Source of the DNA: a virus
Taxonomy: Duplodnaviria > Caudoviricetes
Direction: 5' to 3' (one strand)
Length of the DNA stretch: 41,365 bases
Virus record (IMG/VR): IMGVR_UViG_3300017908_000157
Location: 1-41,365 of that record
Below, piece after piece: positions 1-41,365 of the stretch; the first letter of the stretch is position 1; each line of letters starts with the position of its first letter. The translations under genes were made by a program, and so were the position numbers. Below the pieces are notes generated by a model. The model searched no databases. It worked only from the letters and a program-made list of their open reading frames with translations, and had not been told where the DNA came from.

Positions 1-141
1 CTACGATTATCTTAAATAATCCGCATATCACTTTTTACTCGGCTGCGGTCTTGGTTGTGGTTTCTTGCGCTTACCTGATGGCATAACCATGCCTCCATTG
101 TCATAAAAGTCACTACACCATATCACAATAAAAAGCCCCAA
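1..141. repeat. Terminal direct repeat, copy 1 (identical to 41225-41365); circular-contig overlap
   Basis: Exact 141-bp identity of the two ends; 141 is a common assembler k-mer. Confidence 0.95.
28..90 (-). CDS. 20-aa basic Pro-rich peptide MVMPSGKRKKPQPRPQPSKK (duplicate at 41252-41314)
   Basis: GGAGG RBS just upstream; TGA stop overlaps the GTG of the membrane-protein gene. Confidence 0.55.
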   Translation of the reverse strand: MVMPSGKRKKPQPRPQPSKK

Positions 142-157
142 TAAAGGGGCTTGTTTT
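129..157. terminator. Intrinsic terminator after tailspike gene
   Basis: AAGCCCC-aataaa-GGGGCTT hairpin with an A-run on one side and T-rich flank on the other. Confidence 0.75.
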
Positions 158-2072
158 ATAAAACCGTTCCATCAGCTAGTCTTATGTATCCAGCGTCACG
201 ACCTTGCGCGTTAGCCGTGACCTTCGCAACCCCTGCGTCATACAGGTCTCCAGATATGCGCTGTTGTGCATAGTTAACAGCGGAGTTTTTATTTAGCAAT
301 CTAGCCGCGCCTCGCAATGTGCAGCTTTGGTCTATAAAAATAGAGCTGTCATTGCTTGCATTTGTCTCGTACAAGATAAGGTTAAACTCACCATCCCCAT
401 CAATGACAGAGCCGTTAACAATAGATACAGACTCGGTATTCGATATACTCCATGATGAGCCGCTTGAGCCACCCACTCCGGTTGTGAGTTTGCAGTTATC
501 GATTATTAAACTTCCAACGCAGCTAGAAAAAATGTAGTTAAAGGTTGCTGCAAAGTTTCTTGTGGATTCAGCGCCATTAATGGTTAATTCATTAACACCA
601 CCAGCACGAAGGAATGCGCCGTTGTTATCCCAATTAGCAAGCCCGCACGAAATAATAACCTTACCATAGTTTCGATTGTTGAAGTTGGCGGCGTTTGTTA
701 TGTCGTCATTACCAACAACAGCAAGCAAGCCCCCTGTACCGCATTCAAGATTACCTTTAACAGTGACCGTTATATTGTCATGCTGGTCAACTATATCACC
801 ACTCGCTCTTGTGTCGTTCATTACAATTGCGCGAGTAACAGAAGATGTGTCAAGCACCCCGTCGGCTACGGAGATATTAACCGTCAAGTTTTTCCATACG
901 CTCGCATTACCCGCATTGCCCGCCTCTACATTAGCAGATGCCGCCCCTATGCGCAGAGCATGAGCGTCTTTACTTCCTACCAGTGTACCGTTTACAGATA
1001 CATTTTTAGATGATTGGTTTCTGCCTGCTTCTGCACTCTCTGGTGGAGGGAAAAAGAAAGCTAGAGCATCATCTCCGCCATAAACTACGCCGCCATTAAT
1101 TTGCGCATCTTCCAGGTAACCAAAGTGAATGCCGTCACCAAATAATCCAGCGTCACGAGCATCTATATCTGGCTGGTCTACCTGCACACCTTTGCCCGAC
1201 AAGTATAAAGACCAGCACCCGATTGCGCCTGATTGGTATTCGCTAATGTTTCTGATTTTGGGCTTAATCAGCCGCAAGCCATCAACAAACATTTGCCACA
1301 TATACCCGCGTAAAGTTGTGCTTGTAGACTCATGTGTTAAATAAAAGCCATCCATATAAACGTTAGAGCCATAGTTGGGGAATCCCGCGTTAGTTATTCC
1401 GTTGCCTTGGAAATTCTTCTTGTGAACACAGTCATAGTTGAACACTCCAACAAAGTTATTGGGAATGGTCAATGTGCTATCAAACCTGTAAGAGCCTTTA
1501 GCGCCAACCACTGTTAGGCCGCTATCCCATACCGCCTGTATGATATCTGCATCATCTGTTGCGCCTAATCCGTCAGCGCCCAACTGCTTGTAGTTAATAG
1601 TTTCGCCTGCGAAAACCCACAGCCTACCGCTACCATCAACCAATTCTGCCGCGCCACGGTCTGATGGTTTTTGTGAAGGTGTTAAGCCTGTTGCGCTTGT
1701 TGCTTTCCATTGTGCACCGCCTGCATCGCCTGCAACACTGAATCCAGTTGTGGTTATTACGTCGCCTTCACGAGACTTGCGTATGCGCTCGATTAGCTGT
1801 TCTGTGGTGATTTCTTTATTTCCCACCAACACGCGACGCTGAATACCGCCATTAACTTGTTCGTCGTATTCGCCGGGTGTTACGTAGACAACAACAACGC
1901 CCTCGCTATCGGTCTGCTTTGCCGTGCTACCGTTAGCGCCTGATTCATCATCGAACAACGTTACCGCGTTGCCTTCGGTGTCAAATAACGACACTACTGC
2001 GCCAGCTATCGTGTTTTTCTCGCCTTCGTTTAGCTCGTTTAGAGCAACGACTTTGTGTGGTACTAGTGCCAT
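156..2072 (-). CDS. Tailspike / receptor-binding protein with pectate-lyase-like beta-helix (putative depolymerase)
   Basis: Last tail gene; GADGLGATDDADIIQA, DGIH and GDDALA beta-helix motifs. Confidence 0.8.
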   Translation of the reverse strand: MALVPHKVVALNELNEGEKNTIAGAVVSLFDTEGNAVTLFDDESGANGSTAKQTDSEGVVVVYVTPGEYDEQVNGGIQRRVLVGNKEITTEQLIERIRKSREGDVITTTGFSVAGDAGGAQWKATSATGLTPSQKPSDRGAAELVDGSGRLWVFAGETINYKQLGADGLGATDDADIIQAVWDSGLTVVGAKGSYRFDSTLTIPNNFVGVFNYDCVHKKNFQGNGITNAGFPNYGSNVYMDGFYLTHESTSTTLRGYMWQMFVDGLRLIKPKIRNISEYQSGAIGCWSLYLSGKGVQVDQPDIDARDAGLFGDGIHFGYLEDAQINGGVVYGGDDALAFFFPPPESAEAGRNQSSKNVSVNGTLVGSKDAHALRIGAASANVEAGNAGNASVWKNLTVNISVADGVLDTSSVTRAIVMNDTRASGDIVDQHDNITVTVKGNLECGTGGLLAVVGNDDITNAANFNNRNYGKVIISCGLANWDNNGAFLRAGGVNELTINGAESTRNFAATFNYIFSSCVGSLIIDNCKLTTGVGGSSGSSWSISNTESVSIVNGSVIDGDGEFNLILYETNASNDSSIFIDQSCTLRGAARLLNKNSAVNYAQQRISGDLYDAGVAKVTANAQGRDAGYIRLADGTVL

Positions 2073-4255
2073 TATGAGACCGCCCCGTATATTGTGCCTG
2101 TTTCTTCGTATGTTATCGTAAAACCGTTCAAATCGATAGCTTTACCCGCAGCGCCGCCTGACCTAGTTGTATCTCCAATACCCGTCTGCCCGTTTTGACC
2201 AAGATTGCCGCCATCGCCAGCTTTTGCCGCTCCACTAACACCACCATCGCCGCCAGTGGTAAAAGTGCCGTTTTGCCCGTTTTGCCCGCCAGCAGACGCC
2301 CTTCCTAAACCAACGAAGAAGCCAGCGCCACCGCCACCGCCTGCATTACCATCAACTCCTATATCACCCTCATCAACGAAAGCGCCACCGCCACCGCCGC
2401 CGCCACCGCCAATGATGTTAAGGTTTTTGAGGCGTATGTTTGCCTCTAACTGCAAAGCAGGACCGCCGTTAAAGCCAATTTCGTCAGGTGCGCCACCATC
2501 GCCACCTTTGCCTAATATAAGCCCGTTGTTTTGGATAAGTATCGGTGTAGTCAATTCAGGCCATCCGCCAGTCTTAACGCCGTACTCAAGTGGGTTAGAA
2601 CTGCCAGCAACGCAGTTAGACTCGAAAATAAAGCGAATATCCAATCCAGCGTCAAGCGGGTCAGTTCCGTACACATCCTCGTAAACTTCGCGCAAGCTCC
2701 TGTACTCGCCGCTATCATCTGATTGCAACCTGTCAATTTCACCGCTAAAGTAAATTAGCCTCACATTAGGATCTTCTACATCCTCATCACCTGGAACCGC
2801 TTCGCCGTAAGTGTGCTCTAATGCTGTGTAGTTGAAGTTGTTAGATTCTCCCGCGCTTAACACCTGATAAGGTAAAATTGCGAAGCCTCCACCCGCCTGC
2901 AATATCAAGTCAGACTCCAATCTAATAGAGTCACCCGTCCACACATCAGAGTCTTTAGCATCCATAGATAAAATTATCTCTCTTGGCGCTTCTGCGAATC
3001 TGCGCCCAACTCTAGCGGCCATTAAGACCGCTGCGGTTTTATTGTCGCTAGGAATCCATCTACTGTGTACCGTTTTATATGCGCGTTGACCGTAGTTTGT
3101 TACGCTGCTTGTGTCTTCGCGCACGTATGATGAGCGGTAATTAGATGTTTCGTCTAAATCCTTTGTTGGGTTTATAATGCCGTAGTTAACAATAACCGTG
3201 CTTATACGCAAATCTTGGCGGTCTTTTACCGCCATAGAGCCTTGTATGATATTCGCTTGATACGTGTAAAGTTGCGAGTCAATAGGTGGTGGCTTTAATG
3301 CAACAAGCCTTATCATGTTAACGCGCTCATCATAATAGTAATAATGCGGTGCACTGTCGCAAAACTCTTGGAGTAAGTCTTGCACGCCCGTCGGCTCAGT
3401 TATTAATACACTGTATGTAGTATTAAATGCGTTTGAAACCTCAGCATTCCATTCTGGCAAACTTATAAATGACGGGTCAACACCTGCATAATTAACCATT
3501 AAATCATAACCGATATCGCTCACTGATTGCGTACTGTACTGCAAGCAGAGTTGAGCCGTGTCGTTTTCGCTATGATCGCTTATCTCAGTGCTGTAAAAAC
3601 CCCTAGTTAAGCCGCTAAACGTATCACCTGAGCGCGTGGTGTAAAGTATTACCTCATCGCCTATGCGCACAATGCCGTTGCTTGCTGGGTATTCGTCATC
3701 TCCCACGCCAGCAGGTTGTAGCGTAAAGCTTGTGTCAGTTTCTAGTATATCGGCGCTTAATGAGCCGTTAGACTCAACAGGCGCTTTCGCCCTATCGTTA
3801 CTAAGAAGCTTTAACGGGTCTTTCCCTGTGATTGAAACACCTGCACCAGTTTGGCTAAAGCTCTCAATGATATAATCGCGCTTAATGAAGTTAGATATAT
3901 CAAAGGCATCATTAACAATGTAACCGCTATAAACACTTATTCTTTTACCTAGGTAATACGGGTTTTCTGCTCTCCATCTTGCCCAGAAACGCTGAGGATT
4001 AGAAAGCGAGCCCCATTCTGTAAAATCAACTGATTCAACTAGCGAAATGCTAGCCTTGGCTCTAACCCCGATACCGCCGCTTAAATCAATCTCAGCAGGA
4101 TTCACGCGCACCGATTGCAGCGACGGGTTAGCCTTTAGGTATCTAGGAAGCGGGCTTCTGTTCTCGCAAAATCTATACGTGCCAGAATCAGCTTCTATTT
4201 CAATAAACCAGAAGTGCTCCTTGGTGTACTCCCTCTTGGCGTTATCGTATGCCAC
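2072..4255 (-). CDS. Tail tip / hub protein with Gly-rich C-terminus
   Basis: 727 aa, position downstream of tape measure, VRIGDEVILY motif, GGGGGGG-rich C-terminus. Confidence 0.7.
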   Translation of the reverse strand: MAYDNAKREYTKEHFWFIEIEADSGTYRFCENRSPLPRYLKANPSLQSVRVNPAEIDLSGGIGVRAKASISLVESVDFTEWGSLSNPQRFWARWRAENPYYLGKRISVYSGYIVNDAFDISNFIKRDYIIESFSQTGAGVSITGKDPLKLLSNDRAKAPVESNGSLSADILETDTSFTLQPAGVGDDEYPASNGIVRIGDEVILYTTRSGDTFSGLTRGFYSTEISDHSENDTAQLCLQYSTQSVSDIGYDLMVNYAGVDPSFISLPEWNAEVSNAFNTTYSVLITEPTGVQDLLQEFCDSAPHYYYYDERVNMIRLVALKPPPIDSQLYTYQANIIQGSMAVKDRQDLRISTVIVNYGIINPTKDLDETSNYRSSYVREDTSSVTNYGQRAYKTVHSRWIPSDNKTAAVLMAARVGRRFAEAPREIILSMDAKDSDVWTGDSIRLESDLILQAGGGFAILPYQVLSAGESNNFNYTALEHTYGEAVPGDEDVEDPNVRLIYFSGEIDRLQSDDSGEYRSLREVYEDVYGTDPLDAGLDIRFIFESNCVAGSSNPLEYGVKTGGWPELTTPILIQNNGLILGKGGDGGAPDEIGFNGGPALQLEANIRLKNLNIIGGGGGGGGGAFVDEGDIGVDGNAGGGGGAGFFVGLGRASAGGQNGQNGTFTTGGDGGVSGAAKAGDGGNLGQNGQTGIGDTTRSGGAAGKAIDLNGFTITYEETGTIYGAVS

Positions 4256-5557
4256 TTAAACACCTCTTACTGTAAATGAAAGGCCGCTGCGCTTTGTTCT
4301 CGTGCCGTTTTGCATTGAAGTCGCTATATCACCAGTTGTCTCACCAAAAGCAACGTCTTCGGGGTATTCCAATAAATTCCACGCAATGAAGAATGGGAAT
4401 GTTTTTGCCGCTTCCTTGAATGCAGGAATGTTTTCCCTGTACCATCCATCATCTATATTTTGCCACTCGTATGTAGTTTCGAAACCACGACGACGAATCT
4501 GTCTACCTATTATCTCGCCAGACTCTGTGCGATTACTGTAATACTCTGTAACGTCACTATCAGTATAAGGCTGATGGCCATTAAAGAAAGGTCTTTGCAT
4601 TTGTAACGCTGCACCTGCACTAATATACCCAATCTCAAAATCGCCCGTACCTGATATGGTAATCTTCAATCGCCTAACGTTAACTTTAGATAGTCGATGA
4701 AACATTATAGCCGCGTCAGTTGGCGGATTTTGACCGGGGAAGGTGGCCACAAAATCATCGCCACTATCAGTTGCGCTATGCTCAACGCCAACAACAGCGC
4801 CAAGTGAGCCTATATTGTGTGCACCTATGCAAACTGTATCTAGCAATCTTGCATCTGTTAATGTGAATATAATTTCGCCGCCATTGGTAAACGCCCATGA
4901 TTCCCATGTATTCGGCTTTAACGTGTCAGCGCCACCAAGACCGTTATTAGTGGTTATACCTTGATTTATCCTCAATGTGTTGCGGTACAAGATGCGAGCA
5001 TGATTGAGCGGAAAAGTGCCGCTAGTTGGCGTTGCTGGGTTTGGTGTTAATGCGATAGGTGCAGAAATATCATGCTCAGACTTTGCACCAATAATGCTAG
5101 CATTATCAACAGGTGCGACAGATTCAGCTACTATAATAGATGGATTGTTAATCGTACCAACTGATAAAGCGCTAAACAGCGAGGCATTATCCACAGCCTC
5201 AGCAGTTTGCGCCGATAGAGAAACCGGGTTATTGATGTTTGCAGGATTAAGCGCCACTAACTCGCTAGGAGAATCAATCTCATTGGCTGTTTTTGCTGAC
5301 AAATCACTAGGTGCATTAATATCTGCCTGATTCTTACTAACAATAACAACGGCGTTATCAATGACTGATTCGTTTTCTGCCGATAACTCACTAGGCGCAC
5401 CAATATCAACCGAAGCCTTAGCGGGCAACGTAGAAGCGCCACTAATAAACCCAACATCCTCAGCCGTTAACGGATTGACTCCATCAACTGACTGAGTCGG
5501 GTTAGCTATCGGGCATTTGCGCGTTTTGGCTACGCTAAACTGCGTTGGTATCGCCAT
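4256..5557 (-). CDS. Distal tail / virion protein with N-terminal 14-aa tandem repeats
   Basis: Position after tape measure; about 9 repeats of (I/V)(D/N)x(P/A)xxLxA. Confidence 0.6.
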   Translation of the reverse strand: MAIPTQFSVAKTRKCPIANPTQSVDGVNPLTAEDVGFISGASTLPAKASVDIGAPSELSAENESVIDNAVVIVSKNQADINAPSDLSAKTANEIDSPSELVALNPANINNPVSLSAQTAEAVDNASLFSALSVGTINNPSIIVAESVAPVDNASIIGAKSEHDISAPIALTPNPATPTSGTFPLNHARILYRNTLRINQGITTNNGLGGADTLKPNTWESWAFTNGGEIIFTLTDARLLDTVCIGAHNIGSLGAVVGVEHSATDSGDDFVATFPGQNPPTDAAIMFHRLSKVNVRRLKITISGTGDFEIGYISAGAALQMQRPFFNGHQPYTDSDVTEYYSNRTESGEIIGRQIRRRGFETTYEWQNIDDGWYRENIPAFKEAAKTFPFFIAWNLLEYPEDVAFGETTGDIATSMQNGTRTKRSGLSFTVRGV

Positions 5558-5560
5558 AGG

Positions 5561-5659
5561 TTACTCCGCGCAAGGTGGTTCGATTGGCGATGCTGGCTGT
5601 GGCGTTAATGGCACTGGTGGTGTAGTTGTTACTGGTGCTTCTGGTGTTGGACAAGGCAT
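5561..5659 (-). CDS. 32-aa Pro-rich peptide MPCPTPEAPVTTTPPVPLTPQPASPIEPPCAE
   Basis: GGAGG RBS; fills the gap between tape measure and next gene; below the ORF-track cutoff. Confidence 0.5.
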   Translation of the reverse strand: MPCPTPEAPVTTTPPVPLTPQPASPIEPPCAE

Positions 5660-5660
5660 G

Positions 5661-7469
5661 TTACCCTCCGTTTACTTTAAAGTTGTAGCCATCGCCAAGC
5701 GCCTCATTTAACGCAGGCACTAGCGCTCTAGCCATATCATCCATACTACCATAACCTCCAGTTACGGCAATGCTGATATTGCGTTGCGCCTCTTGGGGGA
5801 CAGATGACTGTCCCGCATTCGATGTCGTATTGACAGCAGGTACGCCGCCGCTAGACGTTAAGGCTGAACTTTTACCGCTTAACACGCTGGCTCCTTGAGC
5901 TAACCCAGTAGCTGCAATCAAAGCCGCATTAGCCGCCCCATAAGCGCCGATGGTAGCCGCCATTGGCGGCCCTGCAATTGGGCCTAATTCAGCCAGCGCT
6001 CTAGTCTGTGCAACAAGCGTGTTTTGCGTATTCTGAGCAAGCGCCAAACCCTTACTAAGAATAATCGATGCAAGCGCCGCCGCTTTAGATTCACCCGCAA
6101 ACATATCCAATAAGCCGATAGCGTTTTGTATTGCTGAGTTTCTAAAGTTGGAAACGGTATCCTGATGCCTTTTCTCAATAGCCGTTCTTTCGGCGGTTGT
6201 TTGCGCCGTCTTGTCTATTAGCCATTGCTGATGCTGAGCAACCCTTTCCTTTTCTAATGCGTCATACTCTTGCTTTGTGACAAGTTGTGCGTCAAGCGCC
6301 TCTCTTAATTGCTCACCCTGAGTTAAAAATGCCTCTGCCCTTAACTGTTGTTCTGACATTAAGTCTTCGCGGATGCGGTCAAGATTAGATCCAATTCCTT
6401 CTTTTTCTTGCTGCTTCTCTTGGTCTTTCTTCTTCTGATTCGCCGCTATCTCATCAAGCAAAGCTTCATAGTTTTTCTGAGCCTGAATTTCATCCTTGAT
6501 TGCCTGCGCCGCCTTCTTGCGAGCCTCAACGACCGCCTCCGCCCTCGCCTCTTCTGCTTCTATTGCGTCAAACGCTGTATTGATAGCTTCAAGTTGAGTT
6601 TCGGTCGCGCCTTTTTCGGTAGCCGCCTTTACTGCCAGTTGCCTATCAGTTTTTCCAATAGCATCAGCCTGAGCCTCAAATGCAGAAACGAGTGCGTTTA
6701 CCTCTTCCGCTTGCTTGTTGGTCTGCTCAATAGAGCCATCAACCATAGAGTTATATAAATCAAGCGCTTCTCTTGATTTCTCGTATTGATTATTAAGGTC
6801 TTTAAGTTTTGCTTCTTCCTCAACAATTGACTGGTTAAGCTCTCTAATATTTTTCCCGATACGGCTTCTAGCCCATTGAGTTTGACCAATCAGAGTCAAC
6901 CTATCCTGTTCGCTTTTAAGGGCTTTCTTGTCGGCTGCAATTTGCTTTTCAGTTGCTTGAATAGTGCCGTATATCTCGTTCTTTTTATTCTTTTCTTCTT
7001 GCGCTAAAAGTTTAGCCTCTTCGGCAGATAGAACCTGTATTTCCGCAAGCTCTCTAAGTTTATCAATGAGGTCTTGAGTTTTATCTTCGGTGTCGAAAAG
7101 AGAAGGAAGGAGAATGCCAGCGAATGCAGCGCCCAAACCAGCCACTGCCCCCACAAGCGGAGCGCCTAGCACTATACCTAAATCAGCAGCCTGTGCAGAT
7201 AGCGCGTTAAATACGTTTTGACCGCCTTGAATCTGCCCAACAAGTTGCTGAATCTGAATGCCAGCAGCGCCTGCGCTCTTGCCCATAGACTGAAAGCTTG
7301 AGCCGCTTTTCTTCATGGCTGCGTTTGCTTTACCTGCGCTTACATCGGTATCTTTAAACGCTTTTTGGAGTTTGGTTAAATCCTCTACCGCTCGTGTTTT
7401 TGCTGTTGCTACGCCGCTGGCATCAACCGTAATATCAAACTCAACACCACCGACTTGCATTGTACTCAT
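5661..7469 (-). CDS. Tail tape measure protein
   Basis: 602 aa Ala-rich helical protein following the tail chaperone; QIQQLVGQIQGG and QAADLG motifs. Confidence 0.9.
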   Translation of the reverse strand: MSTMQVGGVEFDITVDASGVATAKTRAVEDLTKLQKAFKDTDVSAGKANAAMKKSGSSFQSMGKSAGAAGIQIQQLVGQIQGGQNVFNALSAQAADLGIVLGAPLVGAVAGLGAAFAGILLPSLFDTEDKTQDLIDKLRELAEIQVLSAEEAKLLAQEEKNKKNEIYGTIQATEKQIAADKKALKSEQDRLTLIGQTQWARSRIGKNIRELNQSIVEEEAKLKDLNNQYEKSREALDLYNSMVDGSIEQTNKQAEEVNALVSAFEAQADAIGKTDRQLAVKAATEKGATETQLEAINTAFDAIEAEEARAEAVVEARKKAAQAIKDEIQAQKNYEALLDEIAANQKKKDQEKQQEKEGIGSNLDRIREDLMSEQQLRAEAFLTQGEQLREALDAQLVTKQEYDALEKERVAQHQQWLIDKTAQTTAERTAIEKRHQDTVSNFRNSAIQNAIGLLDMFAGESKAAALASIILSKGLALAQNTQNTLVAQTRALAELGPIAGPPMAATIGAYGAANAALIAATGLAQGASVLSGKSSALTSSGGVPAVNTTSNAGQSSVPQEAQRNISIAVTGGYGSMDDMARALVPALNEALGDGYNFKVNGG

Positions 7470-7682
7470 TTAGCTAAACTCCTCGGGGTTTTCGTTTATC
7501 ATATCGGTTAACATTTTGGCTTGGTCTTCACTCATGCCTGCAATCTGTTGACGCGGTCTGCTTGCGTTGTACCACTCGCCAACCTCATCCGGTGACATTG
7601 ACCAGAAATCACCAGGGGATAACCCTAGTTTAATGCACTGAGAATAAAGAGAGCGCCAAGGGAAGGCGCTTATTTCTTTTTT
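7470..7682 (-). CDS. -1 frameshift extension of tail assembly chaperone (gpGT-like)
   Basis: A AAA AAG slippery site at 7682-7676; -1 frame reads EISAFPWRSLYSQCIKLGLSPGDFWSMSP...EEFS to a TAA abutting the tape-measure ATG. Confidence 0.85.
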   Translation of the reverse strand, partial: KKEISAFPWRSLYSQCIKLGLSPGDFWSMSPDEVGEWYNASRPRQQIAGMSEDQAKMLTDMINENPEEFS

Positions 7683-8023
7683 TCAGTCTTGCTCACCCTC
7701 TCGGATGATTCAATTTTAGGTATGAACAACTCAGAAAGCGCTCGACCTTCTTTAATTAGCGCCTTATTCCCATCTTCCATGGGGTTGTTCATTAGCTCGG
7801 CGTACACTTCTTCTTCCGTGATATTGTGACAGCCACCAGCGTAAAGAAGCCATTGCACCATTTCAGCTAGCAATGAGATAGGAGGTACGCCGCCCATACT
7901 CATTCGCGCATTGGTTACAGCAGCATTAAAGCCGTTGCTTTCCATGAGCTTAATAAGCTTCATGTTAACTTCGCAAGTGTACTCTTTCCCTTTCCACTTT
8001 ATTTTAACTGAATCGTTAAACAT
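7670..8023 (-). CDS. Tail assembly chaperone (gpG-like)
   Basis: Between major tail and tape measure genes; likely start ATG 8023 (MFNDSV). Confidence 0.8.
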   Translation of the reverse strand: MFNDSVKIKWKGKEYTCEVNMKLIKLMESNGFNAAVTNARMSMGGVPPISLLAEMVQWLLYAGGCHNITEEEVYAELMNNPMEDGNKALIKEGRALSELFIPKIESSERVSKTEKKK

Positions 8024-8024
8024 A

Positions 8025-8438
8025 TTAAGTAGCCGCCGTAAACGTTGGAGCACCAGACCACGCAATTTCCATTTCGTATGTGCCTAATTCTTCGTGCGGG
8101 TTGCCTTGGCTAAAAGAGGTAATAAATACATCACCTGACAAGGTTGAACCGCCATCAGGCCATGTGATTGTCATTGCGTAAATGTTTTGTCCATTAGCAA
8201 CGTTGGTTTCGATTGTTGCTAATAGTGAAAGGTCTTTAGCTTTACCGCTAATTGACATTGTACGGTCAATGCGTCCAGCCTCTGAATGGTACTCAGCATT
8301 ACCGCCTGATGTATCATCAGTGGTATCTAAGCCTGTAATTGAATATGAAAGGTCTTTAGTGATTACACCCGCAAGAGTGGCCCCTCCAAAGCTCGTGATT
8401 TTAACTGCTCGACCTAACCAGCCGCCGCCTACTGACAT
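8025..8438 (-). CDS. Major tail tube protein
   Basis: LDTTDDTSGG motif, beta-rich 137 aa, position. Confidence 0.85.
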   Translation of the reverse strand: MSVGGGWLGRAVKITSFGGATLAGVITKDLSYSITGLDTTDDTSGGNAEYHSEAGRIDRTMSISGKAKDLSLLATIETNVANGQNIYAMTITWPDGGSTLSGDVFITSFSQGNPHEELGTYEMEIAWSGAPTFTAAT

Positions 8439-8468
8439 AATATTACCCTCGTGTAAAAGTTAATGACT

Positions 8469-8497
8469 ATAATAACCCCGATAAGTCAACTAGTAAA
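8469..8497 (-). promoter_or_regulatory. Sigma70-like promoter for major tail gene
   Basis: TTTACT-N17-TATTAT. Confidence 0.55.
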
Positions 8498-8498
8498 T

Positions 8499-8515
8499 AA
8501 ATGGTCAGAGTTGTT
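8499..8515 (+). promoter_or_regulatory. FadR-like box (AAATGGTCAGAGTTGTT) without a rightward -10
   Basis: 16/17 match to the box at 13618; 1 bp from the leftward -35. Confidence 0.65.
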
Positions 8516-8909
8516 AGCACACATCGACAGAATAACACAGCACTTGGAATGTGTAATACCGTCTGTTTTGCCCTGTCCTGTATTCACCCATAACGTCTTG
8601 CGTCACGGTTATCTGCGTTCCATCGCCAACATAAAAGTTAGCTTTGACATACTCAAGCGCCGCCACTGCATCGTTGAATAAAGCATTCAATTCTTGCTTA
8701 GTTGCGTTTTTACCACTGAATAGCATAACGCTAACCGATACCTGTCTTACAAATGCGTCAACGGGTCGGCCTTCTTGCCTGCAATAGATGATAGGCTCAT
8801 CAATAGTGAATGGCTCAGTTGCTTCATCCCACTCAATCGCCGGATTGTAAGTAGGTAGCGCATTTGTGCGTATAAAGTCGCGTATAACGTCAGCGTGTCT
8901 TATGTTCAT
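8514..8909 (-). CDS. Tail terminator / completion protein
   Basis: Size and position immediately before major tail gene. Confidence 0.65.
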   Translation of the reverse strand: MNIRHADVIRDFIRTNALPTYNPAIEWDEATEPFTIDEPIIYCRQEGRPVDAFVRQVSVSVMLFSGKNATKQELNALFNDAVAALEYVKANFYVGDGTQITVTQDVMGEYRTGQNRRYYTFQVLCYSVDVC

Positions 8910-9316
8910 TATTTAGGCTCTATCATGTTTGCAAAAAGCCGCACAGCTTGCTCACCCTCTTCTTGCCATGCAATATTCATCCAGTTTGGTTTTGCGTCAG
9001 CGTTGTAGCCGCCACCTTTTTTACCTAGTGAATTAGGCGGTCTAGGGCTCCAATCTGTGCGCTCATGCAAAGCCGCAGCGTAATCGGTGTAATAGCCATA
9101 TGTTAAGCGCCAACCGTTGCCATTATCTCTAATACGATAACTCCTAGACTGCCTAAGCGCGCTCGTATCTATTGGTGTATATTCGTCAGCATGGCTCGCC
9201 AAGTGCGTATACATGGTAAATAACCCACGCTCTACGTCTTTAGGTAAATCCTCAGTTAGCGCCTTGTTTATCTTACGCGCTACGTCAGAAGGTGATTTTC
9301 CGGCTTTGAATGGCAT
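8909..9316 (-). CDS. Neck / HK97-gp10-like protein
   Basis: TPIDTSALRQS and YAAALHE motifs. Confidence 0.75.
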   Translation of the reverse strand: MPFKAGKSPSDVARKINKALTEDLPKDVERGLFTMYTHLASHADEYTPIDTSALRQSRSYRIRDNGNGWRLTYGYYTDYAAALHERTDWSPRPPNSLGKKGGGYNADAKPNWMNIAWQEEGEQAVRLFANMIEPK

Positions 9317-9318
9317 CG

Positions 9319-9657
9319 TTAACCCGTAAACGATTCATATTCTGTTATCTGACCGCGAATACCTGTGCCAAAACCAGTCTTACGCACCTTCTCCGCATTG
9401 CTTGGTGGCGTTGCATCCATAGAAGTACCGAAAACCACATAAGCATCAAACGGTATTTGCACAACGCTGTAAATGGACGTTGAAGGCTGAAACTCTACAC
9501 CCTCAGCATCACGCTGCATTGATCCGCCCGTCATGTATTCGCATGATATGGTTTGCGGCGCTGAGTATGATTGATTCGCGTATGGGTCGTTAGGGTCGTA
9601 ACCGCTTTCAGTCCAAAACGTTACCTTGTCAATCATGTGGCGGGTTGCTAGGCTCAT
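9319..9657 (-). CDS. Head closure (stopper) protein
   Basis: DPY...YSAP motif, position. Confidence 0.65.
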   Translation of the reverse strand: MSLATRHMIDKVTFWTESGYDPNDPYANQSYSAPQTISCEYMTGGSMQRDAEGVEFQPSTSIYSVVQIPFDAYVVFGTSMDATPPSNAEKVRKTGFGTGIRGQITEYESFTG

Positions 9658-9875
9658 AACTCACCTGTCACTTTGAAAAAGAACAAAGGCTCGTCGCTAA
9701 ACATTGCAGCAAAAGAAAACATCGCATCCGCTAAATCAAGCAATAACTCGCAAGCCCAATTCCTTGCAGATATTTCAGGGCATTCTGAATAAGGTTGATT
9801 GACGTATATTGGTACAAAGCCATACATCAAGCCTTTGTGAGTCCACTCTTGTCCGTACTTGCATTTTAACGACAT
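9654..9875 (-). CDS. Hypothetical protein
   Basis: Overlaps both neighbours in the neck operon. Confidence 0.6.
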   Translation of the reverse strand: MSLKCKYGQEWTHKGLMYGFVPIYVNQPYSECPEISARNWACELLLDLADAMFSFAAMFSDEPLFFFKVTGEL

Positions 9876-10231
9876 GGCTTAATGCTCCGCGCAAATCTCA
9901 ACGGTTTACTGAATAAACCGATTATACACTCACCAGCAGGAAGTGCCGCTAACTGTTGTCCGTAGCGCGTTGATTCAAGCCCTTTTCCGCCAAAGAAGCC
10001 ATAAGACGCGCTAGCGCCTTGCCTTGTGGTTTCGCTTGTTACGCTGCCACCTGATGACATTTCTATCATGTGCGCAACGGCTAGCGACACAGCCAAGTCT
10101 TGCATATCTTGATTGTAGTTAGACAAACACGCCTCAGCGTCATCGAACATAGCGCCATACAGGTCTATTTGCGCATCTGTTGCGCTTGGTAATAGCGCTT
10201 TAACTTTGTAGCTTGGTATGACGACGGCCAT
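9866..10231 (-). CDS. Head-tail adaptor protein (DUF4054-like)
   Basis: LAVAH and LESTRYGQQ motifs. Confidence 0.75.
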   Translation of the reverse strand: MAVVIPSYKVKALLPSATDAQIDLYGAMFDDAEACLSNYNQDMQDLAVSLAVAHMIEMSSGGSVTSETTRQGASASYGFFGGKGLESTRYGQQLAALPAGECIIGLFSKPLRFARSIKPCR

Positions 10232-10242
10232 TATAATCTTTC

Positions 10243-10283
10243 CACTGGTCGGAGTTGTTTGTGTATGACTAGTGTACTATATT
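10243..10283 (+). promoter_or_regulatory. FadR-like box promoter, class A
   Basis: CACTGGTCGGAGTTGTT-T-N17-TATATT. Confidence 0.75.
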
Positions 10284-10313
10284 CGGGGCTGAATTAACAA
10301 ATTGGAGATTGAT

Positions 10314-10517
10314 ATGGCATGGACACCACCAACCATGACTAAAGAACAAATGATTGATAGGGACATAGTAAACTTTATAGAGTATCTAAAAAATGAGTAT
10401 GGCATAACTAGGGTCTTGCCAAGCATAAAAATAAAAGATGGGGAGATTGTCATTTACGGTGGCTATACTGGGATAGCAATTAGTAGCGATGGTAGCGTTG
10501 TTTACGAGACTAAATAA
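10314..10517 (+). CDS. Hypothetical protein (antisense island 1)
   Basis: GGAGATTG RBS, ATG 10314, own promoter and terminator. Confidence 0.8.
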   Translation: MAWTPPTMTKEQMIDRDIVNFIEYLKNEYGITRVLPSIKIKDGEIVIYGGYTGIAISSDGSVVYETK

Positions 10518-10546
10518 AAACCCCGCACTAGGCGGGGCTTGTTCTT
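10516..10546. terminator. Bidirectional intrinsic terminator
   Basis: CCCCGC-acta-g-GCGGGG hairpin between convergent genes. Confidence 0.75.
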
Positions 10547-10697
10547 ACTTTTCGTCAGCCTTCGGTTTTGAGGTTTTACGTGTCGTCTTTTTAGGTGTAG
10601 CTACTTCAAGCTTTTTATCACCCGACTCACTTTCGACCTTTGGAGGGGTGATAATCTTACCACCCATACCAAACACGCGACCTTTAGCGTTAGCCAT
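10545..10697 (-). CDS. 50-aa Lys-rich protein after major capsid gene (MANAKGRVFG...KADEK)
   Basis: TAATG coupling with capsid stop; ends at terminator. Confidence 0.7.
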   Translation of the reverse strand: MANAKGRVFGMGGKIITPPKVESESGDKKLEVATPKKTTRKTSKPKADEK

Positions 10698-11773
10698 TAG
10701 ATTTCCCGCGCATACAGAACGCCCGAGCGTCCAGCCGTATCCGCTTTAATAAGCAAGCCAGCAGCGCCCCAAGTAACGAAGTTATAAGGGTCGTTAAACA
10801 TATTACGCACAACAGGCTGCGTATTAACAGCCATACCCACTTGCAACTGAACGTATTCATCAGAGTTAGCCCATGCTAGGAACTCGTTACCACTTAGCTG
10901 CGAGCCGTTAGATTTAACGATGTCAGCAACACCTGGAATATTACGCAATGCTTCAAGCGTGTTACGGAATTTTGAGTCCGCAGTACCTGTGCGTAGTGCG
11001 TTAAACCAGATTTCAGAACTTACCGCGAAGGTGATGTTCATATCAACGTTGTTAGCTGGCCCTTGTAGCGCTGTTAACGCTGCAATGATAGCCTTTTCAA
11101 AGTCTGCGTAAGTTGCAGAAGCCGAGGTTAAGTCAACGTTTACACCTGCCGCGCCCAACTGCAATGATTGCGTGTTAGGACTGTTCTTCATGCCGTAAGC
11201 CTGAGCGCCTTTGTATTGAACATCAGCAACGCCGTTAAGCGCATGGTCGTAGATGCTGCGACGCACAGAGCGAACAGTGTTTGCTTGGTCATCCTGCAAT
11301 GCGTCAAAGTCTTCACTGCGCATTGCTTCAACTTCACGCCATTGACGGCCAAATGCGTCGTCGTGAATCAACACTAGTGCACCGTCGTAATCGTAAGCTG
11401 CACGGTCTAGCTTGTGCGCTTGACGACCGCTGATAGTGGCTTGTGCCGCGCCAGAGTCAGACGCTTGTGCGTACTCAGCAACGATTTTGCCAACAGGCAG
11501 TGAGCGAGTCGGTAGCAATGAAACGATGTTAGCACCTTCATCACCAGCCATTACGCGCTTAATCGTGCGGTCGAAGTCGCGGTAAGTGTCTTGTGGTACA
11601 CGACCAGCGTTAGCCGCTAGAAACGAGTTACCCATCAAGCCAGCAGATACAGCCTCGCCGATAAGGTTCGCTTCACGGTTGCCGTGAAGTTTACGCATAT
11701 TAACAATTTGGTTGTATTGCGCTTTTGCATTGCCAGAGTTAGCAATGATTTGTTTATCAAGATATAAGCTCAT
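10697..11773 (-). CDS. Major capsid protein
   Basis: 358 aa after protease/scaffold and decoration genes; GMKNSPN motif. Confidence 0.85.
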   Translation of the reverse strand: MSLYLDKQIIANSGNAKAQYNQIVNMRKLHGNREANLIGEAVSAGLMGNSFLAANAGRVPQDTYRDFDRTIKRVMAGDEGANIVSLLPTRSLPVGKIVAEYAQASDSGAAQATISGRQAHKLDRAAYDYDGALVLIHDDAFGRQWREVEAMRSEDFDALQDDQANTVRSVRRSIYDHALNGVADVQYKGAQAYGMKNSPNTQSLQLGAAGVNVDLTSASATYADFEKAIIAALTALQGPANNVDMNITFAVSSEIWFNALRTGTADSKFRNTLEALRNIPGVADIVKSNGSQLSGNEFLAWANSDEYVQLQVGMAVNTQPVVRNMFNDPYNFVTWGAAGLLIKADTAGRSGVLYAREI

Positions 11774-11783
11774 TACTTACTCC

Positions 11784-12200
11784 TTATTTCACGTATACGC
11801 GAATTGAGCCAGCGCTACCAGTGGTAGTTACAGCCTCGTCAGCGTATGCAATTACGTTAGTGCCAGCACCAAGCGCAACCAAGTTACCAGATGCGTCGGT
11901 GGTGAGCGCGTCGTCTTTAGCGATAGTTTGACCTGCCGCTAGCGCCATTTCGTAGTACTCACCCGATTGAGGTCGAGCGCCTTGTACGGTTTCACCTGCC
12001 GGGTAATCTTCTGTAACCTCGCCAAGAACATTCTCTAGCGCGAAGTAAACCATGCCTTCTTGGTCAGCACCAGCTGCCGCAAATGCGCCAGATGATACAA
12101 CCAAAACTTGGCGTGGGCTGATAACTTCAGACGCAGGAAATTCCGTTACGTCAGGATGGCTCTCAGCAGGGCCAATATAAACTATGTTTGACATTACCAA
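11784..12200 (-). CDS. Head decoration / cement protein
   Basis: Small Ala/Gly-rich protein immediately before capsid gene. Confidence 0.7.
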   Translation of the reverse strand: MVMSNIVYIGPAESHPDVTEFPASEVISPRQVLVVSSGAFAAAGADQEGMVYFALENVLGEVTEDYPAGETVQGARPQSGEYYEMALAAGQTIAKDDALTTDASGNLVALGAGTNVIAYADEAVTTTGSAGSIRVYVK

Positions 12201-12205
12201 TCCCC

Positions 12206-13567
12206 TTATTCTGGAAGTGTGTCAGATAGGTAAGAATCGTCAGAGTTGCCCTCTAACGATTGCGCACCCGCTAAACCAAAAGCCGCTGGCTTTGGTAGCA
12301 TTGCTTTAAGTGAGTTAACCGAAAGCGCTTTGATTTCAGACTCAGACAATTCGATTGAATTAGCTTTAAGCTTTTCAGCCAGCTTTTTCTTTTCTTCCTC
12401 GTCTTCGTCGTCTTTCATGTCTTTCATAGCCGCTTTCACAGCCTCATTAACCATGGCTTGCACGTCGGGCTGGCTCTGCTCGCCCTGTGCGGTTGTTTCG
12501 GCGGCATTCGCCTGTAGCATTGACTCGTAAGCCTCTAGCATTGCGGCATCATCCATATTGGCTGTGTCAATACTGTTAGCTTTGAGTTGCTTCATAATAT
12601 GCTCTTTGAACATATCTTTGCCCTCGTCTTGGTTTGAAGTTAAGCCCACAAATGGACTGGTTAGAACACTTTTAACACCCGAAGAAATGCGCTCCCAAAT
12701 GGTTTTACGCTTCACTTCTTCCAGTGTGTCGTCAATCATTACGGATTCACCATCACGCATGTATTTAACCATGTAAGACGTTTCACCGTCCTCAAATACT
12801 GCGTAATCGTCACCGAAGTCATTAAGCCATACGTGCTTTTCGTTGCCACCAAACTTCTTTTGTATCTCAGCTTGGAGCGTTTCACGTAGGTCATTAAAAG
12901 ATTGGTTTACGTCTAGCACGGCAGTATTAACTGATAACTGTTGACCGTCATGCTGTACGTGTGTGAATAGATTTGCATTAACCATCATGCCTACACCGTC
13001 GGCTGGTGTGGCTGCACCGTCTTCGTCAAGTAAAATCGCATCGTGGTCGAACACATACCCCACAGCCTTCCAAGCGTACTCTTTGCCGTTATCAGAAACG
13101 CCTTGCTCATTAACACGATTAAGCAATACGCCTGTGCTTGTGTGAATCGGCTGGTTAGTGTCGATAGCCTCGATTAGTCTGCGCCCACGCTCTGTTTGCA
13201 TGGCGGTATCAACGTGGATATGCTTTTCAACATAAACCCTATGCCCATATTGCTCGCACTCGACACGCTTAACATTCTTGTTAAACACGCCGCACTGATA
13301 GTACAGAATTCCGTCAGGGCTGTTTGCAGTGATGAAGTTACCTTGTGCATCGGTTGGGTGCCCAATGGGTGCGGGAGTATCTTCAAGGCTTGCATAACCT
13401 TTTTCGATTTCCTCAGCTGGGTATAGGCCGCCATTCATTACCACGTTATCCGGCAATGTATAACTAGGTACAATATACACCAAATCGCCGCGCTCGTTAC
13501 GCTCACGACGAATTGCTGAGTTATTTACCCTATTAACTATCGTTACTAATTGCTTTGTCATAGCCAT
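12206..13567 (-). CDS. Prohead protease / scaffold protein
   Basis: VMNGGLYP, PAPIGHP, FDHDAILL motifs; helical C-terminus. Confidence 0.8.
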   Translation of the reverse strand: MAMTKQLVTIVNRVNNSAIRRERNERGDLVYIVPSYTLPDNVVMNGGLYPAEEIEKGYASLEDTPAPIGHPTDAQGNFITANSPDGILYYQCGVFNKNVKRVECEQYGHRVYVEKHIHVDTAMQTERGRRLIEAIDTNQPIHTSTGVLLNRVNEQGVSDNGKEYAWKAVGYVFDHDAILLDEDGAATPADGVGMMVNANLFTHVQHDGQQLSVNTAVLDVNQSFNDLRETLQAEIQKKFGGNEKHVWLNDFGDDYAVFEDGETSYMVKYMRDGESVMIDDTLEEVKRKTIWERISSGVKSVLTSPFVGLTSNQDEGKDMFKEHIMKQLKANSIDTANMDDAAMLEAYESMLQANAAETTAQGEQSQPDVQAMVNEAVKAAMKDMKDDEDEEEKKKLAEKLKANSIELSESEIKALSVNSLKAMLPKPAAFGLAGAQSLEGNSDDSYLSDTLPE

Positions 13568-13587
13568 AAATACGGTTATTTTTCACT

Positions 13588-13616
13588 ATGGTATCGCGTA
13601 TGGGTTGTGGGGTCAA
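13588..13616 (-). promoter_or_regulatory. Sigma70-like promoter for scaffold-capsid operon
   Basis: TTGACC-N17-TACCAT. Confidence 0.65.
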
Positions 13617-13617
13617 C

Positions 13618-13658
13618 AACTGGTCAGAGTTGTTGCGGATGTGTTTATGGTGTAGGTT
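13618..13658 (+). promoter_or_regulatory. FadR-like box promoter, class A
   Basis: AACTGGTCAGAGTTGTT-G-N17-TAGGTT. Confidence 0.75.
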
Positions 13659-13688
13659 TGGTGAAGGTTTAATTTGGAGATTGAGATT

Positions 13689-13841
13689 GTGAGATACAAA
13701 GTAAAAACGCAAATGATAATGGAAGAAACCCTATGGGTTGAAGCTGATAACGAGGATGATGCGAAAGCAATGGCTCATGCAGAAGCTTCTTATGTTGATG
13801 GCAGTTGGTACGATGCTGAGATTTTGGAGGAAGAAGAATGA
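13689..13841 (+). CDS. 50-aa acidic hypothetical protein (island 2)
   Basis: GGAGATTG RBS + GTG; MRYKVKTQ...EILEEEE. Confidence 0.7.
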   Translation: MRYKVKTQMIMEETLWVEADNEDDAKAMAHAEASYVDGSWYDAEILEEEE

Positions 13842-13984
13842 ACCTAAAAACCCCAAAGCAAGTCATCAACATGCGCAAGAAAGCTAAACAGGCGGCTATT
13901 GACGAAACCAAGCGTTTACAGCAACGCCGCCTAGATGCCGATGAGCGTAAATTTTTAAATGAGTTTAGGGAGGTTTGGGAGTGA
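13838..13984 (+). CDS. 48-aa hypothetical protein
   Basis: ATGA overlap, GGAGG upstream. Confidence 0.65.
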   Translation: MNLKTPKQVINMRKKAKQAAIDETKRLQQRRLDADERKFLNEFREVWE

Positions 13985-14148
13985 GTGACAAATGCGCAAG
14001 AATAATATCCGGAGCCATATTCGATTACAATCAAATGATTCTAGGTAAGCCCAAGGCTGAGTTTTCTCCATTAATTATTTTGGATAGAGAACAAATCGAG
14101 CAACTCCAACACTTCGCCAAACAAGGCGTTAAGGTTAGGTTGAAATGA
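13981..14148 (+). CDS. 55-aa hypothetical protein
   Basis: GTGA overlap, GGAGG upstream. Confidence 0.6.
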   Translation: MSDKCARIISGAIFDYNQMILGKPKAEFSPLIILDREQIEQLQHFAKQGVKVRLK

Positions 14149-14315
14149 GCATTAAGAAAGTAATCGGGTATACTGGTTTGATTTTGGTTTTCCTTTTCGT
14201 CGTTGGCGTGCAAGCTTATGAATACGGCCTAATTGCCGCCATCTTAAATTGGGTTATTGTCGCATTTATATTCGCTATAATTATTTACTGCATAAAGCTC
14301 ATTGAGGAGAGTTGA
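14145..14315 (+). CDS. 56-aa two-TM membrane protein
   Basis: ATGA overlap; two hydrophobic segments. Confidence 0.65.
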   Translation: MSIKKVIGYTGLILVFLFVVGVQAYEYGLIAAILNWVIVAFIFAIIIYCIKLIEES

Positions 14316-14316
14316 T

Positions 14317-14613
14317 ATGATTATAAACCATATCAAAAAGCATGGATTTAAAGTTACTTGGTGCAAGCTATTTCATAGCTATAAGTGCTCAGAGTTTGCT
14401 TTTAAAAGCATAAGAGTCTCGCCCTGCGATTTCTTCGATGGTGTAAATGACTATGTGGCAACGTATGAGGTTAAATGCAGTTGCGGCTGCTCATACGAGC
14501 AATCATTCTTAATTCTTGGAAAAAGCGAGTATTTCCCTGAGGGCTGCCCTGACATCTACGGGGCGCAAATAAAAGCTAGAAACTCAACAAGAATGGAGTT
14601 GGTAGGGAAATGA
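14317..14613 (+). CDS. Cys-rich hypothetical protein
   Basis: GAGGAG RBS, ATG 14317; CSCGC motif. Confidence 0.65.
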   Translation: MIINHIKKHGFKVTWCKLFHSYKCSEFAFKSIRVSPCDFFDGVNDYVATYEVKCSCGCSYEQSFLILGKSEYFPEGCPDIYGAQIKARNSTRMELVGK

Positions 14614-14780
14614 GCTACCAACATCAACTAGCAATCGAATTTATGAGCAAGCTATCTGCAAGCGTTGTGATATATCAATGTATGCAGGCAGAGTACAGTG
14701 AGAATTGGATAGATTCAATAAATGGCGAATTCGACAAGACATACGAAGAAATTTACGGCTATTTGCCGCATGGGTGTTGA
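14610..14780 (+). CDS. 56-aa hypothetical protein
   Basis: ATGA overlap; tiles the island. Confidence 0.55.
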   Translation: MSYQHQLAIEFMSKLSASVVIYQCMQAEYSENWIDSINGEFDKTYEEIYGYLPHGC

Positions 14781-14781
14781 T

Positions 14782-15027
14782 ATGAAATTCACACCATTTA
14801 ACGAACCCGTGCCCAACATAGACTACGAATATTCGCCCCAACAAACAGTAAGCGATACTGCAAATAGAATGATGCGTGATTTTTACGAAGAGTTAGAGGG
14901 CGTAATATGTTGCGCAATGGCTGCCGGAGTTAGCGCAAGCCAGATAATCATGACGGAGCCAAAAATGATTACGAATGGATATGAGGTAAAGATGGTGTGC
15001 AATATAAGTTTCGAGGGGTTGATCTAA
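14782..15027 (+). CDS. Hypothetical protein
   Basis: ATG right after the previous stop; converges on head morphogenesis gene. Confidence 0.6.
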   Translation: MKFTPFNEPVPNIDYEYSPQQTVSDTANRMMRDFYEELEGVICCAMAAGVSASQIIMTEPKMITNGYEVKMVCNISFEGLI

Positions 15028-15956
15028 CCCCTCGTTTTCTCCTTATGCATAGCAAAGAAAGCCTCACCTCTTTTGCGCTGTCTTTCAATTAATTTCTTTT
15101 GTGTTGGCTCGCCGTTAACAAATACCACTTCGACAGTGGAGCAAAGGCAGTTAATTAAGTTCGCGCCTTCATTCTGCCATTCTCTTTCATCTTCGAGTGT
15201 GTATATCTTGCCATGCCTTGCAGCGTGTGAAGGTCGTGTGTTTTCCACTAGGGCAGACACATGCATCACGCGCACCTCCAAGCCCAATCTATCTCTAACG
15301 TCTTTCGTTTCCTCGTAACGCGCTTCTTTGAATGAGTTATTAACCTCAGTCCTCGCAATACGCAAAGCCCGATAACCCTGAATCTGGTCAAACGTCTTGC
15401 GAATATCACGCGCAATTGTGCGGGGCGATTGACCTAATGCCACGCCTTCACCAAGTATGCGCCCTAAGTCATTGGCAGATTGGCCAGCGAACCCTTTCAT
15501 GCTTTCAAAAGCCCTAGCCGCAATAATCTCAAAGCGTCGAGCGTATTCTGGCGAAGTTAACACGCTATCAAGGTGCATGACCTCTGCTATGTTTGGCGCT
15601 GCCGATTCTGCTGCTTTCTTTAGTCGTGTGAAAGCCTTAGTCGTACCCTCTTGCCATGCCTTGCCTAGGTATTGACTAAGAAACCACCCACGATTAAAAC
15701 CGTCTAACTCTAACGCCTGATAAAACAACGCTTGCAACTCATCGAATAAACCTGCAATGCGCTGCGGGTTAACATCGTAGTTGTACCGCGTCTTGTTAAC
15801 CGTTATCGACTCAACAGGGAAACTATCAAGAATAGCTAAAACAGGTTTGCGTAGTCGCTCCACGCGCTTGCTTATGTCAACTTTTGCGCGCAGACGATTA
15901 CCAGCCTGCCCGGTCGGGTCTTTTTCTAGTCTGGTTGGTACGATTTTTTGCGCCAT
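15024..15956 (-). CDS. Head morphogenesis protein (SPP1 gp7 / Mu F-like)
   Basis: RALRIARTE, TRPSHAARHGK and NCLC motifs. Confidence 0.85.
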   Translation of the reverse strand: MAQKIVPTRLEKDPTGQAGNRLRAKVDISKRVERLRKPVLAILDSFPVESITVNKTRYNYDVNPQRIAGLFDELQALFYQALELDGFNRGWFLSQYLGKAWQEGTTKAFTRLKKAAESAAPNIAEVMHLDSVLTSPEYARRFEIIAARAFESMKGFAGQSANDLGRILGEGVALGQSPRTIARDIRKTFDQIQGYRALRIARTEVNNSFKEARYEETKDVRDRLGLEVRVMHVSALVENTRPSHAARHGKIYTLEDEREWQNEGANLINCLCSTVEVVFVNGEPTQKKLIERQRKRGEAFFAMHKEKTRG

Positions 15957-15961
15957 GGCTC

Positions 15962-16001
15962 AACTGGTCTAATCTGTTAATTGGTATTAGTGTACTACAC
16001 T
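15962..16001 (+). promoter_or_regulatory. FadR-like box promoter, class B
   Basis: AACTGGTCTAATCTGTT-A-N16-TACACT. Confidence 0.75.
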
Positions 16002-16030
16002 GTGCTGGATTTAACTAATTGGAGAAGATT

Positions 16031-16294
16031 GTGAAGAAAGTTATCGTTGAGGTGCCAGAAGATTACACCAGAATTCGTTACAGTAGAAAAGGTGATGAAT
16101 GCTCTATGTATTACGCAAAAGAAGTCAGCTTTACACCTGAGTCGAAAATACAACAACCATCCGTACCGATTCAGTTTGTTTGGCACGATGGATGTCTTTA
16201 CCATGAAGATTCATGCCGAAACATGGAGCTACCAATAGAAGAAAACTGCACCGTCGAGCAAATCGGCGCTGTGCTTTATGTGAGGGGTGAGTGA
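16031..16294 (+). CDS. Hypothetical protein (island 3)
   Basis: GGAGAAGATT RBS + GTG 16031. Confidence 0.7.
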   Translation: MKKVIVEVPEDYTRIRYSRKGDECSMYYAKEVSFTPESKIQQPSVPIQFVWHDGCLYHEDSCRNMELPIEENCTVEQIGAVLYVRGE

Positions 16295-16620
16295 TGTTTA
16301 AGGTCACAGAAAAGGCGATGAGGCCAGCGTCACCAAATAGAAACTGCTTTTATTGCGGCGAGCCTGTTGGGGGTACGCATAGGGATTCTTGCGTACTTAT
16401 AAATAGAAAAGTAAAGGTAAAGGTTTCTTTTGAAATGGTTATTAATGAGCCTGCGTCATGGGATAAAGAGTTTATAGAATATGCTAAAAATGAAGCCTCG
16501 TGGTGTACCGATAATATATTGAATGATATATGCGAAAAGGCAGATAGCGAGGGATGCTCTTGCGGGTTTGGAAGCGTAGAGGTTTTAGAGTTGACGGATG
16601 ATGTATTTCTGGATGAGTAG
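16291..16620 (+). CDS. Cys-rich hypothetical protein (possible Zn-binding)
   Basis: CFYC...H...C; overlap with previous gene. Confidence 0.7.
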   Translation: MMFKVTEKAMRPASPNRNCFYCGEPVGGTHRDSCVLINRKVKVKVSFEMVINEPASWDKEFIEYAKNEASWCTDNILNDICEKADSEGCSCGFGSVEVLELTDDVFLDE

Positions 16621-16644
16621 TGGCGGTTGTCGCCACTACTCTTT
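16616..16644. terminator. Hairpin between island 3 and portal gene
   Basis: AGTAGTGGCG-gttgt-CGCCACTACT perfect 10-bp stem. Confidence 0.6.
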
Positions 16645-16693
16645 ACCCGGAGATTTGGGCTTCCCTGTTGGTTTTCTTGGCGTATACCCTTGG

Positions 16694-18013
16694 TTAACTA
16701 TCAATCTCACCATCCCCACCATCGTCAACCACTTCTTCAAACTCTGGCTTTTTCTCATAACCTGCAATCTCAAGCATCTGGTTAGGGTTAAACACCTCTT
16801 GCATGGTCTTGGTGTTAATCTCAGCCATTTTCAGCGCTAGATTAAGTTTAGCCTCGTCACCTGCTGCGGTTAGGTCATCAAACTCAACTATCTTGTTCGC
16901 ACCGTCGTAATCAGTGTATTCGGTTAGCCATTCAAGCATTGAATACATTTGCATTAACAGGTAGTTTTCGCGGCGAGACTGTGCGGTTTGTTTGTCGATG
17001 CCTGTATCTTGCTCACCTGCTAGTACGCCAGTCTGAGCACCTACCAATCCCTTAGCAGACCAGCCCCGACCTGCTGCAACGTCTTCAAGCGCTATCTGAC
17101 TAGCCTTATCGATTGCTGCAATAGAGCCGCTGTCTCCGATGCCCTTTAATTCCATGCCGCCTAAGTATGGCACAGCGTCAAAGCTATCCTGCATGTCTGT
17201 GATAGCCTGAGTCAGGTCGTCCATTTCATCATCACTTGGAGCGCTACCCGAAGTATCAGCCGCAGCTTGCAATACCGCTCGCATAGCTGCCTTTTTCCAG
17301 AAGCCCTCTGCACCTGCACCGCGCACCTTTTCCCAATCCATTAAAGCGTTGTAGATAGGCTCTAGGCATGACTCGCCGTAGATGGTGTTGCCCACTGCGC
17401 CCTCATTCCATATCCACACACGGCTATGGTGGATAGTCATTTGCTCTGTTCCGTCGCGCTGGCTTGATTGTCTTACACCGTTTTGCTGATAGGTGTAATG
17501 AAGCGGCATTCCATAACGAGGCGATTGCGGGTCAAGGTCGAGATTACCTGGTATTAATTGCCCTTCCCACGCTGGCATCAAATCAATGATGTTATCCATG
17601 GTCGTACGCTGCATGGGCTTGTCAAGTGTTAACCCATCAGCAACGCGCACGATAACACCCGCGTAATGACCAACGGACTGCATGTCATCAACCTGTCGAA
17701 GCTTAGGCCACATTTTAAGGCGCTTGGCAAACTGTTTAAATTGCTCGTCTATTTCGTCATCGTTAATCTTAACCATTGGCGGCGTTAACCAACACATATC
17801 AATCGGACGCTTAACCGCTGCGCGAGCTAAACCGATACGGCGATACACTGAGTAATAAAACCAGAAATCAAGCGCTAACGGATAACCATAATCGCTGTAA
17901 GCCTTGCCGTGCTTTGTGCCTGTGAAGTGACCTACACCAGAATAAAACGGCAAGCGCTTCAATGCTGAATTAAGCTTTAATTGCCCCGTCGTGGGCTTAA
18001 TGTGTGGTTTCAT
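16694..18013 (-). CDS. Portal protein (DUF1073-like)
   Basis: Follows TerL; YGYP, GAGAEGFWK and LVGAQTG motifs. Confidence 0.85.
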   Translation of the reverse strand: MKPHIKPTTGQLKLNSALKRLPFYSGVGHFTGTKHGKAYSDYGYPLALDFWFYYSVYRRIGLARAAVKRPIDMCWLTPPMVKINDDEIDEQFKQFAKRLKMWPKLRQVDDMQSVGHYAGVIVRVADGLTLDKPMQRTTMDNIIDLMPAWEGQLIPGNLDLDPQSPRYGMPLHYTYQQNGVRQSSQRDGTEQMTIHHSRVWIWNEGAVGNTIYGESCLEPIYNALMDWEKVRGAGAEGFWKKAAMRAVLQAAADTSGSAPSDDEMDDLTQAITDMQDSFDAVPYLGGMELKGIGDSGSIAAIDKASQIALEDVAAGRGWSAKGLVGAQTGVLAGEQDTGIDKQTAQSRRENYLLMQMYSMLEWLTEYTDYDGANKIVEFDDLTAAGDEAKLNLALKMAEINTKTMQEVFNPNQMLEIAGYEKKPEFEEVVDDGGDGEIDS

Positions 18014-18050
18014 GCTATCGAATCCGGTTAATTTTTACCTAGTGTATCAT

Positions 18051-19622
18051 TTATCTTCGCCGCCTGCCTACGCGGATTGTTGGGCGTGTGGTTGTATGCG
18101 GTTTAATAAATGCCTCTTCTATTGCGTCTATCATAACATCAGTTTGGTCGTCGTGCTTGTGCGAGTCGTCATGGCTGAAGCTAGCAACTTCGCTTGTAAA
18201 CTCGTAATTATGCTCATCACCGTAAGGCAAGCAAACCTTTCTTGCTGCGTGGTGTGGAGCTGCATCCATGGCTCTTGTTAGCTTGTCGCGCTCACGCTGC
18301 ACCGCAACAACTGGGAACTTAACTCTCGACTTGGTTTCTTGTATAAGCCCTGTGCCGCTAACTTTATCCTCAACAAGCGCATATCTAACATTGCCAAGTT
18401 GCCCACCGTTTTTGGCGTGTGAGGCATTACAGAAAGATTCAAACTCTTGCCGCAATCTCTTTGCCTCCATCTTTCCGCGCAGGTAGTTTAATCGGTATAA
18501 CTTGCCATCATAAACGCCCCATTCAGAAAATACAGTCCAGTCGTTCCACTCGTTTGTCTTTTGCGCCGTATCTACTGTTATGAATCTATACTCATAATGC
18601 TGAGGTGTTGCTAAATCTGCGCTTTCATCGTCACCATAATACATAAAGTCGTCTGCGCTAAATATGCCGCCGCCTAGCGTGTCGGGGTCTTGCATGTACT
18701 GACTGGTAAATGTGTATGGATTAGCATCTCTTAGATCTAACAGGTCTTTCAGTGACTCCTTGGCTGGCCAGTAAGACCATTGACCGTTAACGGGGTCGTG
18801 GTTACACACGTCGCGCCTGCACCTTTCCTGCAATTCTTTTGTTGGCAGAGACTGGATATACTGCTCATCAATTAATGCGGGTATCTTTATGTGCGAGTCG
18901 ATAGTCAAGCCCATGCCGCCAGACAACAAGAAAGCCGTTGAATCATCAATGTGCCCTCTTTGCTGAATAAATGCGAATGGAGTCCAATGGCCAGCTCTAC
19001 GCGAGCGAAGAGTATTAATCAATCGGGTGTGTGATTTCTTGCGCTTAGCGTCACTAAATAGGTCGTCCATTTTGTCCCAGTCGTCAGCGGTTATGTATCC
19101 GCTAAAGCCGTCAGACATATAACCACCGCGAACACCTGTTATCTGTCCACCCGATGGCCTACTGAATATTTGGTGTATGCGTTTTCCGTCTCGCTCAATA
19201 GTCCAATCGTCTACCTTATCCTTGCCAACCTCAAACGGGTAAAACTCTTGAAACTCTGCCGCTTTCACTAAGTCCCTTGAACGTGAGCTATTCTCATTAA
19301 CAAGGTCTTTTGAATATGAAGTGTTAAGTATCCTAACTCGTGGGTACTTGACCATGGCGTACACAGGCAAGTGAATAGACCAAAATTCTGTTTTGGAGCC
19401 GCCAGGTGGGATATTGATTATATTATTCTGAGATTCATCGTTAAGCATTCTCTCAGCTATATAATTGTAATAGTGGTGATGCCAGTTTGCTTTAAATGAA
19501 TCCATTTGCGTTATGTTGAACCATAACGATGTGAAAGCTAGCGGGGATTGCTCGCCCGCCGCCGCCAATGCTACTTTTTCTCGTAGGGATAGAGATTCCC
19601 AGTTGATAGGTGGTAAGGCCAC
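18051..19622 (-). CDS. terL: Terminase large subunit
   Basis: NIPPGGSKT Walker A; VDTAQK and HDDQTD nuclease motifs. Confidence 0.95.
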   Translation of the reverse strand: MALPPINWESLSLREKVALAAAGEQSPLAFTSLWFNITQMDSFKANWHHHYYNYIAERMLNDESQNNIINIPPGGSKTEFWSIHLPVYAMVKYPRVRILNTSYSKDLVNENSSRSRDLVKAAEFQEFYPFEVGKDKVDDWTIERDGKRIHQIFSRPSGGQITGVRGGYMSDGFSGYITADDWDKMDDLFSDAKRKKSHTRLINTLRSRRAGHWTPFAFIQQRGHIDDSTAFLLSGGMGLTIDSHIKIPALIDEQYIQSLPTKELQERCRRDVCNHDPVNGQWSYWPAKESLKDLLDLRDANPYTFTSQYMQDPDTLGGGIFSADDFMYYGDDESADLATPQHYEYRFITVDTAQKTNEWNDWTVFSEWGVYDGKLYRLNYLRGKMEAKRLRQEFESFCNASHAKNGGQLGNVRYALVEDKVSGTGLIQETKSRVKFPVVAVQRERDKLTRAMDAAPHHAARKVCLPYGDEHNYEFTSEVASFSHDDSHKHDDQTDVMIDAIEEAFIKPHTTTRPTIRVGRRRR

Positions 19623-19623
19623 A

Positions 19624-20076
19624 TCAGTCCGTTAGCTTATCTACTAATGATTTGACTATATCACTATCTACCGACTTAGGCGATAAACTCCCATCACTCG
19701 ACTGATGGTCTAAACTCTGCTTATCCTCGTAACCGAAGTTAGCTTTAAGTATGTGCCACTGTCCGGGTGAGTAGGTATCTTTATTAACCACCTTCTTGTT
19801 AAGCCATGCCTCTATGAATAGCGTTGCTCTATTTGCTTCATGCGCGTATTCAGGGTCTTTTCTGTAATCGAATATAGACTGCTTAGAAGAAAAACCCAAA
19901 TGAAAAGCAAGACCAGCAATACTAGGCGCTTCATCTTGTGCCTTACACTCGTCAAAGTATTCCTCAGACTTCTCTTTAAACTGCTCTGGTGAAAGCATCT
20001 TCTTTCTTCCTCTGCGCTTGCCATTGTGGGTAACTTCAACCGTACCCACTCTGCAAGTCTTGCTGCCTGATTTCAT
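19624..20076 (-). CDS. terS: Terminase small subunit
   Basis: EYFDEC...PSIAGLAFHLG motif, directly upstream of TerL. Confidence 0.85.
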   Translation of the reverse strand: MKSGSKTCRVGTVEVTHNGKRRGRKKMLSPEQFKEKSEEYFDECKAQDEAPSIAGLAFHLGFSSKQSIFDYRKDPEYAHEANRATLFIEAWLNKKVVNKDTYSPGQWHILKANFGYEDKQSLDHQSSDGSLSPKSVDSDIVKSLVDKLTD

Positions 20077-20300
20077 ATAGAAACCACCTTGTACCGACCT
20101 TTACGCTTATACCTCAAAGTATGCACACCAAGTAAGCGCATGTCGTGAACGAATTTACGAGCCTGCTTTGGGCTTATGGGTTGACATAAACCGTTAATCG
20201 TAGCCTCACCGCCGTAAAATGTCACCGTTGTAAATGATTCGTATGTACCGCACTTCTCACCGAACCGATAGAGGCTAACTATCGGTGTGAACATTAGCAC
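20073..20300 (-). CDS. Hypothetical protein
   Basis: Overlaps both neighbours. Confidence 0.6.
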   Translation of the reverse strand: MLMFTPIVSLYRFGEKCGTYESFTTVTFYGGEATINGLCQPISPKQARKFVHDMRLLGVHTLRYKRKGRYKVVSI

Positions 20301-20563
20301 TCCACTATGGTTAATACGCCAGTATCACAGTCTGAGCGTGTTGCGGTTTGCCAAGACCAGTGTACTTCATGACGGCCAACAGTCTTGCCCTCAAAATAAG
20401 CCTGTAAGACGTTATCGCTAGAAGTGGGTAGCGTAACGGTCGCACCTTCGCAAGTGACCGTTAATCCAGTTATAGGCTCACCATTAAGCCACCCGCTATC
20501 AATGGTGTATGTGTAATTGCCAACTTTTCCGACTGGCAACGGTTTTTCATAAAGTTGGCTCAT
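20294..20563 (-). CDS. Small beta-rich virion protein (fibre adaptor-like)
   Basis: YTIDSGWLNGEPI motif; part of appendage module. Confidence 0.55.
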   Translation of the reverse strand: MSQLYEKPLPVGKVGNYTYTIDSGWLNGEPITGLTVTCEGATVTLPTSSDNVLQAYFEGKTVGRHEVHWSWQTATRSDCDTGVLTIVEC

Positions 20564-20570
20564 ACTTCAC

Positions 20571-20909
20571 CTATGCGAATGTAATGGCTAAACTGTTAAC
20601 GCTCGACGTTTCACCGCTAATGTAGTTGGTGGTTGAAACAATAACGTCAGCGCCACTTGTACCAAGCGTTAAATCGTACTCGGTAGAGCCATCGATTAGT
20701 TTTGCGTTATCCGCCGTGCCCGTTGCGTCAATCGTATCATCTGCAATCGCGTTGGCTGTCACCGTGCCATTAGATGCTGCGCCGAAACCCGCTAACGTAT
20801 GCGTTGCGAGCACAGTAGACCCCTCGCGAATCTCAAGTGTTGCATCTGCGTAGCGTGTCGCTAAGTCGTTAGCTAATGCGTTTAATTCTGCTGTGTTTGG
20901 TGTTGCCAT
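20571..20909 (-). CDS. Ala/Thr-rich virion structural protein
   Basis: Composition; ATGTA and GTSGAD motifs. Confidence 0.6.
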   Translation of the reverse strand: MATPNTAELNALANDLATRYADATLEIREGSTVLATHTLAGFGAASNGTVTANAIADDTIDATGTADNAKLIDGSTEYDLTLGTSGADVIVSTTNYISGETSSVNSLAITFA

Positions 20910-20913
20910 TTTG

Positions 20914-22242
20914 TCACCCGTTTATGTTGTTTGATAGTATCGGCGCGTTGATATTGTTTGACAATACGCGCTGGTTAATGTTCGTTTCTTTATCGACTAT
21001 TATCGCAATTCCACCAACAATAGCAACTATGCTAACGCTAGGTGTTGAAATGGTGTAGCTTACTGTTGATTCTGGTTGCGGCAATGTCGCTGTTGCTTCT
21101 GCGCTGAATGTTGGCGCAGGTACCGTGTAGTTAACATCTGCAACGTAGCCCGTCAGTGTCGCCGATGCGTCAACACTGAATTGAGGTGCTGCGATTGTAT
21201 AGCTGACATCTGCGATTGGTTGAGGTAATGAAGCCTTAGCACTAGCGTTAAACGCTGGCGCTGCAATACTGTAATCCACGGTAGCCGTTGGTTGTGACAG
21301 TGTCACATTAGCCGATGCGCTAAATGTTGGCGCATTTACAGTGTAAGCAACTGACGCACTAAAGCCTGGTATTGTGGCGCTCGCTTCTGCGTTAAATGAC
21401 GGCGCGTTAACCGTGAAATCAATATCGCCTATCGGTTGCGGCAAGTTGGCCGTTGCGTTGGCTGTAAAGCTTGGTGTATTGACAACAAAAGACACATCGA
21501 TAATCGGTTGTGGCAACGTCGCGCTACCATTGACGCTAAAGCTTGGCGCGTTAATCGTAAAACTTGCGCCTGCGCTTGGTTGTGGCTGCCATGCATCAGC
21601 GCTAGCCGTGAATGTCGGAGCGCTTATTGTGTAGTTTACATCTGCGCTTACTGGGTTAAATATACCATCATCAACCTCAAAATCATATACGCGCAGATTG
21701 CCGTCAGTATATAACGCATGGTAAAAACCAGCGTAATTACCTGTTGTTATTTCCGAGTCAGTGACAGAAATCACTTCTACACCGTCAACTTTTGCGGCAA
21801 TAGTGCTGCCAATCGCGCTTAACTCAAATTCGTTACTTTGCGATGCGTTGAAACTGACCTGTACTGATGCCAGCAGGCTTGCAGAGCCGTTGATGCGCTT
21901 AAATAGAAAAAGATTATCCTGACCGCTAACTGCTTGGCGCATATTTAACGAGTAGTTTGTGCCTGCTGTGCCGCGCTGATTGTCAGACCTAGCAACCAAC
22001 TGAAACCTGTTATCTGCCCCGCCTGCGTTTATTGTTGCTGTGACAATCTGGTCACTTTGCCCAGTATCTATCCAAGCTGAGTCCCCAGTTGCTGCAAACT
22101 TTACAGCCCCACTTCCATCCAATTCTACAAGATTTGGATCGTCCTGATTCCACCCAGTGCCAACAATATCAATATCTGGCGCATGGTCCGCTATATCAGT
22201 GCCGTTAGCTCCATTGAAATCATCAAAAACTAAAATGGCCAT
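20914..22242 (-). CDS. Fibre-like virion protein: N-terminal lectin-like beta domain plus about 9 x 24-aa repeats
   Basis: Repeats of the type PxADVxYTxxAPxFxASAxATLPQ. Confidence 0.65.
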   Translation of the reverse strand: MAILVFDDFNGANGTDIADHAPDIDIVGTGWNQDDPNLVELDGSGAVKFAATGDSAWIDTGQSDQIVTATINAGGADNRFQLVARSDNQRGTAGTNYSLNMRQAVSGQDNLFLFKRINGSASLLASVQVSFNASQSNEFELSAIGSTIAAKVDGVEVISVTDSEITTGNYAGFYHALYTDGNLRVYDFEVDDGIFNPVSADVNYTISAPTFTASADAWQPQPSAGASFTINAPSFSVNGSATLPQPIIDVSFVVNTPSFTANATANLPQPIGDIDFTVNAPSFNAEASATIPGFSASVAYTVNAPTFSASANVTLSQPTATVDYSIAAPAFNASAKASLPQPIADVSYTIAAPQFSVDASATLTGYVADVNYTVPAPTFSAEATATLPQPESTVSYTISTPSVSIVAIVGGIAIIVDKETNINQRVLSNNINAPILSNNING

Positions 22243-22820
22243 TACATAACGCCATATAAATCATCAATGTGATGCGTTTGGTTTGATGACGCTCTAACCA
22301 AGTAATCTCCTGATTTTGACAACTCTGGCGCAGTTCCTACATGCTTTTTCACACCTTGAACATAAATATACAAGTGCGGCCTATGTGCTTCTACGTCTTG
22401 TGTTAGCGTGATTTTAATCCAGCCGTTAAAAGGTGTAACTTCTTTCTGTGTGATCGGCAAACCCTTTGCGCGTTTGAAGTCGTATTCTGTGGCGTTGGCG
22501 TGTGGGCATATCGTGAAGTTGGCGTAACTCAAGCAGTCATCAGCAAACGACTGATTGACAGCGTCAATGCTTACCATGTGAGCAAGTAACTGCTGGTTAC
22601 CTTGCCCAACAGGATGACTAGACATAACGTTAAACTCTTGAACGCCGCTTGAAACTGCAAGCCAGAATCCTTTAGCGCTTTCATCTGTTGCAGCCTGTAA
22701 GGATGTTATGCACTGGTTTTTAGTCAAGAAAACAACAATCATGTCGTGGCTAATCATGCGCCCTTTCTGCTCTGTGTATTCCTTAGATTCTTGAAGTGTA
22801 TCGAATTGACTTAACAGCAT
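22242..22820 (-). CDS. Hypothetical protein, first gene of late operon
   Basis: GAGGA RBS; TAATG coupling with next gene. Confidence 0.7.
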   Translation of the reverse strand: MLLSQFDTLQESKEYTEQKGRMISHDMIVVFLTKNQCITSLQAATDESAKGFWLAVSSGVQEFNVMSSHPVGQGNQQLLAHMVSIDAVNQSFADDCLSYANFTICPHANATEYDFKRAKGLPITQKEVTPFNGWIKITLTQDVEAHRPHLYIYVQGVKKHVGTAPELSKSGDYLVRASSNQTHHIDDLYGVM

Positions 22821-22868
22821 GATTATTCCTCGCGTATGTATTGACTTAGTATACGCTTTGTTCAGGCG

Positions 22869-22897
22869 AAAAAAAAGCCTGCGGGAGATGCAGGCTT
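22869..22897 (-). terminator. Intrinsic terminator separating early and late leftward units
   Basis: AAGCCTGC-atctccc-GCAGGCTT with a run of 8 T. Confidence 0.9.
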
Positions 22898-22932
22898 AAA
22901 GGGAGATTGTGAAAGTGTGATTGATTGGTCAC
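22869..22932 (-). ncRNA. Candidate anti-Shine-Dalgarno sRNA (~65 nt)
   Basis: TTGACT-N17-AATGAT promoter (22967-22939), CAAUCUCCC seed, terminator with AUCUCCC loop. Confidence 0.5.
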
Positions 22933-22935
22933 GGG

Positions 22936-23118
22936 TTAATCATTACACGGCACATACTTTAAGTCAAACGGGTATTTCGTGTTTAACGCATCAATGTTGT
23001 GCGTTTGCTTCATGTGTTGCGCGAATGCGTTTATAGCTTCGTGCGTTGTATTGGCAGATTTAAACACTTTGTAATGCTTTCTGTCTTGGTGCATGTATGC
23101 GAATTGAGGGGCTAGCAT
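22936..23118 (-). CDS. Hypothetical protein
   Basis: ORF track; AGGA RBS. Confidence 0.6.
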   Translation of the reverse strand: MLAPQFAYMHQDRKHYKVFKSANTTHEAINAFAQHMKQTHNIDALNTKYPFDLKYVPCND

Positions 23119-23243
23119 TTGCGTTTCCTAACCATCAACTTCAACAACTCAAATCCACCAAAAACAATGCCGCAACTTCCCACCGTTAAAAACACAAGCA
23201 TTGATAAGTGATATAGCAACCCTGTTTGTATAAATCCGTACAT
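23112..23243 (-). CDS. 43-aa single-TM protein (MYGFIQTGLL...RKRKC)
   Basis: AAGGAG RBS, TGATG coupling. Confidence 0.6.
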   Translation of the reverse strand: MYGFIQTGLLYHLSMLVFLTVGSCGIVFGGFELLKLMVRKRKC

Positions 23244-23599
23244 CAGTCTTGCTCCTTGCGCAGACTCAGCTCATGCTCTTCACGCGCCAAGGAAATTATA
23301 TTCTTTGCCGTTGGTTTGAATTTACCAGTGTCTGGCCAATTCTCACCATCCCAGTCTAAAGTGAAGCGATTGCAAAACATCCACGACTGCATAAACCAGT
23401 CATACAGGCTGTGAGCATCCTCGCCCTCACCCCAATAGCTCAACCCACCTCCAACCATAAGACAGCCTGTAACGCTACTTCCTTTTGAATCTGCGTAATC
23501 AGTTGGACACTCATTATTCTGCCACACATCGTAAAACTGGCTCGGGGCAACCTCAAAAAGTCGCTTACTGACTTTTTTCTCTATTCTTGGGTTCATCAC
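23243..23599 (-). CDS. Hypothetical protein
   Basis: ORF track; AAGGAG RBS. Confidence 0.75.
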   Translation of the reverse strand: MMNPRIEKKVSKRLFEVAPSQFYDVWQNNECPTDYADSKGSSVTGCLMVGGGLSYWGEGEDAHSLYDWFMQSWMFCNRFTLDWDGENWPDTGKFKPTAKNIISLAREEHELSLRKEQD

Positions 23600-23946
23600 T
23601 CTTGCTCCTTGCGTAGTTGTTCAATGCTGGTTGTCTCAATCCTATGCTCGTGACTTTTGAGCATGTAGAGAGGTATATAGCAATTGCCGTCGGTGTTAGG
23701 GTAAAAAGACCCTTCCTCTACTTTTGCGTATTTAATTTGAGAGCCGTTAGTAAAACCAACATGCAACAACTCTTTAGTCGCAAGCTCTTCCTCCAACTCC
23801 TTCACACGCTCATTAGCCTTTGCTAGTTGTGTGCGTAGGGTTTCGATTTCACTTCTAGCATTACCGAATAAATCAGCCAAAGCTACCGCACCCTGCCTTC
23901 TGTGCAATCTGGCTTGCACTCTCAACATATCTTGTAAATCATCCAC
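23596..23946 (-). CDS. Hypothetical coiled-coil protein
   Basis: GGAGATTG RBS + GTG. Confidence 0.75.
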   Translation of the reverse strand: MDDLQDMLRVQARLHRRQGAVALADLFGNARSEIETLRTQLAKANERVKELEEELATKELLHVGFTNGSQIKYAKVEEGSFYPNTDGNCYIPLYMLKSHEHRIETTSIEQLRKEQE

Positions 23947-23964
23947 TTCCCAATCTCCTTTGTT

Positions 23965-24092
23965 CGCTTTGGTGAATGACTGACCGATACCACACTGACC
24001 AAGCTCATTACCCTATTTGCTATGCTTTCGGGCGCTTCTTGCGTTACATCCCTTGTAGCCATTCCCAAAACGCCCTATTGCTAGGGACGTTT
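23965..24092 (-). ncRNA. Structured ~130-nt leader RNA
   Basis: GCAA-tetraloop hairpin plus long-range and nested stems with G-U pairs; no ORF. Confidence 0.45.
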
Positions 24093-24094
24093 AA

Positions 24095-24135
24095 ACATTA
24101 CACCGTAACCCATAACTTAACAACTCTGACCAGTT
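24095..24135 (-). promoter_or_regulatory. FadR-like box promoter, class A
   Basis: AACTGGTCAGAGTTGTT-A-N17-TAATGT. Confidence 0.75.
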
Positions 24136-24356
24136 AAACTTCCGCTCGTTAACGGCATCAATGCAAACGCTCTAGCATAAGCGCCACCCTGTTTGATTTT
24201 GTTGCGGCGTATCGTTTCGCTGATAATCGAATGCTTGCGCGCTGCTCTTGAAATATCGCGCGACGTTAAGCCCAGGTGTTGAGCTGTTTTCTCACTACTC
24301 GTTAGATGCACGTTTTTAAATACTGCATCGTAAATTCGTTTTGCTGTTTTATCCAT
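24117..24356 (-). CDS. Hypothetical HTH-like protein
   Basis: Likely start MDKTAKRIY overlapping ninH stop; TAQHLGLTSRDIS. Confidence 0.55.
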   Translation of the reverse strand: MDKTAKRIYDAVFKNVHLTSSEKTAQHLGLTSRDISRAARKHSIISETIRRNKIKQGGAYARAFALMPLTSGSLTGQSC

Positions 24357-24537
24357 TGCCGTACTGCTCGCTGATGTTTGCAAATAAATGATATTTCCCG
24401 TCACGCTCGATAACCATGTGCTCAACTTTCAACTTCATGTATCGAGTTAACGTACCGCGCTGTATGCGTAACATGCGGGCAACCTTTGATTGATTGCCGC
24501 GTGTCATTACTAATAGGTCTGATATTGTTAGCATCAC
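24349..24537 (-). CDS. ninH: NinH-like (Fis-like HTH) protein
   Basis: TISDLLVMTRGNQSKVARMLRIQRGTL resembles lambda NinH. Confidence 0.75.
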   Translation of the reverse strand: MMLTISDLLVMTRGNQSKVARMLRIQRGTLTRYMKLKVEHMVIERDGKYHLFANISEQYGNG

Positions 24538-24791
24538 AACCCAGCCTCATTCTCAAGTTTTGTTCTGTATGCTTCGTGGAGTAGCGCCCTAGCCGTGCCA
24601 GTAAATAAATCGTTATTTACATCATTGGCTATCGTGATTGAGTCATCGAGTAACATTTCAACAATTATTTCCATTTGTTTTTTGTCGGTGGCCATAGCCT
24701 CAATCACATCGTAATACTTAATCGGCAACCCGTTATCATCACCCTCACGCAGCCTATCAACCGCCTCGGCTAGTTCTTGTTCGTTTATCAT
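24534..24791 (-). CDS. Hypothetical acidic protein
   Basis: GGAG RBS before MINEQEL. Confidence 0.65.
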   Translation of the reverse strand: MINEQELAEAVDRLREGDDNGLPIKYYDVIEAMATDKKQMEIIVEMLLDDSITIANDVNNDLFTGTARALLHEAYRTKLENEAGL

Positions 24792-24964
24792 TGTTCTTCT
24801 CCGTAGATTTCGAATGCTGTTACTTTCTCTGTCGCGCATCTAAGCTCGTCAACGCTCAATGCAACACCTTCGCCAGATTCGCCTTCAACGCAAACCTTCA
24901 CATCCAAATCACCATGCTTAGCGATAAGCTTAACCAAATCTCGTACTAGTATTGTTGCTTTCAC
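24788..24964 (-). CDS. 58-aa hypothetical protein (MKATILVRDL...)
   Basis: GAGGAG RBS; GTGA and ATGA overlaps on both sides. Confidence 0.65.
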   Translation of the reverse strand: MKATILVRDLVKLIAKHGDLDVKVCVEGESGEGVALSVDELRCATEKVTAFEIYGEEQ

Positions 24965-25170
24965 TTTGCTAACTCCTCTAGTAATACATCAGCAATATTT
25001 ATTGCGTCAGAGGCTATATTTTTAAAATGCTCCGGCGTCATTGGCTCGCAGTTGGGGTTTGCCATTATTCCCTGCATAGCCATAGCTGCAAAGTATTCGC
25101 GCTTGGTTAATCCCCATTGTGGTTCGTATTGTTCGTAATAGTTATTTGGATATACTGCATCGTCTTTCAC
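24961..25170 (-). CDS. Conserved phage hypothetical protein
   Basis: GLTKREYFAAMAMQG motif; GGAGATTG RBS. Confidence 0.8.
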   Translation of the reverse strand: MKDDAVYPNNYYEQYEPQWGLTKREYFAAMAMQGIMANPNCEPMTPEHFKNIASDAINIADVLLEELAK

Positions 25171-25198
25171 TTTTCAATCTCCTTTAAAAACTAAGCGC

Positions 25199-25238
25199 AC
25201 CTTAACACCGATTATGCGCTTAACAGATTAGACCAGTT
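25199..25238 (-). promoter_or_regulatory. FadR-like box promoter, class B
   Basis: AACTGGTCTAATCTGTT-A-N16-TAAGGT. Confidence 0.75.
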
Positions 25239-25752
25239 AGATTATGTCGTAGTCGTGATTCAACGTGTCTATACCATACTGGGCATTGTAGAACTCACCA
25301 CTGTTTAGCCTATCCCACGCCTCAGCCTTACTCATAGTCGGCTTGATGGGTTTTAGTGAGTCCGTAGGCACAAGCTTATTAAGCCCTTCACCTTTAACCC
25401 ATGACATATAATCATCCGTAAAAACAACAATACACTTGCGACCATTCCACTTATGCGTCCACTTCTCGCCCTCTTGCTTAGCCTCTTGCTCTTTCACATA
25501 AGCTTCGAATTCGGCGCGGGTGCATATGACTTTTCTTGATGTGTACTCTTCTGTGCTGTATAGGAATTTATCATCAAAAACTATTACGTCTAATCCATCA
25601 TACTTCCATCGACCACCAGCCCACGCATAAGCATCAGCAACGGTTTTCTTTGTCGTCACATGCTCCAGGTATCGCTCACACTTGTCGCTCTGTCCGACAT
25701 ATTCTGCAAACTCTCTAACCGCAGCCCTTGCGTTATCATTCCAATCAATCAT
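25237..25752 (-). CDS. Hypothetical protein
   Basis: ORF track; GGAG RBS. Confidence 0.75.
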   Translation of the reverse strand: MIDWNDNARAAVREFAEYVGQSDKCERYLEHVTTKKTVADAYAWAGGRWKYDGLDVIVFDDKFLYSTEEYTSRKVICTRAEFEAYVKEQEAKQEGEKWTHKWNGRKCIVVFTDDYMSWVKGEGLNKLVPTDSLKPIKPTMSKAEAWDRLNSGEFYNAQYGIDTLNHDYDII

Positions 25753-25921
25753 TTGTTTTGTTCTCCAATTGCATTAACTCATCCCATGCCTTTTCGTGCT
25801 CACTTGACATCCTTGCCTTAGTGAACGCTATCTTAGCTATTTTCCTCAACCTCTCATTCTCCCTCACCAAATCAATCCAATCCTGTGGCGTTGGTGCTGT
25901 TGCTTTGATTTCTTTAGTCAT
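25745..25921 (-). CDS. Hypothetical protein
   Basis: GGAGG RBS before MTKEIK. Confidence 0.6.
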   Translation of the reverse strand: MTKEIKATAPTPQDWIDLVRENERLRKIAKIAFTKARMSSEHEKAWDELMQLENKTND

Positions 25922-26120
25922 AACCTGACACCTCCCCATCTTCATAAGTCCATCCTACGACGTGAGAATGCTCCCATACATAACCGATTATCTTGAATGT
26001 TACGCCTAGCTCACCGTAAAAAGCTTGTGTTCTGTATATCCGGCCTTCGTCGTCAATTGTCCTTACTGTCTCACCGTGCTTTGGTAGTCCGTCGCCTGGT
26101 TTAATCCAATTATCACTCAC
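25914..26120 (-). CDS. DUF551-like protein
   Basis: WIKPGDGLP...VVGW; GGAGATTG RBS. Confidence 0.6.
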   Translation of the reverse strand: MSDNWIKPGDGLPKHGETVRTIDDEGRIYRTQAFYGELGVTFKIIGYVWEHSHVVGWTYEDGEVSGYD

Positions 26121-26277
26121 TTCTCAATCTCCTCTTGTTTATTGGTTAACTATACCAACCCATCGATAAAAACAAATGTCGCTCACCGCATCTTCAATCA
26201 AAAAATCTTATCGTAACCATAAATTTCTTTAATGGGTAAGCATATTTTGCATACAAAGTAAAGTAACTATTTGATTT

Positions 26278-27654
26278 TTAACCAGTAAACGCCGTTGACC
26301 CCTTTCTGCTCCCCCTAGCCTCCTCTTGATTCATCAAGTCACCTATCTGCACATCAGTTAAGCAGGTAAATAATCCGCTCTCATTCGTTTTCAGATAAAC
26401 AGTACGAGGCAAATCGCCATGCCTAAACTTAACAGGTATCAACTCAACAACGCCACGTAATGCTGTATTCTCGTTTACTACTTCCTCCCTATGGCTTGCG
26501 ATAATTAAATCGCTATCAGCTTCAATAGCGCTTGAACCATATATGTTTGACATTTGCGGGCGCTTTTCTTTATCCGTACCCCTGTTAGCCTGAGCCAATA
26601 GCAACACAGGCACTTTCACTTCTTTAGCCAGTTGCTTTAACCCCCGTGTAACTTCGCCAATCGCCAAATCTTCACGGTCTGCTTTTGGCAATGTCATAAG
26701 CTTCAAGTAGTCGATTACTATTAACGCCAACTTTCCACGACGCTTGATAGTAGTTTTTACCCTGTGTCGTATTTGCTGGAGTGACAAAGCCGGAGTGTCA
26801 TCATAGAAAATATCCAACTGCTTTCTATCCATCATTCCTAGCACATCGCCAAGCTTTGCAAATTGATAATCGTTAAGCTCTCCAGTCTTTAATGCTTTCG
26901 GTCCGATACCCGCAGTGATACCAACAAATCTATCCATGATTTCATCTTTCGACATTTCCATGCTAAAAAACTTCACCGCCTCACGCTTTGCTATGTGACT
27001 GCATATCAACTGCGCGATTAATGTTTTACCATGTGACGGTCTAGCAAATAGCGTAACAAGCCAATCTTCACCAATGCCTATGATTTCATCATCTAGCCTT
27101 TCAATGCCAGTCTTTAAACCTACCGCACTTCTATCGCCTTTTTGTCTTGCCTCTAGCCTGTCAATAAAGCTCGAACTTAAATCACCTATATGATTCGGCT
27201 CATACCCGCCGCTTAGGTCAATCTTTTGCGCCTCATTGCCAATGTATTGCAATACTTCGCTGTTTGGCTGCTTGTCGTATATCTGGCTTATGCCGTTGTG
27301 CAGTACGCCCATGATTTCTCGTGCGTTGTACTTATCCGCTACAATCTCAGCATACTGTAAGGCTGTTGCCGTTGAAGGTGTGCTTTTGCCTAATTCGGCG
27401 ATATAAGCAAACCCGCCGCACTCATCCAACTTGTTTAGCTTATCCAGCAAGTCAGTGATGGTGATTAGGTCGCGGTCTTTTAGTTTCGTCATGGCTCGGT
27501 ATATTTCCTGGTGAGCCATGTTATAAAACATTTCTGGTCTTAGCGTGTCGGTCACTTCTAGCGCTTTATGCTCGTTAGCATCCATCATCATTAAAGCGCC
27601 TAAAACGGCTTGTTCTGCCTCAATGCTGTGTGGTGGGATGTTTGTGTTTTCCAT
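26278..27654 (-). CDS. dnaB: Replicative DNA helicase
   Basis: PPHSIEAEQAVLG, ARPSHGKT, IVIDYL and SSAIEADSD motifs. Confidence 0.95.
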   Translation of the reverse strand: MENTNIPPHSIEAEQAVLGALMMMDANEHKALEVTDTLRPEMFYNMAHQEIYRAMTKLKDRDLITITDLLDKLNKLDECGGFAYIAELGKSTPSTATALQYAEIVADKYNAREIMGVLHNGISQIYDKQPNSEVLQYIGNEAQKIDLSGGYEPNHIGDLSSSFIDRLEARQKGDRSAVGLKTGIERLDDEIIGIGEDWLVTLFARPSHGKTLIAQLICSHIAKREAVKFFSMEMSKDEIMDRFVGITAGIGPKALKTGELNDYQFAKLGDVLGMMDRKQLDIFYDDTPALSLQQIRHRVKTTIKRRGKLALIVIDYLKLMTLPKADREDLAIGEVTRGLKQLAKEVKVPVLLLAQANRGTDKEKRPQMSNIYGSSAIEADSDLIIASHREEVVNENTALRGVVELIPVKFRHGDLPRTVYLKTNESGLFTCLTDVQIGDLMNQEEARGSRKGSTAFTG

Positions 27655-28163
27655 TACTTACCCCGCGAACTATTCCATGTGAAAGATGCAAGCATTCCAT
27701 TATCATCTTTAAGCCTATCGACAACCCTCTCACCAATAACAGATCTAAGTCCGTCAATGTCAAGGTTTGAAACAAGGCAGGTGGGCAGCATTTCACGATA
27801 CCTAATATCAATAATCTCATTAATCATTCTGTACTCGTAATCAGTAAGCTTGTAAGCACCAATCTCATCAATTACTAGATAAGGGCAATCCCTTGTTATT
27901 TGATCCATTATTTCTCTTTCTGGCATTTGGTTGTGAGCTAAGTTATCCCTAAACGCCCTGCCTATTCCTGATGCTGTAGACATAACTGCGCCATCAATTG
28001 AATTTACAATGCAATTAGCCAGCATAGTTTTGCCTGTTCCGCAATTCCCAACCATAATAAGGTTTCTTTTTTCTGACGCTGCCGAAATTGCGCTACCTTT
28101 TGCAATCTCCATTTCTGGGTTACTTGATTTCCAGTCTTCAAATTTAGTGTTTTCATATCTCAT
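27654..28163 (-). CDS. dnaC: DnaC/IstB-like AAA+ helicase loader
   Basis: GNCGTGKT, LVIDEIG, SNL and GERVVDRL motifs. Confidence 0.9.
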   Translation of the reverse strand: MRYENTKFEDWKSSNPEMEIAKGSAISAASEKRNLIMVGNCGTGKTMLANCIVNSIDGAVMSTASGIGRAFRDNLAHNQMPEREIMDQITRDCPYLVIDEIGAYKLTDYEYRMINEIIDIRYREMLPTCLVSNLDIDGLRSVIGERVVDRLKDDNGMLASFTWNSSRGK

Positions 28164-28165
28164 AA

Positions 28166-28891
28166 TTACCAGCCTTTTGAGTAGTCTTGTGTTTTAGTTG
28201 GATTTCTAAAATCTGTATTAGGTTTTGATTTTGCAGCTGCTAGGTAACCATTAAAGTTTTTTGCACTAAAAAGCGTTGACGGTCTCAGATATTGGCACAT
28301 CTTTTCATCATTACCCCATTCTGCGCTTTTTGCGTCTACAACCATTTTGATATCATCCGAAGTGAAACCGTCTGATATTCTTGCGGTAATATTTTGGATG
28401 TGTGACTTAGTTGAGTGCTTGTACTTGCTGCCAGTCACTTCATTAAGATATTCAAGGCAAAGTCGCGCTTGCTCGACAATATCTTTATTTGGTTCTTGGT
28501 TCTTGGTTAATGGTTTATGGTTAGCATTGCTTTCGCTATGCGTTCGCATACCTTTCGCATTATCTGCGCTATCCTTTTGCTTTGCCCATCTAGCTTCAGC
28601 GCTCTTTTTGGCTTTCTCTGACTTCTCCTTGTATGCATCAATATCCTCACTGGCTCTTTTGTTAATCCAGCCCTCTTCGGTCTCGCACCAAAACTCATTT
28701 AGAACCTGTCTTATTTCCTCTTGATTCTCGCGCATAACAATAAGCCTTGCTATTGACGCAATTTCACAAGGCAAAGGCTTTTCTGTGTCGTAGTGAAGGT
28801 CAAGCATGCGTCTATATGCGATATCTTCTAGTGGTGTTAAGTGCTTGGTTGACTTTGAATAGTCACCAATATTGAATTGGTAGTAATGCAT
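28166..28891 (-). CDS. Replication initiator (YdaU/DUF1376 N-terminus plus conserved phage C-terminal domain)
   Basis: MHYYQFNIGDY start; YLRPSTLF motif; upstream of dnaC and dnaB. Confidence 0.85.
   Translation of the reverse strand: MHYYQFNIGDYSKSTKHLTPLEDIAYRRMLDLHYDTEKPLPCEIASIARLIVMRENQEEIRQVLNEFWCETEEGWINKRASEDIDAYKEKSEKAKKSAEARWAKQKDSADNAKGMRTHSESNANHKPLTKNQEPNKDIVEQARLCLEYLNEVTGSKYKHSTKSHIQNITARISDGFTSDDIKMVVDAKSAEWGNDEKMCQYLRPSTLFSAKNFNGYLAAAKSKPNTDFRNPTKTQDYSKGW
28489..28578. repeat. Iteron-like repeats inside initiator gene (probable origin)
   Basis: 5 x 7-mer (T/A)TGGTTN followed by 5 degenerate 11-mers beginning GC. Confidence 0.6.
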
Positions 28892-28954
28892 GGTATAATT
28901 AACCTCGTAATGCACGTTTAACCCCGTAGGCTTGCCAGAGCCAATTATCGGGGT

Positions 28955-29149
28955 TTATTTTTTTACGTACTGTGTTTTCTTCTCAAATCCTAAATCGTCA
29001 AGAATTTGCTTTGTTGGGTTTCTCTTGCCATTTATAACAGAGTTGACAAGCGCAACGCTTACGCCAAGATATTTGGCATACTCAACTTGATTCTTGAAAT
29101 CAAGGTAAGCCCTCTTTTTCATCTCTTTTATTATAACTTCACATTGCAT
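28955..29149 (-). CDS. Cro/XRE-like HTH regulator
   Basis: NQVEYAKYLGVSVALVNSVINGKRNP. Confidence 0.85.
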   Translation of the reverse strand: MQCEVIIKEMKKRAYLDFKNQVEYAKYLGVSVALVNSVINGKRNPTKQILDDLGFEKKTQYVKK

Positions 29150-29170
29150 AATATTAAACCTTTTTTGTTT

Positions 29171-29198
29171 ATTATACCAGTGTTGTGCTGGTGGTCAA
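29171..29198 (-). promoter_or_regulatory. Sigma70 promoter of replication operon with spacer palindrome
   Basis: TTGACC-N16-TATAAT; ACCAG-N7-CTGGT at 29176-29192. Confidence 0.75.
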
Positions 29199-29456
29199 TT
29201 ACTTTGAGTTAAGCGCATTTGCTACCACTTCTGAGCAATCTCCGCATAGGCATTTATTCCCATGCTTTTCAAACCCGACAACGCCTATATTCTCTCCAAT
29301 TTTAAATTTATGGTTGCATCGAAAACATGAGCTCAGCTTGTCTCGCATTTTACTTCTTATTCTCACAAAATTTTCATCGTAAACGCAAAAGTTTGATTTC
29401 GACCACTTGATATTGTAATTCGTGGTTTTTGTTTTTGTTATGACCAAGTCACTCAC
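29199..29456 (-). CDS. Zn-finger hypothetical protein
   Basis: CFRC...CGDC. Confidence 0.7.
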   Translation of the reverse strand: MSDLVITKTKTTNYNIKWSKSNFCVYDENFVRIRSKMRDKLSSCFRCNHKFKIGENIGVVGFEKHGNKCLCGDCSEVVANALNSK

Positions 29457-29638
29457 TTCATTTCCTCCACTATAACCGCCGTCCTCGTTTCATGTATCAC
29501 ATACCCGCCATAAACCTTATTGCGTGATTTACCGCTGTATAACGGCATTCCTTTAGGGTTTGCGTGTAAGTGTTCGTCTAGTGCTATTTGTGCGCGTGGT
29601 GCGCGTGAGTCGCATTTAAATCGGTGTTCTTTCATCAT
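29453..29638 (-). CDS. Hypothetical protein
   Basis: Overlaps both neighbours. Confidence 0.65.
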   Translation of the reverse strand: MMKEHRFKCDSRAPRAQIALDEHLHANPKGMPLYSGKSRNKVYGGYVIHETRTAVIVEEMK

Positions 29639-29943
29639 TTCACCTGTATCAATTCTTTTTCGTAAAGCTTCATTTGCGTTTCTTGTAGCGCCCTCATTTG
29701 GTCATGCATATCAACCTTGCCGCTGTCTAACCATGAGTGACACCAATTGCAGCCATACACGCCGAATAAATCGGGCGATTTAAACCCCATGCCGCGATAG
29801 TTGCTTTGCAGGTGGCAAAATACAACTGTCTCACCATCTTGGCACTGCGGGTGAACTCGCAAGCTGCATGATTCGTTACGTGCGCTTTCGCGTATTTTCT
29901 TTGATTTAATCATTAGACTTTTCCTTCTCCATAAAATACTCAC
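29635..29943 (-). CDS. DUF1364-like nuclease-domain protein (start may be MIKSKK)
   Basis: IRESARNESCSLR, TVVFCH and GCNWCH motifs. Confidence 0.75.
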   Translation of the reverse strand: MSILWRRKSLMIKSKKIRESARNESCSLRVHPQCQDGETVVFCHLQSNYRGMGFKSPDLFGVYGCNWCHSWLDSGKVDMHDQMRALQETQMKLYEKELIQVK

Positions 29944-30385
29944 TCTCGCGTGGAATCATGTGTTTAATGCCGCGCTCTGTCATGTATTGTTCGTGTTTTA
30001 GCATTGCATTAAATCGCTGCCCTTTGTCAGCTATGTTGTCACCTGATTTAGCCCAGGAAAGGCGATTGCCTTGCGCGTCAACACCCAACCATTGAGCCGT
30101 AAATAATTCATGCGCATCATCAGCGTTAAATGGTCGTTTGCCGTAATGCTCGCCTTTTGGGTTTATCATTAGCGGCATAGTTACGCCGTTAGCAGCCATA
30201 AATTCAGCGGTTGAAGCCATCCAGCTACGCCAGAGACGGGATGAACTCCAATTACCCGATTCAGGATAAGGCTCTAGTGTGATTTTAATGTCCTTGCCTA
30301 GCTTGAAAGCCTCTTGCAGGTGGAATTTAACCATCAAAGTCCAATCGTTAGGCTTTGCTATTGGCAGCTTATCGGTTATTTTCAT
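29906..30385 (-). CDS. NinB/Orf-like recombination accessory protein
   Basis: LWRSWM...DAHELF; early-operon position. Confidence 0.5.
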   Translation of the reverse strand: MKITDKLPIAKPNDWTLMVKFHLQEAFKLGKDIKITLEPYPESGNWSSSRLWRSWMASTAEFMAANGVTMPLMINPKGEHYGKRPFNADDAHELFTAQWLGVDAQGNRLSWAKSGDNIADKGQRFNAMLKHEQYMTERGIKHMIPRESEYFMEKEKSND

Positions 30386-30576
30386 TACTCACCTGCCTTT
30401 ACAAATTCGCTAACTGACACATTGAAAAACATTGCCATTTTAGATAATAGGCGTGGATTGTTCTCGCCTAGCAATTTTGAAAGATACGCATTAGTTATCT
30501 TTAGGTATGCAGCTAGGTCTTTTTGCTGCTTTTCGTGCATTGCGCACATTACTTTTACTGATTTTTTGAGATTCAT
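30385..30576 (-). CDS. Cro/XRE-like HTH regulator
   Basis: QQKDLAAYLKITNAYLSKL...FFNVSVSEF. Confidence 0.85.
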   Translation of the reverse strand: MNLKKSVKVMCAMHEKQQKDLAAYLKITNAYLSKLLGENNPRLLSKMAMFFNVSVSEFVKAGE

Positions 30577-30617
30577 ACTTGTTTACCTTTTGAGTTTGTT
30601 TATACTAGGTATCAATC

Positions 30618-30645
30618 ATTATAAATGGTAAACTAAATAACGCAA
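30618..30645 (-). promoter_or_regulatory. Leftward sigma70 promoter of divergent control region
   Basis: TTGCGT-N16-TATAAT. Confidence 0.65.
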
Positions 30646-30650
30646 TGGAT

Positions 30651-30691
30651 AACTGGTCGGAGTTGTTAAACTTTAAAAATTCGCGTACATT
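30651..30691 (+). promoter_or_regulatory. FadR-like box promoter, class A (main rightward operon)
   Basis: AACTGGTCGGAGTTGTT-A-N17-TACATT. Confidence 0.8.
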
Positions 30692-30720
30692 TGCCACATC
30701 GAATCAACTGGAGATTTTAA

Positions 30721-30933
30721 ATGCGAGTATATCGCGGTCAATGGCGCAAGCCACTAAAGCAGAAAACGCCTAATGCTGGCACAAAAAACAAAGCACAGCA
30801 TAAGCGTAAATTTTTATGCAATGACGGCCCGCTATCAGGTCAATCATTATTTTTAACTGATGGTATCAGTGCAATTTTTACAATAAACGGCATTAAAGGC
30901 CGTTACAACAATGGAGATTGGGAACAATGCTAA
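30721..30933 (+). CDS. Basic hypothetical protein
   Basis: GGAGATT RBS. Confidence 0.7.
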   Translation: MRVYRGQWRKPLKQKTPNAGTKNKAQHKRKFLCNDGPLSGQSLFLTDGISAIFTINGIKGRYNNGDWEQC

Positions 30934-31928
30934 ACGTATTGGATGAATACAAAGGTGATAATTTTCACGTATACAACGCGGATTGTGTAGAAGTAGCAAG
31001 TCAACTACCTGACAATAGTATCGGCTTTAGCGTGTACTCGCCGCCGTTCTCGTCGCTTTACACTTACTCAAACAGCGATCGCGATATGGGTAACACTAAA
31101 AACCATAGTGAGTTTTTCGAGCAGTACAAATACTTAATTAAAGAAAAGTTACGCATTACAAAGCCAGGTAGATTAACGGCTGTGCATTGCATGAACCTTC
31201 CAACAACTAAAGGTCGCGACGGTTTTGTTGGTATGTACGACTTTCGCGGTGAAATCATTAAGGCGCACATTGAAGCTGGATGGATTTATCATAGTGAAGT
31301 TTGCATATGGAAAGATCCTGTATTAGCGATGCAGCGCACTAAGGCAAGAGGATTGCTGCATAAAACTGTAAAGACTGATTCATCAATGAGCCGCCAGGGT
31401 ATTCCCGATCATGTAGTCGTTTTCGTTAAGCCTGGCGATAACGACACACTGATTGATGGCGAGTTTAAATACTATGTTGGCGAGCAGGATTTAAATGAAT
31501 ACATCGCACGGCAAGCGCCGGATGCAATAAGCGGCCAGAAGTTTGTCGAGCGTATACTCGATGATGGGCGCACCCGTCAAAATCGCGAAACAGGCAGTAG
31601 TATCGACGTATGGCAGCATTACGCAAGCCCAGTATGGTTCGATATTCGTCAAACCAATACTTTGCAATTTAAAAGTGCTCGTGATTCAGAAGATGAACGT
31701 CACATTTGCCCACTGCAGCTTGACGTTATCGAGCGATGCAATCAGTTGTGGTCTCGTGAGGATGATGTGGTATTTAGCCCGTTCTTAGGTATTGGATCGG
31801 AGGGATACATCGCATTGCAAATGGGTCGCAAATTCATCGGCACTGAGCTTAAACCATCTTACTTTAAACTTGCTTGTAAAAACCTAGACAAAGCAACCAA
31901 CCAAGAAAAACAAACGGAGTTATTCTAA
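30927..31928 (+). CDS. DNA methyltransferase (N4-C/N6-A, beta class) with C-terminal QTELF
   Basis: SPPF motif IV precedes PFLGIGS motif I; ATG 30927 after GGAGATTG. Confidence 0.9.
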   Translation: MLNVLDEYKGDNFHVYNADCVEVASQLPDNSIGFSVYSPPFSSLYTYSNSDRDMGNTKNHSEFFEQYKYLIKEKLRITKPGRLTAVHCMNLPTTKGRDGFVGMYDFRGEIIKAHIEAGWIYHSEVCIWKDPVLAMQRTKARGLLHKTVKTDSSMSRQGIPDHVVVFVKPGDNDTLIDGEFKYYVGEQDLNEYIARQAPDAISGQKFVERILDDGRTRQNRETGSSIDVWQHYASPVWFDIRQTNTLQFKSARDSEDERHICPLQLDVIERCNQLWSREDDVVFSPFLGIGSEGYIALQMGRKFIGTELKPSYFKLACKNLDKATNQEKQTELF

Positions 31929-32941
31929 TGATCACTATTGCGAAAAAATACGCAGAAGAAATTAAGCAAGTATGTCAAGCGGCTGCGAGTCGCGCATCAA
32001 TCCAGGCTTTCGAGAATATTTATATTCATGCAGATGAAAGCGGTACTGTTAAATTAAAGGCTGGCGACTCAATGATTGAGATTACTCGGTTCATTGCGGC
32101 TGATAAATTTGAATCCGGCTTTGAAACGACGGTGAATGCACCTAAGTTCCTGCAAGCTTTTAACGCTTGCTCTGGTGATGTTCAGATTATTGTTAAAGAT
32201 AAAATGACCATAAAGTCAGGTAAGCGCAGATTTACACTGCCGATCATTAGCGCTGAGTCCTACCCAGCATACCCAGAAATGGATGACGCGCAAAAGATTG
32301 AGTGCGACGGGTTTATTGAAACCGTTAAGCAGTCAGCGTGGGCGGCTGGCAAGAATGATGTTAGATACGTTATAAATGGTGTTTATATTTCAAAAGATGC
32401 CGTTGGCACTAACGGTCATAAGATGGCTGTTACCCCAATCGGCCTGGATTGTGAAATTATTTTGCCAATAGAAACGATTAACAAAATCCCAGCCATTGAC
32501 GGTGATATTTATATCAGTGATTCGGTTATGGCTATTAAGTCAAAAGACGTTGAGTTTAAAACTAAGTTAATAGATGGCAGATACCCAGACTACAAGCGAG
32601 TTATTCCGACTTGCGACAAAACTGCAAGCGTTGACCTAGATGAGTTTAAAAGTGCCGTTAAAGCTGCTCAGATTACAGCTAGCAGTCAATTTAAAACCAT
32701 TGTCATGTCATTCGGTAGTGAGTGCAGTATTAGCGCGACAAGCTCTGATAAGCGTGAAGATTCATCTATCGGGTTCGAGTGTGATTGCTCTGATGCATTT
32801 GAGTTTGCCGTCAACTCCTCGTACCTGTTAGAAGCATTAAATGAGTTAACGTTGCCTAACGTTGAGCTTCAATTCTCATATGGGATGATGATGATTGAGG
32901 AGGCGGGTAAAAAATTAATTATTTGCTCAGTGAGATTGTGA
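31928..32941 (+). CDS. dnaN: DNA polymerase III beta sliding clamp
   Basis: GTNGHKMA, KLIDGRYPDYKRVIP, NSSYLLEAL and terminal SVRL match DnaN motifs. Confidence 0.9.
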   Translation: MITIAKKYAEEIKQVCQAAASRASIQAFENIYIHADESGTVKLKAGDSMIEITRFIAADKFESGFETTVNAPKFLQAFNACSGDVQIIVKDKMTIKSGKRRFTLPIISAESYPAYPEMDDAQKIECDGFIETVKQSAWAAGKNDVRYVINGVYISKDAVGTNGHKMAVTPIGLDCEIILPIETINKIPAIDGDIYISDSVMAIKSKDVEFKTKLIDGRYPDYKRVIPTCDKTASVDLDEFKSAVKAAQITASSQFKTIVMSFGSECSISATSSDKREDSSIGFECDCSDAFEFAVNSSYLLEALNELTLPNVELQFSYGMMMIEEAGKKLIICSVRL

Positions 32942-34305
32942 TGGAATATCAAGAATTTTTAAAACAGAAAGAATTTAACAAGGTTTCAGTTGGCTTTATG
33001 CCAACTGACCTAAACGAAAACCTATGGCTGCACCAGCCTGCTATTGTCGAGTGGGCTTGCCGTCGAGGTCGAGCTGCTATTTTTGCTGATACTGGTTTAG
33101 GAAAAACATTAATGCAGCTTGAATGGGCTAATCAGGTTTCACAGCATACTGGGAAGCCCGTGTTACTTCTTGCGCCGTTAGCTGTTGGCAGGCAAACAGA
33201 AAGTGAGGCGAAAAAGTTTAATATTTTATCGTCGTGCAGGTTTGTTGAAAGGCCGTGTAGCGTTACGCGCATACAGATAACCAATTATGAAAAGCTTGAT
33301 CACTTTAACCCAGATGATTACGCGGGTATCGTCATTGATGAAAGTTCAATACTTAAAGGACAAACGGGCGCATACAGAAAGATGCTAACTGAATTTGCTG
33401 CGAACATCGAATACCGACTAAGTTGCACCGCTACGCCAAGTCCTAATGATTTTATGGAGCTAGGTACGCAATGCGAGTTTTTAGGGATCATGTCACAAGT
33501 TGAAATGCTATCTATGTTTTTTACTCATGATGGCAGCGAGACTCAAAAGTGGCGATTAAAAGGGTGGGGCGCATCTAAGTTTTGGGATTGGCTGGCAACG
33601 TGGGCGGTCGTCATTTCTAGCCCTGCCGATCTTGGTTTTGATGGCTCAAGCTATGATTTGCCGCCATTAAGTATTGATGAAGTTATTCTCCATAAAGACA
33701 AAAAAGATGGCTTATTTGCCGATGTTGCTATGGGGCTTAGTGCTGCAAGACTGGCAAAGAAGTCGAGCGTGGAATCCCGCGTTAAAGCTTGCGCCGATTA
33801 CGTCAACTCGTTAAATGAACCTTGCTTGATTTGGGCTGAAACAAACGAGGAAGCCGATTTACTAGAAAAGGCAATTGATAATTGCGTCCAGGTCGCAGGC
33901 TCAACCAAAGAGGATAAAAAAGTTGATTATCTTATTGGGTTTTCTCAGGGTAAATATGACCGATTGATCACCAAGGCGAAAATAGCGGGCTTCGGGCTTA
34001 ACTGGCAGAACGCCTGTAAAATGACTTTCGTTGGTGCTACCTACTCATTTGAGCAGTTTTATCAAGCTGTACGCCGTGAGTGGCGTTTTGGCCAGACAAA
34101 GCCTGTTACTGTTAAGGTTTTTATGACCGAAGAAGAAACAGGCATACATAGCGCCATGCTTGCAAAGATGGAAAATGACAAGTTGATGCGTCGCGAAATG
34201 ATCAAGGTTATGTCTGAATCGATGAAAAAAGAGATAACGGGCGCATCAAGCGAAAAAGCGGAATATAATCCAACAGAAAACGCTTCGATGCCAAGCTTTC
34301 TGTAA
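32941..34305 (+). CDS. SNF2-like SF2 helicase
   Basis: DTGLGKT, DESS, TATP, GLNWQ and QAVRREWRFGQ motifs; ATG 32941. Confidence 0.9.
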   Translation: MEYQEFLKQKEFNKVSVGFMPTDLNENLWLHQPAIVEWACRRGRAAIFADTGLGKTLMQLEWANQVSQHTGKPVLLLAPLAVGRQTESEAKKFNILSSCRFVERPCSVTRIQITNYEKLDHFNPDDYAGIVIDESSILKGQTGAYRKMLTEFAANIEYRLSCTATPSPNDFMELGTQCEFLGIMSQVEMLSMFFTHDGSETQKWRLKGWGASKFWDWLATWAVVISSPADLGFDGSSYDLPPLSIDEVILHKDKKDGLFADVAMGLSAARLAKKSSVESRVKACADYVNSLNEPCLIWAETNEEADLLEKAIDNCVQVAGSTKEDKKVDYLIGFSQGKYDRLITKAKIAGFGLNWQNACKMTFVGATYSFEQFYQAVRREWRFGQTKPVTVKVFMTEEETGIHSAMLAKMENDKLMRREMIKVMSESMKKEITGASSEKAEYNPTENASMPSFL

Positions 34306-34343
34306 CTGGTCTAATCTGTTATGCGTCGATAATGGCGCATAAT
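34304..34343 (+). promoter_or_regulatory. FadR-like box promoter, class B
   Basis: AACTGGTCTAATCTGTT-A-N16-CATAAT. Confidence 0.8.
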
Positions 34344-34370
34344 GCCTTACCTATTAAAGGAGATTGAAAG

Positions 34371-35069
34371 ATGAGTAAGCCGATTGATTTCTGGGCTAAG
34401 GTCGAAAAGACCAACCCGAAATACACAAAAAACGCCAACGTATCAGGCCAGCAGCGAACCGCTGTTGATGCGCAATATAAAAAGAAAATGATTACTGAGC
34501 AATTTGGCATGTATGGCTTAGGCTGGGGCGTAAAGCCTGAATCTGAAAAATACGAGCGATGCCACTTTGAGAATCAAACCTGCATCTTAACTTATACAGC
34601 AACGGCTTTTTATAAGTGGGAGGGTGAGGTTGCAGAGTTCCCAATCGCCGCACAAATAAAAGAGTCATACGTAACTAAAAACGGCTCTGGATATTTAAAG
34701 ATAGATGATGAGGCAGTCAAAAAGGTTCGCACCGATGCGCTAACAAAAGGGTTTACAGACCTTGGCTTTTGCGCTGACATTCACATGGGTATGTTTGACG
34801 ACCAAGATTATGTTCACGGCGCTCAAATGGCGGCATATGCTAAAGAGCAGGATGAAAAAGAAGAAGCGGCGAAAAAGTCATACGATGAAATAAAGGCGTG
34901 GTTAGCCAATGAGCTTAAATCAGCTGAGACGGTTAGCAGTAACGAAGCGTATAACCGCGCCATTGATAGGTTAAAACAGAAAGTTGAAACGAAGTGTAAA
35001 GTGGCTGGATTGGCTAGTCGCGGATTTACCGATAAACTTGAAAACTCTAAACGGGAGATTGTGAAATGA
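34371..35069 (+). CDS. Rad52/Sak-like single-strand annealing protein
   Basis: FGMYGLGWG and DEAVKKVRTDALTK...LGFCADI motifs; near ssb. Confidence 0.65.
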   Translation: MSKPIDFWAKVEKTNPKYTKNANVSGQQRTAVDAQYKKKMITEQFGMYGLGWGVKPESEKYERCHFENQTCILTYTATAFYKWEGEVAEFPIAAQIKESYVTKNGSGYLKIDDEAVKKVRTDALTKGFTDLGFCADIHMGMFDDQDYVHGAQMAAYAKEQDEKEEAAKKSYDEIKAWLANELKSAETVSSNEAYNRAIDRLKQKVETKCKVAGLASRGFTDKLENSKREIVK

Positions 35070-36073
35070 GTAACATTGTAATTTTTAAAGACATGACGAC
35101 TGAGGAAAAGCTTATCCAGATTGAGGAGCAATCAAAACAGTTTGAAGGCTTGGTTGTAGATATGAATAAACCAGCGGATCGCAAAAAGGTTAAGGAAAGC
35201 GCCGCTGTAATTAACGATATACTCAAAAAGCTAGACCGCGCACGTATTGACCGCAAAAAGGAGTACGCGCAACAGGTAGAGGATGAGGCAGCTTTTATTC
35301 GTGGCCGTTTAGAGTCAGCTAACGCGCCATTAACTGCATTAATCGACGCGCACAAAGAGCAAGAGAGACTAAAGCGAGAAGCGGAGAAAGCTCGTCAAGA
35401 TGAAATCGACAACGCATTTTCTAGAATGAATGACATGGCAATGGAGGCTATTGGGCAAACATCGACTGTCATTGAGTCAATTATTGATGAATTAGCTGAT
35501 TATGATTTTAACCCTGACACATTCCAAGAGCGCACCGAGGATGCTGTTAAAAAGCATTCTGAGTTGATGCAGCGCCTTGATATGATGAAGCAGCAAGCAA
35601 CGGCACAGGAAGAGTTGGAGGCAAGAGCCGCAGAAATCGAACGCAAAGAGCGTGAGCAGGCAGAAAAGGAAGAGGCTGAACGTTTACGTATTGAGCGTGA
35701 GAAAATCGCACATGAAGCCGCAGAGAAAGCCAGAATCGAAGCGGAAGAACGCCACCAGCGAGAAATGCAAGAGGCTGAACAGCGTCGTATTCGTGAAGCT
35801 GAAGAAGCCAAGCAAAGAGAAGTCGAAGCCGAGAAACGCGCAAAGGCGCAAGCGGAAGCTGCATCACAAGCAGAGCGTGAGCGCATCGAGGCTGAGCGAT
35901 TGGCTAAAGAAGAGGAAGAGTGCAAGCGCGAAGCAGACCGCAAGCACAAAGGTAAGGTTCATTCCGAAATAGTAAAAAACCTTACTAATGCAGGCTTGAG
36001 TGAGTCTGATGCGAAAAAGGTGGTTGAGTTAATCGCTAAAGGCCAGGCTGGCAACGTGCGGATTTATTACTAA
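35066..36073 (+). CDS. Long coiled-coil E/R/A-rich phage protein
   Basis: Composition; READRKHKGKVH C-terminal motif. Confidence 0.75.
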   Translation: MSNIVIFKDMTTEEKLIQIEEQSKQFEGLVVDMNKPADRKKVKESAAVINDILKKLDRARIDRKKEYAQQVEDEAAFIRGRLESANAPLTALIDAHKEQERLKREAEKARQDEIDNAFSRMNDMAMEAIGQTSTVIESIIDELADYDFNPDTFQERTEDAVKKHSELMQRLDMMKQQATAQEELEARAAEIERKEREQAEKEEAERLRIEREKIAHEAAEKARIEAEERHQREMQEAEQRRIREAEEAKQREVEAEKRAKAQAEAASQAERERIEAERLAKEEEECKREADRKHKGKVHSEIVKNLTNAGLSESDAKKVVELIAKGQAGNVRIYY

Positions 36074-36525
36074 TGATTATCATAGGAATAGACCCAGACA
36101 GTAGCGCTAATGGCGTTGCTGTATACCGAAATGGATCTCTAGTCGAGTTACTTTCGCTAAACACTTTCCAGTTAATCACTTTTATAGCTTGTTGCCTGTC
36201 TGAATCCGATGTGGTAGTGCATATAGAAGATGTTTTCGGTATAAGTGCGGCATTTACAGCAAGAGATAAGAAAAAGTCTTTAGCTGTAAAGTTAAAGATG
36301 GCTCAGCATATAGGCATGTGCAAGCAGGCTCAGATTGAGGTTGAAAGGATATGCGAAGCCTACGAGGTTAAGGTAGTAAAACACAAAGTTTCTAAAATGT
36401 GGAAAGATGCCGATTCAGGCAAAAAGCAATTTGAATCAATCACTGGCTGGAAAGGTCAGAGCAACCCAGATAAGCGAAGTGCGGCGTATTTTGGCTGGCT
36501 TGGCGTAACTTCAAAGAGGAAATAA
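36073..36525 (+). CDS. RuvC-like Holliday junction resolvase
   Basis: IIIGIDP and VHIED motifs. Confidence 0.7.
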   Translation: MIIIGIDPDSSANGVAVYRNGSLVELLSLNTFQLITFIACCLSESDVVVHIEDVFGISAAFTARDKKKSLAVKLKMAQHIGMCKQAQIEVERICEAYEVKVVKHKVSKMWKDADSGKKQFESITGWKGQSNPDKRSAAYFGWLGVTSKRK

Positions 36526-36529
36526 AAAC

Positions 36530-36922
36530 ATGGCAAAACGATTAGTAGCAAAAGTTGGCGAGTACCAAAAAGACGGCCAAACAAAAGGCGAGTACGTGAA
36601 AATTGGCGTGATACTGGAAAATCAAAACGGCGAATATATGCTTATTGACCCTTCTGTCAGCCTGTCCGGTGTGCTAGCTAAGCAGAATGCAATGGCTGCT
36701 AATTCAGGTCAGCCTGTTCGTGATAACGTAATGGCAAGTATTTTTACTGACCAAAATCAGCAGGGCGGTTATCAGCAAAACAATCAGCAACAAAGTAATC
36801 GCCAGCAACATAATCAGCAGCAAGGAAATTACAATCAAGGCAATAATCAGCAGCGCAGCAATCCGCCTGCAAATAGCTATCAGCAGAACGGCGAGCCAGA
36901 CTTCTCGTTTGATGACGACTAG
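36530..36922 (+). CDS. Single-stranded DNA-binding protein-like
   Basis: Q/N-rich linker and acidic aromatic tail PDFSFDDD. Confidence 0.6.
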   Translation: MAKRLVAKVGEYQKDGQTKGEYVKIGVILENQNGEYMLIDPSVSLSGVLAKQNAMAANSGQPVRDNVMASIFTDQNQQGGYQQNNQQQSNRQQHNQQQGNYNQGNNQQRSNPPANSYQQNGEPDFSFDDD

Positions 36923-37016
36923 CTTCGGCTAGTTAACATATAGAGAATAATTGACATGCCGTTTTAAATTTAAACTAAACACAACCAGGGCGCACCACGC
37001 GCCCAAGTGAGGGAAG

Positions 37017-37271
37017 ATGTTATATAGAAATTACACCATTAAGAAACTCAGAGAGTTAGGTAGCAAGTTAGGCAGGGATGGCGTATCTGAAGAGGTGCAA
37101 AAATGCATTTCAGAATACGATGGAAGCTATAAAGGAGCAATGGAGTTATGCGGCAAGCTTTTTGTAATGGCTGAAATGTCAACTTTCGACACGTATTGGG
37201 AAGAGCAAACTCAAAGAGGAGTCGATAAGCAGACCTCAATATGCTGCGAATTAATGAGGAATGAAAAATGA
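37017..37271 (+). CDS. Hypothetical protein
   Basis: GAGGGA RBS. Confidence 0.7.
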   Translation: MLYRNYTIKKLRELGSKLGRDGVSEEVQKCISEYDGSYKGAMELCGKLFVMAEMSTFDTYWEEQTQRGVDKQTSICCELMRNEK

Positions 37272-37795
37272 AAACAACACTACTAAGCCTAATCAGCGAT
37301 GTAACGATTTGGCACTACAATAGAAATTTAATTAACGGTTCTAGCGACAAAGACCAATTCCATAAGCTCATCCAGGAGTGCGCAGAGCTATCGGATAACA
37401 TATGCAAAGGAAACGACATACGCGACGATATAGGCGACATTCTTGTTGTACTGATAAACATAGCAGAGCGTAACTGCTTGACGTTACAAGAGTGCTTACA
37501 GGTGGCGTATGACGATATTAAGCATCGTAGAGGCCGAATGGTTGACGGTGTGTTTGTCAAGGAGGCTGATTTGAGTCCAGAGTGGCCAGAAAAATCAGGC
37601 GATAACATGGAGTTTACGCATTTGACAGGTGAAGCGGTTAAAGCGGGAGTCGTGAAGAGCAAATTGAAATGCGTATCATGTATGCGAAAGTCTGGATTCG
37701 TATGTCCGCATTATTCCACTGCTACTATGCAGTTTTGCTTTAAGTGCAATTGTAACACGCCTCACATTCATGAGTTTAAGTTTAATAACCCCTAA
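37268..37795 (+). CDS. MazG-like NTP pyrophosphohydrolase with C-terminal Cys-rich extension
   Basis: QFHKLIQECAEL...DDIGDILVVL...AYDDIKHRRG; CVSC...CFKC tail. Confidence 0.85.
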   Translation: MKTTLLSLISDVTIWHYNRNLINGSSDKDQFHKLIQECAELSDNICKGNDIRDDIGDILVVLINIAERNCLTLQECLQVAYDDIKHRRGRMVDGVFVKEADLSPEWPEKSGDNMEFTHLTGEAVKAGVVKSKLKCVSCMRKSGFVCPHYSTATMQFCFKCNCNTPHIHEFKFNNP

Positions 37796-37833
37796 CTGGT
37801 CTAATCTGTTAAACCCGCATTAGGTGGTATTGT
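37794..37833 (+). promoter_or_regulatory. FadR-like box promoter, class B
   Basis: AACTGGTCTAATCTGTT-A-N16-TATTGT. Confidence 0.8.
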
Positions 37834-37862
37834 GTGGGTGTTGATTGAAAAGGAGATTGGAA

Positions 37863-38048
37863 GTGAATATATACCTTGTTAGATATAGCGGATTATGGCT
37901 TGGAGGAGAGGCTTTTGTATTTGCTGATAACGAAAGCGAAGCCTTGGAGAAAGTAAAGAATGATAAGCGCACGTCGAATTTTACGGAAGTAAAAGTAAAA
38001 AAAGTTGAATCGTCTGGTGTGTTCTACAACAACAACGGCGATTACTAA
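37863..38048 (+). CDS. Hypothetical protein
   Basis: GGAGATTG RBS + GTG 37863. Confidence 0.75.
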   Translation: MNIYLVRYSGLWLGGEAFVFADNESEALEKVKNDKRTSNFTEVKVKKVESSGVFYNNNGDY

Positions 38049-38049
38049 C

Positions 38050-38406
38050 ATGAGCCAAAAACCAACCCGACTAAAGCAGTTGTGCAATGAAAGTCCGGCG
38101 CTTGGTAAAAAGCTAGCTGAGATTTTCCTTGCTGGACCAATTGGCGCTTACGACAGAAATAACGGCACACCAATATTTCAAGGCCAGATAAACGCGCATT
38201 ACCACTGCAAGGATAAATATCTAACTCCGCATGAGTTAATGCAAGAAATGGCTAAAAGCGGTTTAGGTAATTGTGGTGTATCGGTTTCAATAGGCGATGT
38301 TCGCGGCTTGCTCTTTAGGGAGTGGAATCACGGGCGAATGGAAAGAAAGCGACTTGATTGCAGCGTATCAGACAGAATGATGTGGGCTTACAAGTCAATT
38401 AAATAA
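38050..38406 (+). CDS. Hypothetical protein
   Basis: ATG immediately after previous stop. Confidence 0.6.
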   Translation: MSQKPTRLKQLCNESPALGKKLAEIFLAGPIGAYDRNNGTPIFQGQINAHYHCKDKYLTPHELMQEMAKSGLGNCGVSVSIGDVRGLLFREWNHGRMERKRLDCSVSDRMMWAYKSIK

Positions 38407-38441
38407 CGAGCATCCGCGCAGTAGCTCACAAGGAGTGACAC

Positions 38442-38534
38442 ATGAGAAGCACAGATATAAACAGAAAGGCGCAACTTAAAGCTTTACTGATTGCGGTTGC
38501 TACAATAGCGATACTGATGTATTGCGGGTATTAG
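38442..38534 (+). CDS. 30-aa single-TM peptide MRSTDINRKAQLKALLIAVATIAILMYCGY
   Basis: AAGGAG RBS; hydrophobic helix. Confidence 0.6.
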   Translation: MRSTDINRKAQLKALLIAVATIAILMYCGY

Positions 38535-38540
38535 TTTCAC

Positions 38541-38730
38541 GCCGCCTAGAATTACAGACAATCCTGTCATAATCGGTTGTTTAACATGGTCTTTGTCTAG
38601 GCGGTTTCTTTTACACTGGTTGCGGATTTCTTTTAACCTTAGTGATTGACGCGTAATGCTGTTATATCGGGTGTCTACTGCATTTGACGATGTATCGAGT
38701 AACGGCTTAACCGCAACCAGTTTTTTTATT
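38541..38730 (+). ncRNA. Two tandem long-range hairpins (candidate structured RNAs)
   Basis: 10-bp and 11-bp closing stems, inner stems with G-U pairs, each followed by a U-tract. Confidence 0.45.
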
Positions 38731-38743
38731 TTTGGAGATTGAT

Positions 38744-39007
38744 ATGAGTGAATGGATAAGTGTTGATGATAGGTTGCCAGAGATGATTGGTAGAGGCGAT
38801 AGAAGTGAGTCAGTCCTAATTCTTAGAGACACAAAAGACAGGAAGAATTCATCTCAAGCAATTAGCTTTTTGTGGTCAGATGCAATGATTATGAGCATGA
38901 GTTTTAATGATGAATTTTCTCATACTGACACATGGAACGGTCAAGAATCGAATGGGTATCGCGTAACTCATTGGATGCCACTACCTGAGCCACCTAAAGG
39001 AGAATAG
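38744..39007 (+). CDS. DUF551 protein
   Basis: WISVDDRLP...VTHWMPLPEPP. Confidence 0.85.
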   Translation: MSEWISVDDRLPEMIGRGDRSESVLILRDTKDRKNSSQAISFLWSDAMIMSMSFNDEFSHTDTWNGQESNGYRVTHWMPLPEPPKGE

Positions 39008-39008
39008 C

Positions 39009-39143
39009 ATGCACTCAATAGTAACACGTTTCAGATTTGGAGATAGATTACAGGATATAGCGCAAGAGTTAAAGATAACCGTAGAGCAAGTAATCGCGGT
39101 TTTGCGTGAGAATAGTAAACAATGGGATGGGGTGAATAGATGA
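39009..39143 (+). CDS. 44-aa HTH-like protein
   Basis: AGGAG RBS; LQDIAQELKITVEQV. Confidence 0.6.
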   Translation: MHSIVTRFRFGDRLQDIAQELKITVEQVIAVLRENSKQWDGVNR

Positions 39144-39565
39144 AAGGCTTTGTAAAGGTTGACAGAGAGACTGTTAGAGCTTCTGTTTTCAATTATAAAG
39201 AAAAAGAGAATCTTTACTATGATGAACTGACCAGAGCTAAACTTGTGCTGGAAAGTCAATATGATGAGCTATCTTGGTGGGATAGATTTTGGAACGATGA
39301 TAGTCGAACATCTAGATGGAGAATAGTGGCTAAATGTAAAAAGCTGAAAGGCGTTTACAGTATAATATGGACTGATTGGCTAACAGTATTTAAAGACGCC
39401 TCGATAGTATCAGAAGAAACTTATGAGGATCTAAAGGTCACTAGATGGTGGGCTGAGCACCATTGCAGAGTGGTTGATGAATTAGAAGAAATGTCAAAAG
39501 CAGGAAATGAGATTTTTCTTTCACCGATGCAAGCTGAATTTGTTAACGATTACAAGGATGACTAA
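39140..39565 (+). CDS. Hypothetical protein
   Basis: ORF track; ATGA overlap. Confidence 0.75.
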   Translation: MKGFVKVDRETVRASVFNYKEKENLYYDELTRAKLVLESQYDELSWWDRFWNDDSRTSRWRIVAKCKKLKGVYSIIWTDWLTVFKDASIVSEETYEDLKVTRWWAEHHCRVVDELEEMSKAGNEIFLSPMQAEFVNDYKDD

Positions 39566-39566
39566 C

Positions 39567-39594
39567 AAAGCCCCGCAAATAGCGGGGTTATTTA
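39567..39594. terminator. Bidirectional terminator between early and lysis units
   Basis: GCCCCGC-aaata-GCGGGGT hairpin. Confidence 0.7.
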
Positions 39595-40005
39595 TTGCGC
39601 CCCGTTACTCTTAACATTCGCATAGTTAACGCCAAAGCTAGCCGTTACGATAACGCCGAATAGCGATGTAATAGGCACAAACAAATCTGTGACTTTACCC
39701 GTAGTAGCCGATATAGCAACCATAGCACCATCTAAGACTAATTCAGTGTTAAGCCCTATCAAGTTAACTATAAACTCTAAAAATAGGAGTGCAAGTACGC
39801 TCACGACGTATATTTTGTATAACTGAGTAACGTCACGGCTTAACTGTCTACGCATAGCTCCGTTTGGGTCAAGCGCTTTAATCATTACCGTTTTAGCTTC
39901 GGCTTTTTCTAAGTCCGTTTCAATCCACTCAGTCGCGATATTTTCAACGGTTTGCATCGTGCCACCACTGGTAAAAAACTTTGCGATACCTGTTAGCCAA
40001 CTCAT
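39592..40005 (-). CDS. Holin-like membrane protein
   Basis: Hydrophobic segments, DPNGAMRR motif, beside endolysin. Confidence 0.6.
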   Translation of the reverse strand: MSWLTGIAKFFTSGGTMQTVENIATEWIETDLEKAEAKTVMIKALDPNGAMRRQLSRDVTQLYKIYVVSVLALLFLEFIVNLIGLNTELVLDGAMVAISATTGKVTDLFVPITSLFGVIVTASFGVNYANVKSNGAQ

Positions 40006-40103
40006 ATATCATCCCAGCCATCAGTTAACCCTAAATCGCCCCAATCTTCTTCTATTCCAAAACCCCAATCTTCTTCGGTTATGTATAATCTTGGCCCTAC
40101 CAT
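40002..40103 (-). CDS. 33-aa acidic Trp-rich peptide (EEDWG x2)
   Basis: GAGGG RBS; ATGA overlap with the holin-like gene. Confidence 0.5.
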   Translation of the reverse strand: MVGPRLYITEEDWGFGIEEDWGDLGLTDGWDDI

Positions 40104-40105
40104 AA

Positions 40106-40492
40106 TCAAACCCTCTCAAAATGCGGCATATCGATAAAACTCTTGAAGTGACCACCCCACCTTAAATTAACATCAAGTCTAATCGCAGCCTCTAGCATCG
40201 CACAAGCGACTTGTGAAAGGTGCTCCGGCTTCCAGCTAGCCTTACCATCAACATAGGCGTATACGTCTACTGCGTTGCCCGTTTGGTGGTATGATTTCTT
40301 GTTGTAGCCATCGGCTTTGGATTTACCATCTAAGAAAAGTTTATGCTGTGCTTCTGCGGTGCGATATCCGCCTGTTGAAGGAATGCCGAAATCTATCTTT
40401 GTTAGTTGAATTGCCAGTTTAACAACGTCCACTAATTCAGGGTGAACGCCGTCGAGGTTTCTTAGTGAGTTTTTGCTTAATTTGAAAGTCAT
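40106..40492 (-). CDS. Endolysin, peptidase M15 (L-Ala-D-Glu peptidase-like)
   Basis: GYRTAEAQ, SYHQTGNAVD, WGG and DMPHFE motifs. Confidence 0.9.
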   Translation of the reverse strand: MTFKLSKNSLRNLDGVHPELVDVVKLAIQLTKIDFGIPSTGGYRTAEAQHKLFLDGKSKADGYNKKSYHQTGNAVDVYAYVDGKASWKPEHLSQVACAMLEAAIRLDVNLRWGGHFKSFIDMPHFERV

Positions 40493-40839
40493 GTGATATC
40501 CATAACAACCTTAATAACTATCATTATAATGGCAGCCGCAACTCCCCACATAAGCTTATTTGCAGCATTAACAAAGCTATCAGCAACGGCTAGCTTACCA
40601 TTGACGTCTGAAAGCTTCTCAGTGACCGTTTTTAAATCACCCTCAAGTGAGGTTACGCGCCCACTCATACTGTTCAACTCGGCTTGATAGACGCGGATTT
40701 CTGTCACGACTTCCGTTAGCTTTTCTACGTTCTTTGCCAGCCCGTCTATCACTTCTTTTTGCTCGCCCTTGTAAGTCGCTAGCTCCTGCCTCAACTCTTG
40801 GCGTAATTGATTCGCCTCTTCCATCGTTATCTTGCCCAT
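40489..40839 (-). CDS. Coiled-coil protein with C-terminal TM (holin/antiholin-like)
   Basis: Heptad pattern plus C-terminal TM; directly before endolysin. Confidence 0.6.
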   Translation of the reverse strand: MGKITMEEANQLRQELRQELATYKGEQKEVIDGLAKNVEKLTEVVTEIRVYQAELNSMSGRVTSLEGDLKTVTEKLSDVNGKLAVADSFVNAANKLMWGVAAAIIMIVIKVVMDIT

Positions 40840-41255
40840 TTATGTATGCCCACCCTAGCATCAAAAATATCGTCGCTATCGCTGCCATAACGACACATAG
40901 TATAAAAACGATAAATAACACTGATGCCACCTATGCCTATTATAAAAGAATCTGCAAGTATAATAATTAGACGAAAGTTTAAAGCCGACTCGTAGTAAAT
41001 ATAATCCGCATACAAAGCCGTTGCCGGATAAATCATTAGTGCGTACATAATAGCACCAACAAGATATATACTAGCATACAAAATCAATTGGTTAGACTTT
41101 GTTTTTATTGCAAAAAATGTAGATAAGACAGACACGGCGATAAACGCCGCGCATAATGAAGCGTGGTAGTATTCAGTGTAGTAAGATAATTCCGCTAAGA
41201 ATACGAGTAAAAATGCAAATGCGACTACGATTATCTTAAATAATCCGCATATCAC
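40827..41255 (-). CDS. Multi-pass (about 4 TM) membrane protein
   Basis: Hydrophobic segments; first large gene of lysis unit. Confidence 0.65.
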   Translation of the reverse strand: MICGLFKIIVVAFAFLLVFLAELSYYTEYYHASLCAAFIAVSVLSTFFAIKTKSNQLILYASIYLVGAIMYALMIYPATALYADYIYYESALNFRLIIILADSFIIGIGGISVIYRFYTMCRYGSDSDDIFDARVGIHKWAR

Positions 41256-41365
41256 TTTTTACTCGGCTGCGGTCTTGGTTGTGGTTTCTTGCGCTTACCT
41301 GATGGCATAACCATGCCTCCATTGTCATAAAAGTCACTACACCATATCACAATAAAAAGCCCCAA
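41225..41365. repeat. Terminal direct repeat, copy 2
   Basis: Identical to 1-141. Confidence 0.95.

Follow-up and report, generated by a model that had tools for sequence, protein, structure and literature searches.

Nine copies of a 17-bp pseudo-palindrome resembling the operator of the bacterial fatty-acid regulator FadR are scattered over the genome of a marine tailed phage, and the question they raise is which protein reads them and to what effect. The DNA analysed, hereafter the window, is the whole 41,365-nucleotide stretch of IMG/VR record IMGVR_UViG_3300017908_000157. Long-chain acyl-CoA frees FadR from DNA, and a first-pass annotation had read the boxes as sites at which host FadR is recruited to drive early phage promoters.

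The box set and its promoter geometry

The nine boxes fall into five of class A and four of class B, and their coordinates, strands and sequences were all reproduced. The pattern AACTGGTCNNANNTGTT, allowing at most one mismatch, matches nine times in the window against a mean of 0.01 and a maximum of 1 in 100 shuffles; since the pattern was derived from the same nine copies, this contrast is a measure of repetition. All nine boxes agree with the palindromic FadR consensus, aaCTGGTCnGACC(T/A)Gtt, at 13–14 of 16 positions (consensus from PMC9329746). The genome is approximately 94% coding, yet eight boxes are either intergenic or share 2 nt with a stop codon; the exception, at 24135, lies within a small conserved ORF, at its 3' end.

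Eight boxes precede a -10 hexamer, and both the hexamers and their fixed spacing were recovered as previously described: the gap is 18 nt (1 + 17) for class A (10243, 13618, 24135 and 30651) and 17 nt (1 + 16) for class B (15962, 25238, 34304 and 37794). In class A the canonical 17-nt -35 position is taken by TTGTTN, made up of the final five box bases and the base after them, like in fabA, and the earlier remark that there is no separate canonical -35 is best restated accordingly, as the class A box itself ends in a -35-like element. The box at 30651 shares 15/17 positions with the fabA site of E. coli, with an 18-nt gap in both, as had been claimed, and 16/17 with a Thalassotalea fabA box. 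A ribosome-binding site and start codon follow 27–30 nt past the -10 in seven of the eight promoters; the statement that a gene with its RBS follows each of them needs a small amendment for 24135, where a leader of approximately 150 nt separates the promoter from the ORF at 23946.

Genes led by the boxes

Three of the promoters on the plus strand lead small ORFs of no known function: a single one (start 10314) lying antisense within the head-tail region behind the class A box with TATATT (10243..10283), a cassette of seven (~13689–15027) behind the class A box with TAGGTT (13618..13658), and two (~16031–16620) behind the class B box with TACACT (15962..16001). On the minus strand, the class A box with TAATGT (24095..24135) is followed by the long leader, which is weakly structured (z -2.3), and then by ORFs 23946–23243, and the class B box with a TG-extended TAAGGT (25199..25238) leads small ORFs from 25170, one of them NinH-like. 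The class A box with TACATT (30651..30691, plus strand) leads ORF 30721, a DNA methyltransferase, a sliding clamp and a helicase, reaching to 34305. Directly behind this operon, the class B box with CATAAT (34304..34343, plus strand) leads a second one (34371–37795), which holds an exonuclease-type gene, a coiled-coil ORF, a Holliday junction resolvase, ORFs of no known function and a MazG-like gene. The last promoter, a class B box with a TG-extended TATTGT (37794..37833, plus strand), leads small ORFs (37863–38406), among them ORF 38050–38406 at the site of a small GntR-type gene in relatives; this ORF matched no Pfam family, and its Atlas matches were nameless and all below 0.9. In contrast, the operon of an HTH gene, replication initiator, DnaC and DnaB is preceded by a near-consensus sigma-70 promoter devoid of a box (TTGACC-16-TG-TATAAT, 29171..29198, minus strand). 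Searches of the window with Rfam and ARAGORN found nothing.

Operators and regulators of the likely host

An Alteromonas-type host is suggested by the similarity of the window to Alteromonas phage XX1924, which amounts to 63–91% for most structural genes and 90–98% for the methylase operon. Of 121 genomes from the likely host family, 120 encode FadR; in the 20 FadR sequences extracted, the DNA-binding helix and wing are almost identical to those of E. coli, with the DNA-reading residues conserved (residue basis PMC4259882). At 28 of 30 sampled host-family fabA loci, and also in Pseudoalteromonas EB27 and one Thalassotalea MAG, there is a sequence closely resembling the box, typically of the form NACTG[T/C]TCRGAGTTGTT. 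The gap from this box to the -10 is 18 in 31/31 fabA promoters, E. coli included. A matrix built from host fabA sites only places the class A boxes at ranks 1–5 in the window, with 20–26 bits against 9.1 for the next site; class B scores 3.3 bits on the oriented fabA matrix (rank 19). In Shewanella, fabA is bound and activated by FadR and its expression is lowered by oleate, although the effect of FadR is only ~2- to 2.5-fold (PMC4537474, PMC4273635).

Both classes also recur at host lipid genes. Class-B-like boxes matched 43 times in 61 host genomes (18 for the control), and 19 of the 29 loci read adjoin volA-type lipase, fadH-like, fadB or acyl-CoA dehydrogenase genes; a perfect copy of class B adjoins the fadH-like gene. 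The exact class A box with its -10 gave 10 matches in GTDB, six of them immediately upstream of fadL-type genes, of which 2/6 were confirmed by HMM. A scan of 201 host genomes for a phage-like box and -10 with the full left arm returned 12 matches in 11 genomes, mostly at non-lipid genes, and is thus of little informative value.

Related phages and timing of the box-led genes

The boxes and their geometry are common to Alteromonas phages XX1924 and PB15 and Pseudoalteromonas phages H6/1, HS2 and BS5, whose gene content is mosaic relative to the window. Among 113 distinct phage box contexts, TANNNT occurs at gap 17 or 18 in 88, and at any other offset in at most 12. The coupling of class A to 18 nt and class B to 17 nt holds in the window but was rejected as a general rule, as a class A right arm is present in 17 of the 67 gap-17 promoters of the phage set. 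No promoter element of this kind is annotated in the GenBank feature tables fetched, and promoters or motifs of the FadR-box kind are unmentioned in the HS2 papers searched. Likewise, the claim that no FadR-driven phage regulon has been described agrees with our literature search, which found no FadR-controlled phage promoter in the non-subscription papers that it covered.

HS2 carries seven boxes, compared to one 1-mismatch site in the control phage HP1, and its host possesses FadR. All seven box-led genes (7/7) are classed Early, against a baseline of 67% early genes (naive chance ~0.06, with sampling from 15 min after phage addition), and three of them are isolated cassettes amid late genes.

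Box 8499 and back-to-back candidate late promoters

The ninth box, a class A variant (8499..8515, plus strand), precedes the tail-tube gene without a -10 on its own strand and is kept in 5/5 aligned relatives. On the minus strand, a candidate late promoter for the major tail gene at 8025–8438 (tail protein phrog_1407), TTTACT-17-TATTAT (8469..8497), begins 1 nt past the reversed box. A second candidate, TTGACC-17-TACCAT (13588..13616, minus strand), stands back to back with the divergent box 13618, and its operon starts at 13567 and reaches head decoration and capsid-type genes. In several relatives TATACT or TATAAT is found a few bases past the reversed box. Box 8499 may have a role on the opposite, late strand, which the earlier annotation overlooked. 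A fixed FadR geometry at the late promoters was considered and rejected, as the distances from box to late -10 vary widely.

Alternative readings

Activation is not the only effect that bound FadR might have. By covering the -35 it could repress or damp the early promoters, so that fatty acids would raise early expression, or it could mainly act on the back-to-back late promoters. The box does overlap the -35 position, extended -10 elements would permit transcription with no activator, and boxes 8499 and 13618 adjoin the candidate late promoters. A box after the -10 is regarded as repressing and one before it as activating (PMC9329746); accordingly, the box of the catabolic host gene volA lies 1–12 nt downstream of a -10, as opposed to the upstream box of fabA and the phage. 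Still, the fadL promoters of Shewanella and Photobacterium have a box geometry equal to that of phage and fabA, and fadL is repressed by FadR in E. coli (PMC9329746), so position is no proof of activation. Repression is considered unlikely in view of the geometry shared with fabA, where activation has been demonstrated, the contrasting arrangement at volA, the early class of the box-led genes in the FadR-bearing host of HS2 and the variable distances to the late -10 elements.

A second possibility is that the true activator is a phage protein, a mini-GntR or another HTH protein acting like T4 MotA, the likeness to FadR being inherited. Several relatives do encode mini-GntRs of 70–90 residues (G127, G133, G135, a phage contig in G005, P24 and G150, with a frameshifted copy in PB15), which retain the FadR residues R35, R45, R49 and G66, and in G133 and G135 a promoter resembling that at 37794 leads the mini-GntR gene. 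The window itself encodes two Cro-like HTH proteins besides the NinH-like one. Conversely, R35, R45 and R49 are general GntR features, H65 is present in only 3/6 aligned proteins, and a mini-GntR occurs in only 4/12 near-complete viral records. No GntR or mini-GntR gene was found in the window with Pfam FadR_C and GntR, with phmmer using E. coli FadR and the P24 mini-GntR, or with a seven-sequence phage mini-GntR profile, which bears out the earlier statement that the phage has no visible gene of this family; the profile was also matchless in XX1924, H6/1 and HS2. Nor is any gene of the window, HTH or otherwise, common to all box-bearing phages (tblastn at E 1e-3 against 17 other phages, a threshold that very distant homologues could escape). 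A phage-encoded activator therefore appears improbable.

It is very improbable that the phage has plain sigma-70 promoters that derive from a single capture of a host fabA-like promoter followed by copying, with an upstream arm that is now functionless. The TTGTTN of class A at 17 nt and the TG extended -10 of 46/67 gap-17 phage promoters would fit such an origin. However, the left arm ACTGGTC lies upstream of the -35 and hardly varies among the collected contexts (in part an effect of the search pattern), in contrast to the free spacers, and it is nearer the FadR consensus than that of host fabA. Moreover, the FabR site of the fabA/fabB spacer is absent from the phage spacers, which vary, and box 8499 is conserved without a -10 of its own.

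Finally, a different host GntR regulator is barely credible as the reader of the boxes, PdhR being the one examined individually: the TGGT core is common to GntR operators and a PdhR-type gene stands upstream of aceE in 28/28 host loci read, but a matrix of 27 host PdhR sites scores all nine boxes below 0, and C at position 3 (8/9 phage boxes) and G at position 15 (9/9) are both absent from those 27 sites, on which grounds PdhR was rejected as binder; the FadR-versus-PdhR matrix comparison proposed earlier thus favours FadR-type boxes.

Discussion

The recruitment reading of the first-pass annotation gains partial support from FadR-type boxes with a fabA-like site and geometry, FadR in the likely hosts, the lack of a phage GntR gene and the early class of the box-led genes in HS2. 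With a probability of approximately 0.7, acyl-CoA-free host FadR binds the boxes and helps sigma-70 RNA polymerase to transcribe the early operons of the phage. Since the boxes correspond to host FadR operators, with a -10 placed behind eight of them as in fabA, host FadR likely binds and activates, the phage thereby likely borrowing a host lipid regulator to turn on many early genes; activation is likewise the likely sign of the FadR effect at these promoters.

Mechanistically, FadR free of acyl-CoA would occupy the boxes upstream of the -10 hexamers and aid the host polymerase at the early accessory, methylase/clamp/helicase and recombination operons. Where the gap is 18 nt, the -35 would be supplied by the TTG within the box, and in most promoters with a 17-nt gap an extended -10 appears to have been added. 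Release of FadR by long-chain acyl-CoA is predicted to lower these transcripts, probably few-fold and not to zero. The extended -10 elements and the class A TTG make basal activity possible. No dependence on FadR is expected for the core DnaB operon or for most late genes. To describe infection as "gated" by fatty-acid status is too strong for now, given the modest effect at fabA, the frequency of extended -10 elements and the box-free promoter of the initiator/DnaC/DnaB operon.

The closest known counterparts are the fabA (and fabB) promoters of E. coli and Shewanella oneidensis, in which the right arm of the 17-bp box likewise ends in TTGTT and the box lies 18 nt before the -10, over the -35. 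The phage copies differ in being many, in preceding non-lipid genes, in a left arm that is the full consensus ACTGGTC, in the missing FabR site and in the 17-nt gap of half of the window's promoter copies. As in known phages with sites for host regulators, e.g. CtrA, which can activate or repress in such cases, the regulator is not phage-encoded and the sites are found in unrelated phages. In those cases the signal is the cell cycle, sporulation or DNA damage instead of long-chain acyl-CoA; the window differs further in that its sites extend across most early operons and lie within the core promoter, and the known cases rest on binding or reporter data, the present one on sequence comparison. 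In T4 middle promoters a MotA box replaces the -35 and is read by host sigma-70 polymerase, with MotA and AsiA being phage proteins. The phage boxes similarly put an activator box in place of the -35 for a class of promoters, but here the box is a host operator and no common phage factor was found.

A broader and more speculative scenario, which we hold only tentatively, is that a broad group of Alteromonas and Pseudoalteromonas phages senses the long-chain acyl-CoA pool of the host through FadR, which would act as a metabolic checkpoint on infection. The accessory and recombination operons of the early phase would fire while the cell builds its lipids and be damped on lipid feeding or starvation, the same dimer would touch the back-to-back late promoters, and in some relatives a ligand-blind mini-FadR might override or reset the switch.

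A genome-wide class of promoters built around a lipid-metabolite sensor would differ from the known phage readouts of host regulators, and, if true, infection of common marine copiotrophs would be tied to the lipids that these bacteria encounter in blooms and on particles. Published time courses exist for HS2 and its host, which serve as an established virocell model, and FadR is well understood, as are its ligand and operator. The box may also offer a simple marker of early operons, and of FadR-bearing hosts, in uncultured marine phages.

Promoter architecture in the window

The first-pass annotation had read nine 17-bp pseudo-palindromes (boxes) as host FadR sites in fabA-like promoters. All nine were recovered, class A at 8499, 10243, 13618, 24135 and 30651 and class B at 15962, 25238, 34304 and 37794 (9 matches vs 0.01 in shuffles), and eight precede the -10 hexamers it had named; class A boxes stand 18 nt and class B boxes 17 nt away from the hexamer. 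The expected RBS and start codon lie 27-30 nt downstream in seven promoters, but 24135 instead opens a long leader (~150 nt, window 23947-24094, minus strand), which is conserved and weakly structured (z -2.3), gave no Rfam match, and recurs in its first part in PB15 and several IMG/VR relatives. In the K-12 record, fabA of E. coli has the box given in the first-pass annotation, the 18-nt gap and TATCCT, and the 30651 box does match its site at 15/17. The first-pass annotation saw no separate canonical -35; in class A, however, the terminal bases of the box supply TTGTTN at the 17-nt distance of a canonical -35, and these promoters thus do have a weak -35, which the box overlaps. The initiator/DnaC/DnaB replication operon has a near-consensus promoter and no box, so replication start would not need FadR. 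A sigma-70-like promoter (TTGACC-16-TAAAAT, 30714-30741, minus strand) faces the 30651 promoter and could fire convergently with it, in the direction of the Cro-like/NinB operon.

Box 8499 lacks a same-strand -10, yet is kept in 5/5 relatives aligned. On the late strand it precedes TTTAC(A/T)-17-TATTAT by 1 nt, with the tail-tube gene downstream, and box 13618 likewise abuts TTGACC-17-TACCAT, a candidate promoter of the head operon. Judged from this placement, these two boxes might act at late promoters; the spacing between box and promoter differs among relatives, so part of the adjacency may reflect tight packing. Late operon starts (window 22847-22856 and 13588-13597, both minus strand, and many relatives) have a common motif, GCG(N)TATACT / GCGATACCAT, possibly a late-promoter class.

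The phage and its likely host

The record is complete, with a 141-nt direct terminal repeat (1-141 and 41225-41365). PHROG scans of 71 ORFs describe a tailed phage whose morphogenesis block and replication operon run leftward, while the block encoding methylase, clamp, helicase, exonuclease, resolvase and MazG runs rightward; no integrase was found among these ORFs. One ORF (20914-22242, minus strand) carries seven 24-aa repeats (72-nt period), has no PHROG family and adjoins small structural genes. Among cultured phages, the window is closest to XX1924 and PB15 of Alteromonas and H6/1 of Pseudoalteromonas, and most structural proteins are common to the window and XX1924, at 63-91%; an Alteromonas-type host is therefore inferred.

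Resemblance to host FadR operators

The family of Pseudoalteromonas sp. EB27, which presumably includes Alteromonas (GTDB), was used as the host group. A FadR reading presupposes a host with fadR, and for the inferred host group FadR_C is present in 120/121 genomes. The 20 FadR N-termini extracted (from 34 loci) retain the recognition helix and wing of E. coli FadR, including the residues that PMC4259882 lists as contacting DNA. A close box variant, typically NACTG(T/C)TCRGAGTTGTT, lies upstream of fabA in 28/30 loci returned, and also in EB27 and a Thalassotalea MAG, and the gap to TANNNT at fabA is 18 in 31/31 cases including E. coli. With a matrix from 30 host fabA sites, class A boxes take ranks 1-5 in the window (20.1-26.4 bits; next site 9.1), and class B reaches no more than 3.3 (rank 19), rising to 11.5 once the matrix is symmetrised. 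Tested as the annotation had proposed, a PdhR matrix (27 host sites) scores all nine boxes below zero.

Ten exact class A boxes with a -10 were found in the GTDB collection: six directly before fadL-type genes (Shewanella, Photobacterium), two on phage-like contigs, one intergenic in EB27 and one in Prevotella. The two fadL-type genes checked both gave FadL as top family, though below its curated cut-off. A looser class B pattern gave 43 matches in 33/61 host genomes (control, 18). Among 29 new class-B-like loci read, 16 precede volA-type lipases (4 checked by HMM), one each adjoins a fadH-like gene (exact class B sequence), fadB and an acyl-CoA dehydrogenase, two adjoin putative thioesterases, and eight other genes or none. 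Thus, from these fabA/fadL sites (class A) and lipid-gene loci (class B), both classes look like host FadR operators.

Boxes in other phages

In IMG/VR, 83 stretches contain an exact class A or B box, in some cases clearly by chance, and an estimated ~260 contain a box-plus--10 pattern. At least four matches were found in 8/12 near-complete viral records, picked mostly because each had one exact box (control pattern, 0-2). XX1924, PB15, H6/1, HS2 and BS5 have several boxes each, and HP1 one imperfect site. Box-bearing phage contigs are also binned into the Thalassotalea MAG (L099/G005:C1) and a Pseudomonadales MAG (L101). About three clustered FadR-like boxes occupy a gene-free end of an Enterovibrio podophage (Vibrio phage 1.070.O, MG592447; L404:43700-43794), where the 17/18-nt geometry is absent.

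Among 113 distinct phage contexts (126 rows before duplicates were removed), TANNNT falls at gap 17 in 67, at gap 18 in 21 and at any other offset in ≤12. The fixed class/spacing rule stands in the window but fails across phages, since gap-17 promoters take any right arm. The right arm ends in TTGT in 21/21 gap-18 promoters, and a TG extended -10 occurs in 46/67 gap-17 vs 4/21 gap-18 promoters; the classes are probably better understood as alternative means of anchoring sigma-70.

A phage-encoded regulator could in principle read the boxes. In the window, however, no GntR-family gene was found, in agreement with the first-pass annotation, nor any FadR fragment, and tblastn against 18 phages (17 box-bearing) found no window gene common to all box-bearing phages, which points to a host factor. 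Mini-GntR genes, encoding the DNA-binding domain only, do occur in 4/12 near-complete records and in 5/29 overall, one a weak hit (29 of the 35 records scanned for boxes were surveyed), with further examples in P24, the Thalassotalea MAG phage contig and PB15 (frameshifted, unannotated). They lie at G127:C1:21100-21234, G133:C1:17024-17164, G135:C1:15987-16118, L230:14369-14596, L106:11035-11259, L112:1-222 and L003:28542-28808. They retain R35, R45, R49 and G66, with H65 in 3/6, and follow a box in G133, G135, P24 and PB15, the promoter in G133 and G135 resembling 37794. None was found in XX1924, H6/1 or HS2; mini-GntRs are optional extras.

Pseudoalteromonas phage HS2 has seven boxes, every one at gap 17. 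After matching its GenBank ORFs to Table S2 of PMC7082346 (11984 or 49712 minus GenBank position), the first genes after these boxes (PSAHS2_00026, 22, 16, 09, 06, 62 and 48) were 7/7 Early. Three box-led cassettes lie antisense among Late genes, like 10243, 13618 and 15962. This fits early box promoters, weakly on its own because 67% of HS2 genes are classed as early in any case and the first sample was taken 15 min after the phage was added.

Probable activation, likely mechanism and novelty

A review (PMC9329746) places repressing FadR sites over the -10/+1 region and activating ones upstream of it. At host volA genes the box follows a -10 by 1-12 nt, whereas at fabA and in the phage it precedes the -10 by 17-18 nt. 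In Shewanella, fabA is bound and activated by FadR and its expression drops with oleate, but the effect is ~2-fold in an E. coli reporter (PMC4537474) and a fall to about 40% in S. oneidensis (PMC4273635). Repression is the alternative: fadL of Shewanella and Photobacterium has a box in the fabA geometry, counter to a simple position rule. E. coli fadL is FadR-repressed. For the phage promoters, activation is the more likely reading.

Within the host family, FadR-type boxes closely follow the -10 of volA/Pla-1-type lipase genes at 16/29 loci (L408-L434), which suggests that this lipase is a core FadR target there. Upstream of Shewanella fadL, the box is placed as at fabA in L097, L102, L103 and L105, and L102 and L103 have another box after the -10. 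In two host genomes (L263 in G114, L270 in G188) a FadR-type box spaced as at fabA precedes a conserved non-coding stretch that lacks a long ORF and may encode a small RNA.

In the likeliest mechanism, host FadR in its free form would bind the boxes once the phage DNA is injected and assist sigma-70 polymerase at weak promoters that serve the accessory, methylase/clamp/helicase and recombination operons; it would come off the boxes in the presence of long-chain acyl-CoA. T4 MotA provides a comparison system. FadR-driven phage promoters were not found in the literature searched, mostly at the level of search listings, nor mentioned in the examined passages of the HS2 papers (PMC7082346, PMC5498523, PMC11170926, PMC12282109); PMC5343134 and PMC3896788 give general background only. 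FadR is reported lower in E. coli stationary phase (PMC9329746). The phage may use FadR as a sensor or merely as an ever-present activator; true gating of infection is less likely than not. Phage co-option of CtrA, Spo0A and LexA is known (PMC9437464). The box arrangement itself is real and, read as FadR sites, would be a further form of such host-regulator co-option.

What the first reader, a model, noticed from the sequence alone, without database searches (positions are those of the whole stretch)
22869..22967. Candidate phage sRNA complementary to the GGAGAUUG ribosome-binding site shared by early genes
Seen: the minus strand gives TTGACT-N17-AATGAT with an extended TG, then about 65 nt without an ORF, GUGACCAAUCAAUCACACUUUCACAAUCUCCCUUUAAGCCUGC-AUCUCCC-GCAGGCUUUUUUUU. 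It exposes AUCUCCC twice: once single-stranded and once as the terminator loop. CAAUCUCC is the exact complement of GGAGAUUG, the RBS at 10304, 13676, 23951(-), 25175(-), 26125(-), 30913, 34359, 35054, 37852 and 38734. Pairing extends to 14 perfect nt over the RBS and start of the 35066 gene (GGGAGATTGTGAAA), with near matches at 25170 and 34371. Established: seed plus terminator plus poly-U is the layout of Hfq-type sRNAs. Inference: one RNA could silence many early leaders at once, acting as an off switch at the early/late boundary. It might also target host mRNAs.
Basis: partly seen in the sequence, partly recalled or inferred. Interest (0 to 1): 0.85.

Follow-up and report, generated by a model that had tools for sequence, protein, structure and literature searches.

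The report
Alteromonas phage sRNA against early leaders
Related marine Alteromonas phages keep a promoter, a 16-base stretch and a terminator that predict a 64-base RNA complementary to a ribosome-binding tag on their own non-structural genes but not their structural genes, so the RNA likely turns those genes' translation down as a group, though no transcript or effect has been measured.

Summary
The window is an Alteromonas siphophage related to PB15 and XX1924. Twelve distinct copies of the element were found. Ten keep a -35/17/TGn-AATGAT promoter inside a poorly conserved 60-aa gene; all keep a terminator hairpin whose stem sequence varies; nine keep an identical single-stranded 16-mer, ACUUUCACAAUCUCCC. 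Its complement tag, GGAGATT, stands in 39 of 233 distinct non-late leaders of eight relatives, 0 of 169 late leaders and 3 of 630 sampled host-family leaders. Predicted duplexes reach the start codon in 34 of 39. Two first-reader points fail: the terminator-loop copy is in 1 of 12 RNAs, and the 14-nt match at 35066 is not conserved. Against: three copies changed the seed, and in the one complete such genome the tags stayed, so co-variation is not shown. No discrete transcript was seen and no Alteromonas genome was searched. Best reading (0.62): a small RNA that represses the phage's own early translation. This scan noted the same pattern on other DNA (118 findings); my searches found the RNA not in print, only the tags (mycobacteriophage SAS).

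The parts
22936..23118 (-). 60-aa ORF, last gene of the leftward early operon; its last codons (C-N-D-stop) hold the -10 box
   Evidence: (19-25% identity to PB15/XX1924 homologs, C-N-D invariant); no PHROG or Pfam family
22939..22967 (-). predicted sigma-70-type promoter, TTGACT-17-TGn-AATGAT
   Evidence: -35-like hexamer, 17-nt spacer, TG and AATGAT kept in 10 of 10 copies next to this ORF
22869..22932 (-). predicted 64-nt small RNA (start inferred 7 nt after the -10 box)
   Evidence: homologs 59-70 nt; no transcript mapped
22917..22932 (-). weak 5' hairpin (GUGA/UCAC), present with different sequences in the homologs
   Evidence: predicted folds only
22901..22917 (-). single-stranded seed CACUUUCACAAUCUCCC: anti-start/spacer half then anti-Shine-Dalgarno half
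   Evidence: 16-mer invariant in 9 of 12 RNAs; predicted unpaired probability 1.0 in the window RNA
22869..22897 (-). intrinsic terminator, 8-bp stem, loop AUCUCCC (loop not conserved), U8 tail
22846..22876 (-). separate conserved T-run ... GCGTATACTA element, likely the late promoter (-10 TATACT at 22853-22848, no -35); neighbour, not part of the RNA
   Evidence: cut off from the RNA gene by an inserted ORF in L016/L146
35053..35068 (+). best predicted target in this genome: leader of the 335-aa gene (PHROG 1376, unknown function), 14 perfect pairs
   Evidence: net -15.9 kcal/mol; extent of match not conserved
26118..26132 (-). tagged leader, GTG start, 68-aa gene
   Evidence: (net -15.4)
25168..25182 (-). 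tagged leader, GTG start, 69-aa gene
   Evidence: (net -10.9)
23944..23958 (-). tagged leader, GTG start, 116-aa gene
   Evidence: (net -12.3)
30710..30723 (+). GGAGATT leader of the 70-aa first gene of the rightward arm (weak match)
   Evidence: hybrid -9.9
30913..30929 (+). tagged leader, DNA methyltransferase gene
   Evidence: (net -9.6)
34359..34373 (+). tagged leader, exonuclease gene (PHROG 7838)
   Evidence: hybrid -14.4
37852..37865 (+). tagged leader, GTG start, 61-aa gene
   Evidence: (net -13.5)
38734..38746 (+). tagged leader, DUF551 gene
   Evidence: (net -7.9)
10304..10316 (+). tagged leader of a plus-strand cassette among late genes
   Evidence: (net -9.9)
13676..13691 (+). tagged leader of a plus-strand cassette among late genes, GTG start
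   Evidence: (net -10.3)

Best explanation
The element is a conserved gene layout for a predicted ~64-nt RNA whose single-stranded seed is complementary to a Shine-Dalgarno tag on the phage's own non-structural genes and likely represses their translation as a group. Shown: promoter, seed and terminator are conserved; the tag is confined to non-late leaders. Inferred: host sigma-70 polymerase makes the RNA from a promoter inside the last early gene (processing of the early mRNA's 3' end could add to it); AAUCUCC pairs with GGAGAUU while CACUUUC reaches over the purine spacer onto the start codon, best when it is GUG; this blocks the 30S subunit, probably with host Hfq on the U tail. As the RNA builds up, replication, recombination and accessory genes would fall silent, while late genes, which lack the tag, keep the ribosomes.
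For: Promoter features in 10 of 10 copies beside the 60-aa ORF although that protein is only 19-25% identical in PB15 and XX1924; in L010/L016, where a 51-aa gene separates ORF and seed, the Asp codon reads GAC (-10 lost) and a new TTGACA-18-TGn-AACTAT stands before the seed (one event). Seed invariant in 9 of 12 RNAs, 7 of the 10 found without using the seed. Terminator stems of 5-8 bp with different sequences in 12 of 12. GGAGATT in 39 of 233 distinct non-late and 0 of 169 late leaders (Fisher 2e-10); with GenBank gene calls for PB15 and XX1924, duplex <= -14 kcal/mol in 11 of 68 non-late and 0 of 56 late (p 0.001). After GGAG non-late leaders continue A,T,T,G (76, 65, 61, 60 of 118), as the seed predicts and the 16S end (GGAG-GUGA, read) does not; a 16S anti-SD control does not split the classes (46 of 233, 31 of 169). 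Host-family samples: tag 3 of 630, duplex <= -16 in 0 of 630, against 35 of 233 non-late. None of 700 random window 17-mers is as selective; 0-1 of 400 in four relatives. GTG starts in 22 of 39 tagged against 23 of 80 other GGAG leaders (p 0.005); duplex reaches the start codon in 34 of 39. Hfq in 5 of 5 host-family genomes.
Against: No discrete transcript: four RNA runs hold only contigs that run through the region. Three of 12 copies changed the seed; in the one complete such genome (G780) 5 GGAGATT leaders remain and the loop shows no selectivity (364 of 400 random 17-mers as good), though the whole RNA still ranks 8 non-late genes in its top 10. Co-variation rests on one cassette (TTG in G782, TAG in L058, matching L058's loop), and GGAGATA leaders also occur in 5 of 8 type I genomes. 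The extra pairing of the 5' half is marginal: rank 47 of 1260 permutations for the 17-mer, 72 of 560 for the 16-mer. Without the selectivity term, 2-13 of 150 random 17-mers pair as many leaders. Relatives share leaders by descent (39 leaders, 23 upstream families), so p values are optimistic. PT11-V22, in which a loose seed-plus-T-run scan found no such element, has about 9 tag-like sites in 93 kb, at its control level. No Alteromonas chromosome was searched.
Confidence: 0.62

Rival explanations
1. A real sRNA, but its selected target is a host mRNA or sRNA (as for StxS, PreS or the anti-sRNAs); the match to phage leaders is left over from its birth as an inverted leader.
For: The 16-mer is invariant although early gene sets differ; no conserved phage leader matches all 16 nt; type II and III seeds changed without a clear change of tags; precedent in PMC7547250 and PMC12197685.
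Against: Best match in 630 sampled host-family leaders is -15.8 kcal/mol, below 35 phage leaders; wobble-tolerant 12-13-nt sites are not above the reversed control in 41 genomes of one genus (17 against 31) and 9 against 4 in 5 genomes (one context-free list, not followed up); GcvB over its cut-off in 0 of 5. None of these genomes is shown to be Alteromonas and one search covers under 10% of two genomes.
Confidence: 0.13
2. The unit is a lambda pR'/tR'-like late leader: a short terminated transcript read through by an antiterminator, with the seed as its loading site or as an activator site for the late promoter.
For: Promoter, short leader, terminator, then the late operon is the layout of pR'/6S/tR' (PMC7547250, passages); seed end lies 45-50 nt before TATACT in 8 type I copies.
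Against: A separate conserved TATACT element follows the terminator; in L016 an inserted ORF puts it about 700 nt from the seed, the seed staying with the terminator; spacing is 64-65 in type II; no Q- or N-like hit among 72 proteins scanned; does not explain the tags.
Confidence: 0.08
3. Tag and inverted copy are binding sites for a protein (a RegA-like translational repressor on RNA, or a DNA-binding protein that reads both orientations); no base-pairing is involved.
For: A shared tag on non-structural leaders fits a protein repressor; Pope et al. left RNA or protein open for SAS (PMC3203893); RegA is recalled.
Against: An RNA-binding protein would not read the complement; for a DNA site the fixed place before start codons and the variable gap between tag and GTG half fit poorly; the inverted copy sits single-stranded between a conserved promoter and terminator.
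Confidence: 0.07
4. The seed acts only as the 3' UTR of the leftward early mRNA, folding back on ribosome-binding sites of the same transcript; no free RNA is made.
For: The terminator also ends that operon and three tags lie in it.
Against: 8 of the 11 tagged window leaders are on the other strand; the internal promoter is conserved and appears to have been replaced when a gene was inserted.
Confidence: 0.07

Closest known systems
Start-Associated Sequences (SAS) of Cluster K mycobacteriophages (PMC3203893, passages read)
   Same: Asymmetric extended Shine-Dalgarno tag a few nt before starts, confined to non-structural genes, rare in the host, with a single inverted copy not at a gene start in four of the genomes; function left open (RNA or protein).
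   Different: Other sequence (GGGATAGGAGCCC), host and phage group; SAS favour ATG, these tags GTG; the passages read do not place the inverted SAS in a promoter-terminator unit.
c4 antisense RNA of phages P1 and P7 (PMC12197685 section 7 read)
   Same: Phage RNA that pairs in trans around a ribosome-binding site of a phage mRNA and blocks translation.
   Different: c4 acts on the ant mRNA in immunity; here 4-11 unrelated leaders per genome are matched, no C4 hit in Rfam, no integrase or antirepressor hit among 72 proteins.
CyaR (RF00112) and Betaproteobacteria toxic sRNA (RF02278)
   Same: Short RNA with an exposed UCUCC/CCUCC anti-Shine-Dalgarno stretch, terminator and U tail; CyaR's consensus has AAUCUCCCUU in its terminator loop.
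   Different: Scores 18.5 of 47 and 22 of 50 bits; chromosomal RNAs with host targets (recalled); the loop likeness holds for the window copy only.
StxS and lambda 6S RNA (PMC7547250, passages read)
   Same: Short terminated RNA at the early/late border of a phage; StxS binds Hfq and represses a phage-borne gene at its ribosome-binding site.
   Different: StxS is the by-product of the antiterminated late promoter and is cut from a 258-nt precursor; here the late genes appear to have their own promoter past the terminator and the predicted targets are many early genes.
PreS (lambda) and VpdS (VP882) (as reviewed in PMC12197685, parts 1-2 read)
   Same: Hfq-dependent phage sRNAs that favour lytic growth.
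   Different: Described targets are host dnaN or Hfq competition, not a shared tag on the phage's own leaders.

Membership tests
Trans-acting Hfq-type sRNA | Own promoter | tested here: met
   Consensus and conservation only; activity not measured
Trans-acting Hfq-type sRNA | Intrinsic terminator with U tail | tested here: met
   12 of 12 copies, stems differ in sequence
Trans-acting Hfq-type sRNA | Conserved single-stranded seed, no ORF | tested here: met
   16-mer invariant in 9 of 12, predicted unpaired 0.79-1.0
Trans-acting Hfq-type sRNA | Discrete transcript | tested here: inconclusive
   Four RNA runs, contigs only
Trans-acting Hfq-type sRNA | Hfq binding and target repression | not testable with these tools
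   Hfq gene in 5 of 5 host-family genomes
CyaR (RF00112) | Rfam gathering score 47 bits | tested here: not met
   18.5 bits, E 2; no Rfam family at gathering in L051, L058, L007
Betaproteobacteria toxic sRNA (RF02278) | Rfam gathering score 50 bits | tested here: not met
   22 bits, E 0.077, driven by UCUCC and terminator
c4 RNA of P1/P7 | Match to the C4 model | tested here: not met
   Not among the 5 matches at E <= 10
c4 RNA of P1/P7 | Antirepressor mRNA as target | tested here: not met
   No antirepressor hit among 72 window proteins; tagged genes are methylase, exonuclease, DUF551 and unknowns
StxS / lambda 6S (pR'-tR' leader) | Made from the antiterminated late promoter | tested here: inconclusive
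   Position fits; separate TATACT element, split in L016 and no Q hit argue against
SAS of Cluster K | Tag just before starts of non-structural genes only, plus a lone inverted copy | tested here: met
   3 of 13 other window copies are not at starts
SAS of Cluster K | Sequence GGGATAGGAGCCC in a mycobacteriophage | tested here: not met
   Tag is GGAGATTG; relatives infect Alteromonas

The most novel reading that the evidence does not exclude
Lytic phages write a private postcode into the ribosome-binding sites and start codons of their early genes and carry one small RNA that reads it, an RNA-only early-to-late translation switch. New genes join the regulon by landing behind a tagged leader cassette, and because the tag is shared across the clade the RNA would also silence the early genes of a later-arriving relative (RNA-based superinfection exclusion). 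This would explain the mycobacteriophage SAS motifs, open since 2011, and PB15 and XX1924 allow a direct test.
Probability: 0.4. Interest if true: 0.88.

Novelty: new variant of a known kind. Interest (0 to 1): 0.66.

Why it matters
Known phage sRNAs in the papers I read act on one phage mRNA or on host RNAs. One RNA silencing a whole class of the phage's own genes through a shared ribosome-binding tag would be a new way to time infection and would give the SAS motifs a reader. This scan has noted the pattern many times, mostly in uncultured phages by the notes shown; this clade includes two deposited phages with named Alteromonas hosts and a natural promoter-down variant, so it is a practical place to test the idea.

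Tried and rejected
Rfam: only sub-threshold likeness. RNAalifold on MAFFT alignments failed to recover the terminator because the stems were misaligned; stems were compared from single folds instead, and model R1 is mostly a sequence model. Exact-terminator scan: 0 hits. Rows dropped as unrelated (no matching promoter or terminator hairpin, by eye): 11 of 19, 3 of 10, 14 of 21, 1 of 2, 9 of 18; R1 found none of the 16 dropped loci it was given. RNA runs had small word shares (0.05-0.08) and contigs only; 4 of 5 were laid; no conclusion. Host search: no Alteromonas genome was reached; the one exact 13-nt site fetched from G001 is inside a methionine synthase-like ORF. AgvB-like sponge of GcvB: no GcvB over cut-off in 5 genomes. 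Function of the 335-aa and 60-aa proteins stays unknown. Decayed plus-strand gene: 3-nt spacing to a 3-aa frame in the window, yet the 16-mer is invariant; rejected. The DnaB search in plasmids gave nothing useful.

Full report
Setting. The window is the whole record (41,365 nt): a tailed phage with head, tail and lysis genes on the minus strand (1-22820 and 39592-end), a leftward early arm (22936-30576) and a rightward early arm (30721-39565); no integrase hit among 72 proteins scanned. The 8 records that match 21000-25000 are all Alteromonas phages, best PB15 and XX1924. The element lies between the last leftward early gene and the first late gene.

Observation. All stated features are present. 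GGAGATTG occurs 14 times against 1.03 in shuffles; one is the element's complement, 10 precede ORFs at 2-6 nt, 3 do not. The promoter overlaps the last codons of a 60-aa ORF. By itself the promoter match is ordinary (2 found, 5.0 expected).

Conservation. Homologs came from blastn, the 60-aa protein (6 loci each), seed-free patterns (7 of 10 viral, 7 of 21 metagenome and 9 of 18 viral loci kept) and seed patterns (8 of 19 and 1 of 2 kept). They give 12 distinct RNAs of 59-70 nt. Ten fit the seed-free pattern: 7 carry ACTTTCACAATCTCCC exactly, 2 (L008, L058; type II) carry AUCUCCCAA in the loop of a new hairpin, 1 (L051; type III) reads ACUUUUCAAUACCCCC. L010 and L016 carry the exact 16-mer and were first found through it; L010 was found again without it. 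All ten keep a TTGACA-like hexamer, 17 nt, TG and AATGAT (AATGATT was part of the pattern, but the window, PB15, XX1924 and L003-L008 were found without it). The 60-aa protein is 19-25% identical in PB15 and XX1924, yet C-N-D-stop is kept with the codons AAT GAT in these two and seven more copies. In L010/L016 a 51-aa gene lies between ORF and seed; there the codon is GAC and a new TTGACA-18-TGn-AACTAT stands before the seed, one event that fits selection for a promoter next to the seed. Terminator stems differ in sequence and stay paired in 12 of 12 single folds; the loop AUCUCCC is private to the window. A conserved GTATACTA follows the U tract; in L016 an inserted 195-aa ORF separates it from seed and terminator, so it is a separate element, likely the late promoter.

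Targets in the phage. I called genes with a simple script in the window and 8 relatives and merged near-identical leaders of the 8 complete genomes (524 to 402; the G784 fragment left out). 'Late' means same strand as the RNA and downstream of it; all others are 'non-late', including plus-strand cassettes among late genes. GGAGATT: 39 of 233 non-late, 0 of 169 late; GAGG shows no bias (72 of 233, 56 of 169). GenBank gene calls for PB15 and XX1924 agree: duplex <= -14 kcal/mol in 11 of 68 against 0 of 56. With opening costs, 13 of 44 non-late and 0 of 28 late window leaders reach -8 kcal/mol, and each genome's own RNA ranks 8-10 non-late genes in its top 10 in 8 of 8 genomes. The tag is not a better Shine-Dalgarno: after GGAG the leaders read A,T,T,G, while the 16S end of a host-family genome pairs with GGAGGUGA, and a 16S control does not split the classes. 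Tagged leaders favour GTG (22 of 39 against 23 of 80) and the duplex reaches the start codon in 34 of 39; the 5' half beats 498 of 500 random 9-mers but ranks only 47 of 1260 among its own permutations (72 of 560 for the 16-mer). Excluding leader antisense, 0 of 700 random window 17-mers match the seed's selectivity, 0-1 of 400 in four type I relatives; by raw count 2-13 of 150 random 17-mers do as well. Unrelated recombination genes (RecT-like in G002, exonuclease VIII in G780, PHROG 7838 in the window and G782) all have tagged leaders. The 14-nt match at 35066 is an extreme of this genome only.

Controls outside the clade. GGAGATT followed by RTG at 2-8 nt: 5-13 per genome in 9 of 9 element-bearing records (one count is the element itself), P24 0, H103 2, ZP6 2, R22Y 1, AD45-P1 0, PT11-V19 1, PT11-V22 11 rows at about 9 sites with 10 in its control. 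Kinship confounds this. In 400 kb each of G753 and G696 (family reached through the ALT1413 probe, which PMC6474216 assigns to Alteromonadaceae) the tag is in 3 of 630 leaders and none reaches -16 kcal/mol, against 35 of 233 non-late and 1 of 169 late phage leaders. No Alteromonas chromosome was searched.

Results against. No discrete RNA could be seen. Type II and III seeds pair the 39 tagged leaders much worse (mean -9.5 to -12.0 against -16.1). G780 (type II) keeps 5 GGAGATT leaders, and its loop is unselective. The type II loop fits a second tag class, GGGAGATA; L058 has two GGAGATAG leaders in 4 kb, one in a cassette that reads GGAGATTG in G782, but 5 of 8 type I genomes also have GGAGATA leaders.

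Mechanism. Shown: conserved promoter-seed-terminator unit and a complementary tag confined to non-late leaders. Inferred: transcription by host polymerase, pairing over Shine-Dalgarno, spacer and start codon, exclusion of the 30S subunit, Hfq help (gene present in 5 of 5 family genomes). A near-consensus promoter suggests the RNA is made from early on and acts as it builds up. Confidence 0.62; rivals are host targeting (0.13), late attenuator (0.08), protein-read sites (0.07), cis-only 3' UTR (0.07).

What is known. Eight searches listed no paper on a phage RNA that reads a shared ribosome-binding tag; the library lacks most subscription papers. Read: PMC3203893 (passages), PMC7547250 (passages), PMC12197685 (parts 1-2 of 6, section 7, passages), PMC6474216 (passages and one supplement row), PMC11194452 (passages). 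The PreS preprint was seen as a listing only. CyaR, toxic sRNA and RegA biology is recalled. The closest precedent is the SAS tag with its lone inverted copy. It works like an anti-Shine-Dalgarno sRNA but is not a member of CyaR, RF02278 or C4. Earlier notes of this scan hold 118 findings with these words, none look-alike in sequence and none naming this tag; they are unchecked and not counted as support.

Verdict. A real conserved element, most likely a self-targeting anti-leader sRNA; new variant of a known kind; interest 0.66.

Noticed in passing
window 22846-22876 (-); L146 1633-1662; L097 29250-29360: T-run followed by GCGTATACTA just before the first late gene, a likely late promoter with no -35 box; Pseudoalteromonas phage H103 has hairpin, T-run and ATATACT before its terminase genes too. 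The activator is unidentified (candidate: 62-aa HTH-like ORF 24349-24537).
   Followed up: partly
window 10314-10749, 13689-15027, 16031-16840 (+): Cassettes of small unknown genes inserted against the direction of the late operon; their first leaders match the seed well.
   Followed up: partly
L008 5175-5276, L058 4001-4103, L051 716-816: Seed variants: type II moves AUCUCCC into a 16-nt hairpin loop and fits a GGGAGATA tag class; type III reads UUUUCAAUACCCCC.
   Followed up: partly
L016 1664-2251 (-): A 195-aa ORF that looks like an HNH-type nuclease (by eye, not scanned) has inserted between the RNA terminator and the late promoter.
   Followed up: no
L041 / L010: The same 27,754-nt phage contig sits in a 'Pseudomonadales' MAG; as kin infect Alteromonas it is probably misbinned.
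   Followed up: no
window 13981 leader; L043 9677; L044 13905: A variant leader GGAGGTTTGGGAGTG pairs the seed at about -18.5 kcal/mol through G-U wobble.
   Followed up: partly
L070 8045-9133 and its homolog in G780: One late gene (PHROG 2534, ejected protein) has a GGGGATTGTGT leader that pairs the seed at about -15.5; a possible exception.
   Followed up: no
L043 and L044 against the window: PB15, XX1924 and the window have different replication, recombination and (PB15) head modules yet keep this element at the same border.
   Followed up: partly
L158 (G696:C1:2410939-2411090): Weak GcvB-like match, 30.9 bits against a cut-off of 42.
   Followed up: no
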